DNA of 55,970 nucleotides from a bacterium (lineage in GTDB: Bacteria > Patescibacteriota > Minisyncoccia > UBA6257 > 2-01-FULL-56-20): contig JAJYDL010000001.1 in NCBI GenBank assembly GCA_021777495.1, positions 1-55,970 of the forward strand. Direction: 5' to 3'. The position numbers and the translations under genes were made by a program. A model generated the notes under the pieces. The model saw nothing but the letters and a program-made list of their open reading frames with translations, was not told where the DNA came from and made no database searches. Below are positions 1 to 55,970 of the stretch, in pieces (the stretch's first letter is position 1; the number at the start of each line of letters is the position of its first letter).

Positions 1-90
1 GCCGTCCGACTGCTCAATGACAGGCCAAGAAAGCGGCACGGCTACCGCACTCCGCGAGAGGTGTTCAATGGTCGTTGCAATTCAAACTAG
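1..90 (+). CDS. IS30 family transposase, C-terminal fragment (5' part outside window)
   Basis: Frame 1 reads AVRLLNDRPRKRHGYRTPREVFNGRCNSN*, identical to the C-terminus of the 325-aa transposase at 10262-11239. Confidence 0.85.
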   Translation, partial: AVRLLNDRPRKRHGYRTPREVFNGRCNSN

Positions 91-98
91 AATGCAGG
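1..98 (+). mobile_element. IS30-family insertion sequence, 3'-terminal 98 nt (copy 1, truncated by window edge)
   Basis: nt 1-98 are the exact reverse complement of 10254-10351. Identity stops at ...aatgcagg (98), which marks the IS end. Confidence 0.9.
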
Positions 99-177
99 CC
101 CGGGTGCCGCTCCCCTGGCGGAGGGTGGTATACTTACTATATATAAAGGTCGCACCATAGTCTTCCCACTCTACAAT

Positions 178-441
178 ATGGACGCTTCCACGCAGGAACA
201 CGCGGGAGAGCACGGGGTGCAGGATGCCGCAGCGCACGGACAGGATGCGGGGTGCCGTTGCGCCCATCGCCGCACCATTCCGGTCCTCGCGATCATCGTC
301 GGCCTCGAATTCTTCCTTGCGGAGATCGGCATCTTCACATGGGGGTTCGTGAACGTCACCTGGCCGCTCCTCGTCATCATTGCGGGCATCGCGGGACTCA
401 AGGGCAGCCACTGCCGCTGTCACGGCCGTTGCCGGGAATAA
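178..441 (+). CDS. small hypothetical membrane protein with His/Cys-rich termini
   Basis: 87-aa ORF with strong GC3 bias. It has a hydrophobic core (IPVLAIIVGLEFFLAEIGIFTWGFVNVTWPLLVIIAGIAGL) and a GSHCRCHGRCRE tail, and is followed by a bidirectional terminator. No family recognised. Confidence 0.5.
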   Translation: MDASTQEHAGEHGVQDAAAHGQDAGCRCAHRRTIPVLAIIVGLEFFLAEIGIFTWGFVNVTWPLLVIIAGIAGLKGSHCRCHGRCRE

Positions 442-472
442 CGAATCCGACACACCGGCGCGGACCGGGATC

Positions 473-508
473 AAAAAAGACCGCCGTCGCACGTCGGTCT
501 TTTTTTTT
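473..508. terminator. bidirectional intrinsic terminator
   Basis: aaaaaAGACCG-11 nt-CGGTCTtttttttt: the stem is flanked by an A-run and a T-run, and it lies between convergent ORFs 178-441 (+) and 519-1103 (-). Confidence 0.75.
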
Positions 509-518
509 GCTCCCTCTC

Positions 519-1103
519 CTATTGTGCGGGTTCTTCCGTCACCTTCTGGATGTTCGCTCTCCGAAGCAGTTCCCGCTGCAGCCATTCGGCGAGATCCTTG
601 TCGAGGGCCGGCAGGATGCCTTCGCTGTCGTCGTCGCCCGGCTTACCCACGTCCTCGTGGCCCGCGGTCAGGATCAGGATCTTGCTGAGGCCCATCATCT
701 GGAAAGAAAGATCCCGCTCGATGTCCACGTCCTGGATCTGCCGGTACGGGATCGCCACCTCCTCCTTCTCGAGGATGCCCCGCTTGATCTTCAGCGAATC
801 CTCCCCGAGCGCGAACTTATAGTTCGCGTAGATGAGCCATGCGATGAGGAACGTGACGCCGAACACAACAACAAAGAGGATCGCGGACGCCCCGGCGCCG
901 AGCATGGCGTATGCCGCCAGGTTTCCAAACGGCGTCGTCGCAAGCGATTTTTGGCTCCCCACCACGAGAAGCACGGCCGCGAGCATGAAGAAAAGCAGTG
1001 TTGCATTCATCCGCTCGAACACGAACATCCAGAGCGTCTTCCGCCCCAGCGTACGATATTCCTCCTCCGGGATCCCCGGGTGATTTACGGCTCCTTCTTC
1101 CAT
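519..1103 (-). CDS. bacterial PH-domain (bPH_2, YdbS/YdbT-like) membrane protein
   Basis: Two TM helices are followed by KIKRGILEKEEVAIPYRQIQDVDIERDLSFQMMGLSKILILTAG, typical of bPH_2. The track ORF begins at TTG 1178 and would overlap infC. ATG 1103 lies 7 nt downstream of TGgTAAAAT (1111-1119). Confidence 0.8.
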   Translation of the reverse strand: MEEGAVNHPGIPEEEYRTLGRKTLWMFVFERMNATLLFFMLAAVLLVVGSQKSLATTPFGNLAAYAMLGAGASAILFVVVFGVTFLIAWLIYANYKFALGEDSLKIKRGILEKEEVAIPYRQIQDVDIERDLSFQMMGLSKILILTAGHEDVGKPGDDDSEGILPALDKDLAEWLQRELLRRANIQKVTEEPAQ

Positions 1104-1104
1104 T

Positions 1105-1133
1105 TTGATTATTTTACCATATTTCGCTACAAT
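1105..1133 (+). promoter_or_regulatory. sigma70-like promoter for infC
   Basis: TTGATT (1105-1110), 17-nt spacer, TACAAT (1128-1133), about 38 nt upstream of the infC ATT start. Confidence 0.5.
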
Positions 1134-1171
1134 GGAACCAAGCATATTTGTTCGCGTAAGATCCCACTCCC

Positions 1172-1678
1172 ATTCCAAAGCCCCGTATCAACAGCCAAAT
1201 AACCGCCCCCGAGCTCCGCGTCATCGGAGAGGACGGAACCAACCTCGGCGTCATGCCCCGCGGAGAGGCGCTTAAGCTTGCCCGCCCCGAGGAAGGCCTC
1301 GATCTCATCGAGATCTCCGCAAATGCCAATCCCCCCGTCGTACGCCTTATGAGCTACGACAAGTTCCGCTATGAGGAGGATAAGCGCCTCAAAAAGGAAC
1401 GGCTCGCCCAGAAAGGGACGGCCATGAAGACGGTGCAGATCAGCGCCCGCGCCGCGGAGAACGACCTCATGGTCCGCGTCCGCCAGGTGGAGAAATTCTT
1501 CGCCCAAGGGCACCCCGTGGAGGTGACGATGCGCCTCCGCGGCCGCGAGAAGCGCAACAAGGACTGGGCAATGCAGAAACTCCTCGAATTCCTCAAGCTT
1601 CTGCCCATGGAATACAAGAAGCTCAACGAACCCCGCTTCCTCGGCAACGGCCCCGCCGTGCAGATCGCGAAAAAGTAG
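1172..1678 (+). CDS. infC: translation initiation factor IF-3 (ATT start codon)
   Basis: The track ORF (1253-1678) lacks the conserved N-terminus. The in-frame upstream sequence reads I-PKPRINSQITAPELRVIGEDGTNLGVMPRGEALKLA, the canonical IF-3 N-domain start. ATT at 1172 is the classical autoregulated infC start. Confidence 0.9.
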   Translation: MPKPRINSQITAPELRVIGEDGTNLGVMPRGEALKLARPEEGLDLIEISANANPPVVRLMSYDKFRYEEDKRLKKERLAQKGTAMKTVQISARAAENDLMVRVRQVEKFFAQGHPVEVTMRLRGREKRNKDWAMQKLLEFLKLLPMEYKKLNEPRFLGNGPAVQIAKK

Positions 1679-1694
1679 CCCGTTCCGGCTATAC

Positions 1695-1724
1695 TTGACA
1701 ATATAGGCACTTTTGTGCTATTAT
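1695..1724 (+). promoter_or_regulatory. sigma70-like promoter
   Basis: TTGACA (1695-1700), 18-nt spacer, TATTAT (1719-1724). It is followed by AGGAGG (1741-1746) and ATG 1751. Confidence 0.6.
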
Positions 1725-1750
1725 ATATACGTCATCCCAAAGGAGGGGTT

Positions 1751-1948
1751 ATGACTATGTTGTCGACGCCGGATTCAGTTGTTCTTTTTGCGGTGTGCCT
1801 GCTGGTATTGGCACTCCGCAGACCTCGAGTGCTCGCGGTCTGTCCCGCGGCCGCAGGCGCGGCCATGTTCGGGGTGATGCTCTACGGCATCACCCATGCA
1901 GCGGTGCTGGCCAATGAAGGCCAGCAGATCCTCGCCCAGCTCCGCTAG
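1751..1948 (+). CDS. small hypothetical two-TM protein between infC and rpmI
   Basis: Strong SD aaAGGAGGggtt precedes the ATG. The 65-aa ORF (MTMLSTPDSVVLFAVCLLVLAL...FGVMLYGITHAAVLA) has moderate GC3 bias. Confidence 0.5.
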   Translation: MTMLSTPDSVVLFAVCLLVLALRRPRVLAVCPAAAGAAMFGVMLYGITHAAVLANEGQQILAQLR

Positions 1949-1967
1949 GCGAGGCCACAATCCAATC

Positions 1968-1996
1968 GAGGCAGGGACCACCGCCGTCCCTGCCTC
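1968..1996 (+). other. perfect 11-bp GC-rich hairpin (possible attenuator or processing signal upstream of rpmI)
   Basis: GAGGCAGGGAC-caccgcc-GTCCCTGCCTC. Only a weak T-tract follows (ttcccatatc). Confidence 0.45.
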
Positions 1997-2123
1997 TTCC
2001 CATATCATGGGGGGGCGTGGATCCCGGCAGTTGCAAAGTTTTCCCCGATGTGATACCCTCTTACCTATTGAGCAGGAGATACCCCTCACCGGGGGATTTT
2101 TCAAGGAAACCCATACGAATCCC

Positions 2124-2294
2124 ATGCCTTCCAAAAGCCTTTCCAAACGGATAAAGATCACGAAGAACGGAAAGATCGTGCGCCGCTCCATGGGCATCGA
2201 TCATTTCAAGACGCGCAAGAGCACCAAGACGAACCGCAATTCCCGGAAGAACGCTTCGCTCAATTTCCCTCTCAAGAAGCTTCTCAACTATTAA
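2124..2294 (+). CDS. rpmI: 50S ribosomal protein L35
   Basis: MPSKSLSKRIKITKNGKIVRRSMGIDHFKTRKSTKTNRNSRK... is a typical L35, starting at an internal ATG of track ORF 1896-2294. Confidence 0.93.
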   Translation: MPSKSLSKRIKITKNGKIVRRSMGIDHFKTRKSTKTNRNSRKNASLNFPLKKLLNY

Positions 2295-2311
2295 TATAAC
2301 CGCATACCGCC

Positions 2312-2659
2312 ATGCCGAGAGTCAAAAGGGGTACCATTGCCAATAAGCGCCGCGCCAAAGTCCTCAAGAGGACCAAGGGGTTCCGCTGGGGCCGCAAGTC
2401 GAAGGAGCGCTATGCGAAAGAGGCGCTTCTCCACGCCGGAGCCCACGCGTTCCGCGGACGCAAGGAGAAGAAGCGCACCTACCGCCAGCTCTGGAACGTG
2501 AAGATCAATGCGGTGATCCGGGAGGAGGGCATGAGCTACAGCAAGTTCATCGCCGCGCTCAAAAAGGCGAACGTCGCCCTCGACCGCAAGATCCTCGCCG
2601 ACCTCGCCGAGCACGAACCCGAAGCGTTCAAGAAGGTGGTCGCTGCAGCCAAGAAATAG
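2312..2659 (+). CDS. rplT: 50S ribosomal protein L20
   Basis: MPRVKRGTIANKRRAKVLKRTKGFRWGRKSKERYAKEALLHAGAHAFRGRKEKKRTYRQLW... is a canonical L20. Confidence 0.95.
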   Translation: MPRVKRGTIANKRRAKVLKRTKGFRWGRKSKERYAKEALLHAGAHAFRGRKEKKRTYRQLWNVKINAVIREEGMSYSKFIAALKKANVALDRKILADLAEHEPEAFKKVVAAAKK

Positions 2660-2666
2660 CAGATAT

Positions 2667-2690
2667 AAAAAAGGCCTTCGGGCCTTTTTT
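2667..2690. terminator. bidirectional intrinsic terminator
   Basis: AAAAAAGGCC-ttcg-GGCCTTTTTT lies between convergent rplT and the NUDIX gene. Confidence 0.85.
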
Positions 2691-2700
2691 GTTTGTTCCT

Positions 2701-3288
2701 TTATTTCCTTGCGGAACCTTCCTTTTGCGCGTCACGGTGGGATGATGCGGGCGTCCCTTGGCGGCGTTCGGCGGTGCGATGCGGCGAAGGCGCTTGCTGC
2801 GGCGATTGCGGCTTCCGCCGCGGACGCAGAAAATCGTTCGCCTGCTTCAGCACCTTCTTCGTGTCCACGTACTTCTTCCCTATCACGTTCATCGCATCGT
2901 GGTAGAGGAACCATCCGTACCCGCTGTGCTCCCTCGGGCGGATGATGATCTCCGCTTTGTGCGTCTCGGCAAGGAAAAGGATCACGGTGTCGTAGATCCC
3001 CTGCGCACCGATTTTGAAATAGAAGCGTTCGTAGGCCCTGAAGTTCGGCGCGATCCGCAGCTCGTTCTTCTTGATGCCCGTCTCTTCCTCGAGCTCCCGC
3101 AGTGCGGTATCGATGCTCCGCTCGCCCGGTTCGAAGTGCCCCTTCGGGAAGTTCCAGTAATTCCCCCTGCGATACAAAAGGAGGAACTTCACCCCGTCGC
3201 TCGTCTTCCGATAGACGACGAACCCCGCCACCACCTGCTTTTTCGTGGGGATTTTCCGCGGTTCAGCGGGCTCTTTGGGCAATGTCAT
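2701..3288 (-). CDS. NUDIX hydrolase
   Basis: Nudix box GHFEPGERSIDTALRELEEETGI. The C-terminal tail is basic and Pro-rich. Confidence 0.9.
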   Translation of the reverse strand: MTLPKEPAEPRKIPTKKQVVAGFVVYRKTSDGVKFLLLYRRGNYWNFPKGHFEPGERSIDTALRELEEETGIKKNELRIAPNFRAYERFYFKIGAQGIYDTVILFLAETHKAEIIIRPREHSGYGWFLYHDAMNVIGKKYVDTKKVLKQANDFLRPRRKPQSPQQAPSPHRTAERRQGTPASSHRDAQKEGSARK

Positions 3289-3377
3289 GGGGTAATTCTA
3301 CCATACCCCGCACTCCTGCGCGGTACCTTTTCATATTTTTACATATATGGTATAATGTTTACCAGGAGGGTTCACCG

Positions 3378-3854
3378 ATGGAAGTGTTTGCGATTGTGTT
3401 GGCGATTGGGATTCTGTTCTTTCTCTTGGAAACGGCACCGGTGTCGCTTGATGAGATCAAGCTGATGGCCGCAAGCGCAGAGGATTTTTCGGTGTTTCGG
3501 CTGCCCGCCGCTCCGGGAGATCCGCGCGCCATTTTCCGGGTATCCGGATATTCATCCCTCGGGCTCTACCATTGCACGTATGCGGCAATGATCATAGAGA
3601 CCCCGGAAGGATACGTGGTCTCCGAAGAGATCACGGCGAACGTCGGGCTCTTCAGGACTCGTGCGCTCCGCGGCGATTTTCTGAACGATCGCCTCATGCG
3701 CTGGGGACGCCATGCACGGTATAAAGACGTTCCCCTTGTCCCCGATGAAGAAGCCGCAATGCTGCTTAAAAATCTGCTATCGATGGCGAGAACCCTGGTC
3801 GCCCGCACCCAGGGAGTAACATCCATCATCGCCCCGTCACAGATTCGCCCGTGA
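3378..3854 (+). CDS. hypothetical protein with N-terminal TM helix
   Basis: AGGAGG (3364-3369) lies 8 nt before ATG 3378, and TGgTATAAT lies upstream. The N-terminus is MEVFAIVLAIGILFFLLE..., and a terminator overlaps the stop codon. Confidence 0.7.
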   Translation: MEVFAIVLAIGILFFLLETAPVSLDEIKLMAASAEDFSVFRLPAAPGDPRAIFRVSGYSSLGLYHCTYAAMIIETPEGYVVSEEITANVGLFRTRALRGDFLNDRLMRWGRHARYKDVPLVPDEEAAMLLKNLLSMARTLVARTQGVTSIIAPSQIRP

Positions 3855-3866
3855 CGGGGCTTTTTT
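3831..3866 (+). terminator. intrinsic terminator
   Basis: GCCCCGTCAC-10 nt-GTGACGGGGC followed by TTTTTT. Confidence 0.85.
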
Positions 3867-5631
3867 ACCATCCTGCGCTTTTTTTGAGGCGCGCGCGCAT
3901 CTTCGCGAGCGGCCGGGCGTTCACCACGTCATCCCTCGATGCCCATCCGCGCCGCGCCTGCGCGATGCCGTATTCGAGATAGGGAAAGTGGGCGATGGCA
4001 TGCGCGTCGGAATCGATGGAAAGCTGCACGCCGGCTTCCACGCACTTGCGGATATATTCATCCCTGAGATCCGTGCGGTCCGGATAGGCGTCGATCTCGA
4101 GCACGGTGCCGGTGCGTTTTGCCGCCGCGATCACCGCATCCATATCGAGATCGATCGGCGGGCGCCGGTCGATGATGCGGCACGTGGGATGGAAGAGGAT
4201 GTCCACATAGGGATTCTCCATCGCACGGATCACCCGCGCCGTCTGGTCCTTGCGGGAAAGCCCGAAGAACGAGTGCACCGATACTCCCACGACGTCCAGC
4301 TTCGCAAGCACCTCGTCGGGGAGATCGAGCGACCCGTCCTTCAGGATATCGCACTCCGTCCCTTTGAGAACCGTCATCTTCCCCGCAAGCCGCGCATTCA
4401 CCGCATCGATCTCCTTCCATTGCTTCCGTATCCGCACCTCGTCGAGGCCGTGCGTCATCGCAAGCCGCTTCGTATGGTCGGTGACCGCGATATAGGCGAG
4501 TCCCTGCGCCATAGCCGCCTTCGCCATTGCCTCGATCGATGCCGTACCGTCGGTCCAGTCGGTCTGCACCTGGAGGTCCCCTTTGAGGTCCCCGTATTCG
4601 ATGAGCTTCGGGAGTCTGTGCGCAAGCGCCGCCTGCACCTCCCCCGCATTCTCGCGGAGCTCCGGCGCGGGCCAGTCCATGCCGAGGCGGGCGTAGATCT
4701 CCCGTTCATCGTCCCCGGCAATGCGGACCTCCTTCCCTCCGGGGCCCACTTTGAAAAGCCCGTACTCATTGAGCTTCAATCCTTTCTTTACCGCAATCTG
4801 GCGTATCGCCACGTTGTGGTCCTTCGATCCCGTGAAATAATTGAGCGCCGCGCCGTAGGATTCCTTCGGAACCACCCGTAAGTCCACGTTGATGCCCGGA
4901 CGTATCTTTATGGACGACTTCGTCGCGCCGTGCGCGATGACGGAGAGCGTCCCCGGCATTGCGACGAACGCCTCCATGACGGTCCCCGGATCGGACGAGA
5001 TCGCAAGAATATCGATATCGCCGACGGTCTCTTTGCGCCGGCGCGCCGAACCCGCGGCGATCGCGCGTTCCACGCCCGGCACGGCGGCGAGCATCGCCTC
5101 GATCTCCCGCACCTTCGGCATGATGTGCCCCAGCATGAACCGCTGACCGGCCCCTTTTGCGAATCCGATCCCCTTCAAGATCTTCTCCTCGCTCTTTTTT
5201 CCGAATCCCGCGAGCGCCGCGATCTTCCCCGCCTTCGCCGCGGCTTCGAGCTCCTTCAGGTTGCGGATGCCGAGCTCCCTATAGAGCCGCTCCACGGATT
5301 TCGGTCCGAGCCCTTCCACCCGGGAAAGCTCGTCGAGGCGCACCGGCGTCTCTTTCTTGAGCGACTCGTAATACGCGAGCCTGCCCGTCTTCAAAATCTC
5401 TTCGATATGCTCCGCGATCGATGCCCCCACGCCCGGGATCTCCCGCAACGCCTTCACGCCCCCTTTCGCATAGAGGTCGGACGCCTCCTCCTCGAGGCCC
5501 GCCACCGCCTCCGCGGCCTTCTCGTAGGCCCGCGGTTTGAAGGCCACCTTCTGCATCGCGAGATATTCCCCGATCTGGCGGAGCATCTCCGCAATGTCCC
5601 GGTTCGTGGATGCCGTCGGTCTTAAAGCCAT
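3865..5631 (-). CDS. polX: DNA polymerase X family protein with C-terminal PHP domain (PolX)
   Basis: 588 aa. N-terminal HhH/pol-beta-like region (IPGVGASIAEHIEEIL, GSARRRKETVGDIDIL) plus PHP motifs (QTDWTDG, VTDHT, SVHS, DSDAH). Confidence 0.92.
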   Translation of the reverse strand: MALRPTASTNRDIAEMLRQIGEYLAMQKVAFKPRAYEKAAEAVAGLEEEASDLYAKGGVKALREIPGVGASIAEHIEEILKTGRLAYYESLKKETPVRLDELSRVEGLGPKSVERLYRELGIRNLKELEAAAKAGKIAALAGFGKKSEEKILKGIGFAKGAGQRFMLGHIMPKVREIEAMLAAVPGVERAIAAGSARRRKETVGDIDILAISSDPGTVMEAFVAMPGTLSVIAHGATKSSIKIRPGINVDLRVVPKESYGAALNYFTGSKDHNVAIRQIAVKKGLKLNEYGLFKVGPGGKEVRIAGDDEREIYARLGMDWPAPELRENAGEVQAALAHRLPKLIEYGDLKGDLQVQTDWTDGTASIEAMAKAAMAQGLAYIAVTDHTKRLAMTHGLDEVRIRKQWKEIDAVNARLAGKMTVLKGTECDILKDGSLDLPDEVLAKLDVVGVSVHSFFGLSRKDQTARVIRAMENPYVDILFHPTCRIIDRRPPIDLDMDAVIAAAKRTGTVLEIDAYPDRTDLRDEYIRKCVEAGVQLSIDSDAHAIAHFPYLEYGIAQARRGWASRDDVVNARPLAKMRARLKKSAGW

Positions 5632-5685
5632 ACCTCCATTCTACCGCATTGCGCTATTTCTCCGCATTATATAACGCCATTTTTA

Positions 5686-8208
5686 TCACTGCTCCGGCAC
5701 GAAGTCGAACACACCGTCCGCATACACGAGCTTCACGCGGTTCCCCTTCAGCACCTTCTTACCGAGGATCGCCCGGGAAAGCGGGGCGCGCACCTTTTCG
5801 TCGATCACCCTGCGGAGCGGACGCGCACCATACGCGGGATCGTATCCGAGCTTCGCGATCTCCCGGAGCGCCTCGGGATCGAAATCGAGATAGATCCCCT
5901 TCTCCTTCATGGTATCCACGAGCTCCGCGAGATTCATCGCCACGATCTTCATGAGGTCGTCCGGCCCGAGATTCTTGAACACGATGATCTTCGAAAAGCG
6001 GTTGAGGAGCTCCGGCTTGTAGACGTCCGTAAGCCGCGCCTTCACGTATTCCGCGATCTGATCCATCGATTGGCCCTGCGAGAGCGCCTCGTTCACGATG
6101 TCCGAATGGGCGTTCGAGGTCGCAATGACGATCGTGTTCGTGAAGTCCACGACCCGGTTCAGGCTGTCCGTGAGGCGTCCGTCATCGAGCACCTGCAGGA
6201 AGAGATCGAGAATATCCGGATACGCCTTCTCGAACTCGTCGAGAAGGATGAGGCTATACGGCTTCGCGAGGACCGCATCGGTGAGCGCACCGCGCACCGC
6301 GCCGTCGGACGATCCTATGAAGCGCGCGTAGCTCGCCTTGTCCTGGTACTCCGTCATGTCGAAGCGGACCATCATCCGCTCCGAACCGAACTGGATGTCG
6401 GCGAGGATCTTCGCGAGCTCCGTTTTTCCAACACCGGTCGGCCCTACGAAAAGGAAGCTTGCGATCGGCCCCCCTTTGCGCACAAGGCCCGATCGGTATT
6501 CCCGTATGGCGTCCGCCACCGCGTTCACCGCCTCATCCTGGCCCACCAGCCGCTCGTGCACAAGCTCCTCCATATGAAGCAGCTTCTCCGCCTCGTCCTC
6601 GTCCGCTTCGTGCATCGGCACGTTCACCATTCCTTCGGCGACCGCGGTGATCCTCTCCGGACCGAGCGCCTTTTCTCCGCGCCGCTCCGCATCCACGAGC
6701 GCGCTCTTCACAAGCTCCTCGGCGCTCGAGGGAAGATACTTGTCGCGGAGATACCGCTTCGCGAGCGCAACGGCGCGCTTGATCGCTCCGAAACTTATCT
6801 CGATATCCGTCTCGTCCTCGAGCAGTACGCTTTCGTACGTAAGGACCCGCTCCGCCTCCTCTTCCGTGATCTCCGCCACGGGAATCTTCTCGAATATCGC
6901 GACAAAATCGCTGCGGGGCTCGATGAGCTGCTTGAACTCGCGGGGATAGGTCGACCCGATGACCGGGAACCGGTTCTCCATGATGACGGGCATGAGCGCA
7001 TCGGCCGCCGAAAGGTACGAAGCCCCCGACGTGCGCACAAGATTGTGGATATCGGGGATATGGAGGATGACGTTCCCCGCGTCCTCGATCTCCTCCACGA
7101 TGGCCTTGATCCGCGCCTCGAGCTCCTCCGGCGGTGCGCCGGCCGCAAGGCTCGCAAGATGAAGTTCCACCAGGCGGCGGTCGAAGAGCCCGCTCGGGAC
7201 ATTGTCCTTCACGAGCGCGAGAGCGAGGTGATGCACGATCGATTCCTTCCCGATACCGGGCTCGCCTATGAGGATCGCATTCGGATTGAGCGGCCGCGCG
7301 AGCGTTTCAATGAGACGGCCGTACTCCGCGCCGTGCCCCACGAGGAATCCCGCCTGCCCGCCCCTCGCCATGTCGGTAAGGTCGACGGCATAACGGTCGA
7401 GCGTGGGCGTCGGGCGCGCGGTCCATGCCCGGTTCATGATCCGATGCTTCGCCATCCGGTGCGTACCGATACCGAAGCCGCCCAACACCCGCGGAAGGCG
7501 CCGGAGGAATCCCCGTTTCGTAAGGGATCCGAAGAGGAGCGCGCGCTCGAGATCGCCGGATTCGATGGAAAACTCCCGAAAGAGCATCTCCATTCCTTCG
7601 CCCCCCGTTTTGGCAAGCGCCGAAAAAACATCCGCAGGCTGGATGAACTCATGGCCCGCCCGGACCGCCTGCGCAAACGCCGCCGCAAGGATCGCTTCGA
7701 CGGCCTTCTCGGCCTCCTCGCGTCCCGGACGTGCATTTCCGCTCTTCTCGAGGATCGCTTCGAGCTTTTCTTTGAAATCGCGGGTCTTTACGTCGAGGCG
7801 GCGCAACCCCTCCGCGATCACCGGCGATTCGAGGAGGCGATGCGCGAGTTCCGCGGAGAAATCCTTCCTCGTAATGATGCTTCTGTCGAGCGCACGCTCG
7901 ATGGCGCCGAATGCCGCGGGCGACGTGACCTTCGCAAGGTCGATCCTTCCCTCTCCGAACGAAATCTCGGAGATGGGCACATCCCCCTGCCCCCGATGCA
8001 CGAGAAGATCCGCCGCAACGATCAGAAGGAATATGCCGATCCACACGAGGAAATGGATCTTCGAGAAAATAAAGGTGAAGATCGCCGCCGCAAGCACGAG
8101 GTACGACACCCGGCCCACCACCCGCACGATCATGCGTCCGCCCACCGTCATCCTGAGGCGCGGATCGTCGAGATAGAGCGATGAGGGATCAAAAGGTCTT
8201 TGCCGCAT
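5686..8208 (-). CDS. Clp/Hsp100-type double-ring AAA+ ATPase with N-terminal TM segments and a degenerate D1
   Basis: D2 is intact (FVGPTGVGKTELAK; SLILLDEFEKAYPD). D1 reads GEPGIGKES and ILHIPDIH. ATG 8208 (MRQRPFDPSS) overlaps the upstream gene's stop by 20 nt. Hydrophobic segments are VSYLVLAAAIFTFIF and FLVWIGIFLLIVAADLLV. Confidence 0.88.
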   Translation of the reverse strand: MRQRPFDPSSLYLDDPRLRMTVGGRMIVRVVGRVSYLVLAAAIFTFIFSKIHFLVWIGIFLLIVAADLLVHRGQGDVPISEISFGEGRIDLAKVTSPAAFGAIERALDRSIITRKDFSAELAHRLLESPVIAEGLRRLDVKTRDFKEKLEAILEKSGNARPGREEAEKAVEAILAAAFAQAVRAGHEFIQPADVFSALAKTGGEGMEMLFREFSIESGDLERALLFGSLTKRGFLRRLPRVLGGFGIGTHRMAKHRIMNRAWTARPTPTLDRYAVDLTDMARGGQAGFLVGHGAEYGRLIETLARPLNPNAILIGEPGIGKESIVHHLALALVKDNVPSGLFDRRLVELHLASLAAGAPPEELEARIKAIVEEIEDAGNVILHIPDIHNLVRTSGASYLSAADALMPVIMENRFPVIGSTYPREFKQLIEPRSDFVAIFEKIPVAEITEEEAERVLTYESVLLEDETDIEISFGAIKRAVALAKRYLRDKYLPSSAEELVKSALVDAERRGEKALGPERITAVAEGMVNVPMHEADEDEAEKLLHMEELVHERLVGQDEAVNAVADAIREYRSGLVRKGGPIASFLFVGPTGVGKTELAKILADIQFGSERMMVRFDMTEYQDKASYARFIGSSDGAVRGALTDAVLAKPYSLILLDEFEKAYPDILDLFLQVLDDGRLTDSLNRVVDFTNTIVIATSNAHSDIVNEALSQGQSMDQIAEYVKARLTDVYKPELLNRFSKIIVFKNLGPDDLMKIVAMNLAELVDTMKEKGIYLDFDPEALREIAKLGYDPAYGARPLRRVIDEKVRAPLSRAILGKKVLKGNRVKLVYADGVFDFVPEQ

Positions 8209-8536
8209 AGTAAAGGATAAGGAACGGGACCGCGATCCATATCGCATAGGCGATAAAGAAACATCCTGCGATCGCGAAATCGACGACCGCCCCGAGCGCA
8301 AGGCGGCCCGTCCTGAATATCACCCCGAGGATGCGCCCCACGATCGTGTAGTCCTTATAGAGCGGTTCGAAGAAATGCCGCACCGTCACCCGGAGCGCAA
8401 AGGAGCGATCCGCGGCCGCGAGCGCCGCCATAAGCCTCCGCCCGAACGCCGCCGACCCGTCGATATACCAATGATGGAAAAACGCGTAGATCCGGTAAAA
8501 GAAGCGCCCGAAAAGATAGGTCAGACTGAAATCCAT
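8189..8536 (-). CDS. hypothetical membrane protein
   Basis: 115 aa with a C-terminal TM pair (LALGAVVDFAIAGCFFIAYAIWIAVPFLILYY). It overlaps the Clp-like gene. Confidence 0.7.
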   Translation of the reverse strand: MDFSLTYLFGRFFYRIYAFFHHWYIDGSAAFGRRLMAALAAADRSFALRVTVRHFFEPLYKDYTIVGRILGVIFRTGRLALGAVVDFAIAGCFFIAYAIWIAVPFLILYYAAKTF

Positions 8537-8548
8537 ACCATAATCATA

Positions 8549-9208
8549 TCAGAAAAGCCCCGACGGAGCCCCGGCCGTTCCTTTGCCGCCCTTCTTCGGT
8601 CCGCCGAACGGCGGTGCGGTCACCTTCGGCATCACGGCAGGGGGCGGTTCCGCGGCCATTCGCCCCGAAAGCACGTCGGGGATCTTCCCGAAATCCTCCC
8701 TCAAGACCTTCATCATCTCCGCCGAGCGCAGCGCCGCCGCCGGATGATAGACGGGGAACACCGTTCTCCCGCCCACGAGAAGCGCGCGGCCATGGTCCCT
8801 CGTCATCTTCGCGTCGGGAAGGAAATAGTTCATGGCGAAGCGTCCGAGCGTCACGATAAGCTTCGGCCCGATGGCGTCGATCTGCCTTGTAAGGTAGGGC
8901 TTATACGCCGCGATCTCCCCGGGGAGCGGGTCGCGATTCTCCGGAGGACGCCGCTTCACGATGTTCGTGATGTAGACGTCTTCGCGCTTCCATCCGAGCC
9001 CGCGGATCATGTCATCGAGAAGCCGTCCTCCTCGCCCGACGAAGGGGCGCTTGAGGCGATCTTCGTTCGCACCGGGCGCTTCGCCGATGAACATCACCGC
9101 GCACTCCACGTTCCCCTCGCCGAAGACGAGGTTCGCGGGCCGGAGCGGAAGCGCCGCGTCCACCTCCATCTCCTGTTCGATCTCCGCAAGCGCCGCATGC
9201 GTGTCCAT
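8549..9208 (-). CDS. uracil-DNA glycosylase, family 4
   Basis: Motifs GEAPGANED, FVGRGG and HPAAALR. The C-terminal tail is Pro/Gly-rich. Confidence 0.9.
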   Translation of the reverse strand: MDTHAALAEIEQEMEVDAALPLRPANLVFGEGNVECAVMFIGEAPGANEDRLKRPFVGRGGRLLDDMIRGLGWKREDVYITNIVKRRPPENRDPLPGEIAAYKPYLTRQIDAIGPKLIVTLGRFAMNYFLPDAKMTRDHGRALLVGGRTVFPVYHPAAALRSAEMMKVLREDFGKIPDVLSGRMAAEPPPAVMPKVTAPPFGGPKKGGKGTAGAPSGLF

Positions 9209-9251
9209 GGCTCCATTATATAAGGAGGAGGACCCGGCCGCGAGCGGGCCG

Positions 9252-9917
9252 CTAGCGCGGCCTTTTGATCACCTCGATCACCTTGCCATTCACGAAGAAA
9301 TCGTCGTCGGCGCCGACATAGATGGGCGCGAAGTCCTCCGTCGAATCCGAGGTGAGCACCACCTGATTGTGGGCGGCATCTTTATGGAATCGTTTTACGT
9401 TCGCCGCGCCGTCGATCACGGAAAGGATGACGTCGCCCTCCGCCGGAACGCAATCGCCCCCATCCACGATGAGATAGTCGCCGTTATCGATCGTCTCCCC
9501 GTGCACCTTCGCCTGGTTCATGGAAAACCCGTCCGCACGCACCGCGAAAAGCCCTTTATTACTCGCGCGATGCACGAGTGAATTCGATACGCGCAGATAG
9601 CCCGCCACATTCTCCTCCGCAAGCACCTCTGCGGGACCGCAGTTCGCCACACCCACGATCGGGATCTGGAGAAGGCGCTTCCCGTGCTCAAGGAACCCGT
9701 CGATCCAGCCGTCCTTCGGTTTCTCGATGGTGCCCCTCACCCTATCGATCCGCAACAGCCCCTTTTTTTCCAGCTGCTGCAGATGATGCTTTATCTTCTG
9801 CGCCGAACGATCTCCTACAAGCTCCCCTATCTCCCGCAGGGAAAGGTTCGAAATGTTCCGATTCTTCGCAAGGCGCAGGAGCTTTTCCTGTATCGGATGC
9901 AGTTTTTGGGTTTCCAT
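9252..9917 (-). CDS. lexA: LexA-like transcriptional repressor (S24 peptidase)
   Basis: N-terminal wHTH (SLREIGELVGDRSAQKIKHHLQQLEKKGLL) and S24 catalytic region (ADGFSMNQ ... NVKRF). The ATG is at 9917 (METQKLHP). Confidence 0.9.
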   Translation of the reverse strand: METQKLHPIQEKLLRLAKNRNISNLSLREIGELVGDRSAQKIKHHLQQLEKKGLLRIDRVRGTIEKPKDGWIDGFLEHGKRLLQIPIVGVANCGPAEVLAEENVAGYLRVSNSLVHRASNKGLFAVRADGFSMNQAKVHGETIDNGDYLIVDGGDCVPAEGDVILSVIDGAANVKRFHKDAAHNQVVLTSDSTEDFAPIYVGADDDFFVNGKVIEVIKRPR

Positions 9918-9936
9918 TTTTTTTGGTGTTGTCCGT

Positions 9937-9986
9937 ATTATACCATGCCATTCTGGACAATTGTCAACTATTCTTGACACTTGACA
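9937..9986 (-). promoter_or_regulatory. lexA promoter with candidate operator repeats
   Basis: Read on the minus strand: TTGACA (9967-9962), 19 nt, TGgTATAAT (-10 at 9942-9937). The palindrome GACAATTGTC (9956-9965) overlaps the -35 element. A tandem CTTGACA CTTGACA lies at 9973-9986. Confidence 0.55.
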
Positions 9987-10202
9987 ATCCCCCGGAGCGG
10001 GCGTACCATGGAAGGGTAGACAGCAAAAGGGCATTTCCTCGCGAAAAGGTCGCACAATCATCACTCACCCATCATTATGAAAACCGTCCGCATGGGCAAC
10101 AACTTCATCACGTTCCTTTCCTTCAAGAGAATCCCTTCGGGCACACGGCGCGGGTTCGGCTTTTTCTTCCTCTAATCCCCGCCATGCCATCAGATTTCCG
10201 AT

Positions 10203-10234
10203 AAATCCCGCCGCACCGCCGGCGGGATTTTATT
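10203..10234. terminator. hairpin terminator just outside the IS30 end
   Basis: AAATCCCGCCG-caccgc-CGGCGGGATTT followed by TTATT. Confidence 0.55.
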
Positions 10235-10253
10235 CTCCGCACCCCCGCTGCAC

Positions 10254-11322
10254 CCTGCATTCTAGTTTGAATTGCAACGACCATTGAACACCTCTCGCGG
10301 AGTGCGGTAGCCGTGCCGCTTTCTTGGCCTGTCATTGAGCAGTCGGACGGCGCGGTCAATATCAGATTGTTTCACGGTAGCAAATTCCATCCCTTTCGGA
10401 AAGAACTGGCGCAAGAGTCCGTTCCAGTTCTCGTTCGATCCGCGCTCCCAGGAGTGGTAGGGGGTCGCGCGATATACTTTCATGCCGGTTTCCTCTTCAA
10501 GAAGGAGATCATAGTCCCCAAACTCGGCGCCGTTGTCGCGGGTCATCGTGCGGCGTTTCTTTTGGGGAATTTTTTTGAATCTTCTGCGGATAATCGCATG
10601 CACGTTTTCCGCAGTGACGATCTCCACCTTGTCCGCCGCACCGAACCCGCTCACACGGTCCACGTGCGTGAGCATCCGCTGCTTTTTCGTCCGGTCGATG
10701 ATAGTGTCTCCCTCCCAGTCGCCGATACGGGTACGCGCGAGGACGATCGCGGGGCGCTCCTCGATCTTCCTGATTTTCATTGCTTCCCGCTTTGCTGCGC
10801 GGGCCTTCGTGCCCCGCTTCCTCCGGTAGTTTCCTTTTTCATAACGGAGATATTTCCCAAGATCGGGCCGGTCCTCGTAGAGGAACCGGTAGATGCTTTC
10901 ATGGGAAATGACGGTCTTCTTCGCAATGCGCTTCAACCGTCCTGCGATCTGTTCCGGCGACCAGCAGTGTTCGATCCGGTCCACGATGTAGCGCCGCAAT
11001 GAAGGATCGTTCCTGATTTTCTGCGAAGTAGCTTTGGAACCCTTCCTTCGTCCCTGCGCTTTCCGATGGGCGGATGCTCCGCGGTAGATGCCATCATCAT
11101 CCTTGTTCCGTGTGATCTCGCGGCTCACCGCGCCCGGATCTTTTCCAAGCCGTTTTGCGATGACCGCCTGTGTTTTCCCGGCCCACAGGAGCTGGGCGAG
11201 TGCAATCCGGTCGTCATGAGTGAACTGGGCATGCGGCATCTCGGTGTGTATGGGTTTATATGGGTATCGATGTACCGATATTTTCCCCGAAAGAGATGTT
11301 GCAATTCAAGATTGAATTTGCG
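10254..11322 (-). mobile_element. IS30-family insertion sequence (complete copy 2, about 1.07 kb)
   Basis: Single transposase ORF. Imperfect terminal inverted repeats: GTTGCAATTCAA... at 11298-11322 versus the reverse complement of 10254-10278 (first 12 nt identical, 18/25 overall). The right boundary is defined by loss of identity with copy 1. Confidence 0.85.
10262..11239 (-). CDS. IS30 family transposase
   Basis: 325 aa. N-terminal HTH (DRIALAQLLWAGKTQAVIAKRLGKDPGAVSREI) and a DDE integrase core (WEGDTI ... TRDNGAEF ... PYHSWERGSNENWNGLLRQFFPKG). Confidence 0.93.
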   Translation of the reverse strand: MPHAQFTHDDRIALAQLLWAGKTQAVIAKRLGKDPGAVSREITRNKDDDGIYRGASAHRKAQGRRKGSKATSQKIRNDPSLRRYIVDRIEHCWSPEQIAGRLKRIAKKTVISHESIYRFLYEDRPDLGKYLRYEKGNYRRKRGTKARAAKREAMKIRKIEERPAIVLARTRIGDWEGDTIIDRTKKQRMLTHVDRVSGFGAADKVEIVTAENVHAIIRRRFKKIPQKKRRTMTRDNGAEFGDYDLLLEEETGMKVYRATPYHSWERGSNENWNGLLRQFFPKGMEFATVKQSDIDRAVRLLNDRPRKRHGYRTPREVFNGRCNSN

Positions 11323-11432
11323 CACGGTGAATTGCATTATTTCTTATATATGATATAATATGCCCAGTGCATCGATCCGTCCCCGGAGGAAGGTCGGAAG
11401 ATCGTCCCTCATCGATGCAAGAAAGGAGGAGT

Positions 11433-11816
11433 ATGGGTTCGCACTCATATTCACCGATGGCGTACGTCCGGAGGGCGTTCGCTATCGCATACGGCGGGAT
11501 CCGCAGGATCCGCAGAGAAATACCTCTCCGGATACACTGGAAGCTGCGGATGGGGACGCCGTTCCCTACGTGCCGCAAGGAACGAAGGACGGCATTCCTG
11601 TACGCCACGCGCGTCCTGAAAAGCGTTGCGAATGCGTACGTGGGGTCGCCCGATCCCCTGATGCGGGACGTCGCCCTCGCTATGTACCGCAAGGAGCTTG
11701 CGCTCTTCCGGGACGTGCGGCTCCGTTTTAAAAAGCGGTGGGACGATCCCCGTGCGTTCCTCCAATCGCTCCGGGCCGGAGCACGGGCGAGCACACCGAT
11801 GAAAGCGTGCCGCTGA
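11433..11816 (+). CDS. hypothetical basic protein (orphan)
   Basis: AAAGGAGG precedes ATG 11433. The 127-aa protein is Arg-rich, and its own terminator lies at 11831-11857. Confidence 0.6.
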   Translation: MGSHSYSPMAYVRRAFAIAYGGIRRIRREIPLRIHWKLRMGTPFPTCRKERRTAFLYATRVLKSVANAYVGSPDPLMRDVALAMYRKELALFRDVRLRFKKRWDDPRAFLQSLRAGARASTPMKACR

Positions 11817-11830
11817 ACCATTCGGCCTTT

Positions 11831-11857
11831 GCCCTGCATATCTGCGGGGCTTTTCTT
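11831..11857 (+). terminator. intrinsic terminator
   Basis: GCCCTGC-atatct-GCGGGGC (one G.U pair) followed by TTTTCTT. Confidence 0.6.
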
Positions 11858-11992
11858 ATAATAGGCGCGTTTCTGAATGATAATTGCGCCTTTTGCCTGA
11901 ATATTGACAAATATATTATTATATGTAATAATTTTCCCTAGGTCCTTGAGACCCCATTCCACCGCCCCAAGGGGCAGAAAGCGAGGGCTGAG

Positions 11993-12706
11993 ATGCAGCC
12001 CATTTTCATAGCATGTACCGCAGGAGTAATGGACGGGAAGGCACGCTGCCGCAACGAACGCGGCAAGTGCTCCGTTCACGCCCGGCCAGAGTACTGGAGC
12101 CCCGCGCCGACGCCGACAGCAATTATACTGAAGGTCAACGTCAATGAGCGGTGGGAGCGCCGCCTGTTGGCCGCCGGCATCACGATCCAAACACGCACGT
12201 ACGATCGTGCACTCCAGCTCGAGGAACGCCGCGTGGCGTCCGCCTCCGCGCTCGGACGGAATGCATATTCCGTTCGGGAGTTGTCAGGGCGTGACAGTCA
12301 CCACACCCCGGAATCAGCCGACACGGGATGTCCCGTGTTCGGGAAGGCCGGACTTTCAGAAATGAAAGTCTCAGTGAAGGACCTTGTCGACGAGTTCTTC
12401 GCCGCAGGATTTGTGCTCACGGGAGCGCATCTTCTGCGGCGAGAGCACAAGCCGCCGGTGCGGCTGGTGCTCGAATTCTCCCGGCCATCGTCAAAGCCGG
12501 AGCTTGTCCGTTTTCCTTGGAGTACCGTTCACGAGCTCCTCGCGACGACATTCGACCAGATTGACGTCTGGGCGAACGAAACTGCGGCCGACGGTAAAAC
12601 GGTGCACACCGTGAACTGCGGCCGGCGCGCGGACGGGGCCGCGCCCAAACTCCGTCTGCGGTATGCAGGCGGAATGTGGGAGGTCCAAGAGGTTGCAGTT
12701 TCTTAA
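11993..12706 (+). CDS. hypothetical protein (orphan)
   Basis: 237-aa ORF with GC3 bias throughout. GAGGG lies 6 nt upstream of the ATG. An AT-rich promoter-like region (TTGACA 11904-11909; TATAAT 11857-11862) lies upstream and a terminator downstream. An alternative short start exists at 12362. Confidence 0.5.
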   Translation: MQPIFIACTAGVMDGKARCRNERGKCSVHARPEYWSPAPTPTAIILKVNVNERWERRLLAAGITIQTRTYDRALQLEERRVASASALGRNAYSVRELSGRDSHHTPESADTGCPVFGKAGLSEMKVSVKDLVDEFFAAGFVLTGAHLLRREHKPPVRLVLEFSRPSSKPELVRFPWSTVHELLATTFDQIDVWANETAADGKTVHTVNCGRRADGAAPKLRLRYAGGMWEVQEVAVS

Positions 12707-12716
12707 GCTTCTATCA

Positions 12717-12757
12717 AGGGCCGTCATTGCGCATGCAATGCCGGCCCTTCACTTTTT
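12717..12757. terminator. long hairpin terminator between convergent genes
   Basis: AGGGCCGtCATTGC-gcat-GCAATGcCGGCCCT followed by tcaCTTTTT. Confidence 0.7.
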
Positions 12758-12823
12758 ATATATTCCTTTATTTATCCGCCGCGGCGGCGCCTCGGATGCT
12801 CGCGCGTATCCGCCTTATCCGTC

Positions 12824-14263
12824 TTACTCCCCTCCCTCACCCGCATCAATATCCGCCTGGCGCCGCTCGAGCACCGTCCTGAACCGCGCGAGCACGGGCG
12901 CAAGCGTACCATCCCCGAGGATCGCCTTCGGATCGACGCTCTCCATGGAAATGCCCGGCACCGCAGGAAGTCCCGATGCGAGGGAGAACATATTCATAAG
13001 GAAGCTTGTGGCATACGATCCCTTCGGAAGGAAGAACGATACCGCCCCCACATTCCCTTCGAACGATGCCTTGCGGACATCCACGCTCTGCAGCGTCACG
13101 CACCGCCGCGATTCCACCCTCACGAACGGGAAATCCCTCCAGGAACGCGCGGGGAGCGAAACGGCGTCCCTCTCCAGATATTCCGCATAGGGCCTCCAGT
13201 CCGCCTTGTCGAACGAGGTGAGGAACGGCAGCTCGAGCGGCACCTCGCCGGAGCGGATGAGCGCCGAAAGTTTTTCATTGAAGAGGAGGCTGTCGTATGC
13301 ATAGAACCAAAGCCGCACCTGGTCCGGCACTTCGTGCAGCGCACCGAGAAAGTCGTCCGGCCTCTCGATGAGGCGCGCCATGAACGTCCGCTCTATCCCG
13401 AAATGATACGGGAACCGGTCGAGCATCTCCCGGATCGCTCCCCAGTCGCCCCATCGCTCTTCCGCATCCTTCCGGATCGCCGCGAAGTACGGCAGCTCTC
13501 GCGGAGCGCGGTGCGTGACGAACATCTTCACGACCTCGCCGTATTTCCCCTGCACGAGAAGGCGGCCGAGTTCGTGCGCGATGAGCCTCGGCGTGCCGAA
13601 GCGCTGAAGATAGAAAAAGTTCCAGAACCCCTCCTCCTTCGCGATCGCAAGCTGCTCTTCCACGAAGGCCTTCGCCGTCCCCGAGAGCGGCTCCGCGAAC
13701 CTGAGCGCGATCGTGAACTCGTTCCCTTTGAGATCCCCGTTCGCCACAACCCCCTTCCCCCTTCGGATATCCCGCAGAAAAAAATTCTCCTCGTTCACGC
13801 GCGAAAGCGCGCCTCCGTCCGCAAGCCCCCGGATGCTGATCGCCTGCGCCGTAAGCGCAAGCCGGTCCTTCACGCCCGCGAACCCGATGTTCCTGCCCTC
13901 GATCCCCAGCGCATGCGCAAGCCGGTCCTTCGCTTCGAGGGTGGATACTCCCACCTTCACAAGGTCCGCATAGTACGTATTCCCCTCCGCCTCCTCGGCC
14001 GGTACGGCAGCCGCATCTTCCTTCGCCGCCGCGGCACGCACCTTTCCCTCGCGGTCCATCTCCTCCACGATGAAGTCCTGCGGCATCAGTTTCAGGTACG
14101 CCACCGGCCTTCCCTCCGGCAGGCCGCCGATGCCCACCGCACGAAGCACCTCATCGTCATCGATCATCGGCGGCCGTACGAAAAGCTCCGGCGCGTTCCT
14201 TCGCTCCGTTTCAAAGAGCGCCCGTTCGCGCTCACGCTCCTCGTCCGTGATCCTCAGCATCAA
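12824..14263 (-). CDS. truD: tRNA pseudouridine(13) synthase TruD
   Basis: TruD motifs FIVEEM and GFAGVKDRLALTAQ. The track start is TTG 14263. ATG 14260 lies 7 nt downstream of TGcGATAAT. Confidence 0.88.
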   Translation of the reverse strand: MMLRITDEERERERALFETERRNAPELFVRPPMIDDDEVLRAVGIGGLPEGRPVAYLKLMPQDFIVEEMDREGKVRAAAAKEDAAAVPAEEAEGNTYYADLVKVGVSTLEAKDRLAHALGIEGRNIGFAGVKDRLALTAQAISIRGLADGGALSRVNEENFFLRDIRRGKGVVANGDLKGNEFTIALRFAEPLSGTAKAFVEEQLAIAKEEGFWNFFYLQRFGTPRLIAHELGRLLVQGKYGEVVKMFVTHRAPRELPYFAAIRKDAEERWGDWGAIREMLDRFPYHFGIERTFMARLIERPDDFLGALHEVPDQVRLWFYAYDSLLFNEKLSALIRSGEVPLELPFLTSFDKADWRPYAEYLERDAVSLPARSWRDFPFVRVESRRCVTLQSVDVRKASFEGNVGAVSFFLPKGSYATSFLMNMFSLASGLPAVPGISMESVDPKAILGDGTLAPVLARFRTVLERRQADIDAGEGGE

Positions 14264-14283
14264 GGGAATTATCGCACAATGCG

Positions 14284-15204
14284 TTATTTCTCAAAAATAA
14301 AAAGATGGTGGATGTCGCGGATGGTCGGCTGATCGTAGCCGAGATCCTCGGATTTTGTGACCCGCCATCCGTGCGCCTTGAATCGCTCCTCCCATCCGCT
14401 CGGCGTTTCGTAGGTTCCGGGGACCGGAACGTCGGCATTATGGAAAAGGCGGTTGTACAAATAATCGTTTGCGAACGTCCGCTCGGCGTCTTTCTTTATC
14501 TCTTCCTCATTATCGCCCGTCGGCACGGTTTCGATGACGACGAGCTTCTTTGCCGTGATCCTTGAAAGCTCTTCGAGGATCATCCCGTTGTTCCTCTCGT
14601 GATGCGCAACGTTCGTCATGAGCGCGGCCTCGTATGCGCCGTCGGCTGCATCGACGCGCGTGCCGTCAAGGATCTTCACGGGAACCGTCACGCCGGGCGC
14701 CTTATAGTCCCGTACGTCGCCGCCCTCTACGTCGAGGTGCAGTTCGGTATCGTCATGCAGGCGCTGCGCGACCTGGCCGTCGCCCGTGCCGTAATCGAAA
14801 ACTTTTCCTTTGACGCCGGCGAAATGGGGGCGCACCTGCGACGCGATCAGTTCCGCGCGGCCCTTCAGTTTCTCGTGGAGAACGTCCACGAGATTCTTCT
14901 TTTTGCCTTCCCCGTCCTCTATATAGATTGCATTGAACCGCTCGAGTATTTTCGCCTCGATCGAATCAAGCCGTCCTTCGCCGGAGAGCGCCGCGATCAC
15001 TTCGCCGCACAGTTCCTGCGCGGCGGCATCGTCCAGGCCCAGCTGCTTGAATGTGTACGCGAAATCATCTTCGATCTTCTCTTTGGTTTCGGGGTCGCCG
15101 AACGCCTCGATGAGGCGCTCCTTCATGGTATTCAATTCCTCCGCCTTCTCCGGGGCAACATCCGCTTCATTTGAGGGGATGCGGTCGGGATTATAGGTAT
15201 CCAT
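14284..15204 (-). CDS. class I SAM-dependent methyltransferase
   Basis: Motif I VFDYGTGDGQVA, after an N-terminal helical extension of about 130 aa. ATG 15204 (MDTYNPDR) is preferred, with 15237 as an alternative. Confidence 0.75.
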   Translation of the reverse strand: MDTYNPDRIPSNEADVAPEKAEELNTMKERLIEAFGDPETKEKIEDDFAYTFKQLGLDDAAAQELCGEVIAALSGEGRLDSIEAKILERFNAIYIEDGEGKKKNLVDVLHEKLKGRAELIASQVRPHFAGVKGKVFDYGTGDGQVAQRLHDDTELHLDVEGGDVRDYKAPGVTVPVKILDGTRVDAADGAYEAALMTNVAHHERNNGMILEELSRITAKKLVVIETVPTGDNEEEIKKDAERTFANDYLYNRLFHNADVPVPGTYETPSGWEERFKAHGWRVTKSEDLGYDQPTIRDIHHLFIFEK

Positions 15205-15258
15205 AAGGGGTGATATGCCTAGTATAACAGCCCGCATCTTTCACTGCACGCATAATGC

Positions 15259-15280
15259 TCTGTGCTCTCGGCAGGAATCG
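15259..15280 (-). repeat. 22-nt exact direct repeat of the tRNA-Arg 3' end (att-like scar)
   Basis: tctgtgctctcggcaggaatcg at 15259-15280 is identical to 15423-15444, which covers part of the T-loop, the 3' T-stem strand, the 3' acceptor strand and 4 nt of flank of the tRNA. Confidence 0.85.
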
Positions 15281-15391
15281 CCCGCGAGTCCCGCACTCGC
15301 CGCCGCTCGTGCGGGCTCTGGGCACCGCCTCACCGATTTTCGCTGCTGCGAAAATCGGCTCCGGCGTTCGATTCCCTCCATAAGCTAAAAC

Positions 15392-15420
15392 AAAAAGAGA
15401 CCTTTTCGGATCTCTTTTTG
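15392..15420 (-). terminator. intrinsic terminator downstream of tRNA-Arg
   Basis: Minus strand: AGAGAuCC-gaaa-GGTCTCT followed by TTTTTGTTTT. Confidence 0.6.
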
Positions 15421-15426
15421 TTTCTG

Positions 15427-15498
15427 TGCTCTCGGCAGGAATCGAACCTGCATCTTCTCCTTCGGAGGGAGATGTTCTATCCATTGGACTACGAGAGC
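15427..15498 (-). tRNA. tRNA-Arg (anticodon CCG)
   Basis: Manual cloverleaf: acceptor GCTCTCG/CGAGAGC, anticodon arm TCTCC-CTCCGAA-GGAGA, T-arm GCAGG-TTCGATT-CCTGC, discriminator A. CCA is not encoded. Confidence 0.9.
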
Positions 15499-15544
15499 GC
15501 CGTACGGGCTTCTCTGCGGCATGCCGCACGCCCCACGCCGCTTA

Positions 15545-16720
15545 CTAATGTACTACAAACGAGGCGATCTCGTAAACCGCGGCGGCCACGAAGACCGCGG
15601 CGGCAAGATCGAGAAACACCTTTTCGATGCGCCCCAAGGACAAGGCCCGGCGGCCCACGGAAATGATGAGGAGGTATTGCACCGCGAGGAATACGCCGCC
15701 CACAATACCCACGACGACGAGGAAATCCCTGAGCCCGAACCCGATGAGCGCCGGGGGGACGAACATGATGACCGCGCGGACGAATCCCTTGTTCCAGCCG
15801 AGGTCTTTTTCAAGCGAATTCCGGATCTCGCGCGAAATGGGGATATATGCCGTCCCCACCGCGATGAGCCCCATGAGCGCTCCCACCTCGCGCTCCCAGA
15901 GCGGCCATCCCGCGAGGCCCGATGCGGTGTCCGGCGTGACCACGGGAGCGGACCCGAGAATGCCCGCGGAAAAAAGCGCGTAGAGGAGCGCCGCAAAGAA
16001 CGTGCCCTGTGCAAGCGCCGCCCACGGGATGCGCTCCTTCGATGACGAAGGCCTCGGGGCCGGCATTCCCGTACGCTCCGCCTCCTCCGCCGCAGCCGCG
16101 CGCCGCGCCTCATAGACGGTCTCTATCCCCGTCCATCCCGCAAGGGAAAAAAGCACCGCGCCGAACGGAAGGAACAGATAGTGCGGGTCCCATGGCGGTG
16201 CGCCCGCAAAGAGCGCGCCTCCCGACAGGATCCCGGGGAATGCCGCGGAGAACATCGCGATCACCGCCGCCGCGGTGGCGGTGATACCCGCGAGCTCGAG
16301 CTCCCGCGCGTAACGGTTCGTAAGAAAGAGCGGGACGGAAATGAGCGCCCAGAACGCCACGAACGCGAACCGCCACGACACCCCGGGAAACGCGAGGCGC
16401 ACGAACTCCGCGCCGAGGAGCAGATAGGCGAGGAGCGTAAGAAGCAGGCCGCCGACGATCGCGGCGAGCGCGGTCCAGAACCCTTCCCGGCCGAAATACG
16501 TCCGCGCAAGGCCCACAAGCCTTTTCTTTTCCTCCTCCTTCTCGAGCGTTTCAAGATAGACGCGGTGCGCGAGCACCACGATCGCTCCGAGCACCGCGAA
16601 GTAGCAGAGCGCCACGAACCATCCCGCGCGCATGAACACGTAGGGAAGGGCGAATATCCCATCCCCCACCGTTGCGGCCGTCACAAGGGCCGCCATCTCG
16701 AGCCGCTTCATCGAGGCCAT
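15545..16720 (-). CDS. amino-acid transporter-like polytopic membrane protein
   Basis: 391 aa with about 11 hydrophobic helices. The N-terminal TVGDGIFALPYVF resembles amino-acid/aromatic amino-acid permeases. Confidence 0.7.
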   Translation of the reverse strand: MASMKRLEMAALVTAATVGDGIFALPYVFMRAGWFVALCYFAVLGAIVVLAHRVYLETLEKEEEKKRLVGLARTYFGREGFWTALAAIVGGLLLTLLAYLLLGAEFVRLAFPGVSWRFAFVAFWALISVPLFLTNRYARELELAGITATAAAVIAMFSAAFPGILSGGALFAGAPPWDPHYLFLPFGAVLFSLAGWTGIETVYEARRAAAAEEAERTGMPAPRPSSSKERIPWAALAQGTFFAALLYALFSAGILGSAPVVTPDTASGLAGWPLWEREVGALMGLIAVGTAYIPISREIRNSLEKDLGWNKGFVRAVIMFVPPALIGFGLRDFLVVVGIVGGVFLAVQYLLIISVGRRALSLGRIEKVFLDLAAAVFVAAAVYEIASFVVH

Positions 16721-16734
16721 TGGCGCATCCCCCG

Positions 16735-17412
16735 TTATCCGTTCGCGCGCCGCGCGAACAGCTTCGCTTCGTCCACCAATATATCCTTCTCGTCCTGGCG
16801 CACGCGGGCAAGCACTTTTCTCACGAGGGATTCCGGATCGGGATCGAACGTCACTTTGCCCATGCCGCGATGCGCGATCTTCAGGATCTTCTCGATCTCA
16901 TCGCTCTCTCCGCCGCTTCCGGTGAGCACCCCCTGGGGCTTCTGGTCCTCGAACGCGATCGTGAACTCATTCAGGGTTCCCACCCGTCCGAACACCGTGA
17001 TCACCGCATCCGAGGAACGGATAAGAAGAAGGTTCCTGCCGGAATAATCGAATCCCGTATAGATGATGAGGTCGTGATACTCGACGGGAAGGCGATAGGT
17101 CTTCACGTGCGCGATCTTCGATACCGCGGGAGAAAGGCCGATCACGATGCCGCCCGCCTCCTTTGCCCCTTTTGCGGCCCAGTACGGCACGCCGGTCGTC
17201 GCGCCCGTCACGAGCACCGCCCCCTGCTTCGCCACCTGACGCCCCACCTCCATCGCCTTTTCAATCGTTCCCGGAGGCGCATAGGTCGTATCCGCCGCGC
17301 CCGAGATGCACACCTTGAACTTGAGATGCGCCTTTCCGAGCTCCGAAAGCGGTTTCTTTTTCTTTACCGCACCCCTCCCTTCTTTTCCGCTTCCGCTTTT
17401 CGCATTTGCCAT
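16735..17412 (-). CDS. TIGR00725/LOG-like Rossmann-fold protein
   Basis: VLVTGATTGVPYWAAKGAKEAGGIVIGLSP ... GRNLLLIRSSDAVITVFGRVGTLNEF matches the LOG/SLOG-type pattern. Confidence 0.75.
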   Translation of the reverse strand: MANAKSGSGKEGRGAVKKKKPLSELGKAHLKFKVCISGAADTTYAPPGTIEKAMEVGRQVAKQGAVLVTGATTGVPYWAAKGAKEAGGIVIGLSPAVSKIAHVKTYRLPVEYHDLIIYTGFDYSGRNLLLIRSSDAVITVFGRVGTLNEFTIAFEDQKPQGVLTGSGGESDEIEKILKIAHRGMGKVTFDPDPESLVRKVLARVRQDEKDILVDEAKLFARRANG

Positions 17413-17499
17413 CGTTATAAGGGTAATTTTTTTATTTGCGCTTTTTTATGATCGGCTTCGCTATTCGTGCCGTAGTGCCATCGCCCCCTGCGGACCGGA

Positions 17500-18870
17500 T
17501 CAAAGCACCACTTCTTCCCCGGGCGCGGGCACCTCCGCGGCAACCCCGAACCGTTCGGTGATCTTCCCCGCGAGCGCCGCGGACGAGGGTCCCTCGCCCT
17601 GCACCACGAACGCCTTTTTGAGGTGCGGCATGCCGCCCACCCAGTCGAGGAGATGCGGCTGATCGGCATGGGCGGAATAACCGGGAATGTCCACCCGCTT
17701 TGCCCGCACCGGGATCGTCTCGCCGAAAATCCTCACCTCCTCCGCTCCCGCGAGAAGCTGCCGGCCCATCGATCCCTCGGCCTGATAGCCGACGAACACG
17801 ATCGTGCTGTTCGGATCCGGAAGATAGCGCATTTCGTGATGGAGGATGCGGCCGCCGTTCGACATGCCCGATCCCGCAATGATGATCTTGGGCGGTTTCA
17901 CGTCGTTTATCTCCTTCGATTGTTCGGTCGTGAGCGTGAGCCGGAGGCCCGGGAAATTGAGGATGTCGTCGCCCGTGCGGGCGATGGCCTGTTCAAGCGC
18001 GTCATTGAAATAATCCTCGTGCTTCTTGTAGACCGCCGTCAGCCTGATCGCAAGCGGGCTGTCGATGAACACGGGCACGCGGGGGATCTCGTTCGCCCGG
18101 AACATCTGGTGGAGCTGGAAGAGGAGGTCCTGCGTGCGCTCCATTGCGAACGCCGGGATCATGAGCGTACCTCCCGCGCGAACGGTCTCGATGATCGCGT
18201 TCCGGAGGAGCTCCTGCCGGCGGCCGACATCCTCATGCACCCGGTCGCCGTAGGTCGATTCCACGAGGCAATACTCCGCGTCCGGCACCGTCTCCGTCGG
18301 CCTGATGATCGGCGCGGGAGAGTTCCCGAGATCGCCCGAGAACGCGATCGTCTTCCCTTCCGCTTCGGCGCGCACATGCACGATCGCCGAACCGAGGATA
18401 TGCCCCGCATCGTAGAGCTCCACGGTGAACGCCGGCTTCTCCCCCGATCCGCCCACCGTCACCTTCTCGTGATAGCGTACTCCCTTCCACTGCCGCATCA
18501 CCTCCCCTATCTCCACGTTGTTGTAAAGCGGCGGCCGTCCCTCGCGCTTCGCCTCGTCCTTCAGGAGATGTTCCGAATCGATGAGCATGAGCTCCGCGAA
18601 ATCCTCGGTGGCCGTCGTCGCGTAGATCGGCCCCCGGTATCCCGCCTTCACAAGGGACGGCAGCCGTCCGATGTGGTCCAAATGGGAATGCGTGATGAAC
18701 ACCGCCGCGATCTCCTTCACGTCGTACGGAAACGGCTCGAAGTTCTCCCGCTCGGCATAGTGGCTTCCCTGATGGAGGCCGCAGTCGATCATTATCTTCG
18801 TACCTTCCGATTCAAGCACGTAATTCGCGCCGGTCGCCTCGCCGCAGCCTCCGTAAAAGGTGAGTTTCAT
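17500..18870 (-). CDS. MBL-fold beta-CASP family RNA-metabolising hydrolase
   Basis: HSHLDHIG, beta-CASP motifs and a C-terminal RNA-specificity domain (YSAHADQPHLL). ATG 18870 (MKLTFYGG) lies 6 nt downstream of TGgTATAAT. Confidence 0.88.
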   Translation of the reverse strand: MKLTFYGGCGEATGANYVLESEGTKIMIDCGLHQGSHYAERENFEPFPYDVKEIAAVFITHSHLDHIGRLPSLVKAGYRGPIYATTATEDFAELMLIDSEHLLKDEAKREGRPPLYNNVEIGEVMRQWKGVRYHEKVTVGGSGEKPAFTVELYDAGHILGSAIVHVRAEAEGKTIAFSGDLGNSPAPIIRPTETVPDAEYCLVESTYGDRVHEDVGRRQELLRNAIIETVRAGGTLMIPAFAMERTQDLLFQLHQMFRANEIPRVPVFIDSPLAIRLTAVYKKHEDYFNDALEQAIARTGDDILNFPGLRLTLTTEQSKEINDVKPPKIIIAGSGMSNGGRILHHEMRYLPDPNSTIVFVGYQAEGSMGRQLLAGAEEVRIFGETIPVRAKRVDIPGYSAHADQPHLLDWVGGMPHLKKAFVVQGEGPSSAALAGKITERFGVAAEVPAPGEEVVL

Positions 18871-18936
18871 ATGGAAATTATACCACGGACGGCGCATCCG
18901 CAGGGCCGGGCCGCAGGCGCATCCCTCGCGCCGCCT

Positions 18937-19461
18937 TCAGCCTCTCTTCAGGAGTTCCTCCCTCCCCATGATGCTCCCCATGTCCGTCATGCGGTCGAGG
19001 AACACCTTCCCCTCGAGATGGTCGTACTCGTGCTGGATGATGCGCGCAAGGAGGCCTTCCGCGCGAAGGACGAACTTTTTCCCATCGAGTCCCCGGGCGG
19101 ATACCGTCACCGCGTGGGCGCGGCGCACGATCCCGAAAAGCCCCGCATAGGCGACGCTCCCGCATCCCTCGTAATCCGCAACGCGCCTTTTCGACACCTT
19201 AAGGATCTTCGGATTGACGAAGACCCTTACGGGATCCGCACCGCCCCGCCGCCGCGTATCCGTCGTACGGATCTCCGTGACGAAGATCCTCGTATTGATG
19301 CCTATCTGGGGCGCCGCCATCCCCACAAGGCCGTGATGCCGCATGGAATCCACAAGATCGCGCGCGATTTTTTTCGTGGAGGCCGCCGCGACCGACGCCA
19401 CCGGTGCGGACTTCGTCCGTATCGCGGGATCGCCTATCTGCACCGCACGTTTCACCGCCAT
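18937..19461 (-). CDS. def: peptide deformylase
   Basis: Motifs GMAAPQIG, EGCGS and QHEYDHLEG. Confidence 0.93.
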   Translation of the reverse strand: MAVKRAVQIGDPAIRTKSAPVASVAAASTKKIARDLVDSMRHHGLVGMAAPQIGINTRIFVTEIRTTDTRRRGGADPVRVFVNPKILKVSKRRVADYEGCGSVAYAGLFGIVRRAHAVTVSARGLDGKKFVLRAEGLLARIIQHEYDHLEGKVFLDRMTDMGSIMGREELLKRG

Positions 19462-19476
19462 CGCTATTCGTGTTCG

Positions 19477-20778
19477 TTACCGGTCCTGCGCGGCCCGTTC
19501 CTTTATCGCCCTTTCGAACATCTCCCGTTCGCTCCACGGCACCTTGGCGCCGCCGCGGATATGGATCCACTCCTCGCTCCCCTTCCCCGTCCCGATCACC
19601 ACGTCGCCTTCGCGCGCCATCGCGAACGCGGCGCGCACCGCCTCGGTGCGGTCCATCACGCTTCGCACGCGCGCGGCCTTCCCGGGATCGGCCTCCCGTA
19701 TCCCTTTCTCGATTTCGCCGAGGATCTCCGCGGGGTCTTCATCGTACGGATCTTCGTCCGTCAGTATGATCTCGTCGCACCATCGCGCCGCGGCGGCGCC
19801 CATCGCGGGGCGCTTCCATCTATCCCTGCCGCCGCCCGCGGCACCGAGAAGCGCGATGAGGCGCGGATGCGGATGCTCGGGCGTCGGCTTCGGCTTCACG
19901 GCGCGATACGCCGCTTCGAGCGAATCGGGGGTGTGGGCGTAATCCACGACGCCGGTGTAGCCGCCCTCCCGCACGAACTCCATGCGCCCCGGCACGCCGT
20001 TGAAATTGAGGATGGCGCGCTCGATCGCGGCATCATCCACGCCGAGGCGGCGCCCGATCGCCGCCGCGACGGCGATGTGCTCCTTATTGAAATCGCTCAA
20101 CAAAAATCCGTCTGGCACCTTTCCTTCCGATGCGCGGCGCGCGGCCTCGATCTGCGGCAGGCAATCTTTTATAAATTCGTCGTCCTTCGAATACCGCGCG
20201 GGCGCGGATGCGAGCGCATCGAAAAAGAAACCGAACTCGCGGTCGTCGCGGTTCAAAAAGACCTCGCCTCCTCCATTGACGACGTACCGCAGGAAGGAAA
20301 GCTTTGCGGCGCGATAATTCTCGTACGAGCCGTGCGCTTCGATATGCTCGGGGTGGAGATTCGTGAGCACGCCCATGTCCCATTTGACGAAGCGGTGCCG
20401 ATGCGCGGCGATGCCCTGGGACGTCACCTCGATGAGCGCGTATTCGCATTTCGCGCGGACCGCATTCCTCAGGAATCGCTGGATATAGGCCCTTCCCGGC
20501 ATCGAATTCCCCGTCCGGTTCTTTTCGCTCGCCTCCGCCGTCTTCGCGCGCAGCGAGGAAAGCAGCGCGGTCCTCTTCCCTGCGGCCTCAAGGATCGCGT
20601 TGATAAGTTCGAGGGTCGTCGTCTTCCCTTTCGTGCCCGTCACGCCGATCGTGAATATCTTCCTGCTCGGATTGCGGTATGCCGCGGCGCCGGTCCACGC
20701 CCATACGAAATGGTATGCGGACACGGCCCCGGGAAGGCCGTAGAACCACTTTGCGAACCGCGATCGTTTGATGTTCAT
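19477..20778 (-). CDS. Mur ligase family protein (MurE-like)
   Basis: GVTGTKGKTTT P-loop, middle and C-terminal Mur ligase domains (GGGRDRWKRPAMG, TDEDPYDEDP, GKGSE). ATG is at 20778. Confidence 0.85.
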   Translation of the reverse strand: MNIKRSRFAKWFYGLPGAVSAYHFVWAWTGAAAYRNPSRKIFTIGVTGTKGKTTTLELINAILEAAGKRTALLSSLRAKTAEASEKNRTGNSMPGRAYIQRFLRNAVRAKCEYALIEVTSQGIAAHRHRFVKWDMGVLTNLHPEHIEAHGSYENYRAAKLSFLRYVVNGGGEVFLNRDDREFGFFFDALASAPARYSKDDEFIKDCLPQIEAARRASEGKVPDGFLLSDFNKEHIAVAAAIGRRLGVDDAAIERAILNFNGVPGRMEFVREGGYTGVVDYAHTPDSLEAAYRAVKPKPTPEHPHPRLIALLGAAGGGRDRWKRPAMGAAAARWCDEIILTDEDPYDEDPAEILGEIEKGIREADPGKAARVRSVMDRTEAVRAAFAMAREGDVVIGTGKGSEEWIHIRGGAKVPWSEREMFERAIKERAAQDR

Positions 20779-20834
20779 ACGATTAGTATTCCCGCACGCC
20801 CCGCGTTCCGGTCGGAGCAATACGCGGAAGGGCG

Positions 20835-21428
20835 TCAGCGTTTTGCATTCGATCCAAGGAGCCGGAGCGCCGCCTTCAGCCGATCTTCGGTCCCCTTCAC
20901 TTCGGCGCCCACTTTCGCGATCGCCGCGCGCGCTTCCTCGCGCCGGTATCCCAGGCTTGCAAGCGCCTCGATGAGATCCGAATCGGTCTCCATCCTCTCC
21001 ACCACCGCGCCCGAACGGACGGATTCCACCTTCGCCTTGAGCTCGAGGATCACCCTCTCGGCCGTCTTTCTCCCTATGCCTGCCGCGCGGGTAAGAAGAT
21101 CGGGGCGGTTCTCTTTGATGGCCGCCGCAAGCTCTTCAAGAGGTCCCGTGTCGAGGATCGCGAGCGCCGATTTGGGACCCACGCCCGACACGCCGATGAG
21201 CATTCCGAAAAACTCGAGCTCGTCCTGCGATGCGAAGCCGTAAAGGTCCAGCGCATCCTCCTTCACGTGGAGATGGGAAAAGAGCCTGACGGACGCCTCG
21301 ACGCCCGCCGCCGGGAGCGCCGCGCGCGTCCCTTTGCTCACATAAAGCCGCAATCCCACGCCGCCCGCTTCCACCACCACGAAATTCTCCTCCTTGAGCG
21401 CAAGCACTCCCGAAACGCTGTAGATCAT
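20835..21428 (-). CDS. ruvA: Holliday junction branch migration complex subunit RuvA
   Basis: MIYSVSGVL... LYGFASQDELEFFGMLIGVSGVGPKSALAIL... ATG 21428 lies 6 nt downstream of TATAAT. Confidence 0.9.
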   Translation of the reverse strand: MIYSVSGVLALKEENFVVVEAGGVGLRLYVSKGTRAALPAAGVEASVRLFSHLHVKEDALDLYGFASQDELEFFGMLIGVSGVGPKSALAILDTGPLEELAAAIKENRPDLLTRAAGIGRKTAERVILELKAKVESVRSGAVVERMETDSDLIEALASLGYRREEARAAIAKVGAEVKGTEDRLKAALRLLGSNAKR

Positions 21429-21467
21429 AAGGATATTATATAAGCCCCGGGGCTTCCGGTATATCCC

Positions 21468-21495
21468 TTGCAAAAATCCCCGTTTCCTCTATAAT
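21468..21495 (+). promoter_or_regulatory. rpsT promoter (leaderless-type)
   Basis: TTGCAA (21468-21473), 16 nt, TATAAT (21490-21495), then 7 nt to ATG 21503. Confidence 0.55.
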
Positions 21496-21502
21496 AGTTC
21501 CC

Positions 21503-21778
21503 ATGCCGATAACCAGTTCAGCAAAGAAGGCTCTCCGCCAGAATACCACCCGCCGGAAGCGGAATGAGGCAAGAAAGGAGACGTATAAAAAAGCGGTGAA
21601 GGAATACCGCAAGCTCATCGTGGCCAAGAAGTTCGATGATGCCGCAAAAGCGTTTCCCGCGGTCTTCAAGGCGCTCGATAAGGCGGCCAAGACCAAGGTG
21701 ATCGAGAAGAACAAGGCAAGCCGCCTCAAATCGCGCCTCGCTCAGCTCACGAGCAGGTCCACCAAAGCCTCCTCGTAG
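21503..21778 (+). CDS. rpsT: 30S ribosomal protein S20
   Basis: MPITSSAKKALRQNTTRRKRNEARKETYKKAVKEY... is a typical S20. Confidence 0.92.
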   Translation: MPITSSAKKALRQNTTRRKRNEARKETYKKAVKEYRKLIVAKKFDDAAKAFPAVFKALDKAAKTKVIEKNKASRLKSRLAQLTSRSTKASS

Positions 21779-22533
21779 TCTACCTTCCCCGATTTCACCG
21801 CCAGGTCATACTCCGCCATGTGCGGAGTTTTTTCTTGCCACTGCGCGGCAAGGATGTTGAATATCTTCGCCGGAGGATCCGCGAGGGCGAGCATCGATTC
21901 GAGCGCATAAAGGCGGTTCCTGAGATCGTAACTCTTGAGGCCGTTCATGAGCGCCCAATAATTGGGGGCGGTCTCGAGCCCCAATCCCCCGAGGTCGTCC
22001 TTCCCGATCGCGCCGCCGCGCCCGTCGGCGAGCGCCACGATCTTCTCGAGCTCCGTCACAAGGCCCCACGTATTCCCGTGAAACACATTCGCGAGAAACT
22101 GCGCCGCGGGAGGGGCGAGATCCACGCCGCGCTCCTTCGCCTCACTCTTCACGAACGCGGCCCACTCCGCCCCTTCGAGTATCCTGAACTCCTGGGCAAG
22201 CGCGGGCTTCTCGAGCAGGAACGCGAGGGCCTTCACCGGCTTTTCCCGTTCCGCAATGAGCACCGTAGCGTCCTTCGTCTCGAGGAACGGCCCGAGGAAC
22301 CTCGCGAACTGCTTCGCCTCGAGCTCGAACGCATTCGCGAGCACCGCAAGCCTCGGCGCATCGAAGAGCGACCGCGCCGCAAGGAATCGCGCCGCTTCCT
22401 CGGGCGCCGCCTTGTTTTCAAAATCAAATTCCGCGAGGCCGATATTCGATCTCTTTTTCACGAACTCATCCACGACCGCACGCCGCTTCGCGGTGCGCCG
22501 ATAGTCGTCCGGTCCGTACAGGAACACGATCAT
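21742..22533 (-). CDS. holA: DNA polymerase III subunit delta (HolA-like)
   Basis: MIVFLYGPDDYRR... has length and pattern typical of compact HolA. It overlaps rpsT convergently by 37 nt. Confidence 0.75.
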   Translation of the reverse strand: MIVFLYGPDDYRRTAKRRAVVDEFVKKRSNIGLAEFDFENKAAPEEAARFLAARSLFDAPRLAVLANAFELEAKQFARFLGPFLETKDATVLIAEREKPVKALAFLLEKPALAQEFRILEGAEWAAFVKSEAKERGVDLAPPAAQFLANVFHGNTWGLVTELEKIVALADGRGGAIGKDDLGGLGLETAPNYWALMNGLKSYDLRNRLYALESMLALADPPAKIFNILAAQWQEKTPHMAEYDLAVKSGKVDYEEALVDLLVS

Positions 22534-22551
22534 ACTGTAAGAATAGGGGGT

Positions 22552-22560
22552 TTATCCACA
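22552..22560 (+). promoter_or_regulatory. perfect DnaA-box-like 9-mer TTATCCACA
   Basis: GGGGGTTTATCCACA lies in the holA/22620 divergent intergenic region. See the paired boxes at 33.3 kb and 48.4 kb. Confidence 0.4.
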
Positions 22561-22619
22561 AAATCAAATTGCCGCTGCGGTGGCGCGGATTTATCATAAA
22601 TAGCAGAGAGGAGTCCCCC

Positions 22620-22949
22620 ATGATCCCCTATACCCCCATCCCGGAAGAGATCCGTTCGGCCACCTTGCGCGACGTGTTCGCGTTGCACAACACCGCGCTC
22701 AATATCAGGCAGCATTTCCAGTTCGATAAAAGCTTTCAGAAGGTCGGCGCATGGATCAATCTCGGCTGTCCCAGGGCAAAATGGAACGAGATGAAGAAGG
22801 ATCTCCAGCACATCGCAGGCCGCCTGCGGAGCTTCGGCAATCTTTCCGAAAAAGAACGCGCCGCCATGCAGCGGCTCTTCGAGGAATCGATCAAACCCGA
22901 GCCCGATTTCCGGCGCATCCGGATATGCTGGTCCTACGTCGACATCTAG
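22620..22949 (+). CDS. hypothetical protein
   Basis: GAGAGGAG SD precedes ATG 22620. The protein is 109 aa (MIPYTPIPEEIRSATLRDVF...) and a terminator lies downstream. Confidence 0.65.
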   Translation: MIPYTPIPEEIRSATLRDVFALHNTALNIRQHFQFDKSFQKVGAWINLGCPRAKWNEMKKDLQHIAGRLRSFGNLSEKERAAMQRLFEESIKPEPDFRRIRICWSYVDI

Positions 22950-22970
22950 TTCCGCCCGCATCAAAAAACC

Positions 22971-23004
22971 GGCGATCGCCCACCCCTGTGACGATCGCCT
23001 TTTT
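22971..23004. terminator. bidirectional intrinsic terminator
   Basis: aaaaaaccGGCGATCG-13 nt-CGATCGCCttttt lies between the convergent 22620 gene and pyrG. Confidence 0.75.
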
Positions 23005-23010
23005 CTTTCC

Positions 23011-24711
23011 CTATTTTTCCTTACGTCCGGCCTCCGCAGCGCCGATGAATTCCCGGAAGAGCGGACTTGGGCGCATAGGCCTCGATTTGAGCTCCGGGTG
23101 GAACTGCGTTCCCACGAAGAAGGGGTGTTCTTTTTTCGGAAGCTCCAGCACCTCCATCAGCCTCCGGGACGGGGACCGGCCGGAGAACACGGCGCCCGCG
23201 CGCTCGAGGCGCGCCACGAAGAGCGGATTCACCTCGAAACGATGCCTGTGGCGTTCGCTGATCTTCACCGTGCCGTAGGCCCGTTCGGCGATCGTGCCTT
23301 TTTTGAGGATCGCGGGATAGGCGCCGAGGCGCATCGTCGCGCCATATTTCTTCTCGGCCATAAGCTTCTTCTGCTCCGGCAGGATGTCGATGACGGGATG
23401 CTTCGTGCGGGGATCGATCTCCGTCGTGTTCGCATCCTTCCATCCGAGCACGTTCCGCGCGAACTCTATCGTGGCGAGCTGCATGCCGTAGCAAAGACCG
23501 AGATAGGGCATCTTCCTTTCGCGGCAATAGCGTATCGCCGCAAGCTTGCCTTCCACGCCCCGCGCGCCGAACCCCCCGGGTACGATCACGCCGTCGTACG
23601 CACCAAGCCCCTCAAGGTTCTCCGCGGCGACGGCCTCCGCCTTCGCAATGCTTTCCTTGGATGCGCCGCTCCCGATGCGCGGCTCGAAATCCTCCGAATC
23701 GATCCAGTGGATCCTCGGCTTCACCCCCCAATATGCCGCCGCATGCCGGACGGCTTCGATGACGGAAAGGTAGGAATCGGCGAGCACGAACCTGCCGCTC
23801 GAAAAATATTTCCCGACAATGCCGATGTCCACGGACCGCGTGGCGCCGTCCATGCGCTCGGTGAGCGCACGCCACTCCTTGAGGTCCCGTTTTGCGGCTT
23901 TAAGCCCCAGTTTTCCGAGAATGAGGTCGCCGAGGCGGTCCTTCTCGAAATTCAGGGGGATGTCATAGATGTCCGCCACGTCGGGCGCGGAGATGACGTC
24001 CTCCTCGCTCACGTTGCAGTTGAACGCGATCTTCTCCTTGCGCTTCGCGTCGATCGGATATTTCGCGCGCGCGAGGATGAAGTCGGGCTGAAGCCCCACC
24101 GCATTCAGCGCCCGGACCGCGTGCTGCGTCGGTTTGGTCTTCAGCTCGTTGTCGTCGTTCATGATCGGAAGATGGCTCACGAGGATCAGCACGACGTCCT
24201 TCGGCGATTTGATCTTCAGCATGCGCACGGCCTCGAGGAAAAGGATGTTCTCGTACTCTCCCGCAGTGCCTCCGATCTCCGTGATCGCGATCCGGGCCTT
24301 CGCGAGCTCCGCCGCCTTGCGGATCCGGTCGATCACCTCCATGGGGATGTACGGCACCACGCTCACCGAGCGCCCGCCGTAGCCCATGCTGCGCTCCCGC
24401 TCGATCACCGTCTTGTAGACGCTTCCCGTCGTCATATAATTCGCCCCCGAAAGATCCCTGTCGAGGAAACGTTCGTAGTTCCCCATGTCCTGGTCGCACT
24501 CCGTACCATCGTCCAAAACAAAAACCTCACCGTGTTCGGTGGGGTTCATGGTACCCGCGTCGACGTTGACGTACGGATCGATCTTGAGGGACGTGACCTC
24601 GATCCCGCGGGACTGCAGGATCTTCGCGATGGACGACGACGCCACCCCCTTGCCGACGCCCGACATCACTCCTCCCACTACGAAGATGAATTTCTGATCC
24701 GTGGAGGCCAT
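23011..24711 (-). CDS. pyrG: CTP synthase
   Basis: FIFVVGGVMSGVGKG and a GATase domain (GLCYGMQ, HRHRFEVN). ATG is at 24711. Confidence 0.95.
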   Translation of the reverse strand: MASTDQKFIFVVGGVMSGVGKGVASSSIAKILQSRGIEVTSLKIDPYVNVDAGTMNPTEHGEVFVLDDGTECDQDMGNYERFLDRDLSGANYMTTGSVYKTVIERERSMGYGGRSVSVVPYIPMEVIDRIRKAAELAKARIAITEIGGTAGEYENILFLEAVRMLKIKSPKDVVLILVSHLPIMNDDNELKTKPTQHAVRALNAVGLQPDFILARAKYPIDAKRKEKIAFNCNVSEEDVISAPDVADIYDIPLNFEKDRLGDLILGKLGLKAAKRDLKEWRALTERMDGATRSVDIGIVGKYFSSGRFVLADSYLSVIEAVRHAAAYWGVKPRIHWIDSEDFEPRIGSGASKESIAKAEAVAAENLEGLGAYDGVIVPGGFGARGVEGKLAAIRYCRERKMPYLGLCYGMQLATIEFARNVLGWKDANTTEIDPRTKHPVIDILPEQKKLMAEKKYGATMRLGAYPAILKKGTIAERAYGTVKISERHRHRFEVNPLFVARLERAGAVFSGRSPSRRLMEVLELPKKEHPFFVGTQFHPELKSRPMRPSPLFREFIGAAEAGRKEK

Positions 24712-24753
24712 AACGCCTCTCAGTATACACGAGCATTTTCCGGACGACAAATC

Positions 24754-26136
24754 CTACACGAGGTCCGCCATTCCCATCTCGTGCTTCGGCACGAGTGCGG
24801 GGTCCGTCGGAATGGCGAACGAGATCGTCGTGCCGCGGCCGAGCTCCGATTCCGCCCAGATCTGCCCGCCGTGCGCCGCAACGATGCCTTTCGCGATATA
24901 AAGTCCGAGGCCGGAACCTTCCGTTTGCGCTTTTACCGCATTTCCTGCGCGGTAGAACTTTGTGAAAAGCTTCTTCAGATCCTCCTGCGGGATACCGATG
25001 CCCGTATCCCGCACGCTGACCACGAGATACGGCTTCCCCTGGAGGCGGTCCACCTTCACCGTCACCTCGCCGTTCTCCACGTTATAGCGAATGGCGTTCT
25101 CGAGGATGTTTGTGAGCGCAAGGGAAAGCTGCTTCGGATCGATCATCACCCTGGGAAGCTCCTCGGACGGGCGGTCAAGGTAGATTTTCACCCCTGCCTT
25201 GCGGGCCGCAGGAAGGACGCCTGCCAACACCCCGTTCACGTACTGCACGAGATCCGTATTTTCGAACGCATAACCCACCTGGCCGTCCTCCATCTTTGCG
25301 ATGCCGAGAAGGTCCTCGATGCGGGTAAGGAGATTCTGGCTCGCCGCCGCCGCGGTCGCCGCGATCATTTTTTCCGTTTCGGTGAGCTCCTGCGCCCGGG
25401 AAAGCGCCTGAAGCGCCCAATTGATGTCCGTCGCCGGGCCGCGCAGCTGATGCGACGCCACGGTGATGAAATCGCTCTTCGCGCGAAGCGCGGCGATCTG
25501 CGGCGTACGATCCCTCACGATCTTCACGAACGCATGCGTACGACCCGCGGCGTCGGACACCGGCTCCGTCGATATCCGCAGTTCGAGCTCCGGATCCGCA
25601 AGCGATACGTCCGCCACCTGGGGAAGCTCGCCCTCCCCGCTCCTCGGCATCACCCTCGGCGCGAGCGAAGGGAAGACCACCTGTGCAAGCGTCTTCCATC
25701 CGCCTTCGCCCTCGGCATCGCGCGGAGAGAGCACGTGGCCCATCGCGTCGGCGGCGGTGATCCCGAAAAGTTTTTCCGCGACATGATTGAAATAGGTGAT
25801 GCGGAAATCGGTCCCGTAGATGATGAGGGCGTCCTCGATCGCCCCAAGGAGGCTCCTCAGCTCGCCGTCGCCGCTCTCTACCTCCGCAAGAGGCGTGGCG
25901 CTCCTTTCGCGCATCCGCAGCGCCGTGATCGCGATGACCGCCATCGCAATAAGACTCGCTCCCTCGGCGGCCGCAAAAGGCAACGGCATCCTCGCCGCCG
26001 CCGCCACCCCCGCACCCGCCGCCGCCGCAAGAATGATGAGCCCGGCGGGAAGGATCCCGGGCGGCAACGCCCCTCTTTTAGATGTTTGCTTTATGGTATC
26101 CAATATACTGATTATACTCCAAACGCCCCCTTTCAA
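24754..26136 (-). CDS. sensor histidine kinase (TM-PAS-HisKA-HATPase_c); no cognate regulator in window
   Basis: H-box ASHQLRGP, N-box ILENAIRYN, G-boxes DTGIGI and GSGLGL. Confidence 0.9.
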   Translation of the reverse strand: MKGGVWSIISILDTIKQTSKRGALPPGILPAGLIILAAAAGAGVAAAARMPLPFAAAEGASLIAMAVIAITALRMRERSATPLAEVESGDGELRSLLGAIEDALIIYGTDFRITYFNHVAEKLFGITAADAMGHVLSPRDAEGEGGWKTLAQVVFPSLAPRVMPRSGEGELPQVADVSLADPELELRISTEPVSDAAGRTHAFVKIVRDRTPQIAALRAKSDFITVASHQLRGPATDINWALQALSRAQELTETEKMIAATAAAASQNLLTRIEDLLGIAKMEDGQVGYAFENTDLVQYVNGVLAGVLPAARKAGVKIYLDRPSEELPRVMIDPKQLSLALTNILENAIRYNVENGEVTVKVDRLQGKPYLVVSVRDTGIGIPQEDLKKLFTKFYRAGNAVKAQTEGSGLGLYIAKGIVAAHGGQIWAESELGRGTTISFAIPTDPALVPKHEMGMADLV

Positions 26137-27101
26137 AACAGGGTTTTTTGCCCCTCGGGATTGTTCCGTTTCCCCGTTCCACCCCCCCGCTTCCCCTCCG
26201 ACCCTCCCTCTCTTTCCCGCACCGGCGCCGCGTCGCCTTCGTAGATCCTTTTAAGGAGCGTTGCGAATCCCATGGTGATAAAATAATCCTCTATCTTCGG
26301 GTCCCGCAGGCCCGGGCACGGCGCAAGATCTTCCAATGCCGGCATCTCAAGCGGCACGTGGCGTTCGAGTATGACGAGGGACCGCGACCGCTCCGCCTCC
26401 TTTCTGAACGGCCCGATTTTCTTCTCCGCCTTCGGGTCCTCATTCATGTGCGCGAAGATCCCCTCGACCGACCCGTATTTTGCAAGAAGCTCCGCTGCGG
26501 TCTTCGGCCCCACCCCGGGCACGCCTTTGATGTTGTCCGATGCGTCGCCGACGAGTGCCTTGTAATCCACCATCTGTGCGGGCGTCACGCCGAACCGCTC
26601 CTTCACTGCCGCTTCGTCGTATATCGTCGTATCGCTCACGCCCTTGTTGAACGTCCTCACGGCGATCCGTCCATCCTCCACGAGCTGGAACGTATCCCTA
26701 TCGCCCGTAAGGATGACAACCATCACGTTCTCTTCCCGTTTGAATCGCTCCGCGAACGTCGCAATGAGGTCGTCCGCCTCGTATCCGGGCATCTCGAAGG
26801 TTCGTATGCCGAACACGGGGAAAAGCTTGTGCGCTTCGACGATCTGCGCAACAAGGTCGTCGGGCGCCGGCGGCCGCTGGGCTTTGTATTCCGCATACGC
26901 CTTCTCGCGGAACGTCGGCTCGGGCCTGTCGAAAAGCGCCGCCGCATAGTCCGGCCTCCCGTCGCGCCAGAGCTTCATGAGAATGCTCGCAATGCCGTAG
27001 ATCGCGCCGCTCGGCTTCCCGTCCGGCGTCGTGAACGGCGGCAACGCATGGAATGACCGGTGGATTATCGAATTCGCATCGATGAGCAGGAGCTGTTTCA
27101 T
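26133..27101 (-). CDS. 5'-3' exonuclease (Pol I N-terminal/FEN-like domain only)
   Basis: MKQLLLIDANSIIHRSFHAL..., YEADDLIAT, GDASDNIKGVPGVGPKTA. ATG 27101 forms an ATGA overlap with tsaE. Confidence 0.9.
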   Translation of the reverse strand: MKQLLLIDANSIIHRSFHALPPFTTPDGKPSGAIYGIASILMKLWRDGRPDYAAALFDRPEPTFREKAYAEYKAQRPPAPDDLVAQIVEAHKLFPVFGIRTFEMPGYEADDLIATFAERFKREENVMVVILTGDRDTFQLVEDGRIAVRTFNKGVSDTTIYDEAAVKERFGVTPAQMVDYKALVGDASDNIKGVPGVGPKTAAELLAKYGSVEGIFAHMNEDPKAEKKIGPFRKEAERSRSLVILERHVPLEMPALEDLAPCPGLRDPKIEDYFITMGFATLLKRIYEGDAAPVREREGGSEGKRGGGTGKRNNPEGQKTLF

Positions 27102-27574
27102 GTACGTCTTCCCTCTCTTATTGCAATGGTCCGCGACCCCTCCTCTTTCCCGTACCCGAATTTTATCCATGCGGCGCGGCGCGGTATCGCCTCCTTTATC
27201 CGCTCGCCCCACTCGACGAGAACGATGTTTTTCGGATCCCCAAGAAGCGCTTCAAATCCCAGCACGGGGAGATGCGATGCGTCCTTCAGGCGATACGCGT
27301 CCATATGGAACACGCTCTTCCGCGCCGCGCGCGCGGCATACCGCCGCATGATCACGAACGTGGGGCTCGGTGCCCGGCGGCGGACGCCCAGTCCCCGCAG
27401 GAACCCCTGCACGAACGTCGTCTTTCCCGCACCAAGCTCTCCGGAAAGCACCACAACGGCGGCGCCCTTATTGCCGGGGGTCGCCTTCAGAAATCCTTTC
27501 GAGAACGCCTCGCCGAGGCGCTTCGTCTCCTCCGAAGAGGAGGTGCGATACGTATTCGTTCTTTTTGACCGCAT
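27098..27574 (-). CDS. tsaE: tRNA t6A biosynthesis ATPase TsaE
   Basis: LSGELGAGKTTFVQG P-loop with typical size and layout. Confidence 0.88.
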   Translation of the reverse strand: MRSKRTNTYRTSSSEETKRLGEAFSKGFLKATPGNKGAAVVVLSGELGAGKTTFVQGFLRGLGVRRRAPSPTFVIMRRYAARAARKSVFHMDAYRLKDASHLPVLGFEALLGDPKNIVLVEWGERIKEAIPRRAAWIKFGYGKEEGSRTIAIREGRRT

Positions 27575-28127
27575 ATATGAATATGATCATCACGACCGCG
27601 CCGAGCCCGAGCGCCGAGATCACGGCAAATACGGGTCCCGGTCCCGGAGGCCCCACGGGGACGCCCGCTTCGTAGCGGGCCGGAGCGGCAACGCTCCCGA
27701 ACGCCGCGTTCGCGGAACCCGGCGTGGGATCCGTAAACACGAACATCCCCGTCGCGGCTCCTTCCTCGATGCGCGAAAAGCTTTTTCCTTCCGGCGCGGC
27801 GCCGTGAAACGCAGCCCTATCGACGGATGACCCGTCCGGACCATATAACAATACTGCCCCGTCCGTATTTTTGAAAGACGGGGCTCCCTCGCCGCGGGTC
27901 ACCACGAGATAGCCTCTTCCCGGAACGGTCCTTCCTCCGAGCGAAAACGCCTTTGTCCGCAACGGAACGATCGCTTCCCCCCGTTCCGGCGTCGTGGTTC
28001 CCGTACCCGTACCGATCGACCACCCGTCGAGGGGTATCGCGACAGCAGTGTCGTTGAAAAGTTCCGCAAACTCTCCCGCGGCGTCGGGACCCGCGGGATT
28101 GGGCAGCCATTCGTTGATGAGAACCAC
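27468..28127 (-). CDS. lamin-tail-domain (LTD) protein with C-terminal TM anchor
   Basis: INEWLPNPAGPDAAGEFAELFN ... FKNTDGAVLLYGPDG is LTD-like, followed by the TM helix VFAVISALGLGAVVMIIFIYAV. The start codon is GTG. The 3' end overlaps tsaE by 107 nt. Confidence 0.8.
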   Translation of the reverse strand: MVLINEWLPNPAGPDAAGEFAELFNDTAVAIPLDGWSIGTGTGTTTPERGEAIVPLRTKAFSLGGRTVPGRGYLVVTRGEGAPSFKNTDGAVLLYGPDGSSVDRAAFHGAAPEGKSFSRIEEGAATGMFVFTDPTPGSANAAFGSVAAPARYEAGVPVGPPGPGPVFAVISALGLGAVVMIIFIYAVKKNEYVSHLLFGGDEAPRRGVLERISEGDPRQ

Positions 28128-28178
28128 CGCTCCATCCTACTCCGTTCCGATCAATAAAAGCCGAAGAAGGCGTCCGCG

Positions 28179-29150
28179 TCAGAATACCCGCAGGAGAAGC
28201 TGTATGAGCACGAGACCGATGACGCCGAGGATGGCGACATAGGAGAACACGGATGCGTTCGGGTATCCGCTCTTGGGAACGGTCGTCGTGGGCGTGTACT
28301 CCTCGAGCCGTTCGTTCCCCGCGGCGTCGAACGCGCGCACCGCGATCGTATCGGTGAGCGATTGATCGGTGAGGAGATAGGGGCTGATCGCCCGCTTCCA
28401 ATCCCACTGGTCCTCCGGAAGCTTGAGATCGGAGGGCGGGATCTCGGCAATCTCGTAGTGATCGATGCCCGTCTGCTTGTCCACGGTCGAAAACGTGGCA
28501 AACCATTGATTATTGAAAAGCGAAGGGTCGCGATAGACGCCGATTGCGAAGGGCTCGGGCGGAACAGTATCGTCTTCGAGCGCCTTCTGCCAGGTATCCA
28601 CCGGCGCAAATTGTCCCTGGAGTATCTCCGCATATTTCGCGCCGGCGGTCGTAAGAGGCGCGATCGTTCCCTCGCCGTCGTTCAGCGTCGCCTGAGTGCC
28701 CGGAAGAAATGCGAGCAGTGCGCTCTCGGGAGCCGTCGAGGAGCCCGCGGCGGTCGATGTGGCGAAGCGGAAATAGATCGTCGCGAGCTTGTTGCTGAGC
28801 GAGGGATCTCCGGGGACGCGCCCGCAATATCCTCCGGGAAGCCCTCCCACGAACGAGATGATGCCGTACTGCGAATAGATCGTGGGGTTCTTGACCCACA
28901 TGGAGAATATGGAATCTCCGTCGCTTACGGCGACCGCCTGGAGGACGTCCGCGGGATATGCGATATCCACTTCGGCCGCATTGATGCATTGCGACGGGCC
29001 CGTATCGAGGCGGACGTCCACCGGGAACGTGACTCCCGGCGGATATTTGCCCGTTGCCGGATTGATATAGATCTGCGCCGCATGCGCAAAGAGAGGCATG
29101 ATGCCCGCATATACCATGGCTCCAAGAACGACCCCGACCCTCTTCTTCAT
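28179..29150 (-). CDS. cohesin-like domain protein, signal peptide plus C-terminal TM anchor
   Basis: IYINPATGKYPPGVTFPVDVRLDT...INAAEVDIAYPADVLQAVAVSDGDSIFSMW follows a cohesin-type pattern. C-terminal helix SVFSYVAILGVIGLVLIQLLL. Confidence 0.75.
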   Translation of the reverse strand: MKKRVGVVLGAMVYAGIMPLFAHAAQIYINPATGKYPPGVTFPVDVRLDTGPSQCINAAEVDIAYPADVLQAVAVSDGDSIFSMWVKNPTIYSQYGIISFVGGLPGGYCGRVPGDPSLSNKLATIYFRFATSTAAGSSTAPESALLAFLPGTQATLNDGEGTIAPLTTAGAKYAEILQGQFAPVDTWQKALEDDTVPPEPFAIGVYRDPSLFNNQWFATFSTVDKQTGIDHYEIAEIPPSDLKLPEDQWDWKRAISPYLLTDQSLTDTIAVRAFDAAGNERLEEYTPTTTVPKSGYPNASVFSYVAILGVIGLVLIQLLLRVF

Positions 29151-29178
29151 ACCTAAAAGTATATCACACGAGGCGGCA

Positions 29179-30336
29179 TTATCCCGTCCAGTAATACAGA
29201 AGAATGCTCAGGTCCGGGAGGTCCACTATGCCGTCGCCGTTCAGGTCCGCGGTGGGGTTGCTTGTCCCCCAGTAATAGAGGAGTATCGAGAAATCCGCAA
29301 GGTTCACCTTGCCGTCGCCGTTCAGGTCCGCAAGCAGCTTCTTGCTCGGCGTACCGCTGCCCACATAGAAGGGTACTGCCTGGCTTATCGTGCTCCGCAA
29401 TAACGCGCCGTTCTCCGTGGTGATGAAATCCGCATCCACCGTATGATAGGCGTCGTTCTGGAGCACCGAAGTGTCCACGGGCACCGCCCATCCTCCCATG
29501 GAATTCGTGGTTGTCGTCACTATAATGTTCCCGCCCGAATGCACGTGCACTTCGATCGTTGACGAAGGCACGGATTCTCCCGACACCGTCACCGTTCCCC
29601 CTTTTGCCACCTGGCGTTTGTCGATGGATATCGTCGGGGGCAGAAGTTCGCCGGAAATCGTGGTCGCGGCGTCCGCGGTGACGGTGAAGGTCGTCGTGAG
29701 CGCGATGGACTTGAGGCCCGTCGCATCCTGCGCCCAGATGCCGAAGGTATATACCCCGGGAGAGATGTTCGTCGTCGAGAAATAAAAATTCGCGTTGGAA
29801 TCCGCCTGTACGACCCCGATCGTCTGGCCGTCCTGGAGGATGTTCACGCTTGCGCCCGGATACGCCTGCCCCTGAATGATCACGGTCGTCGGATTCGGTG
29901 CGGTGTAGCTCCCCGGAGAATAGCCGAACGAAGGCGCCGGCGCGGGACCCGGTCCCGGCAGCGGTGCGAGCGACGTGATCTGGCATGTCGCGGAGCATCC
30001 CGATCCCGCCACCCCGTTCATCGCGCCCGCATCGCACTGCTCTCCGTACTGGGGCTGGAGGATCCCGTCGCCGCAGTACGGGGCCCATGCCCGGCACCCG
30101 GGCATGCACTGGCGGTTGGCCGATGATGTGGAATACTGCCCCGTGTTCGTTCCCGTATCGCACACCTCGGTGGGAGCCTGCACGATCCCGTCCCCGCATA
30201 CGCTGATCGTCACCGTGGTCGTCGCATAGCTTTGCGCCCGCACCGGCGCCGCCGGGGATGCAAACAGGAACAGTGCCGCCGCGGCTGCGGCGACGGAAAA
30301 GATGATTATGGTACGCAGGAATACCCGGCGGATCAT
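29179..30336 (-). CDS. secreted protein: Cys-rich repeats, Ig-like domains and a C-terminal dockerin
   Basis: CGDGIVQ..EVCD and CGDGILQ..EQCD repeats. Duplicated dockerin segment DLNGDGKVNLADFSILLYYWG ... DLNGDGIVDLPDLSILLYYW. Confidence 0.85.
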   Translation of the reverse strand: MIRRVFLRTIIIFSVAAAAAALFLFASPAAPVRAQSYATTTVTISVCGDGIVQAPTEVCDTGTNTGQYSTSSANRQCMPGCRAWAPYCGDGILQPQYGEQCDAGAMNGVAGSGCSATCQITSLAPLPGPGPAPAPSFGYSPGSYTAPNPTTVIIQGQAYPGASVNILQDGQTIGVVQADSNANFYFSTTNISPGVYTFGIWAQDATGLKSIALTTTFTVTADAATTISGELLPPTISIDKRQVAKGGTVTVSGESVPSSTIEVHVHSGGNIIVTTTTNSMGGWAVPVDTSVLQNDAYHTVDADFITTENGALLRSTISQAVPFYVGSGTPSKKLLADLNGDGKVNLADFSILLYYWGTSNPTADLNGDGIVDLPDLSILLYYWTG

Positions 30337-30345
30337 ATGCGTATA

Positions 30346-31350
30346 TTATGCTCTCGGCGCGCGCGGAGGGGGCGGCGTCGGAACGCCCTTCCTTCTTCCG
30401 CGCCGGCGGAACAACCCCCGGATGCCCACATACATCGCCCAAAGCATGAGCAGTATCCCCGCAAGGACCGCAAAGGTAATAAGCTTCTCCTGCCATGGCA
30501 ATACGAGGAAGTTGTAGGGGACATATCCCGGGATGCTTCCGGGTGGCAGCACGCTCAGATCGAGCGTACCCTGTCCGATGAGATCGCTGTCATCGCGTCC
30601 GTAGATCTGATAGAAAACCTTGTACGTACCCTGGGGCAGATAGGTGGGCATCTCCGCGGTCACGGTCTTCGTCTGGAACGGGTCGACGCTCGCAAGCCAG
30701 TTGGTATTCTGCTCCACCTCGAGCACCTTCTGGGTAAGGTAGTCGCTGTACGTGAACACCACTCTGTAAGGACTCCCTGAAATGTTCCCATCGTTCTCGA
30801 TATCCATATTAAAGAGAACCTTGCCCGGGAAATGCATCCAAAGCCATGTGAATCCCTGCTCCGCGTTCGTCATCGATACTCGCCGCACCTTGAAATCCAC
30901 ATTCTTCTGGTTTATCACGCGGAGGTTCACGTCGATCTGCGCGCCGATCGTAAGGCCGACGGTCCCCGCTGCGGGACCGTTCATGGGAGAGACGACTACC
31001 TGGATATTCCCCTGGTACTGTCCGAGCTTCGCATCGCTCGGCACATTCACGCTCACGATCATCGGCATCTCCTGCGTGCCGGACGGCATCGCGAACTGCG
31101 TGCCCTTGTCGATGGAAATCCAGCCGTCCGCCCCCGGAACATTCACCGTCACCTTTGCGGTGAGGTCCTGATCCGGCGTTCCGCGCACAAGGAGGATCTT
31201 CTGTTCGTAGTGCGAACCCGGCGCAAGCGCGTCATTCGTCACGTAGGGAGGAGTGATGCCGAATCCTTCGGCGTTCACGCGATGCACGCCGAATGAAAAG
31301 CCGGCGCACACAAGAAGCGCCGCCGCCGCTATAAAGTTCATCTTCCTCAT
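30346..31350 (-). CDS. CscA/DUF916-DUF3324-like surface protein with C-terminal TM anchor (paralog 1)
   Basis: Signal peptide. Shares motifs with 46075, 48490 and 49595 (G.Y.G.I; N[DT]G[ND][IV]; LPW just before the TM helix). Basic cytoplasmic tail. Confidence 0.8.
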   Translation of the reverse strand: MRKMNFIAAAALLVCAGFSFGVHRVNAEGFGITPPYVTNDALAPGSHYEQKILLVRGTPDQDLTAKVTVNVPGADGWISIDKGTQFAMPSGTQEMPMIVSVNVPSDAKLGQYQGNIQVVVSPMNGPAAGTVGLTIGAQIDVNLRVINQKNVDFKVRRVSMTNAEQGFTWLWMHFPGKVLFNMDIENDGNISGSPYRVVFTYSDYLTQKVLEVEQNTNWLASVDPFQTKTVTAEMPTYLPQGTYKVFYQIYGRDDSDLIGQGTLDLSVLPPGSIPGYVPYNFLVLPWQEKLITFAVLAGILLMLWAMYVGIRGLFRRRGRRKGVPTPPPPRAPRA

Positions 31351-31389
31351 TGGTCCGTGAAAAAAGGAACCCCGTAAAACGTTTCAATC

Positions 31390-31398
31390 ATTATACCA
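31390..31398 (-). promoter_or_regulatory. extended -10 promoter element (TGgTATAAT)
   Basis: The minus strand reads tgTGgTATAAT, about 40 nt upstream of ATG 31350. Confidence 0.45.
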
Positions 31399-31424
31399 CA
31401 GCCGCAACGGGACCGCGCCGGAAC

Positions 31425-33293
31425 CTACCAGTACTGCGCGGGGCTCTTCACGCCAACGAACGTGTTCTGTCCGGTGTACGCACCCGAAAGCTGGATGGTG
31501 CTCGGCACCGCGATACCCCAGAAGGTGGATCCCGTGCTCGGCGATGATGTTGCGATCGACTTGGGAATATGGATCGGCACAAGCGTGCCCGGATTCGTAA
31601 GGAGCGCGGCACCCGAACCGTAGGCGACGGACGACGTCGCGTACTGTATCTGCCCCACGGGAATGGTCGATGTGGTCGAAACGGCGCAGCTCGGATAGGT
31701 GGTACACATATTCGCACCGTACAGGGTTTCATTAAGACCGACGTTTCCCGTCGATGCAAGGATCGTGGACGTAGCAAGCGTCGGCGTGCTCGACCCCGGG
31801 CTCAATCCTCCGAAGTTGATGGCGGGCGTATCGAGCTGTGCCGCAAGGAAGCTTGCGACCTCGTTGCCGGTTGCGGCTTCCGTGAGAGGGCTCGATGAGC
31901 CGTTGTGGTTCGTCGCCTGCGCGCTCACGAGCCAGTTCTGGTTGTAATACTGCGTGTCGCTCGCGGTCGTGCCGTCCGTGGGATCCGCGACATACCACAG
32001 CGGGAAATAGCAGGTCCACGTTGCGCTGATGGAGCTCGAGCCGTTGCACGATCCCGTGTCCTGCGTGCAGGTGACGGGCCACGTGGACGACCCCACCGCA
32101 TTCGGATAGCAGTTATCGGGATTGTAATTCGGCCCCGTCTGGCACGATGCCTGGCCGATACCCGAACGATACACGTTGATGATGGCGGAAGTGATCTCCT
32201 GTCCCCCGGAAATCGTCTGACAACTATTGTCGTCCGAAACCGTGAACTTTACCGCAAACCCGTTCGTCTGTCCTCCCGGCACCGTAAGCGCGAGCGGATT
32301 CGTGGTTCCGTCGTTATTCAAAAGGCTGATGCTTGAAGAAGCGATCGTAGGCGCGACGTTGTTTATCGCGTACGTGGAGGTCGCCCCTTCCGCCCCGCCC
32401 GACGCGGGAAGCCCGTGCTGGTCCACGACATACCCATAGGAAGAATAGGTTCCGTCGGGACGCGGCAACGGGGTCGTGTATGAGCAGGTGGGATTGAGGG
32501 TTGTCGTCGCGGAAGTGCAGTACGTCCCCGCAGGACCGCAGGCCGAACCCGTAAAGTCGTTCGCCTTGCAGACGAAGAGCTGGATGGTATCGGTGGCCCC
32601 CGTGAATGTGTCGCTGTCCGATGCGACCGCCGTCCAGCTGATGTTCGTCCCGGGATTCACCGGACCGGTATTCGACAGGGAAGTGAACGCGGGGGGATGG
32701 TTGACCACGAAGGGCGACCCCGTCGTATAGGTCGCGTTGCACTTTGCTCCTCCAAAGTTGTTGTCGCAGATCCACGCATACCACGAATCGAACTGCGGAT
32801 CGCTGCTCGAGGCGGTATAGGTCGTGGTTGCGGTACCCGTACTCGGCGTGACGGCGGATACGCCCCACTGATTGACGGTGCCTCCGCCGCATGTGGGCGG
32901 CCCTCCCGCCGTACCGGGAGTCGGCGTGCTCGTGGACTTACAAAGGAGGAGGTAATAGCTGTCGTTATTGGGGTCGGTTGCCACGGCGTACCACGTCACC
33001 TTACTCCCCACGTTCGTCGGCGCGGTGGTGGTGGACACCGGATTCTCGTATGCGTTCGTCGTCCAGTTCGGCGGCGTGTTGAGCACCGTCACCGTCGTCG
33101 TTGCCGTGCTTTGTGCGAAGGTAAAGCGGGCATGATAGAGAGCGCCTGTCGCCCAGAAGTTCACGATGATGGCGGCGGCGGCCATAAAGATGCCCGAAAG
33201 GATCACGGCCACGGTCACGCGGCCACGCACATCCCGGACCTGTTCCTTCCACCATGCGATCCAACGTACGATCATGTAGGGATTTTTATTCAT
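31425..33293 (-). CDS. large secreted T/S-rich surface protein, C-terminal tail type II (..YTGQNTFVGVKSPAQYW)
   Basis: 622 aa with an N-terminal TM/signal anchor. The C-terminal region of about 130 aa is homologous to that of 37462-39519. Alternative start ATG 33275. Confidence 0.85.
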   Translation of the reverse strand: MNKNPYMIVRWIAWWKEQVRDVRGRVTVAVILSGIFMAAAAIIVNFWATGALYHARFTFAQSTATTTVTVLNTPPNWTTNAYENPVSTTTAPTNVGSKVTWYAVATDPNNDSYYLLLCKSTSTPTPGTAGGPPTCGGGTVNQWGVSAVTPSTGTATTTYTASSSDPQFDSWYAWICDNNFGGAKCNATYTTGSPFVVNHPPAFTSLSNTGPVNPGTNISWTAVASDSDTFTGATDTIQLFVCKANDFTGSACGPAGTYCTSATTTLNPTCSYTTPLPRPDGTYSSYGYVVDQHGLPASGGAEGATSTYAINNVAPTIASSSISLLNNDGTTNPLALTVPGGQTNGFAVKFTVSDDNSCQTISGGQEITSAIINVYRSGIGQASCQTGPNYNPDNCYPNAVGSSTWPVTCTQDTGSCNGSSSISATWTCYFPLWYVADPTDGTTASDTQYYNQNWLVSAQATNHNGSSSPLTEAATGNEVASFLAAQLDTPAINFGGLSPGSSTPTLATSTILASTGNVGLNETLYGANMCTTYPSCAVSTTSTIPVGQIQYATSSVAYGSGAALLTNPGTLVPIHIPKSIATSSPSTGSTFWGIAVPSTIQLSGAYTGQNTFVGVKSPAQYW

Positions 33294-33335
33294 TATATCC
33301 CATGTTGTCCACAGAAAAAGGCGGGGTTATCCACA
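33292..33335 (-). promoter_or_regulatory. promoter region with paired DnaA-box-like repeats
   Basis: TATAAT (minus strand, 33297-33292). TTGTCCACA (33305-33313) and TTATCCACA (33327-33335) lie 22 nt apart start to start. Confidence 0.5.
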
Positions 33336-33375
33336 CCCTATGCAAATCCTTCCTTTTCCGTCCGGGAATCCCCCT

Positions 33376-34578
33376 TTATTTGTATCTGATGGCCTCGAGC
33401 GGACTTATGGATGAAGCCCTGCGCGCCGGGAAAATCCCCGTAATGAAGCCTACGATCGCCGAGAAAAGCGTGATAAACCCGAGGAATGTGAGGGGAAAGG
33501 CGAAAAGCGCCACCGCAGCGCCGCCGAAGTGCGTTGCCAATAGATTCAATAGATAATTGATGATGAGACCTCCGGCGATGCCTATGGCCATCCCCGTCAT
33601 GCCCCCCAGGAACCCGACCACGACCGCCTCCGCGAGGAAAAGGAACTGGATATCGCGGGGCGAACCGCCGATCGTACGCATGACGCCGATCTCCCCCGTG
33701 CGCTCAAGGAGCGTCACCGTCATGGTATTCACCATGCCGATCGCCGACACGATGAGCGCGATGCCGCCGAACCCTGCAAGGACCCATTGGACGCCGGTGA
33801 AGATCTGATTCGCCTGATCCACCGTCTTCGAGAGCGCCGACACCACATACCCATCCTTCACGATGGCGGCCTGGACGCCGCCGAGATTGCCGCTCGCGTT
33901 CACGCGCACCTGGACCTTGTCGTATTGCGGGATCCCCACCTGCGAGGAAAGCGTGGCAAGGGGAATCATCGCATAGATGGAGGCGCTGTCGTTCGTCACC
34001 CCCGTCACGGTGAAGTTCCCGTTCAGGGGCACCTGCTCGCTCTGCCCCCCGCCCTGCGCCTGCGTCACGATCCGGAACGATACCGGCTTCCCGATGATCG
34101 CCTTCGGATCGCTCACGCCGAAAAGCTGCAGCGCGGCGCTCGAAAGGATGACGTCGTTCGCATCCGAAGGCTGGTCGCTGAACTGGCTTCCTGCCGCCAT
34201 GGAAATGCCCGCGTATTTGAAATACGACGCCTGCGCCCCCTCGAGGTCCGTGTTCGCCGAAAGGCCGTTGTAGGTGATGAGCGACTGGAAGGTCGCGAGC
34301 GGCGATACGTCCTGGACGTTCGGGATCGCCTTGAACTTCGCAAGCGCGTTGTCGTCGAGCGTCACGGCGCTCGTTGCCGGCGGCGTAACGGTGAGGCTGA
34401 GGAGCGTATCGCCGAACACGATCTTCTCGAGCAGGATGTTCTGAAGGCCGAAACCGAGACCTACGAGCATCACGACCGCGGCGGTACCCACGCCCATGCC
34501 GAGGATCGTAAGCCATGTCCTTGCGGGATTGGTCTTGAACATCCTCGTGGAAAGCTTCAATGAATCGGCGACTCTCAT
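33376..34578 (-). CDS. ABC transporter permease, MacB/FtsX-like
   Basis: The N-terminal TM helix is followed by an extracytoplasmic domain of about 230 aa and then a C-terminal 3-TM FtsX domain. Confidence 0.88.
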   Translation of the reverse strand: MRVADSLKLSTRMFKTNPARTWLTILGMGVGTAAVVMLVGLGFGLQNILLEKIVFGDTLLSLTVTPPATSAVTLDDNALAKFKAIPNVQDVSPLATFQSLITYNGLSANTDLEGAQASYFKYAGISMAAGSQFSDQPSDANDVILSSAALQLFGVSDPKAIIGKPVSFRIVTQAQGGGQSEQVPLNGNFTVTGVTNDSASIYAMIPLATLSSQVGIPQYDKVQVRVNASGNLGGVQAAIVKDGYVVSALSKTVDQANQIFTGVQWVLAGFGGIALIVSAIGMVNTMTVTLLERTGEIGVMRTIGGSPRDIQFLFLAEAVVVGFLGGMTGMAIGIAGGLIINYLLNLLATHFGGAAVALFAFPLTFLGFITLFSAIVGFITGIFPARRASSISPLEAIRYK

Positions 34579-34597
34579 GGTAATAGTATAGAACGGT

Positions 34598-35908
34598 TCA
34601 GAGATACATGCCCTGCCCGATGAGCTTCTCGAGATACCAGCTCACGTGCCGCGCGGTATCGGGATCGAGGCCCATGCCGTCGCCCTCAAAAGGAGACTTG
34701 AGGCGGCGACGGAAATCCTCGGACTGGATGAATCCCCGGATGCGGAACTTGAGGAGCTCATCCATGCGCGCAATGCGCTCCGGCGGGATGCGGAACCCGC
34801 ACTCCCGCATGAGATCCTCGCGCACCTCGGCGATGCGGTCCCCCTGGCGCAGCGAGGCCACTTTTGCGGTGAAGTTATCCCGGTATGCGCGGATGTCCCG
34901 CGCCTCTTTGAGCACGATATTCAGCTTTTCTTCGAACATTTCCGCACGATGACGATCGATCTCCGGACCTCCTTCGTCCACGGACCTCGTAAGCCTGTCC
35001 ACAAACCCTTCATCCGTGAGCTTTCCGTCGATGAACATCCCGACCGTCCGTTCCAGCTGTTCGATCTGGTCGAAACCGATGTCCTGGGTGAGGAAATTCA
35101 CGACGCTCTTCACCCGCAGCTCCTCCGGCGACGCATACGGATAGATGCGCGCAAGCTTCTCGATCTCGGAAAGGATCGACGTCCCGGGGTCCACCTGCTT
35201 GATCTGTTTCTTCTCCGGGTTCACCACCTCGCGCTCCACGCCGCCGTCTTTCATGTGATAGACGCGGTGCGCATAGGGCAGCAGCTTCGCGTCATGGGTG
35301 ACGAGGATGACCGTCTTCTGCTGCTTCATGTTGATCTCCTCGAGCATGCCCATCACCTGGTCCGCCGACACGCTGTCGAGGTTGCCGACCGGTTCGTCGG
35401 CGAAAAGGATCTCCGGGTCGTTGATGAGCGAGCGCGCAACGGCGACGCGCTGCTGCTGGCCTCCCGAAAGATCCGTCGAGCGCTTGTGCGCCTGCTGATC
35501 CACGCCGAACTGTTTGAGCAGCTTCATTGCCCGCGCATACCGCTCCGCGGGCGGCACGTTTGCGAAGATGAGCGGGAGCGCGACGTTGTCGATCACGCTG
35601 AGCGACGGAATGAGGTTGAACGACTGGAAGATGATGCCCACCGTCTCCCTTTGGAACCGCACCATATCCTTCACGCCGTACTTATAGGGATTCTCCCCCT
35701 TCACGAGGATCTCCCCGGACGACGGCGGAAGAATGCCGAGCAGGCTGTAGAGCAGCGTCGATTTCCCGCAGCCCGAAGGGCCGAACAGGATGATATATTC
35801 CTTGGGATAGATCTCCAGGGTCTCCCCGCGCAGGGCATTGTATTCGTTCGACTTGCCCTGATTGTAGATGACTTTGATGTTATTTACCTTGATGATCGGC
35901 TCGAGCAT
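34598..35908 (-). CDS. ABC transporter ATP-binding protein (MacB/LolD type) with a C-terminal extension of about 210 aa
   Basis: Walker A GPSGCGKST, signature LSGGQQQR, Walker B ILFADEP. A helical extension of unknown family follows residue 225. Confidence 0.9.
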   Translation of the reverse strand: MLEPIIKVNNIKVIYNQGKSNEYNALRGETLEIYPKEYIILFGPSGCGKSTLLYSLLGILPPSSGEILVKGENPYKYGVKDMVRFQRETVGIIFQSFNLIPSLSVIDNVALPLIFANVPPAERYARAMKLLKQFGVDQQAHKRSTDLSGGQQQRVAVARSLINDPEILFADEPVGNLDSVSADQVMGMLEEINMKQQKTVILVTHDAKLLPYAHRVYHMKDGGVEREVVNPEKKQIKQVDPGTSILSEIEKLARIYPYASPEELRVKSVVNFLTQDIGFDQIEQLERTVGMFIDGKLTDEGFVDRLTRSVDEGGPEIDRHRAEMFEEKLNIVLKEARDIRAYRDNFTAKVASLRQGDRIAEVREDLMRECGFRIPPERIARMDELLKFRIRGFIQSEDFRRRLKSPFEGDGMGLDPDTARHVSWYLEKLIGQGMYL

Positions 35909-35918
35909 GGTGGTTCTC

Positions 35919-37400
35919 TTATTTTTTGGCGCCCCCCGAGAAGTTTCCGAGCCATCCGAACGTTCCCTGGAAGTTCTGCAGGATGATGTCCACGATGCTT
36001 TTCTGCTGCTGCGGCGTGAGGAGCACGTAATCCTCCGAGCTTGTCGTATTCCCGTCCACGTCGGTACAGGTAACCCAATATTTATAGACCGTCGCGGGAG
36101 AGAATGTCGTGACGACCTCCACGTGCTTCGTGACGGGGACCGTCTCCGCCGTCGTCGTCACGACATCCGCGCCGGCCCCGCTCGAATACGAAAGGAAGCA
36201 CGTCGCGGGCTCGTCGGTCGCCCACGAGATGACCGTCTGCACGGTGGTATCCTGTCCGGGGTAGAGCGTGGAATCGTTGCTCACCTGCGAGATCACCGGA
36301 GGATAGAGGTTCTTCGTCGTCACAAAATAAACGGGGTCGCTCTTCACCGTATCCCCCGCCTGGTTCTGGGCGACAATGACGGCCGAATAGCGCGTCTGAT
36401 AGACGAGCCCCGAGATCTGGAGAATGTGCGTCGTGAGGTACGATGGGTCGCCGATCGAAAGCGATTTATTGGTCGCCATGTCGGTGTACACGATCTCCCC
36501 CGCCGACGGCATGGGCGTGCCCCAGCTTATCGTGACATCATGCTCGCCGACCGTCACCACGTGAGGATTGATGATCTGCGGCAGAACGGATTTCGTCGTG
36601 AAGGTGAGATCCGGGCTTTCTCCCGGCGCGCCGATCCCTCCCGCGCGCGAGGACACCATGTAGTGATATTCCGTGGAAGGCGAAAGTCCATAGATCGTCA
36701 CCGTGTGCGTCTTCCCCTGCCCGTTCTGGTCCGTTTCCTGCCGCGGATAAGGGTTCGCGCTCGAAGGGTTGTACTCCGCGGCAGAAGCAATGAACACGGT
36801 GCCATCCGCGCTCTGGTCGGTGTTCCAGGTCACCGTCACGTTGTCCGTGCCGATCGTGAGCTGGGGCACGCCCAGAATGTTCGGCGGCCCGATGTTCGCT
36901 TTGGCCTGCTGGTTCAGCGCCCCCGCAATCGCCTCGAGTGCCTGGGTGCTCGTGATCTGCTGGATGATCGAGAGCGCCTTTGCCGAAAGCTGCTGCTGCT
37001 GCGGATTCGTGATGCTCGAGAGGGTCGAAAGATCGACGGTGCTCGAGGTCGTGAATGTATAATCGCCGGAGACGTGCTGGTTGCCGTTCGCGTCGGTGGA
37101 ACGGATGCGGAAATAGTACGTCGTCCCCGGATCGAGGTTCGGAATGACGACCGAGTGCTGGGTGCCGAGGGGCCCCTGATTTCTTATACCGCAGTAGTTC
37201 GTGTCCTGGCTGAAATTCACGAAACTGTCGGTGTTGGAGTCCGTGGTCCACGTGACCGTAGTCGAGGTCGCAGTCACGCCCGCAACGGCCACGTTCGAGA
37301 TGTTCGGCGACGTGTCCGCGAGCGCCCGCACGACGACCGCCGCGGACACAGCCGCGGCGCCCGCAAGGACCCCTATGGCGAACAGCGAGCGCGCGTTCAT
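35919..37400 (-). CDS. secreted protein with four FN3-like repeats
   Basis: Four repeats of the type TVTWTTD...Y.FRI.S.D..GN....DYTFTT. ATG 37400 (MNARSLF) lies 6 nt downstream of TGgTATCAT; the track start is 37418. Confidence 0.85.
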   Translation of the reverse strand: MNARSLFAIGVLAGAAAVSAAVVVRALADTSPNISNVAVAGVTATSTTVTWTTDSNTDSFVNFSQDTNYCGIRNQGPLGTQHSVVIPNLDPGTTYYFRIRSTDANGNQHVSGDYTFTTSSTVDLSTLSSITNPQQQQLSAKALSIIQQITSTQALEAIAGALNQQAKANIGPPNILGVPQLTIGTDNVTVTWNTDQSADGTVFIASAAEYNPSSANPYPRQETDQNGQGKTHTVTIYGLSPSTEYHYMVSSRAGGIGAPGESPDLTFTTKSVLPQIINPHVVTVGEHDVTISWGTPMPSAGEIVYTDMATNKSLSIGDPSYLTTHILQISGLVYQTRYSAVIVAQNQAGDTVKSDPVYFVTTKNLYPPVISQVSNDSTLYPGQDTTVQTVISWATDEPATCFLSYSSGAGADVVTTTAETVPVTKHVEVVTTFSPATVYKYWVTCTDVDGNTTSSEDYVLLTPQQQKSIVDIILQNFQGTFGWLGNFSGGAKK

Positions 37401-37461
37401 GTTGTTATGATACCACACGCCGCGGCGGCGTTCCGCGCCGCACCCATCCCTCCTTCGCTCT

Positions 37462-39519
37462 TTACGGCCACGGCAACGGGAGCTTCACGCCGACAAACGA
37501 ATTCATTCCCGTATATGTGGTCGCCATCTGTCCCGCGGGGATCGCGATGCCCCAATAGAACGTGGAGCTTTCCACCGTGGTCGTGGATACGGGCTTCGGA
37601 AGATCGATCGCCACCGTCGATCCCGGGTTCGGGAGCAGCGCCGTCCCCGACGCATAGGATATCGCGGAGGTCGCGAAATGCTGCTGTCCCACGGGAATGC
37701 TGAACGAGCTGTTCACCATGTTTGTGCCATAAAGATCCACGTTCATCGCAACGTTCCCCATCGACTGGATCACCGCCGTAGGGCCGAGGCTTGCGGTACT
37801 CGAGCCCTGCGTCAGATTGCCGTAATTTATCGTCGAGGTCGTTTCGAACGCGAGAAGCGAAAGCAGCGGCACGCCCGTCGAAGAGGCCGTGCCCGTGGCG
37901 CCCGCGGAGTCCACGGCGAGCATCGAGGCCGACCAGGAATCCCCCGCCCATGGCGTCGATGCGTCCGTCGGCTGGGCGAAATACCAGACGTGGAAACTGC
38001 AGGTTACGTTGCAGGATGTTCCCGCACAGCCGCTGAACGAACAGTCGCTCGGCGCACCTTGATAGCAATCGTTCGGATCGGGTGTGCATGCCGGCCCGAG
38101 GCTCGTGCGATAGAGCGTGCTCGTCACCGTCTGGATGTCGGTAAACCCGTTACCGTCGCTCACCGTTGCCGTGGCCGTGATGAGCGTCGTCGTCCCCTCG
38201 ATAAGGGCGATGCTCTGCCCCCCATTCAGGCTGACGGGGCCTATCGTCGGAGGAACATTTCCGATGGTGACTTCCGGATATGCGGCATAGGACGCAAACG
38301 GCGTACCGTTTGATTCCACGGCCCGGAAGCAGAACGTGGATCCTCCGGGCGCGCTGTTGTCGATGAGCGCGAAGTCCCACTTCCCGTCCTCTCCCGGAAG
38401 GATCGCGCCCTGCGAGTTCGTGAAGGTGTTCGCCTCCACATAGGTCTGATTCACGATGGTGTTTGTTCCGTCGACGGGATCGGTCGACGTAGGTACGAGC
38501 GGATCCCCGTTCGCGGGGGTCGGGTTGTTATAGAACTCGATATACCCCGTCGAGGTCGCCACATCGGCGTACGCCCCCGTCGGTGCCGCGCATGTTCCCG
38601 TTCCCATGTCGGCCATCTGCAATTTAAATGAGCGATTTCCCGCGGCGAGCTGGTTCGTCGCCACATTGACGAGCATGCGGAGGCGGAAAGGCGCCGTAAG
38701 CGATGCGAGCACCGTCGACGCGTTCTGCAATGCGAGCGGAGGCCCCACGCTCGCGCTGTCCGTATTCGAAAACCATCGGAATGCGTTCTGGCTGAACGTG
38801 ATCTGCGCTTTGAAGCTCACGATCTGCCCTATCCATGCACCGGACGCCGCCGCGGTGCCGACGGTCGAATAGGTCCCCGTTGCGTTCACCACCCGGTCCG
38901 CGCCGCTGTAGGTTGCGCGCGAACCGTGACTGCCGTTCGCGTTCGAAAAATCGTTTTCTTTGGTAAAGGAGTTGCTCCACGAAGAAAATGTTGTTTGCGC
39001 AATGATCGTGGTGGCCGCGAAAAGCAGTTCGTCCGGCTGGACCGTCGTGATTGCCGCTCCGTTCGTCGCCGTACCCGTACCCGCTGTCGATGTCGCTTGA
39101 TCAAGGGGGTTTACTGCCGATAATCCGCTGTATTCATAAATATGGAGGCCCAACTGCAGCGAAGATGCCGTAGTCACGGTAACCGCGGTAGGCTCGCCGG
39201 TTCCCGCCACCTTATAAAATATCGCCTGGCTCGGAGTTCCTGCGACGTTGAGCGCCACCGACCATCCGGACGGCACATTGATCCCGGTATTTCCGCCTGC
39301 GCCAAGTACGGCAATGAGGAGGTCGCCCGCGGTAGGCGTCGTCCCGAATGTCGCGGTCACGGTGTTCGCGCCGCCTCCCGCGCTCGTATTGCTCGCCGTC
39401 TGGATGAGCGTCGTCGTGGCGCGCGCGAAGGGCCACAGTACGAACACGCGGCTCACCGCGAGCCATGCGAGGAGCAGGCCGGCAAGGACTATGCCGAAAG
39501 AATAGATGCGGCGCATCAT
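37462..39519 (-). CDS. large secreted surface protein, one adhesin-type module plus C-terminal tail type II (..YTGMNSFVGVKLPLPWP)
   Basis: 685 aa with a signal anchor. Module motifs are FRWFSNTDS, FRLRM, FKLQM, FCFRAV and YAAYPEV. The C-terminus is homologous to that of 31425-33293. Confidence 0.85.
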   Translation of the reverse strand: MMRRIYSFGIVLAGLLLAWLAVSRVFVLWPFARATTTLIQTASNTSAGGGANTVTATFGTTPTAGDLLIAVLGAGGNTGINVPSGWSVALNVAGTPSQAIFYKVAGTGEPTAVTVTTASSLQLGLHIYEYSGLSAVNPLDQATSTAGTGTATNGAAITTVQPDELLFAATTIIAQTTFSSWSNSFTKENDFSNANGSHGSRATYSGADRVVNATGTYSTVGTAAASGAWIGQIVSFKAQITFSQNAFRWFSNTDSASVGPPLALQNASTVLASLTAPFRLRMLVNVATNQLAAGNRSFKLQMADMGTGTCAAPTGAYADVATSTGYIEFYNNPTPANGDPLVPTSTDPVDGTNTIVNQTYVEANTFTNSQGAILPGEDGKWDFALIDNSAPGGSTFCFRAVESNGTPFASYAAYPEVTIGNVPPTIGPVSLNGGQSIALIEGTTTLITATATVSDGNGFTDIQTVTSTLYRTSLGPACTPDPNDCYQGAPSDCSFSGCAGTSCNVTCSFHVWYFAQPTDASTPWAGDSWSASMLAVDSAGATGTASSTGVPLLSLLAFETTSTINYGNLTQGSSTASLGPTAVIQSMGNVAMNVDLYGTNMVNSSFSIPVGQQHFATSAISYASGTALLPNPGSTVAIDLPKPVSTTTVESSTFYWGIAIPAGQMATTYTGMNSFVGVKLPLPWP

Positions 39520-39562
39520 GGTGTCATTTTACCACGCTTGCGCACGCGCCCGTCCCCTCTTC

Positions 39563-41491
39563 CTATTTCACCACAAGATTGAACTGGCAGAAATTGGGAA
39601 GGATTTTTCCGTCGGCTTGCCGCTCTTTATATATGACGATCACCCCGTAGGAACCCGGCACCGTCGAGGGTGCCACGGTAAGACCGATCGTATCGATCCC
39701 GGGAGGTCCTCCCGGAACGATGGTTCCGGTCACGCCCGCGGGCAACGATCCGAGGGCCGTTTCGTAAAGCGGCGCGGTTATGGGCGCCGGGGGAGGAGGA
39801 GGCGCCGGGGGAGGATACGCCCTCCCCGAAGAGGCCGCCGATGAGCTTGGCAGAACTTCCGGCGGCGCCTGCACCACCATGGAAAGGACATACGATGCGC
39901 TTCCGCCGGGATATGCCGCGTTCGAGAACGGGGTAACCGAGCACTTCTGCTGCGCCGAGGGATCGAACACGCTCTGAAGCGCGTCCGCGGGCGCCGACGA
40001 GGATACGGAGGCGGACGACGAGCTTTGCGCGAACACCGTGCTTGTCGCGGCAGTCTGGGCGGTGTTCGGATCTATCGTCCCATTCGGCGCATCGGCGTAA
40101 TCCACCTCGACCCCCAAAGCATCGAGATACACCTTCGGGGAATCCGTGGCATTCAGTCCGACGAGCGCCACCTGAAGATGTTGGAGTTCCTGCCATGAAT
40201 AGATCGGAATAGGATAGCGCGCCGTCTGCCAATTTCCCGCGTTCACATCCGCGACCGGCTGCCACGTGACGCCATCCGTCGAATACATGATGGCGAGGAA
40301 ATCTCCCGGAGCTCCCGGCGGGAGGGTGATATTCTGAAATGCCGAGGTGTTCATGGTGATCGGCGCGGGCACGGTCGTCGTCGAAGGAACTCCTTCCGTA
40401 AGCGAAGATGTGGCGACGGTGGTGGTTGCTCCGTTCGTGAATATTCCCGTTGCGGTCGCCGTCGTCGTTGCGGCGGGCATTAACGCAGGCGAACGCGATG
40501 ATGACGAAGCAATCTGCGCGGCAGGGACGGACGACGCATTCTCCGCAAACGCGATCGGGAAAATATTGAAAAGCCAGGAGGTTCCGGACGAAGATGCTGT
40601 TGCGGGGGCGGGGGCGGGAGTGGGAGTGGGCGTTGGCGCGGGGGCGCTTGTTGGAGTAGCGGTATTCGTGCCTGCGGAAGGAGCGGTCGAGACCGGAGCG
40701 GGAGCGGCGGTTTGGGACATATCGGTGCTTGCGGAAGCAGGAGCGGAAGTCGAGGAAGAAGATACCACGACCGGGGCGGGAGTCGGAGCGGACGCGGACG
40801 TCGCCGTCGTACCGCTCGTCGTGGATGCCTGGCGCGGCGACTCCGTCGACGTCGACGTCGACGACGTGGGAGCGCGCTCCATGATCGTTGCTTCCGTCGA
40901 GCTTGCGGCGAAGGAACTGCTCGTACCGGAACCCTCGGCCGTCCCCGTCGCCGCGGATGATGCCTGAGTGGAGGTCGCGGTGGAGGTCGCGATAGGAACG
41001 GCCGCCGCCGAACCTCCTCCCCCGACGGAAGGAACGGGTGCAACGGCCGCATACCAGGAAAGGACGAGCGTCGCGGACCGGAACTGCTTCGCTTCAAGAT
41101 CCGCGATGTTCGTCTGTCCCGAGAAATTGCCGCAGAACATCTGCGCACCGCCCGTCGAGAATACCGCGGAATTGAGGGGGGTGAATGCCGATGCGGGCGA
41201 ACCGGGCGGAACGCTCGGCGCGCCGAGCGCGTTCTGCACGTTGTCCCACGAGCCGAGACACGACGAAGGATAGAAGTCGGCGGTGCTTGCGAACCCTATC
41301 ATGAAAGAATACGCGAACCCGCCCGCCGCCAAAACCCCGCACATCGCAAGAAACCACGCCTTATTCCTTTTCACGAATGCGCGGATGCTCCGCGCGCTTA
41401 TCTCGAACTGGACGCGGTACGTCCGTTCGCGGAGCATCACCGTCCCGCCCCGGGAGCGTGCGCGTATATCCGTAATCTTTTTCCGCTTCAT
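39563..41491 (-). CDS. membrane-anchored mucin-like protein (S/T/A/P-rich low-complexity stalk of about 300 aa)
   Basis: N-terminal TM helix (AWFLAMCGVLAAGGFAYSFMIGF). Long run ATSTATSTQASSAATG...PTPTPTPAPAPATASSSG. ATGA overlap with the upstream gene. Confidence 0.8.
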   Translation of the reverse strand: MKRKKITDIRARSRGGTVMLRERTYRVQFEISARSIRAFVKRNKAWFLAMCGVLAAGGFAYSFMIGFASTADFYPSSCLGSWDNVQNALGAPSVPPGSPASAFTPLNSAVFSTGGAQMFCGNFSGQTNIADLEAKQFRSATLVLSWYAAVAPVPSVGGGGSAAAVPIATSTATSTQASSAATGTAEGSGTSSSFAASSTEATIMERAPTSSTSTSTESPRQASTTSGTTATSASAPTPAPVVVSSSSTSAPASASTDMSQTAAPAPVSTAPSAGTNTATPTSAPAPTPTPTPAPAPATASSSGTSWLFNIFPIAFAENASSVPAAQIASSSSRSPALMPAATTTATATGIFTNGATTTVATSSLTEGVPSTTTVPAPITMNTSAFQNITLPPGAPGDFLAIMYSTDGVTWQPVADVNAGNWQTARYPIPIYSWQELQHLQVALVGLNATDSPKVYLDALGVEVDYADAPNGTIDPNTAQTAATSTVFAQSSSSASVSSSAPADALQSVFDPSAQQKCSVTPFSNAAYPGGSASYVLSMVVQAPPEVLPSSSAASSGRAYPPPAPPPPPAPITAPLYETALGSLPAGVTGTIVPGGPPGIDTIGLTVAPSTVPGSYGVIVIYKERQADGKILPNFCQFNLVVK

Positions 41492-43317
41492 CGCTTCTCT
41501 TCCTCCCCCTCGTTCAGCGCGCGATCGACGTCGTCGATCTCCTTCGCGATGGTCGATTCGGAGATCGCAAGCGCGTTCCTCATTGCATCGAGCACGTTTT
41601 CCGGCTCGAGTTTTATCTCCCCCTGCGCCGCCGCGGCTCCCCCCTCCATATGATTGATCTGATCGTCCACCTCCTCGCGCAGCGCCTCGAACACCGCCTT
41701 CGTCTTCTGGCGCACATCTTCGTTCTCCCGCCTCGCAAGCGAGACGTGGATGTCGTTTATCTTCTTCTTATAGAAGCCGTACGTCACAAGCCCGCCGATG
41801 AGCGAAAGGAGCAGGACGATGATGATCCATCCGAACCGGTCGAGGAACGGCGCCGCAAGGATGTCCATCGGCGCCGCCGCGGTCGTGCTTGCGAACGCGC
41901 CCTGCGTCGTGACCATCGATACGACGAGCGTGTATTTCCCTCCGGGAAGGCCGCCCTCCAGCGCATAGAGCCAGTGCCCCGTCGCGTCCGCCACCATCTT
42001 CCCCTCGGACACCGTCTTTCCGGTCGAATCATCGATATCAAGCGTCACGTTCGCGCCGCTGTCCGCGACGCCTTCGATCACGATGGGAGATTGCTCGACC
42101 GCCGCCGCCGGGAAGTTCGTGATCTCCGGGCTTCCGATGCCCGATATCTGGAACTGGCCGTCGGCCTCCGTACTGTTGCCCGCCTTGTCGACCGCGAAGA
42201 TCGCGACCGTGTGCTTGCCCGGCAGGAGCGGCGGGGCGGTATAGACCCCGCTCTGCAGATCGGACAGCGCGATCGTCGTCGATGCGCCTCCGTCGAACAC
42301 CGATTCGTAATGGTCCACGCCCGAAACCGTATCCGTCGCGTTGAACGCGATCGTCGTCCTCCCGGAGATCCCGGCGCCCGGCGTGATCGTAAGCGTGAAC
42401 GGCAGCGGGGGCGTGAGGTCGATCTGCACCGGCATGGTCATGGGGTCGCTCCAATCGCCGAGCGCATCCTCGAAGCGCACGTGGAAATACCATACGCCCT
42501 CCCCGATGTTTGAATATTGCTTGCTCGAAATGAGCCCTTCCGAAGTCCTTTTCGGATATGTATTGGGATTCTTGTCGAATGCCGTGCTCACTCCCGCAAT
42601 GTCGGGCGTCAGCTTCCATGAAAATGAAGGGTTCGGGTTGCTGTACCACTTCGTGGGATCGGGATGCGTCGGCGAGGCGATCGTCACCGAGGGCGTGAAC
42701 GAAGAAGGCGTGCTCGCGGGCTGGGATGCCTGCACCGACGATCCGCCGCCTCCCTGATTCGCCGAAGAAGCGGCCTGGTTCGCGGACGAAGGCGCCGGCG
42801 GCGCGGATGCCGTGAGGGTGAACGTGGCACCCGTCGTCCCCCCGAGAGCGCTCGTCCCCTGGCCATCCGCCGCAAGCGCGTCCGCGGATGCGAACTGGAG
42901 CGCCGCGCTCCCCGTCTTGAGGACTTTGAACGTGACGTCGAACACATCGCCGGCGTCCCCGGTGTAGGCGCTGTTGCTCCCCCCGCTGAAGTTCACCGTG
43001 CCGTCCGTGTTCGAGAACGAAGGGTCGCTCACCCAGAGATTGAATACCGAATTCCCCTTCGAGACGCTTTCCGCGGCGAGCAGCGTGGGATCGAACGTGA
43101 TCTTGCCGTCGGCGGCATTCACCCCCACGCCCCCTCCGCTCGCAAGCATGACGCTCACGGTGAACGTCTGTCCGACGGCATACGAACCGCTCGCCGGCGA
43201 GATGGATAACGACGCTCCGCCCGCGGCATTCGCCTGCGGCGGCGGAACGAGGAACGCCGCCGCAAGGAACGCGGCGGCGCATATGCTACTTGCCAGCCTG
43301 ATCCCTGGGTGTTTCAT
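41488..43317 (-). CDS. cohesin-like domain plus Ig-like domains, C-terminal TM helix and a cytoplasmic coiled-coil tail
   Basis: Signal peptide MKHPGIRLASSICAAAFLAAAFLVPPPQANA. Cohesin-type region SISPASGSYAVGQTFTVSVML...VNAADGKITFDPTLLAAESV. TM helix WIIIVLLLSLIGGLVTYGFY. Confidence 0.8.
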   Translation of the reverse strand: MKHPGIRLASSICAAAFLAAAFLVPPPQANAAGGASLSISPASGSYAVGQTFTVSVMLASGGGVGVNAADGKITFDPTLLAAESVSKGNSVFNLWVSDPSFSNTDGTVNFSGGSNSAYTGDAGDVFDVTFKVLKTGSAALQFASADALAADGQGTSALGGTTGATFTLTASAPPAPSSANQAASSANQGGGGSSVQASQPASTPSSFTPSVTIASPTHPDPTKWYSNPNPSFSWKLTPDIAGVSTAFDKNPNTYPKRTSEGLISSKQYSNIGEGVWYFHVRFEDALGDWSDPMTMPVQIDLTPPLPFTLTITPGAGISGRTTIAFNATDTVSGVDHYESVFDGGASTTIALSDLQSGVYTAPPLLPGKHTVAIFAVDKAGNSTEADGQFQISGIGSPEITNFPAAAVEQSPIVIEGVADSGANVTLDIDDSTGKTVSEGKMVADATGHWLYALEGGLPGGKYTLVVSMVTTQGAFASTTAAAPMDILAAPFLDRFGWIIIVLLLSLIGGLVTYGFYKKKINDIHVSLARRENEDVRQKTKAVFEALREEVDDQINHMEGGAAAAQGEIKLEPENVLDAMRNALAISESTIAKEIDDVDRALNEGEEEKR

Positions 43318-43888
43318 CCGAAATTTCTTTAACCGAAAGCTTCTTTCCCTCTCCCGGACGTTTCGCGGGCAATACGATGCGGAGCACGCCCCGTTCAAGG
43401 GATGCGTCCGCCTCTCCGGCGTCGAACGGCGCGGGGAGATATACTTTCCGATACCACCTCTTCCACTTCGTCTCCTGTTTCACGTACCTTCCTTTTTCGT
43501 CCCGGTCGCCGTCCTTCGCTTCGGAAAGCGGAGGCGGCGCAGGGCGTTTCTGTTCCGCTTGGATCGTAAGCGTGTTCTCCTCCTCGCTCATCACGATCTC
43601 AAGACCGTCCCTTGCGACACCGGGCAGCTGCGCCACAATGACCATCCGCGCATCGGATTGAAAGAGGTCGATATCGAGAGGCTCCATCCCGTCGGGCGGG
43701 ACGTTGTCCGCCGGGTCCACCGCGATGGACACCGGAGGGGTTCCGGGGCGCTGCGATTGATCGACGCGCTCGCCGGTCGCCTTGAACGACGCCGTCCTCG
43801 AGGTCGCGGATGGCGCCGGCGCGGCGGGAACCGCATCGGGATTCACTTCGTTCAATTTGCTTTCGAGCTTCTGGTAGAACGAGAGCAT
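43286..43888 (-). CDS. Hsp20/alpha-crystallin family protein with a Pro/Ala-rich N-terminal extension
   Basis: ACD pattern DLFQSDARMVIVAQLPGVARDGLEIVMSEEENTLTIQAE ... YRKVYLPAPFDAGEADASLERGVLRIVLPA. Confidence 0.85.
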   Translation of the reverse strand: MLSFYQKLESKLNEVNPDAVPAAPAPSATSRTASFKATGERVDQSQRPGTPPVSIAVDPADNVPPDGMEPLDIDLFQSDARMVIVAQLPGVARDGLEIVMSEEENTLTIQAEQKRPAPPPLSEAKDGDRDEKGRYVKQETKWKRWYRKVYLPAPFDAGEADASLERGVLRIVLPAKRPGEGKKLSVKEISDETPRDQAGK

Positions 43889-43925
43889 ATTATATCTAAG
43901 TATAGCACACCCTCCCGCCGCTTTT

Positions 43926-45620
43926 TCATCCCGTCCAGTTATACAGCATGATACTGAGGTCGGGGAGATCGATGACGCCGTCGCCGTTCAGGTCCCCCGG
44001 GGGCCATGCCTCCCCCCAGTGGAAGAGAAGAATGGAAAAGTCCACGAGATTCACTTTGCCGTCGCCGTTCAGGTCCCCCCTCCCTCTCGGTTTGGGGGCG
44101 GTGCCCACGCCAAGATAGGACACGCTCGAAAACGGACTCTCCGTATATGCGGGAAGGGACGATCTCGCTTTGATCTGATAGGTGTCGGTCGGGAATCCCG
44201 CGGTCGCAAGGCCGTAGGACCATGCCCCCGCCGCATCCGCGGTCGTGGTCGCCGTCACGGGAGCCTGCGCGCCGCTTTGGCTCGTCACCACGATCTCCAC
44301 CGTGGAGGATGGCTCGGCGACGCCCGATATCGTTGCGGTGCCGCCGATATTCACCGTACTTGTGGTAAAAGAGATCCCCGGCGGGAGCAGGATATTCGTG
44401 ATCCGGTTCGTCGTCCCGGAAATGAGCGTGATCGTTGCCGTATATGAGGCGATCGCGGCGCCGCCCGCGCCGTTCTCGACGAGCGTGAACGAATAGGTTC
44501 CCTCCGGCAACGGCGGAATGGTGACCGAAAAATTTCCCATACTGTCCGCGATCGTGGAAGCGCTCGGCAGCGAAACGCCGTCCTCAAGCACCGAGATGTT
44601 CACGTTCGGAAGCGCGACGCCCGAAATGGAAAGGGCCGGCTCCGAGGGGCCTGCGGGATACGGCGCACCACCTCCTCCCCCGCCGCCACCTCCGCCGCCT
44701 CCGGAATAGGATTGACCCGGCGTTCCGCCGCCCAGCCCGGTGCCCGTCGGATCTCCGGCGGCGAAAGAAATGACGTAATCGCTCGCATCCACGTTCCCCG
44801 TGAAGTCCTCGCAGCGCACATAGAACGTGTAGGTGGTCCCTTTGGTGATGCCCGTGATCGTCGTGTATTGAAATGTCCCCGTGTAATCGCTCGTGAATGT
44901 TCCCGTCATCGCGCCATAACTCACCCCGGAGGATGTCGCATATCGGCAGGTGGAATACGTATTGGTATCGAACGAAACGACCACGCCGAGCACGTTCGAA
45001 GGGATCGTTCCCGTCGGCAGGGCATTCGAAAGGACGGGCGGCGTGTTGCTGTATTGGTTCACGTCAACGCCGACCGCGGGGAGGATCGCCACCATCGCCG
45101 CACCGTAATCGATCGCGGCGCCTGCCGCCGTGTCCGTGTTGAGGAATATCCGGTAGGATGCCGTCGACGACGGATTGGTTATCTCATACCCCCCCGCCAT
45201 CCCGAGAACCACCTTCACGTACGCCCCCGCGGGGATCGCATTCCCCGACGGCATCGTAAGCATGATCGGCCCCGTTCCCGGCACGATGGACGCGCCCACA
45301 TTCGATGCGTTCGCGGAAGGCCCCACCGTCCACGGCACGAATCCCCCGGTCGGCGATGATGTGGAGACCGCAAATGAAATATCCGTATAGTTAAAGGAGG
45401 GATTGAGCGAGAACGCATCGTTTTCGAACGCAACAATTGCGGATCCCGATGCGGGAATGCCGCCGGGCACCCCGAACACAATCGTGTGGGTCGTCGGCCA
45501 TGAAGGACGCGAATCCCCGATCGTATCGCTCACGGGGGACATGACCGCGGCGCGGACAAACGAAGGAAAGGCGAACGCGCAGATCCATGCCGCCGCCGAA
45601 AACACCAGAAATCGTTTCAC
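43926..45620 (-). CDS. secreted Ig-like repeat protein with poly-Gly linker and C-terminal dockerin
   Basis: GTG start and signal peptide KRFLVFSAAAWICAFAFPSFVRA. G11 run. Dockerin DLNGDGKVNLVDFSILLFHWG...DLNGDGVIDLPDLSIMLYNW. Confidence 0.85.
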   Translation of the reverse strand: MKRFLVFSAAAWICAFAFPSFVRAAVMSPVSDTIGDSRPSWPTTHTIVFGVPGGIPASGSAIVAFENDAFSLNPSFNYTDISFAVSTSSPTGGFVPWTVGPSANASNVGASIVPGTGPIMLTMPSGNAIPAGAYVKVVLGMAGGYEITNPSSTASYRIFLNTDTAAGAAIDYGAAMVAILPAVGVDVNQYSNTPPVLSNALPTGTIPSNVLGVVVSFDTNTYSTCRYATSSGVSYGAMTGTFTSDYTGTFQYTTITGITKGTTYTFYVRCEDFTGNVDASDYVISFAAGDPTGTGLGGGTPGQSYSGGGGGGGGGGGGAPYPAGPSEPALSISGVALPNVNISVLEDGVSLPSASTIADSMGNFSVTIPPLPEGTYSFTLVENGAGGAAIASYTATITLISGTTNRITNILLPPGISFTTSTVNIGGTATISGVAEPSSTVEIVVTSQSGAQAPVTATTTADAAGAWSYGLATAGFPTDTYQIKARSSLPAYTESPFSSVSYLGVGTAPKPRGRGDLNGDGKVNLVDFSILLFHWGEAWPPGDLNGDGVIDLPDLSIMLYNWTG

Positions 45621-45632
45621 CTTATTATGGTA

Positions 45633-46061
45633 TCACGCCGCGGTCGGCGTTTCCTTCCCCTGCTCAGGGCCTCCCCTCCATTCCCCGCGCTCGCGGCGCG
45701 CGCCAAGATGGAAACTGAGCCCCGCGAAAAACGCGAGGACCCCTATCACAACCATGAAATACCACGGTATCGCCGCGGGCGATGCGGATCCTCCCGTCGT
45801 CGTCGCGGATGCAAGCGCGGCCCTCTGCGCCGCAAGGTCGGCGGCCTCCATATCGAGCTGGGTCTTCTCCTGGCTCAACTGCGCATTCAAAGTATTGTAG
45901 GGATTCGGCGCGACGCCCACGACCACGCCCACCTGCGCGAGCATGCTCTTCGCCGGAGCAAATCCTTCCGGCATGCGCGCGATCATAAATATGCTTCCGG
46001 CGACGACCGTTGCGGCCGCCGCCATGAGCATCGTTCCCATCCTTCCTTTTGGCATGTTCAT
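45633..46061 (-). CDS. small two-TM membrane protein with a central coiled-coil segment
   Basis: 142 aa. TM helices MLMAAAATVVAGSIFMIA and WYFMVVIGVLAFFAGLSF. Confidence 0.65.
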   Translation of the reverse strand: MNMPKGRMGTMLMAAAATVVAGSIFMIARMPEGFAPAKSMLAQVGVVVGVAPNPYNTLNAQLSQEKTQLDMEAADLAAQRAALASATTTGGSASPAAIPWYFMVVIGVLAFFAGLSFHLGARRERGEWRGGPEQGKETPTAA

Positions 46062-46074
46062 GCCGGGAAAACCG

Positions 46075-47187
46075 CTATCCGAAGAAGAAGAACAGGATCA
46101 TCAGGAATATGACCGCGAATACCACCGTCGCCACGAGTATGAAGATGAGGCGCGAGAACGGAAGCCTCCCTTCGGCGAGAAGACGCTCCTCGGCGGAGAC
46201 CGATGCCGCGGCACCCTGACGTCCGTCGGTCATTGCCGCGATCTTCTTTCTTACATACGCCCGCACGCCCCAGATGAAGCCGAACACGACAAGCAGGAGG
46301 ATGATGAGGAGCGCGAGGATCGGCACGATGGGGATGATCCAGAACGAGGTTTCCTGGGACACCGTCTTTTGGGCATTGTCTCCGTAGGTGAGCGACATCA
46401 CCGCATCGAACCGTCCCATCATGAACCCTCCGCTCGTCCAATTCACCGTGAACGTCCGGTCCTGGCCCGGGAAAATGGCATCGTTAGAATCGTTCATGAT
46501 GACCGTCCCCACCTTCTGCCCGAACATGTTCGTAATATCGATCGGGCCGCGCGGGCGAAGCAAAACGTTTCCGGTGTCGGCGACGTCCGCCCCGAACGTC
46601 ACGTTCGCGTTCTGATAGAGGCCCTTGTCCGTCGAGAACGAGCGGATCTCCGCCGTCTCATTCGCCTGTCCCGCAATCCTGAAGTCGAGAAGCGAGCCGA
46701 CCTGGTAGCCGATGCCGGTTCCCGTGAACTCCGGACGCGTTGCGCCGTAGGTCACGAAAATGGCGCCATAGTGGCCGCCGGGGGCGGCAGTCGAGGGGAC
46801 GTTCACGGTGAAGGGCACCGTCACGGATCCTCCCGCAGGAATGGTGATGGTGGGATTCTGCACGCTTACCCACGAACTTATCCCGTATTCGGGAACCGAG
46901 GAACTGGTGAATTCCGGCTCTCCGCCGCTATTAAGGCCCGATATGTCCTTCACGCTCACGGTGTAGGTGCGCGACACGGCATCCGGATTCGTGACGGTGA
47001 TCGAGGTGGAGAACTTATCGCCGGGATTCACGATCTGCTGGAAGATCGCGGGCTGAACTTTGACTCCCGTCGCGTCGGCGCCCGGAGTCCCGGGGGCGGA
47101 CTGCGCAAATGCAATTCCTCCGATAAGGACCGCGGCGGCCATGCCGGCGAGGACCGCTCCCCATGCCTTTTTCTTCATTACATGCAT
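46075..47187 (-). CDS. CscA/DUF916-DUF3324-like surface protein with C-terminal TM anchor (paralog 2)
   Basis: Signal peptide and the motifs GGHYGAIFV, DTGNVLLRPRGPIDITNMFG and FWIIP followed by a TM helix. Confidence 0.8.
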   Translation of the reverse strand: MHVMKKKAWGAVLAGMAAAVLIGGIAFAQSAPGTPGADATGVKVQPAIFQQIVNPGDKFSTSITVTNPDAVSRTYTVSVKDISGLNSGGEPEFTSSSVPEYGISSWVSVQNPTITIPAGGSVTVPFTVNVPSTAAPGGHYGAIFVTYGATRPEFTGTGIGYQVGSLLDFRIAGQANETAEIRSFSTDKGLYQNANVTFGADVADTGNVLLRPRGPIDITNMFGQKVGTVIMNDSNDAIFPGQDRTFTVNWTSGGFMMGRFDAVMSLTYGDNAQKTVSQETSFWIIPIVPILALLIILLLVVFGFIWGVRAYVRKKIAAMTDGRQGAAASVSAEERLLAEGRLPFSRLIFILVATVVFAVIFLMILFFFFG

Positions 47188-47225
47188 CGTATCATGCCCC
47201 GACGCGCCCTTTCAAGCCGGATGGC

Positions 47226-48359
47226 TTAGAAGGTCGGCGTTGCAACGTAGATCAGGTTGTTCGTGTAGTCGTTCGCGGCAGGCTGCAGCGTACCGATCTC
47301 GATGCGGTAGGCGACCTTCGCGGTGCCCACGTTCTGCGTCGTGCCGTCGGCGGGACCGTTCCATGCGAACACGGTGAGCGTGGATGTCGGATTGATGCTT
47401 CCGGCGTAGAGCGGCGTGCTCGTGCCGAAGCTCGGTGCGCCCACGAGAGAACTGCTTGCGTCATCGCTTGTCACGCCGAGATGGCCGTATGTCGCAGGCT
47501 GGTTGATGATGTTGCTCGGCGCAGCCCACGGACTCGGCGTGGACGTGGCGTTGCCGTTATCGAAAAGATGGATGGTGTTCCCCGTCTGGCTCGTAAGGTC
47601 CTGGTCCTCGTGGACCGTCACCGCAAAGCCGTTCGCGGCGTTCGTCGTCACATACAACTGCTGTCCAAGCTCGGCGTGGGTGTTCGGCGAGATGATGCCG
47701 AAGGGAACCGTGGTAGAAGTGGATGCCCCCGTCGTCGTCGCGCCGTTCCCGAGCGTCGTGGATGTCGCAAGCCCCGCCACCGTGAAGGTGAAGGTTGTGG
47801 CGACCGCAGCCGTCACATTGACCCCGTTCACGATCGCGACACGGGTTGCCGCGGAATTCGCCCCCGCCGCAACGTTTATCACATAGGATCCGGTGCTCGT
47901 CGGGTTCGTGATCGTATTATTCAAAACCTTAAGGGTGACCGTTCCTGCGGGGATGGTCGCACCGCCGCAGACGGTGAATACGAGCGAATTCGTGGTGGTT
48001 GCCAGGCTTACGTTGGTACCTCCGTTGCTGCAGGTATATCCGGCAATGGTCATTCCCGTGGAGGTAACATCCGCAATCACTACTCCTCCTACGTTGCCGA
48101 ATGCACTCGTCGTGGGATCGAATGTATAGGTGATCGTCTGACCGCTTACGGTACTCGTCGAATCGGTGAACGCTATTGTGTGGTTCGCCGCAAACCCCGG
48201 GCGGGAATCGGACAATGTGTCGCTCACTGAGGTAAGGCTCACCGCGTGGGCCGTGCTTATGAAGCGAAGCATCGTGCTCCACGAAACGAGGCTTACGATC
48301 AAGCCTGCCGCGACCGCGATTACGACATCACGTTTTATCATCGTCCTTTTGCTGAACAT
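47226..48359 (-). CDS. secreted protein, C-terminal tail type I (..DYTNNLIYVATPTF), WxL-analogous
   Basis: 377 aa with a signal anchor. The C-terminal domain (PFGIISPN...TNAANGFAVTV...YTNNLIYVATPTF) is homologous to the C-terminus of 50604-54749. Confidence 0.85.
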   Translation of the reverse strand: MFSKRTMIKRDVVIAVAAGLIVSLVSWSTMLRFISTAHAVSLTSVSDTLSDSRPGFAANHTIAFTDSTSTVSGQTITYTFDPTTSAFGNVGGVVIADVTSTGMTIAGYTCSNGGTNVSLATTTNSLVFTVCGGATIPAGTVTLKVLNNTITNPTSTGSYVINVAAGANSAATRVAIVNGVNVTAAVATTFTFTVAGLATSTTLGNGATTTGASTSTTVPFGIISPNTHAELGQQLYVTTNAANGFAVTVHEDQDLTSQTGNTIHLFDNGNATSTPSPWAAPSNIINQPATYGHLGVTSDDASSSLVGAPSFGTSTPLYAGSINPTSTLTVFAWNGPADGTTQNVGTAKVAYRIEIGTLQPAANDYTNNLIYVATPTF

Positions 48360-48410
48360 GGGATACTCTTTATTGAAAGAGGGGTTTGCTTTTTTATTCG
48401 ACTTGTATTC

Positions 48411-48457
48411 ATTCTATCACAACAGGTTGTCCCCATTACAAGGGGTACTTATCCACA
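48411..48457 (-). promoter_or_regulatory. promoter region with paired DnaA-box-like repeats
   Basis: TGaTAGAAT (-10 at 48416-48411, minus strand). TTGTCCCCA (48427-48435) and TTATCCACA (48449-48457) lie 22 nt apart start to start. Confidence 0.5.
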
Positions 48458-48489
48458 GGCACTGAAGAGCGTGCACACTCCGCCCGCGA

Positions 48490-49602
48490 TCACTTCTTTC
48501 TGAGATCGACCGTCCCCTCCGGACCGCTCCGCGGGGCGTGAGGATGAGGAGGCTCGTGCGGCGGTTTCGGCCCCGGAGAACCATACCGTCCCATTTCCCG
48601 TTCGAGCATCTTTTTCACGTAACGCCGGAGAAGTATCACGAATCCGCCGATCACAAGAAGCGCGATCGCACCGTCTTCCGCGAGCATTCCCACCGGCAAC
48701 ACCCAGAACGTGAGCGTCTGGGACACGCTCTTCGTTCCGTCCGTGCCGTACGCAAGAGTGACGACCGCAGTAAAACGCCCTATATCCCACAAATTTCCCG
48801 GTCCCTGCCATTCCTCGCTGAACTTGCGGCTGCTCGAAGGCAGCACGTACCCGAACGTCTGCTCCTGATTCACCGGAACCGTCCCCTCCTCCTTTCCAAA
48901 CGCGTTATAGATCTGGATCTCCCCTACCGGACGCACGTGAACGTTGCCCGTGTTCGCAAACACGAGATTGAAGTTCACGTCGGGTCTTTGATAGAACCCT
49001 TTGTCCGTGGAAAATTCCTGGATGTTCCCGGATTCTTTTATATCCCCCGATACCGTGACGAATATAAGCGCCGAGATGAAGCTCGATATGCCGATATGGG
49101 ACCCCGCCGGAGCGCCGGATTCCCCCGGCGGCTGCGTACCGATCAGGATGCCGGCGTAATGCCCTCCGGGGGATGCGTCCTTCGGCACGGCTATCGAGAA
49201 CGGAATGTCCGCCGCGCTTCCCGGCGGCACCACCGCGGTGGAAGACCCGAGCGTTATCCAGTTCGCGAGAGCGTCGGAATCTCCCGCGATCGCCGAAAGA
49301 TTTTTGAATGTGCCGTGGCCCTCCTGATCGGAGGGCGCAAACCCCATCACCGTCGCCACCACGGGAAGCGGTGCGGCGTTCGTGTTCACCACGCGGATAG
49401 AGCTCGCCCACGCATCGCCGGGCGACGCATTGAGCGTGAAGAACGGCGGCGTGATGGTGAGCGACGTCGCATCGGCCGACTGCGCGTCCGCGCGGGACAC
49501 GAAGCACGGCGCTCCCGCCGCGAGCGCGATAAGGACGAACATCGCGCCCGCCGCGGCGCGGCGCATCCCTCCGAACATCATCGTGCGTGCGCCGTTATTC
49601 AT
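48490..49602 (-). CDS. CscA/DUF916-DUF3324-like surface protein with C-terminal TM anchor (paralog 3)
   Basis: Signal peptide and the motifs GGHYAGILIG, NTGNVHVRPVGEIQIYNAFG and FWVLP followed by a TM helix. Pro/His-rich cytoplasmic tail. Confidence 0.8.
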   Translation of the reverse strand: MNNGARTMMFGGMRRAAAGAMFVLIALAAGAPCFVSRADAQSADATSLTITPPFFTLNASPGDAWASSIRVVNTNAAPLPVVATVMGFAPSDQEGHGTFKNLSAIAGDSDALANWITLGSSTAVVPPGSAADIPFSIAVPKDASPGGHYAGILIGTQPPGESGAPAGSHIGISSFISALIFVTVSGDIKESGNIQEFSTDKGFYQRPDVNFNLVFANTGNVHVRPVGEIQIYNAFGKEEGTVPVNQEQTFGYVLPSSSRKFSEEWQGPGNLWDIGRFTAVVTLAYGTDGTKSVSQTLTFWVLPVGMLAEDGAIALLVIGGFVILLRRYVKKMLEREMGRYGSPGPKPPHEPPHPHAPRSGPEGTVDLRKK

Positions 49603-50590
49603 GGTGGTGGGGATGCTTAAGGTCTATCACCTGTTTGTTCTTGAGGAGATGTTCGATGAGCTGGCGTCGACGATGATGCCGTTTCGCGTATTCGCGATGC
49701 AAGAACGATGCGGCCACGATCACCACAATGAGCAGCGTGATGAAGATTGCGAGCAGCTCCTTCCATGGAAGGATCCAGAAGATCGCCGTATCCGCAAGTT
49801 GCGCGTCCTGGGCCCCATAGGCCGCTTCGAGCCCTACTTTATATTCCCCCATACCGCCCGCTCCGTTCCATGAAGCGGTGAAGTTCTTGGTGTCTCCCGG
49901 TGCGATGGAGATTCCCTCCGGATTCACGGGCACCGATCCGAGGTCGTGTCCGATGCGGTCGTAGAATATCACGTCCCCGCCCGGGTCCGAGGGTACATCG
50001 CCCGTATTCTTGATGGCGTAGTCCACCACGACCGGGAACCCCGCGGACACCCTCTTTTCCGGACCGAAACTCACAAGCTGAAGCTCTTCTTTAAGGTCGG
50101 ATATGACCGTGAAGTTCACAAGCGCCTGGGGCGCTCCGTCGAGATGCTGCTCGGCTTCGGCCCTCGTCCCTCCTTCCACGAACGCCACGACGGCATGATA
50201 ATCGCCCGCCGTCGCATAGGGATTGATCGTCACGCTCATCGGAATTGTCTTCGTCTCTCCGGGAGCGAAGATCATCGCCCCGCGCGAAATCCCTATCCAA
50301 TCGGCCAGGAACGCCGGCCGGTCCGAGCTCGCGGGATCCGTAAAGGGCTGCGTTCCGCTCGCCGTGAGTTCGTACACCGACGCGAAAACATTGAGCTGTC
50401 TGCCGCTCGTGTTCGTGACCGTGAGCGTGTAATTGAACATGTCGTCCGGGACCCCGCTCGTGTCGATCACCGCGGGCGCGACCGTAAGGTCCGCGGCATG
50501 CGCGACAGGCGCGGCGCGCATCCACGCCGCGGCGGAAAACGCCATGATGGCGGCGAGGAGCAGGATCGGATGTGATATGCGCTTCATCAT
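49595..50590 (-). CDS. CscA/DUF916-DUF3324-like surface protein with C-terminal TM anchor (paralog 4)
   Basis: Signal peptide and the motifs AGDYHAVVAFV, NTGDVPSDPGGDVIFYDRIG and FWILPW followed by a TM helix. His-rich tail. 8-nt overlap with paralog 3. Confidence 0.8.
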   Translation of the reverse strand: MMKRISHPILLLAAIMAFSAAAWMRAAPVAHAADLTVAPAVIDTSGVPDDMFNYTLTVTNTSGRQLNVFASVYELTASGTQPFTDPASSDRPAFLADWIGISRGAMIFAPGETKTIPMSVTINPYATAGDYHAVVAFVEGGTRAEAEQHLDGAPQALVNFTVISDLKEELQLVSFGPEKRVSAGFPVVVDYAIKNTGDVPSDPGGDVIFYDRIGHDLGSVPVNPEGISIAPGDTKNFTASWNGAGGMGEYKVGLEAAYGAQDAQLADTAIFWILPWKELLAIFITLLIVVIVAASFLHREYAKRHHRRRQLIEHLLKNKQVIDLKHPHHHE

Positions 50591-50603
50591 ATTCGTTGCG
50601 TCA

Positions 50604-53600
50604 TTAGAATACCGGGGTCGCGATATAGATCACGTTGTCGTTATAGTTGCCGTTCACCTGCGTCGGGCCCGCCTGTACGCGGTATACGACATTGATCGTG
50701 CTCGTGGCGGGCCCTCCCGAATAGCCGATCTCCGCCGGCGTCGACGTGAGCGCCGCATACGAATCATCCGCGGCGAACCGCGTCGATCCGCCCGAAAGCA
50801 CGGGGCTCCCGGGATGATATCCGTAACAGGCGGTGGAAGTCGCGGTGCAGGCCGATGACCATGGCAGCGGACTTCCGTTCGTCGCATCCACTCCCGGCAA
50901 GACATAACCGCGCCCGTTCATAAGCGGCGCATCCTGAAGTGCGTAGAGTTCGAATCCGTTCGGCGCGTCGGTCGAGATGAGGAGCTGCTGCGCCGCCATC
51001 GAACTCGTGGCGATCGTGAGCGTGCCGAACGAGATCCCGGCGGGCGTGGACGATGCGGTCGTCACAATGCCGTCGGTCGAAGTGCCCTGCGGCATGCCGC
51101 TTACCGTGAAGGTGAGGAGCGCGCCCTCTACCGCAAGGCTCGGATACGACGAAGTGCCGTAGAGCGCCACGGGCGATCCGGTCCCGTTGTTCACGAGACG
51201 GAAGAAATAGGTGGCGTTCGTCGTTGCGCCGTTCCCCACGATCGTGAATTCGTATTCGGTGACGGCTCCCGCCTGCTGCGTGAAGGTGGACGAGCTTATC
51301 CCCGACGTGTTGTGCGTGCCGCATCCCGGTCCCACGCCGCTCGTACAGGCGCTCGAATCCGAAAGTACCGCAGTGGAGATCACCGCATTGTCCGTGCCCC
51401 CCGTCGATGTGGCATAGCACCACTGCGACGAAGAGGTGCAGCTCCCCACCTCCGCCACGGATCCCACCCCGGACGAAAAATTGCTGTAGGTGGAATATTG
51501 AAGGGCGAACTTCACATTGCTCCCGGAAACATTGTTCGTCTCGGCCACCGCCACCCGGAGCTTGATAGTGCTCCCGTTCTCCACCGTCGAGGGCGCGACG
51601 TTCTCCCCCGCAAGCGGGATCACCGGCGTTTCATCGTTCGCGTCGCTGTAAAATCTCCAGTTCGCCGACTCCGGATTGAACGGCGCCGTTGTCACTGCGG
51701 GATAATACACATACGAGTCGAGCGGCGTGCCGTCGCTCTTCGCCATGCGGAAGCAATATGATGCCGAGGAGCTCGTACTGTTGTACTGAAGCACCCAGTC
51801 GTATTCGATGTTGTCTCCGATAAGCGATCGGTAAGGGTTCGCCGCGGACGGGTTTGCGTCCGCATATACGCCGTCGCGATTCGACACGGAAAGCAGCAGG
51901 GTGGTGAGCGGCGTGCCGTTCGTAACGCCCGCATTCGCATACCCGTTCCACGGTCCCGCGCCGCCGATCGCGCCCACATCGCTCCATGACGAAATCGCGC
52001 TGCACGATGTCGTCATCACCCCGTACTGCAGTTTGAACGCCTGCGTCGACGTGGGAAGGACCGCGCCGCCGAGCGTCACCGCCATGCGGAGACGAAGCAC
52101 GCTCCCGGACGTCGGCGGCGAGTCGGCCGCGGTGATCGCCATGTTCTCCCCGAGCGTCGACGTGCCCGCGGGCCACGCCGCGGTCGGCGTGAGCGCATTC
52201 GTATTCACATACCAGCGGTAATAGTTCTCGGCGAAGGTGGAACTTGCCGCCACCACGTTGATCTGGGGATAGACCGAGTAGGTGCCGATCGACGCCCCGT
52301 TGTTGGTCGCACGGAAATAATATGTCTGCCCGAATGTTGCGCCTTCCGTCGCCTGGATGTTCCACTCGAGCTCCGTGAATTGATTCGTATTGATCGCGAT
52401 CACGGGCGAAGGGGTCGTACTTTCCAGCATGAAGCCGCTCACGAACGTTGCCGCCGCCGGAGTAAGAAGGCTGTGTGTCGGATCGAGATCCGCGAAATAT
52501 CCCGAAGGGCACTCGCGGAACGCCGCGGCGATCGTGGAGCAGGTGGGATCGACGGGCACCGGCGTCCATGGCCCCGCGGTGGATGTCGCATATTCCAACC
52601 GGAACGCGGCGCTCGCGGCGGTGTTCCCGTTGTTCGAAAATTCCATGCGCAAGCGCACGCTCGTGTCTTCGGTCGTGCTCGTCGGCGTCGTTTCGGCGGC
52701 GCGCCAGGTCGCCGAAGGGACCGTGTCCACCTCCGGATAATTCACATACCCGTCGAGCGAGGCGCCCGCTCCGGTCATCATGCGGAAACAATACGCCGCG
52801 CCCGACGGCGCATCGTTGTCCTGCACCACGAAATCCCATTCTCCCGTGCCGTTCGCGGGAATGGGGTTCGGGTTCGCCGGCGAGGGATTCTGCTCTATGT
52901 ACGATTCGGGGACGGTGGAACTCGAGAGGAGCGTCGCGGTGAGCGTCGTGCCGTCGGTCGTGCTTGCGTTGCTGTAGCCGCGCCACGGCGCGGAAGATCC
53001 GAAGGCGCCCACATCCGCAAAGTTCGCCGAAGGAACCGCGCTGCACGATGCCGCGGTTCCCTTCGGGGCATACTGCAGTTTGAATGATTGCGTGGAGCTC
53101 GGAAGCGCCGCGCCGCCCACCTCGATATTCATCACAACCCTCACGACCTCCCCTGAAACGGTCCCTGTCGCAGCCGCATCCTGCGCAGCGAGCGAAGACG
53201 TCGGCTGGACCGCATTGATATTTTTATATATCTGGAAATCCTGCTGGGTAAGGGTTGCGGAAGGCATGGTGGTGAACCCTCCGAGTCCCACCCCCGCCGC
53301 GGGGCTCACGGTCCCCGCGCCCACCGTGACGTCGGTCGAGGGGTTCGCGATCGTAAGCTCGAAGGTCTGGCCTGCGGGAGAGGACGAGGCGATGTTCACC
53401 TGGGCGTAGATGCAGACGTTCGCGGTGCCCACGGGCATCGTGCCCGTCACGGTCGCCTGTTCCGATGCGTTGAAGGATCCCCCCGTCGCGTTGAAGAGGG
53501 TCGCTCCTGCGGGGATGCTCGAGGTGGCGCAGGTGGTCGCCGCCTGATAGTAGAGGGAAAGGTTCCCGAGATAGGCGTTCGCGTTCAGGGTGCCCGATGC

Positions 53601-54749
53601 GGTCACCATGATGCTCGTGATATTCGTCGTGCCGGAATCCCTCGCCATCGTGAATGCGCCGCCGGTATAGAAGGCGGTCGCGGGGACGGTCGTCGTCGCG
53701 AACTGGGATCCCGTCGCTCCCACGGTGACCGATGCGGGGGTATACGTGATGACGATGATGCCCTGGGTGCCGGCGGCGCCGGCGCCGCCGCTCGTACCGT
53801 TTTTACCTTCCCCTCCTCCGCCGCCTCCGCCGGATCCGTACGTGCCTCCCGTCTGTCCCGGATTTCCGTTCGCATGTAATGCGCCGCCGGTGCCGCCTCC
53901 GCCGCCTCCGCCGGATCCGTACGTGCCCCATTCCGTACCGGCGCTTCCCGCGGTATCCGCCGCGCCGCCCGCGCCGCCGAACGTGGCATCGCCCTGTCCG
54001 CCGACCTGGCCCGACGCGGTGCCGCCGGCAGCACCGGGACTTCCCGCCGCACACGTCGCGGCGCCGCATCCCGCCGCGCCGCCCGCGCCGCCTCCATTGC
54101 CTCCGTTATTTCCCCCTCCCGCGGTTCCCGCGGCGCCGGCTCCTCCGCTCATGGTCACGGTTCCTTTTCCGCTTGCCGCCGCACCGCCCGTACCGTTCGT
54201 GGAACCGGATCCTCCGGTACCTCCTTTTGCGCCCACGATCACGGCGGTGCCGGTGATGGATGCGCAGTTCGAGGTGCTGTTGCAGAGGTAGGTGTCGCCT
54301 CCCGTCGTGCCTGCGGCTCCTCCCGTGCCAAGGGTAAGCGATACCACCGTGCCGGGGGTGAGGGATGCGTTCAGGATCTTGGCGTATGCGCCGCCTCCGC
54401 CTCCGCCTCCGCCGGCACCCGCGCTTGCGGTAGTGCCCGCCGCGCCGCCGCCGCCTCCGCCAATCACCTCGATCGTGTTCGACGCGCTATTCCAGTCCGC
54501 GGGCACGGTCCATGTGGTGGAGGCGGTGCTCGTGATGAAGATCGTGCTCTGCGCCGCAAGGATCCTTTTCGGCGGCTGTCCGAAGAACGCGGCGGACCAC
54601 ACGAGCGCGAACACGAGCGCCCCGAGCGCCGAAGGGATGGCCGCTTTTCTCGCCGCACGCTTCATAACGGGAACAAGGTCCCTTATGGTGCGCCTTTTCG
54701 GCGGGATGCGCTTCTCGTTGTGTCGCCTCGGAAATTTCATAATCGTCAT
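50604..54749 (-). CDS. giant (1381 aa) modular surface adhesin: glycine-rich N-domain, four repeat modules, C-terminal tail type I (..NYNDNVIYIATPVF)
   Basis: N-terminal signal anchor. Gly-rich region of about 250 aa. Module motifs are Y/F-R-W/I-Y, RLRM, FKLQY and YCFRM. The C-terminal domain is homologous to that of 47226-48359. Confidence 0.88.
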   Translation of the reverse strand: MTIMKFPRRHNEKRIPPKRRTIRDLVPVMKRAARKAAIPSALGALVFALVWSAAFFGQPPKRILAAQSTIFITSTASTTWTVPADWNSASNTIEVIGGGGGGAAGTTASAGAGGGGGGGGAYAKILNASLTPGTVVSLTLGTGGAAGTTGGDTYLCNSTSNCASITGTAVIVGAKGGTGGSGSTNGTGGAAASGKGTVTMSGGAGAAGTAGGGNNGGNGGGAGGAAGCGAATCAAGSPGAAGGTASGQVGGQGDATFGGAGGAADTAGSAGTEWGTYGSGGGGGGGTGGALHANGNPGQTGGTYGSGGGGGGGEGKNGTSGGAGAAGTQGIIVITYTPASVTVGATGSQFATTTVPATAFYTGGAFTMARDSGTTNITSIMVTASGTLNANAYLGNLSLYYQAATTCATSSIPAGATLFNATGGSFNASEQATVTGTMPVGTANVCIYAQVNIASSSPAGQTFELTIANPSTDVTVGAGTVSPAAGVGLGGFTTMPSATLTQQDFQIYKNINAVQPTSSLAAQDAAATGTVSGEVVRVVMNIEVGGAALPSSTQSFKLQYAPKGTAASCSAVPSANFADVGAFGSSAPWRGYSNASTTDGTTLTATLLSSSTVPESYIEQNPSPANPNPIPANGTGEWDFVVQDNDAPSGAAYCFRMMTGAGASLDGYVNYPEVDTVPSATWRAAETTPTSTTEDTSVRLRMEFSNNGNTAASAAFRLEYATSTAGPWTPVPVDPTCSTIAAAFRECPSGYFADLDPTHSLLTPAAATFVSGFMLESTTPSPVIAINTNQFTELEWNIQATEGATFGQTYYFRATNNGASIGTYSVYPQINVVAASSTFAENYYRWYVNTNALTPTAAWPAGTSTLGENMAITAADSPPTSGSVLRLRMAVTLGGAVLPTSTQAFKLQYGVMTTSCSAISSWSDVGAIGGAGPWNGYANAGVTNGTPLTTLLLSVSNRDGVYADANPSAANPYRSLIGDNIEYDWVLQYNSTSSSASYCFRMAKSDGTPLDSYVYYPAVTTAPFNPESANWRFYSDANDETPVIPLAGENVAPSTVENGSTIKLRVAVAETNNVSGSNVKFALQYSTYSNFSSGVGSVAEVGSCTSSSQWCYATSTGGTDNAVISTAVLSDSSACTSGVGPGCGTHNTSGISSSTFTQQAGAVTEYEFTIVGNGATTNATYFFRLVNNGTGSPVALYGTSSYPSLAVEGALLTFTVSGMPQGTSTDGIVTTASSTPAGISFGTLTIATSSMAAQQLLISTDAPNGFELYALQDAPLMNGRGYVLPGVDATNGSPLPWSSACTATSTACYGYHPGSPVLSGGSTRFAADDSYAALTSTPAEIGYSGGPATSTINVVYRVQAGPTQVNGNYNDNVIYIATPVF
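52827..52979 (-). repeat. 153-nt near-identical block shared by the tandem adhesin genes (partner 54908-55060)
   Basis: 151/153 nt identical, with two T/C differences, embedded in otherwise diverged sequence. Confidence 0.9.
53288..53406 (-). repeat. 119-nt identical block (partner 55852-55970, limited by window edge)
   Basis: Exact identity by direct comparison of the printed sequence. Confidence 0.9.
53425..53536 (-). repeat. 112-nt identical block (partner 55512-55623)
   Basis: Exact identity. It encodes ATLFNATGGSFNASEQATVTGTMPVGT in both genes. Confidence 0.9.
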
Positions 54750-55970
54750 TCGCCGCCGTCATTGTTCCTCCATCGATAATCGACCTGGAAAAGAGGCGGC
54801 ACCACCCAAATCTCGGGGAAATTGTTGTATTGATCGAGTGCCGTTCCGCCGCTCTTCACCGCACGGAAACAATATCCCGCACCGGATGCCGCACCGTTGT
54901 TATAAATCACGAAATCCCATTCTCCCGCGCCGTTCGCGGGAATGGGGTTCGGGTTCGCCGGCGAGGGATTCTGCTCTACGTACGATTCGGGGACGGTGGA
55001 ACTCGAGAGGAGCGTCGCGGTGAGCGTCGTGCCGTCGGTCGTGCTTGCGTTGCTGTAGCCCGTCCAAATCGTCGATGATCCGATGGGCCCCACGTCCGCG
55101 AAGTTTCCCGAGGGAACGCTCGCGCACGACGCGTACCCCCCCTCCGCCGCATACTGCAGTTTGAATGCCTGCGACGATGTCGCAAGAGATCCTCCGGAGG
55201 AAATGATATTGAGCACTACCCGGATGGGCGTGCTCTGCGCGATCGCGGTGGCGGATGCGTCCTCCGGAGCGAGCGGCGCCACCGGCTGCACCGCATTCAC
55301 ATTGGCATAGATGCGGTAGTCCTTCTCTATGAAAAAGGACGAGGGAGCCTGGAGCGTCGTCGATCCCGAGAGCGTCACGGCGGTCGAAGGAGCCACCGTC
55401 CCCGCGCTTGCGATCACCTCGGTCGATGGGTTCGCGATCCCCATGTTGATGGTCTGGTTCGCGGTAGCGCCCGACCCTACGCTCACCTGCACATAAAGAC
55501 ATACCGTGGAAGTGCCCACGGGCATCGTGCCCGTCACGGTCGCCTGTTCCGATGCGTTGAAGGATCCCCCCGTCGCGTTGAAGAGGGTCGCTCCTGCGGG
55601 GATGCTCGAGGTGGCGCAGGTGGATTGCTGGTCATAGAACAGTTCGAGGTTGCTCAGGTTGGCATTCGCATTCACCGTCCCGTTCTGGGTGATCATGATC
55701 TGGGTCACCGTCGTGGATCCGTTGTTCCGCGCAAGCGCGAATGCTCCTCCCGTATAAAATGTGGTGTTCGGTATGCTTGTCGTCGCGAACTGCGATCCGG
55801 TGGCGCTCACGGTGATGACCGGCTGCTGCACCGCGGTGGCGCCCGGTATCGCCACCCCCGCCGCGGGGCTCACGGTCCCCGCGCCCACCGTGACGTCGGT
55901 CGAGGGGTTCGCGATCGTAAGCTCGAAGGTCTGGCCTGCGGGAGAGGACGAGGCGATGTTCACCTGGGCG
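54746..55970 (-). CDS. paralogous modular surface adhesin, 3' part (5' end outside window)
   Basis: The reading frame is open to the window edge. It contains the same ATGSQF... and FKLQY/YCFRAV modules. ATGA overlap with the downstream giant gene. Confidence 0.85.
   Translation of the reverse strand, partial: AQVNIASSSPAGQTFELTIANPSTDVTVGAGTVSPAAGVAIPGATAVQQPVITVSATGSQFATTSIPNTTFYTGGAFALARNNGSTTVTQIMITQNGTVNANANLSNLELFYDQQSTCATSSIPAGATLFNATGGSFNASEQATVTGTMPVGTSTVCLYVQVSVGSGATANQTINMGIANPSTEVIASAGTVAPSTAVTLSGSTTLQAPSSFFIEKDYRIYANVNAVQPVAPLAPEDASATAIAQSTPIRVVLNIISSGGSLATSSQAFKLQYAAEGGYASCASVPSGNFADVGPIGSSTIWTGYSNASTTDGTTLTATLLSSSTVPESYVEQNPSPANPNPIPANGAGEWDFVIYNNGAASGAGYCFRAVKSGGTALDQYNNFPEIWVVPPLFQVDYRWRNNDGGE

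What the first reader, a model, noticed from the sequence alone, without database searches (positions are those of the whole stretch)
31425..51050. Two subfamilies of conserved C-terminal tail domains on four secreted proteins (WxL-analogous anchoring module?)
Type I tails end the proteins at 47226 and 50604 (...LQPAANDYTNNLIYVATPTF and ...PTQVNGNYNDNVIYIATPVF). Both are preceded by FG.(I/L)....L(Y/L)(V/I)(T/S)T(N/D)A(A/P)NGF. Type II tails end the proteins at 31425 and 37462 (...GAYTGQNTFVGVKSPAQYW and ...TTYTGMNSFVGVKLPLPWP). Both are preceded by IN(F/Y)G.L..GSST and (F/Y)WGIA(V/I)P. The pattern is a domain of about 130-150 aa that opens with an FG motif and closes with a G/N-Y-x-x-N strand at the extreme C-terminus. 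Firmicute WxL domains and usher-type pilin-like beta-sandwiches have the same layout, but the W-x-L signature itself is absent. This suggests a distinct wall- or partner-binding module.
Basis: partly seen in the sequence, partly recalled or inferred. Interest (0 to 1): 0.75.

Follow-up and report, generated by a model that had tools for sequence, protein, structure and literature searches.

The report
New surface-docking tails in CPR bacteria
Four secreted proteins of an uncultured ultra-small (CPR/Patescibacteria) bacterium end in two previously undescribed tail domains that sit, gene for gene, where the WxL cell-surface docking domain sits in Gram-positive bacteria. They lie next to membrane-anchored relatives of the WxL-interacting protein, so they are most likely docking modules that hold adhesin-like proteins on the cell surface.

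Summary
C377 and D1381 share a C-terminal domain of about 170-190 aa (type I, BLASTP E 2e-12). A622 and B685 share a tail of about 150 aa (type II) within a 420-aa homologous region (E 4e-35).

- **New families.** Neither tail matches Pfam, NCBIfam or any PDB sequence. Type I has 1,556 clusters at 50% identity. Type II was found at 108 metagenome places.
- **C-terminal position.** The hit ends within 3 residues (type I, 124/124) or 6 residues (type II, 112/112) of the protein's end.
- **Anchors.** The four TM-anchored paralogs are homologs of Firmicute WxLIP (DUF916+DUF3324): hhalign 98.9%, E 1.7e-17. Their best PDB match is EfmWxLIP1.
- **Synteny.** Gene order is conserved across CPR: T1-anchor-anchor-T1-anchor, and T2-FN3-ABC-FtsX-T2-anchor. 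No canonical WxL domain occurs in 158 CPR loci.
- **Homology to WxL unproven.** Type I is marginal (P about 0.03-0.05); type II shows none. No relationship between type I and type II is shown. The type II model is unusable (pLDDT 49).

Best reading: these are WxL-equivalent docking tails for WxLIP-like anchors, a new variant of a known system. Binding is inferred from gene context, not shown.

The parts
50604..54749 (-). D1381: large (1381 aa) secreted protein carrying a type I tail. It has an N-terminal TM/signal segment, a Gly-rich region and repeated beta-rich modules also found in B685 and in the truncated gene at 54746-55963.
   Evidence: Translation. Repeats by BLASTP. No Pfam hit. T1 HMM matches residues 1212-1381.
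50607..51116 (-). Type I tail domain (T1) of D1381, residues 1212-1381, ending at the last residue.
49595..50590 (-). anc331: WxLIP-like anchor with a signal peptide, two beta-sandwich domains, a C-terminal TM helix and a basic tail.
48490..49602 (-). anc370b: WxLIP-like anchor.
   Evidence: Pfam WxLIP_PGBD is its only hit (E 0.053). hhalign.
47226..48359 (-). C377: small (377 aa) type I carrier. It has a signal peptide, a ~140-aa N-terminal domain shared with the dockerin protein at 43926-45620, and the T1 tail.
   Evidence: N-domain E 6.8e-10 against p564. It is the typical architecture of the family.
47229..47795 (-). Type I tail domain (T1) of C377, residues 189-377.
   Evidence: AF2 model pLDDT 82, pTM 0.81. 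HMM match. Alignments.
46075..47187 (-). anc370a: WxLIP-like anchor.
   Evidence: Pfam WxLIP_PGBD E 2.1e-5, 25 bits against a cut-off of 27.3. hhalign against Firmicute WxLIP.
37462..39519 (-). B685: larger type II carrier (685 aa).
   Evidence: T2 HMM matches residues 541-682.
37465..37899 (-). Type II tail domain (T2) of B685.
35919..37418 (-). Secreted protein with fibronectin-III / purple-acid-phosphatase-N-like repeats. It is a conserved member of the type II module.
   Evidence: Pfam. Conserved position.
34598..35908 (-). ABC ATPase with a ~200-aa C-terminal extension. It is a conserved member of the type II module.
   Evidence: Pfam. Synteny.
33376..34578 (-). MacB-type permease (MacB_PCD + FtsX). 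It is a conserved member of the type II module.
   Evidence: Pfam. Synteny.
31425..33293 (-). A622: type II carrier (622 aa). It is the most conserved carrier class, with most homologs 600-650 aa long.
31428..31895 (-). Type II tail domain (T2) of A622, residues 467-622.
   Evidence: The AF2 model is poor (pLDDT 49).
30346..31350 (-). anc334: WxLIP-like anchor of the type II module, 74 bp downstream of A622.
   Evidence: Its family against the type I anchors: hhalign 99.0%, E 2.7e-18. It lies next to a T2 gene in 72 of 76 loci.

Best explanation
Types I and II are two previously undescribed C-terminal domain families of CPR/Patescibacteria. They play the part that the WxL domain plays in Firmicute WxL (Csc) clusters.

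Proposed mechanism:
1. The carrier proteins are exported by Sec. This is inferred from their N-terminal hydrophobic segments.
2. The C-terminal tail docks non-covalently onto a membrane-anchored WxLIP homolog encoded next to it. There are three anchors for the type I pair and one for the type II pair.
3. Docking is most likely by the anchor donating a beta-strand that completes the tail's beta-sandwich, as proposed for WxLIP:WxL. The tail may also contact peptidoglycan.
4. This leaves the variable N-terminal, adhesin-like domains displayed on the cell surface.

Shown: the domains exist, the families are large, the domains are strictly C-terminal, the anchors are WxLIP homologs, and the gene order is conserved.
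Inferred: the physical tail-anchor interaction, its strand-insertion mode, any wall binding, and the adhesin role.

Whether the tails are extremely divergent WxL homologs or unrelated replacements is open. My estimate is about 45% homolog for type I and less for type II.
For: 1. **The anchors are WxLIP homologs.**
   - hhalign of 150 CPR anchors against 7 annotated Firmicute DUF916+DUF3324 proteins: 98.9%, E 1.7e-17, 247 columns spanning both domains. The four window paralogs alone give 96.3%, E 1.8e-9.
   - The anc334 family against the type I anchors: 99.0%, E 2.7e-18.
   - Pfam WxLIP_PGBD is the commonest hit among 114 anchors (36 members, best E 1.9e-8).
   - The best PDB sequence match of the anchor profile is EfmWxLIP1, 9i25_C and 9i1y_A, E 3e-6.
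2. **Type I synteny.** In 78 genome loci, 124 full T1 domains were found.
   - 116 end on the last residue and all end within 3 residues of it.
   - The nearest anchor is on the same strand in 122 of 123 cases, with a median gap of 93 bp.
   - The core order is T1-anc-anc-T1-anc.
   - Carrier lengths are bimodal, about 340-450 aa and 790-3054 aa, like small and large WxL proteins.
3. **Type II synteny.** In 80 metagenome loci, 112 T2 ORFs were found.
   - All hits end within 6 residues of the C-terminus.
   - The order is T2-FN3-ABC-FtsX-T2-anchor.
   - The anchor lies within 200 bp in 72 of 76 cases.
4. **No canonical WxL domain.** A WxL HMM built from 126 true WxL sequences finds nothing in the window or in the 158 CPR loci (best E 0.1-0.4). 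So T1 and T2 are the only candidate partners.
5. **Layout.** Each tail opens with an FG motif and ends in Y-x5-[Y/F]-x3-5-P, compared with Y-x5-W-x5-P in WxL. hhalign places FG, the G-[F/W]-x-[V/L] hairpin and the C-terminal strand of T1 and WxL in the same order.
6. **Published model.** WxL clusters are defined as one or more WxLIP plus small and large WxL proteins, with a WxLIP strand completing the WxL sandwich (PMC9772566, PMC10599100). A WxL:WxLIP entry, 9i25, is in the PDB.
7. **Local context.** The same locus holds two cohesin (TM-anchored) and dockerin (secreted, C-terminal) pairs, which use the same display logic. A Mur ligase in the window suggests the organism makes peptidoglycan.
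Against: - No direct evidence of binding. The argument rests on gene context plus homology of the anchors only.
- Sequence similarity of the tails to WxL is not significant.
  - T1 against a deep WxL profile gives P=0.046. The real score of 20.4 compares with a maximum of 20.0 in 30 block shuffles.
  - The T1 HMM scores only 5 of 126 WxL proteins above 8 bits, against 0 in reversed or shuffled sets.
  - T2 shows no signal.
- The T1 model has no PDB match with E<=1e-3, and the solved WxL chain 9i25_A is not in its top 50. I could not confirm that 9i25_A is in the Foldseek library.
- The type II model is unusable.
- Small type I carriers have an extra ~140-aa N-terminal domain that small Firmicute WxL proteins lack.
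- The type II module contains an ABC/MacB transporter that canonical WxL clusters do not have.
- The loci were selected through the tails, so the converse (every CPR WxLIP-like gene has a T1 or T2 neighbour) was not tested.
Confidence: 0.65

Rival explanations
1. The tails are acceptor domains of a donor-strand-complemented fibre, a pilus-like polymer. Small type I proteins would polymerise by inserting their conserved N-terminal strand (SDTLSDS motif) into the T1 domain of the next subunit. The large type I protein would be the tip adhesin, and the WxLIP-like anchors would act as membrane base or chaperone.
For: - The weak Foldseek matches of both models are dominated by donor-strand-complemented subunits: CS20, EcpA, FimG/FimF/FimA, PapE, TasA fibre, and archaeal 0406 and cannulae filaments.
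- An SD[TS]-x-x-[DNS][ST] motif just after the signal peptide is present in 36 of 106 small carriers (strict regex) and in 0 of 18 large carriers.
- The same N-terminal domain occurs on a dockerin-ended protein conserved nearby.
- WxLIP is itself proposed to donate a strand to WxL.
- One of 114 anchors weakly hits PapD_N, and anc370b weakly hits a fimbrial chaperone model (E 0.004).
Against: - All structural matches are non-significant (E>1e-3, TM 0.3-0.42), and the type II model has pLDDT 49.
- No usher or PapD-type chaperone is present.
- The strict motif is seen in only a third of small carriers.
- No multimer prediction could be run.
Confidence: 0.12
2. The tails are independent cell-wall- or glycan-binding modules, functionally like WxL binding to peptidoglycan or like a CBM. 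They would not contact the anchors. The synteny would reflect only co-regulation of surface proteins.
For: - WxL domains are reported to bind peptidoglycan on their own (PMC9772566).
- Weak Foldseek matches include the N-terminal domains of GH123 and GalNAc-ases and some CBMs.
- A Mur ligase in the window suggests a peptidoglycan wall.
Against: - The one-to-one subfamily pairing is tighter than co-regulation needs. T2 pairs only with the anc334 type and T1 with the other three anchor types, on the same strand, with median gaps of 82-93 bp across very divergent CPR lineages.
- The anchors are homologs of a protein whose documented role is to bind WxL.
Confidence: 0.12
3. The tails are C-terminal sorting or secretion signals, in the manner of the T9SS CTD or PEP-CTERM/LPXTG-type signals. 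They would be recognised and possibly removed by the neighbouring ABC/MacB machinery.
For: - The position is strictly at the extreme C-terminus.
- A MacB-type ABC transporter is conserved inside the type II module.
Against: - The type I module has no transporter.
- The carriers have N-terminal Sec-type segments.
- The domains are large folded units of 150-190 aa. T1 models at pLDDT 82.
- There are no NCBIfam or Pfam sorting-signal hits.
- No sortase-, exosortase- or PorU-like gene was seen among the locus genes scanned.
Confidence: 0.06

Closest known systems
WxL domain (Pfam PF13731) of Firmicute Csc/WxL clusters (CscB/CscC; small and large WxL proteins)
   Same: - Extreme C-terminal position on secreted proteins.
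- Carried by both short and very long multidomain proteins in one cluster.
- Encoded next to WxLIP-type anchors.
- Beta-rich, with an FG motif near the start of the domain and a final strand Y-x5-aromatic-x3-5-P.
- In the T1 model, an N-terminal strand is followed by a long irregular linker, as described for WxL.
   Different: - There are no W-x-L motifs. T1 has G-F-x-V and Y-x-A. T2 has F-x-G, and its W-G-I is elsewhere.
- No Pfam hit, and profile-profile similarity is not significant.
- Short type I carriers have an additional N-terminal domain.
- The host phylum is CPR, not Bacillota.
- No LPXTG partner protein was seen.
WxLIP (DUF916/PF06030 + DUF3324/PF11797 + TM helix); PDB 9i1y and 9i25
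   Same: - The four anchored paralogs share the architecture: signal peptide, two Ig-like domains, a C-terminal TM helix and a basic tail.
- They are homologous over both domains.
   Different: - They are highly divergent. The window proteins score below Pfam's cut-off (25 bits against 27.3).
- The conserved Firmicute motif NQIDKxxxYFDLK is not kept.
- There are three to four paralogs per locus instead of the usual one.
Cohesin-dockerin surface display
   Same: - A C-terminal docking module on a secreted protein is paired with a membrane-anchored receptor.
- Two such pairs lie in the same locus.
   Different: - Unrelated folds and sequences.
- The tails have no Ca-binding dockerin repeats.
Chaperone-usher pilins and TasA-type fibres (donor-strand complementation)
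   Same: - They are the weak best structural matches of both models.
- The proposed mechanism also relies on a partner supplying a missing strand.
   Different: - The matches are not significant.
- There is no usher or periplasmic chaperone.
- The envelope is presumably monoderm.

Membership tests
WxL domain (PF13731) | Two conserved W-x-L motifs, the second within the last ~10 residues (Y-x-x-x-L-x-W-x-L-x-x-x-P) | tested here: not met
   In 14 true WxL domains, W120, Y213, W219 and L221 are invariant. T1 has G-F-x-V and D-Y-x-x-x-L-x-Y-x-A-x-P. T2 has Y-T-G-Q-N-T-F-x-G-V-x-x-P. Only the Y, the aromatic position and the P are kept.
WxL domain (PF13731) | Match to the family profile (Pfam HMM or profile-profile) | tested here: not met
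   - No PF13731 hit at E<=10 for the 4 proteins, 24+18 close homologs or 125 diverse T1 proteins.
- hhalign against a 126-sequence WxL profile: T1 P=0.046, T2 P=0.35.
WxL domain (PF13731) | C-terminal domain of secreted proteins, on both small and large carriers | tested here: met
   124 of 124 T1 hits end within 3 residues of the C-terminus, and 112 of 112 T2 hits within 6. Carrier lengths are bimodal.
WxL domain (PF13731) | Fold equal to solved or predicted WxL (for example 9i25_A) | tested here: inconclusive
   9i25_A is not among the top 50 Foldseek hits of the T1 model (pLDDT 82), and no hit has E<=1e-3. Whether 9i25_A is in the Foldseek library is unknown. The T2 model is unusable.
WxL domain (PF13731) | Non-covalent binding to peptidoglycan | not testable with these tools
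   Needs biochemistry.
WxL gene cluster (Hassan et al. 2023: at least 1 WxLIP and at least 2 WxL proteins within 4 genes) | At least one full-length WxLIP (PGBD+HBD+TM) | tested here: met
.
WxL gene cluster (Hassan et al. 2023: at least 1 WxLIP and at least 2 WxL proteins within 4 genes) | Two canonical WxL proteins adjacent | tested here: not met
   No WxL-HMM hit in the window or in 158 CPR loci. Two T1 or two T2 carriers occupy those positions instead.
WxLIP (for the four anchors) | DUF916-like plus DUF3324-like beta-sandwiches followed by a C-terminal TM helix | tested here: met
   - hhalign 98.9%, E 1.7e-17 over 247 columns.
- Best PDB sequence hit is EfmWxLIP1.
- TM helix and basic tail read.
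- The Pfam gathering cut-off is not reached by the window copies (25 against 27.3 bits).
Chaperone-usher pilin | Incomplete Ig fold plus dedicated PapD-type chaperone and usher genes | tested here: not met
   Only weak fold matches (TM 0.3-0.42, E>1e-3). No usher or chaperone family hit in the locus.
Dockerin and other known C-terminal sorting modules (LPXTG, PEP-CTERM, T9SS CTD) | Match to the corresponding Pfam or NCBIfam models | tested here: not met
   No hits for the four carriers.

The most novel reading that the evidence does not exclude
The type I module may be a monoderm, usher-independent pilus-like assembly that is widespread in CPR bacteria.
- The large T1 protein would be a tip adhesin with an acceptor groove only.
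- Small T1 proteins would polymerise by donating their conserved N-terminal strand to the next T1 domain.
- WxLIP-like proteins would be the membrane base that supplies the last strand.

If so, WxL/WxLIP clusters in general would be reinterpreted as donor-strand systems, and this would be a main host-attachment organelle of episymbiotic CPR cells.
Probability: 0.12. Interest if true: 0.85.

Novelty: new variant of a known kind. Interest (0 to 1): 0.62.

Why it matters
CPR/Patescibacteria are thought to live attached to host cells. How they display adhesins on their surface is largely unknown.

- **A conserved machinery.** This locus shows a widely conserved CPR surface-display system built on homologs of the Firmicute WxL-interacting protein. 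It uses two large partner-domain families that are absent from Pfam and NCBIfam. Type I alone has about 1,500 clusters at 50% identity.
- **Annotation handle.** The tails give a way to annotate thousands of 'hypothetical' CPR surface proteins, including giants of up to about 3,000 aa.
- **Wider reach of the WxL/WxLIP principle.** WxL domains are reported as more than 91% Firmicute (PMC9772566). No paper in the searched library links WxL or DUF916 to CPR.
- **Testable pairs.** The locus provides defined tail-anchor pairs for structural and binding experiments.

Tried and rejected
- **Single-sequence and family scans.** Pfam and NCBIfam scans and PDB phmmer of the carriers gave nothing. PDB profile searches with T1 and T2 alignments also gave nothing.
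- **hhalign of T1 against T2.** Shallow profiles aligned only the FG motif (P 0.047). Deep profiles gave P 0.013, but 8 of 40 block shuffles score as high. I rejected 'one domain, two subfamilies' as shown.
- **hhalign of T1 and T2 against WxL.** I used 14 and then 126 true WxL sequences, with reversed and shuffled controls. The result is marginal for T1 and null for T2.
- **Structure.** The T2 AF2 model failed (pLDDT 49). Its Foldseek hits are therefore only anecdotal.
- **OCR'd CscB alignment.** The alignment from Siezen 2006 was too garbled to use directly. One fragment served as a tblastn bait to fetch real WxL clusters from plasmids.
- **The search for related loci.** Narrower alignments A4 and A7 worked.
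- **Representatives search.** It lists only the best 150 hits, so the distant tail of the T1 family, where any bridge to WxL might sit, could not be inspected.
- **Source of 9i25.** Literature searches did not find the paper behind PDB entry 9i25.

Full report
**Setting**

The window has about 60% G+C and corresponds to a whole 55,970-bp contig held in public collections. A locus 98% identical at the type I tail comes from a 'Candidatus Parcubacteria' MAG (L007). The closest named protein hit is from a Minisyncoccia MAG. So the organism is a CPR/Patescibacteria bacterium.

From about 28.2 kb to the contig end, every gene is on the minus strand, and most intergenic gaps are -8 to 130 bp. Upstream lie housekeeping genes, including a Mur ligase.

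**Observation**

- BLASTP gives C377 against D1381 E 1.9e-12 over the last ~190 residues.
- A622 against B685 gives E 3.9e-35 over ~420 residues, which is more than the tail.
- HMMs place type I (T1) at residues 189-377 and 1212-1381.
- HMMs place type II (T2) at residues 467-622 and 541-682.
- No other ORF in the window carries either domain.

**The tails are real, large families that are not in the domain libraries**

- T1 has 26 close relatives by word-based search.
- The exhaustive profile search finds 1,556 representative clusters at E<=1e-3, of which 981 are at E<=1e-10.
- The typical member is a 340-400-aa protein with T1 as its last ~200 residues.
- T2 has 16 close relatives, and 108 metagenome places encode a relative, of which the best 80 were kept.
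- There is no Pfam, NCBIfam or PDB-sequence match for the window proteins, for close homologs or for 125 diverse T1 proteins.
- AlphaFold2 gives a confident all-beta model for T1 (pLDDT 82, pTM 0.81).
- The T2 model is unusable (pLDDT 49).

**The key to the locus is the 'four anchored paralogs'**

- anc370a hits Pfam WxLIP_PGBD (DUF916) at E 2e-5, just under the cut-off.
- I fetched genuine WxL clusters from Bacillus, Listeria, Enterococcus and Melissococcus plasmids and compared profiles.
- The four window anchors against seven annotated DUF916+DUF3324 proteins give 96.3%, E 1.8e-9.
- 150 CPR anchors give 98.9%, E 1.7e-17 over 247 columns spanning both domains.
- The anc334 subfamily is homologous to the others (99.0%, E 2.7e-18).
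- Among 114 CPR anchors, WxLIP_PGBD is the commonest Pfam hit (36 members).
- The anchor profile's best solved-structure match is EfmWxLIP1 (9i25_C and 9i1y_A, E 3e-6).
- Like WxLIP, the anchors have a signal peptide, two beta-sandwich domains, a C-terminal TM helix and a basic tail.

**Synteny**

Type I, in 78 genome loci found through T1:
- 73 loci encode at least one anchor.
- There are 124 full T1 domains. 116 end on the last residue and all end within 3 residues of it.
- Carriers fall into classes of about 340-450 aa and 790-3054 aa.
- The nearest anchor is on the same strand in 122 of 123 cases, at a median gap of 93 bp.
- The recurrent order is T1-anchor-anchor-T1-anchor, exactly as in the window: D1381-anc331-anc370b-C377-anc370a.

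Type II, in 80 metagenome loci found through T2:
- All 112 T2 hits end within 6 residues of the protein's C-terminus.
- 76 loci have an anc334-type anchor. It lies within 200 bp of a T2 gene in 72 of 76 cases, always on the same strand.
- The order T2(~800 aa)-FN3-ABC-FtsX-T2(~620 aa)-anchor recurs. It is the same as B685-fn499-ABC-FtsX-A622-anc334 in the window.

An HMM built from 126 true WxL domains finds nothing in the window or in any of the 158 CPR loci. T1 and T2 therefore occupy the positions that small and large WxL proteins occupy in Firmicute clusters. Those clusters are defined as at least one WxLIP plus two WxL proteins (PMC10599100; PMC9772566).

**Are the tails WxL homologs?**

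The layout is suggestive.
- True WxL domains have an FG near the start.
- They have a hairpin ...V-S-D-x-R-G-x-x-x-G-W-x-L.
- They have a last strand Y-x-S-T-L-T-W-x-L-x-D-x-P.
- T1 has ...I-P-F-G-T-L..., then L-x-V-T-T-N-A-x-N-G-F-x-V-T-V, then D-Y-T-x-T-L-T-Y-x-A-T-P.
- T2 ends Y-T-G-Q-N-T-F-x-G-V-x-x-P, with the same Y+6 aromatic and +12 proline spacing as WxL.
- hhalign aligns the three T1 and WxL motifs in the same order.

The statistics do not carry it.
- T1 against WxL gives P=0.03-0.05. The real score is 20.4, against a maximum of 20.0 in 30 block shuffles and 11.8 for the reversed profile.
- The T1 HMM scores 5 of 126 WxL proteins above 8 bits, against none in reversed or shuffled sets.
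- T2 is indistinguishable from controls.
- T1 against T2 gives P=0.013, but 8 of 40 block shuffles reach that score.

Structure does not settle it either.
- The T1 model has no PDB match at E<=1e-3.
- Its weak best matches (TM 0.30-0.42) are chaperone-usher pilins, EcpA, the TasA fibre and GH123 N-terminal domains.
- A solved WxL chain exists (9i25_A), but it is not among the top 50 hits. I could not verify that it is in the Foldseek library.
- Homology is therefore open. Functional equivalence is the better-supported claim.

**Mechanism**

For Firmicutes, the published model is that a WxLIP hairpin becomes a strand that completes the WxL sandwich next to its N-terminal strand, while WxL also binds peptidoglycan.

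By transfer, I propose that the T1 and T2 tails dock on their cognate anchors in the same way and so display the variable N-terminal parts.
- D1381 carries repeated beta modules also present in B685 and in the truncated gene at the contig end.
- Homologous large carriers reach 3,054 aa.
- The MacB-type ABC transporter and the FN3 protein fixed inside the type II module have no counterpart in canonical WxL clusters. They may assemble or actuate that complex. This is speculation.
- Two cohesin (TM-anchored) and dockerin (C-terminal, secreted) pairs in the same locus show that 'C-terminal docking module plus membrane receptor' is the design principle of this gene neighbourhood.

**Rivals**

These are a donor-strand fibre, autonomous wall-binding modules, and C-terminal sorting signals. 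They are weighed in the dedicated fields.
- The fibre idea is the most interesting. It rests on non-significant fold matches and on an N-terminal SD[TS]xx[DNS][ST] motif found in 36 of 106 small and 0 of 18 large carriers.

**Novelty**

No paper in the searched library connects WxL, DUF916 or WxLIP with CPR/Patescibacteria. I rate this a new variant of a known kind: a WxLIP-based display system with two new partner-domain families, widespread in CPR.

Noticed in passing
window 41488-43398 (-) and 43926-45620 (-): This is a cohesin-dockerin pair. p636 has an N-terminal cohesin (Pfam E 5e-12), Big_13 domains, a C-terminal TM helix and a charged cytoplasmic tail. p564 ends in a dockerin (E 9e-7) and shares its N-terminal ~160-aa domain, including the post-signal SDT(I/L)xDS motif, with the small type I carrier C377 (BLASTP E 6.8e-10). 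Dockerin-ended p564-like proteins recur downstream of the type I module in at least 10 CPR loci.
   Followed up: partly
window 28179-29150 (-) and 29179-30336 (-): A second cohesin-dockerin pair lies directly downstream of anc334. One protein is 323 aa with a cohesin-like N-terminus (E 1.3e-4, just below the cut-off) and a C-terminal TM helix. The other is a 385-aa secreted Cys-rich/Big_6 protein ending in a dockerin (E 1.3e-9).
   Followed up: partly
window 33376-35908 (-): A MacB-type ABC transporter sits here: a permease with MacB_PCD+FtsX, and an ATPase with a ~200-aa C-terminal extension. Together with a 4x FN3-like secreted protein (35919-37418), it is invariably embedded between the two type II carrier genes across 80 metagenome loci. 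Its role is unknown.
   Followed up: partly
window 54746-55963 (-): This ORF's listed start (55963) lies 7 bp from the contig end, so the gene may be truncated. Its product is 64% identical to residues 341-678 of D1381 and contains the repeat also found in B685. Its stop overlaps the start of D1381 by 4 bp, and it has no T1 or T2 tail.
   Followed up: no
window 39563-41491 (-): A 642-aa protein with an N-terminal TM segment and very long Ser/Thr/Ala/Pro-rich low-complexity stretches. It has no family hit. Its stop overlaps the start of the cohesin protein gene by 4 bp.
   Followed up: no
window 50604-54749 (-), residues ~97-330; also 43926-45620, residues ~297-320: There are long Gly/Ala/Thr-rich tracts (GGGGGAAGTT...) in D1381 and a poly-Gly run in p564. 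They may be flexible stalks or beta-helical regions.
   Followed up: no
window 47226-48359 (-), residues ~38-55, and homologs: A conserved motif lies immediately after the signal peptide of small type I carriers (consensus A-x-A-A-x-L-x-x-x-S-D-T-L-S-D-S...H-T-I-x-F-T). It is absent from large carriers. It is a candidate donor strand or processing site.
   Followed up: partly
L044, L045, L048, L058, L062, L078, L080 and many 'Saccharibacteria'-labelled loci: Several type I loci come from TPA assemblies labelled 'uncultured Gammaproteobacteria' or 'Candidatus Saccharibacteria'. Their gene content matches the Paceibacterota-type loci. The labels may be unreliable, or the module may be broader than Parcubacteria. 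This was not checked.
   Followed up: no
PDB 9i25 (chains A and C) and 9i1y: The PDB holds entries named 'WxL domain surface protein' and 'EfmWxLIP1', which look like a solved WxL:WxLIP complex. No paper describing them was found in the searchable library.
   Followed up: partly

Follow-up and report, generated by a model that had tools for sequence, protein, structure and literature searches.

Promoters of surface-protein genes in a lineage of uncultivated bacteria carry paired copies of a 9-mer that is identical or close to the DnaA-box consensus and lies at a fixed distance from the -10 hexamer. The arrangement is seen in a contig stretch of 55,970 nucleotides (hereafter the window), whose source lineage is Paceibacterota (Parcubacteria, CPR). 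The box sites are under purifying selection, far beyond chance, and the paired boxes, judging from the sequences, are a real regulatory site, because they are conserved across many related species. DnaA is the protein that most likely reads the box. It also seems somewhat probable that the pair is a conserved operator of one strong and one weak DnaA box, which would couple expression of the surface cluster to DnaA status, as in Escherichia coli nrdAB.

The exact 9-mer TTATCCACA occurs three times in the window versus 0.07 expected, a number reached in none of 100 shuffles, and all three sites are intergenic (Table 1). This bears out the initial annotation, which had listed at least three perfect consensus boxes, all between genes. 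It had also described a second, near-identical copy 22 nt away (start to start) at two of the sites, and the pair TTGTCCMCA-N13-TTATCCACA is indeed found twice (33305-33335 and 48427-48457) versus 0.00 expected. Read toward the minus-strand genes, the paired sites take the form TGTGGATAA-N13-TGKGGACAA-N7/10-TAKAAT, the -10 hexamers and their distances of 7 and 10 nt being as first described. The G-run that had been noted before the box is not conserved: other sequence takes its place in the orthologues, namely ...ATAAACGAAC in L181, a relative at the holA site, and CTAGACATTG and similar sequences in B-type relatives. With one mismatch allowed, the box is not enriched in the window (6 versus 4.43 expected), and the two extra matches lie inside the coding sequences of clpB (7044) and a transposase (10585). 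The majority of the window's promoters lack the box. Against Rfam, the window and three Chloroflexota loci matched only tRNAs.

Table 1. Coordinates of the boxes, promoter elements and adjoining genes in the window; box centres are relative to predicted transcription starts.
Feature	Position	Strand	Remarks
Exact TTATCCACA	22552, 33327, 48449	+	
Site A distal box TGTGGATAA	33327..33335	-	Perfect DnaA-box consensus; predicted centre ~-46 (inferred transcription start)
Site A proximal box TGTGGACAA	33305..33313	-	8/9; predicted centre ~-24
Site A -10 hexamer TATAAT	33292..33297	-	
616-aa Thr/Ser-rich surface protein	31425..33275	-	N-terminal membrane anchor; start moved from 33293
Site B distal box TGTGGATAA	48449..48457	-	Predicted centre ~-49
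TTGTAA between site B boxes	48436..48441	-	-35-like hexamer (putative), 19 nt from -10
Site B proximal box TGGGGACAA	48427..48435	-	7/9; predicted centre ~-27
Site B -10 hexamer TAGAAT	48411..48416	-	Extended -10 TG in front (TGATAGAAT)
377-aa surface protein	47226..48359	-	Membrane anchor and Ig-like beta-sandwich
Site C single perfect box	22552..22560	-	Between divergent genes
holA (DNA polymerase III delta subunit)	21742..22533	-	Leaderless start; TIGR01128 E=1.4e-20
109-aa gene, divergent	22620..22949	+	Orthologue in L181

At site A, the distal box is invariant in five of five orthologous promoters of the 616/622-aa gene (window, L057, L184, L185 and L186). The proximal box lies 22 nt from the distal box, start to start, and 7 nt separate its end from the -10 downstream; in the orthologues, its place is taken by TGGGGACAA, TGGGGATAG, TGGGGATTT or GAAGGATGT, and TAWAAT follows 7 nt after the proximal element in all five. 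The 616-aa gene is the first in an operon with genes for CopC-like, dockerin and cohesin-domain proteins. At site B, the distal box does not vary at any of its nine positions among 15 orthologous promoters of the 377-aa gene (alignment A2). The proximal box again starts 22 nt after the distal one and ends 10 nt upstream of the -10, and its counterparts in the orthologues match at 6-9 of nine positions, including TGTGGATAA in L144 and TGTGGACAA in L136. The TTGTAA between the site B boxes may be a -35-like element; its TTG is invariant in the orthologues (T37 T38 G39), as TGTTATGnTAnAAT is conserved in their -10 region. From the -10 downstream, TAKAATGAATA is common to sites A and B. The 377-aa gene opens an operon encoding WxLIP/fn3_5-like, dockerin, HSP20 and cohesin proteins. 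The structure model of its product is poor (mean pLDDT 52.6) and the matches, to an Ig-like adhesin and BslA, are weak, so that the protein may be called no more than a probable 'surface beta-sandwich protein'.

The single box of site C lies within the spacer of the holA promoter (TTGATT-16-TATTCT) and is followed by 6 nt, the TATTCT, another 6 nt and the ATG of leaderless holA, the homologues of which in JGI are named DNA polymerase III delta subunit. On its other side, it is 8 nt upstream of the -35 (TTGCCG) of the divergent 109-aa gene, whose product had no family match in the profile search. The box is kept in the close relative L181 and is absent in L182 and L183, where pyrG directly precedes holA. 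Because this holA site exists in a sublineage, the motif is not restricted to surface genes.

Across the A- and B-type promoters, the distal 9-mer stays invariant while its flanks diverge, among orthologues whose protein identity goes down to about 50-59%. The proximal copy keeps a 21-22 nt register and matches the box at 6/9 to 9/9 positions (mean about 7/9 versus a background of about 2.3), its distance to the -10 being fixed at 7 or 10 nt in all orthologues; the middle 9-mer (+11) between the paired boxes is at background, 2.4/9. In relatives, the box is also present in a third promoter (C-type), belonging to the gene that opens the same ~35-kb cluster of surface-protein genes, where it lies at a fixed 21-22 nt from TATAAT. 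The C-type box is reversed in four genomes, and L141 has two forward copies together with partial copies; the B-type box is flipped in L152, and L147 has four box-like 9-mers with 2 nt between each, an exact 11-nt period. Such orientation flips and site turnover indicate a transcription-factor site rather than a core promoter element. In about 620 kb of DNA of the lineage, the perfect box is present 28 times between genes versus 1.25 expected, a roughly 20-fold enrichment, and 8 times in coding sequence versus 2.8 expected. The invariant distal box, the kept register, the third promoter and the intergenic enrichment together give strong support to the original proposal of a common operator or activator site.

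Which protein reads this sequence? DnaA is the favoured candidate: the box agrees with its consensus at every one of the nine positions, and the variants that are tolerated are already known from DnaA boxes. The consensus TTATNCACA / TTATCCACA is matched by the three exact copies and is invariant in the 20 orthologous promoters, and the variants TTGTCCACA and TTATACACA are within known DnaA-box degeneracy. TGTGGACAA corresponds to TTGTCCACA, which we take to be the DnaA-box consensus of high-GC Gram-positive bacteria, and TGTGTATAA corresponds to TTATACACA, which fits TTATNCACA. A gene for replication, holA, also has a box in its promoter. A scan of genome contigs for the paired pattern gave at least 119 loci, mostly DnaA-box arrays of Actinomycetota, Chloroflexota and Bacillota; L057 was the only useful orthologue among the matches listed. 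Box-N13-box pairs with dnaA inside the stretch of up to 8 kb were found at at least 19 loci of other phyla, and 8 of 19 among the matches listed have no middle box. The tblastn query that found dnaA in these 19 loci (B. subtilis DnaA) found none in the Paceibacterota loci examined. Two Patescibacteria loci, L056 and L086, inspected as possible origins, had nothing diagnostic.

An operator of this kind would work as follows. DnaA would be permanently bound to the strong TGTGGATAA box just upstream of the -35 position, at about -46 to -49, and the weak copy would sit two helical turns downstream, inside the core promoter, at about -24 to -27. When the pool of active DnaA is high, the weak box would be filled cooperatively, and DnaA might also cover the inter-box DNA with the -35-like TTG. 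With only the strong box occupied, RNA polymerase may be helped; with the weak box filled as well, it would be blocked. Expression of the ~35-kb surface (adhesin, cohesin, dockerin) cluster would in this way be tied to replication or growth status. Here we infer both DnaA as the binder and the sign of the regulation.

The core promoter of E. coli nrdAB is preceded by high-affinity consensus DnaA boxes and has, in addition, a weaker box that is occupied only when DnaA-ATP is high; RNA polymerase can be stabilized by the strong site and is excluded once the weak site is filled, so that DnaA is on record as both activating and repressing promoters with a strong and a weak box (PMC8203912). The window sites are alike in having a 9/9 box and a 7-8/9 box at comparable places relative to the predicted transcription start. 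They differ in serving cell-surface proteins rather than nucleotide metabolism, in the 13 nt between the boxes (22 nt start to start) with nothing box-like in the gap, and in belonging to an uncultivated CPR bacterium. In E. coli, the in vivo double DnaA box seen by ChIP-seq consists of same-orientation pairs 2-3 bp apart, often a consensus and a degenerate box upstream of regulated genes; binding is lost when one bp is inserted, and the single perfect box at guaB is unbound (Stringer, Fitzgerald and Wade 2024, PMC11317965). The window likewise has same-orientation pairs of a consensus and a degenerate box upstream of genes, but 13 bp apart, and so breaks this rule, except if a third protomer were to span the gap; the background middle 9-mer speaks against DnaA in the same way. 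The 2-nt spacing preferred in vivo by E. coli DnaA is matched only by L147, whose four 9-mers in a row speak for DnaA.

Another transcription factor recognizing the same sequence is possible but not likely; it could be an OmpR/PhoB-type response regulator or the membrane-anchored HTH_17 protein of the cluster. The former would, as at a pho box, read TGTnnA direct repeats that lie on an 11/22-bp lattice some 10 nt before the -10. PhoB/PhoP boxes are adjacent 11-bp direct repeats with 6-7 conserved bases each, and promoters of this type have such repeats near the -10 and a poor -35. The sites described here resemble them in their TGT-starting direct repeats on an 11-nt (L147) or 22-nt lattice, in the proximal copy 7-10 nt from the -10 and in a weak or absent -35; moreover, some proximal variants read TGTTTA or TGTTGA, and an orphan histidine kinase gene (24754-26136), syntenic in relatives, lies two genes from site C. 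However, the invariant positions number nine and equal the DnaA consensus, a match very unlikely by chance, whereas response-regulator half-sites usually have 6-7 nt. The window lacks the neighbouring half-site that would be expected at 11 nt, the nearest copy being 22 nt away; a 10-11 bp half-site period is seen in L147 only, the window and most orthologues having 21-22 nt. Neither a response-regulator gene nor a receiver-domain protein was found within the window. The HTH_17 protein, for its part, would regulate its own gene and the surface cluster. This first-gene protein has in L125 an N-terminal HTH_17 (27.1 bits, E=5e-6) with a membrane helix behind it, and the box is present in the promoter of its own gene, but the HTH_17 matches are weak in three of the four first-gene proteins. 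Of the four promoter families with the box, three belong to a single surface gene cluster, which is more typical of a dedicated local regulator than of DnaA, and the holA box, being lineage-restricted, also counts against DnaA. Many relatives also have a conserved TTGAC(T/G)GCC immediately 5′ of the box, which DnaA does not account for and which suggests a longer composite site. Any other factor would meet competition for its sites from the DnaA of the lineage, if that is canonical.

It is improbable that the boxes bind DnaA mainly for titration, like datA or the B. subtilis DnaA-box clusters, so as to buffer initiation with only an incidental effect on transcription. The B. subtilis clusters outside oriC are reported to be high-affinity boxes in intergenic promoter regions, some of which control non-replication neighbours (PMC3245932), and the consensus boxes of the window are similarly placed; a small number of strong sites might also have an effect in a genome of ~0.9 Mb (contigs of 882 and 914 kb). 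The B. subtilis clusters comprise many boxes and serve for titration as well (PMC3245932), whereas each promoter here has one or two at a fixed distance from the -10. No cluster of at least 4-5 boxes within about 200-500 bp exists in the window, the maximum being two per site with up to one mismatch, short of the five or more of a titration cluster. The fixed 7 or 10 nt points to RNA polymerase instead, and the sites follow particular promoters even when their orientation flips. It is very improbable that the boxes are core promoter elements, or sequence inherited with duplicated promoters of paralogous genes, and have no dedicated regulator. TGGACA or TTGACA-like hexamers do occur within the proximal copy, the single hit of a promoter scan is TGGACA-18-AAAAAT, at site A, and sites A and B have TAKAATGAATA in common. 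Yet TGGACA/AAAAAT is not conserved in L184 and L185, the box has no T at -7 as required of a -10 hexamer, and the flips in L152 and the C-type promoters would be impossible for a core element; that most window promoters are without a box also counts against this reading. As a sigma-70 -35, the proximal hexamer was rejected, since it is 8-11 nt from the conserved TAnAAT, not 16-18 nt, and thus too near. As for duplication, the A and B proteins have no detectable similarity, and TAnAATGAA is a general promoter feature of this lineage. LexA (9252-10064) was also rejected as a binder, as neither CTGT-N8-ACAG nor a Gram-positive SOS box fits; comparison by eye likewise led to rejection of sigma-32 (CCCTTGAA), sigma-28 (GCCGATAA), Fur, TnrA and a MerR-type spacer palindrome, whose partner elements are absent or not conserved.

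To our knowledge, almost nothing is known of gene regulation in Patescibacteria/CPR, and no paper linking DnaA boxes to these bacteria was found in the literature searched. They have very few transcription factors and require contact with other cells. A conserved cis-element common to three promoters of the largest surface-protein cluster offers a concrete, testable regulon. Binding by DnaA would make it a clear example of an initiator of replication taking control of the cell surface in an organism with a minimal genome; binding by the cluster's membrane-tethered HTH protein would make it a contact-sensing one-component switch. Whichever the binder, the 31-bp sequence can now serve to predict the regulon genome-wide in the hundreds of MAGs that are available. 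A bolder version, in which DnaA is the master switch of the whole ~35-kb adhesin and cohesin-dockerin surface apparatus through strong-plus-weak boxes two helical turns apart at each operon promoter, is rather unlikely; if it is true, host-dependent CPR bacteria of reduced genome would have surface display, and through it probably attachment, hard-wired into their replication cycle.

A further point concerns the start of the 616-aa gene, which had been placed at 33293. That ATG overlaps the TATAAT and is probably wrong; the conserved ATG at 33275 fits better, giving MIVRWIAWWKE, a sequence also present in L057, L184 and others, of which MIVRW is the conserved N-terminus. The protein has more than 500 homologues, every one of them from Parcubacteria/Paceibacterota.

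The 9-mer TTATCCACA, which reads TGTGGATAA on the - strand and is an exact DnaA box (a perfect box), has three copies in the 55,970-base window, each of them on the + strand. The expectation from 100 dinucleotide-preserving shuffles is 0.07, and none of the shuffles gave three copies. The paired form TTGTCCMCA-N13-TTATCCACA is found twice in the window against 0.00 expected. When one mismatch is tolerated, the motif is not enriched in the window (6 versus 4.43 expected), and two additional one-mismatch matches lie within the clpB and transposase coding sequences. Because nearly all window genes are on the - strand, the sites are given here in - strand orientation: site A is a pair before a 616-aa gene (A-type), site B a pair before a 377-aa gene (B-type) and site C a single box before holA. 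The positions of boxes and pairs, the 22-nt register at sites A and B, and the distance from the proximal copy to the -10 element (7 nt at site A, 10 nt at site B) are all as initially annotated. However, the G-run that was said to precede each box is replaced in L181, a close relative at site C, and in most B-type orthologues; it is no part of the element. Likewise, the A-type gene had been given a start at 33293, but this ATG, the first of the listed 622-aa ORF, falls within the TATAAT -10. The start that is conserved lies at 33275 (ATG; MIVRWIAWWKE) and yields 616 aa.

Features of the window and of loci fetched from relatives (L-numbers)
Feature	Position	Sequence or content
Site A, - strand	box 33327; pair 33305-33335	TGTGGATAA-CCCCGCCTTTTTC-TGTGGACAA-CATGGGA-TATAAT-GAATAAAAATCCCTAC-ATG
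Site B, - strand	box 48449; pair 48427-48457	TGTGGATAA-GTACCCCTTGTAA-TGGGGACAA-CCTGTTGTGA-TAGAAT-GAATACAAG...ATG
Site C, - strand	box 22552	TTGATT-T-TGTGGATAA-ACCCCC-TATTCT-TACAGT-ATG
Box array	L147 48-138 (9-mers at 48, 59, 70, 81)	AGTGGAAAA-gc-AGTGGATGA-ac-GGTGGATTG-ac-TGTGGATGG; 2-nt spacers
TTGAC(T/G)GC(C/T), one group	L125 2379-2387, L126 1465-1473, L132 1026-1034, L127 2243-2251
TTGAC(T/G)GC(C/T), other group	L126 9845-9853, L136 6207-6215, L144 126-134
First-gene leader	L125 2250-2485, L126 1413-1570, L132 about 900-1200, L127 2252-2321, L141 2090-2135
Box in cohesin-domain coding sequence	L126 16902, L128 16888, L185 1066	TGTGGATAA
Housekeeping genes	first 28 kb	IF3, L20, PolX, ClpB, UDG, LexA, TruD, RNase J, PDF, Mur ligase, RuvA, holA, CTP synthase
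Housekeeping genes, continued	first 28 kb	orphan histidine kinase, 5'-3' exonuclease
IS30-like transposase	10262-11239	HTH_38 + rve
Orphan histidine kinase	24754-26136	PAS-HisKA-HATPase
Surface cluster, part in window	28179-55963	~28 kb
MacB-type ABC exporter in surface cluster	33376-35908
HSP20 inside surface cluster	43286-43888
Leaderless-type promoters	3289-3310, 5632-5650, 9209-9225, 22534-22546, 28128-28145, 39520-39540

Loci orthologous to the B-type gene were obtained by exact-protein look-up (L125-L128) and by one metagenome scan (L129-L180), and 15 B-type upstream regions were aligned. In this alignment all nine positions of the distal TGTGGATAA, the box far from the -10, are invariant, and the sequence on its 5' side is mostly unalignable. 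The spacer between the two boxes is 12 or 13 nt in all and contains an invariant TTG. The proximal element starts with TG in all and matches the box at 6-9 of nine positions: it is TGTGGATAA in L144, TGTGGACAA in L136, TGGGGACAA in the window, TGTGGATGT in four lineages and elsewhere TGTGGAGTA, TGTTGACAA, TGTTTACAA, TGTTAATAA or TGTGCGCAA. An extended -10, TGTTATGnTAnAAT, lies 10 nt 3' of it. The box-similarity profile of the B-type promoters peaks at +22 (5.5/9 versus a background of about 2.3), with a lesser peak at -23, and is at background level at +11, with no middle copy. Upstream of a 47% identical orthologue (L152) the box is flipped, and before a 54% identical orthologue of the 377-aa gene (L147) four box-like 9-mers are repeated with an exact 11-nt period, followed by TCTGGATAA-N13-CGTGGACGC.

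A-type orthologues came from the genome scan (L057) and from look-ups (L184-L186). Together with the window they represent five lineages, all of which keep the perfect distal box and have TAWAAT exactly 7 nt past the proximal copy; a TGGGGAYnn or TGTGGACAA copy lies 12-13 nt beyond the distal box in four of the five. The Azambacteria orthologue (L187, 49% identical) has AGTGGATAT only.

A third promoter is that of the first gene of the surface cluster, which is past the end of the window and is known from relatives, where its product combines an HTH_17 domain with a membrane helix and a large ectodomain. There the arrangement is TTATCCACA-N21/22-TATAAT, i.e., the box is reversed (L125, L126, L127 and L132); in these loci the distance from box to TATAAT is fixed, and the gap between the box and the divergent HSP20 promoter ranges between 7 and about 83 nt. 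The first-gene promoter of L141 has two perfect forward boxes and three partial ones. In two promoter families, TTGAC(T/G)GC(C/T) is found directly 5' of the perfect box and flips with it; this motif has no likeness to the box, and its distance is wrong for a -35. Two elements are common to the first-gene leaders, AAATATCG-n-CCC-n-CGAGAT and the inverted repeat ACTCG-N5-CGAGT, and the divergent HSP20 gene nearby has its own promoter, TTGCGG-N17/18-TAYAAT.

The site C box is located in the spacer of a leaderless holA promoter; it also precedes, by 8 nt, the -35 that serves a divergent 109-aa gene. L181 has an identical box, and the box is absent in L182 and L183, where holA comes directly after pyrG. 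In ~62 kb around holA from three genomes, the holA box is the only perfect box.

In ~620 kb of non-redundant Paceibacterota DNA, a sample that is skewed to the surface cluster and contains non-independent orthologues, 28 intergenic perfect boxes were counted by crude gene calls versus 1.25 expected. By the same calls, 8 were counted in coding sequence versus 2.8 expected, three of these 8 being in fact promoter sites. The box sites collapse to four promoter families, of which a single gene cluster contains three. A perfect TGTGGATAA is also present in the coding sequence for the C-terminus of a cohesin-domain protein (..DVDKALN..), conserved at the protein level; the window orthologue lacks it. 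A scan of genome contigs found box-N13-box at at least 119 loci across phyla. Among the loci listed, 19 have dnaA inside the stretch that was fetched (at most 8 kb), and 8 of these 19 pairs have no middle box. Conserved pairs in Chloroflexota (L070, L084, L105) precede TAGAAT as well as a CAAACCCGCGGCGAGACGGGTTTGCCAA that is likewise conserved and has no Rfam match, and in Cupriavidus (L017, L069, L106, L115) the entire ~60-nt block around box-N13-box is conserved.

What reads the boxes? From the sequences, we favor with moderate confidence an operator that would be read by DnaA. In its favor, the 9-mer that never varies equals the canonical DnaA box, although DnaA of this lineage may use another consensus. 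Variants at homologous places, TTGTCCACA among them, are known DnaA-box variants, and L125 has TTATACACA at its first B-type paralogue. E. coli DnaA in vivo requires 2-3 bp between boxes (PMC11317965), a rule that the 2-nt spacers of L147 match and the 13-nt gap of the window pairs violates. Box-N13-box is common in true DnaA territory, which counts for DnaA. A strong upstream box with a weak box within the core promoter is also the design of nrdAB, a promoter that is activated at low DnaA and repressed at high DnaA-ATP (PMC8203912). On the other hand, a regulon centered on one gene cluster speaks against DnaA, as does the conserved TTGAC(T/G)GCC that flips with the adjacent box and that DnaA does not explain.

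It is possible, if rather unlikely, that another factor is involved, either an OmpR/PhoB-type response regulator or the membrane-anchored HTH_17 protein that the cluster itself encodes. A response regulator would suit direct repeats that start with TGT, follow an 11/22 lattice and stand about 10 nt from the -10. It is very unlikely, however, that an unrelated factor would match the DnaA consensus at 9/9 positions by chance, and for this reason the DnaA operator is preferred. That the boxes serve titration only seems improbable, and that they are a core-promoter or duplication artefact more improbable still: they are flipped in the first-gene promoters and in L152, and core promoter elements cannot flip, whereas transcription-factor sites can. 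DnaA is well known as a transcription factor acting via promoter boxes. New here are the CPR lineage, the surface-protein supercluster as the target and the conserved 21-22-nt strong/weak geometry, as well as a link between box and surface cluster that is kept across many species. A literature search found no paper tying DnaA boxes to Patescibacteria/CPR.

Homologues of the window proteins carry the names Candidatus Paceibacterota, Parcubacteria or Minisyncoccia, and exact matches are found in the MAG assemblies GCA_021834285.1 and GCA_021834565.1. The surface cluster encodes Thr/Ser-rich, membrane-anchored proteins with cohesin, dockerin, fn3, Big and CopC-like domains, including a WxLIP/fn3_5-like protein; its gene order is kept in every relative fetched, and it resembles a cellulosome-style assembly of cohesins and dockerins, here in a CPR bacterium. 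The orphan histidine kinase gene is flanked by the 5'-3' exonuclease gene and pyrG, an arrangement syntenic in L181 and L183, and the window has no response-regulator gene. The IS30-like transposase gene is in the window's lowest-GC stretch (0.553), bordered by AT-rich intergenic DNA, with the LexA, UDG and PolX genes close by. Many window genes have leaderless-type promoters, in which an extended -10 (TGnTAnAAT) is followed by 6 nt and ATG without a Shine-Dalgarno sequence, and TAnAATGAA is common to strong promoters of the lineage.
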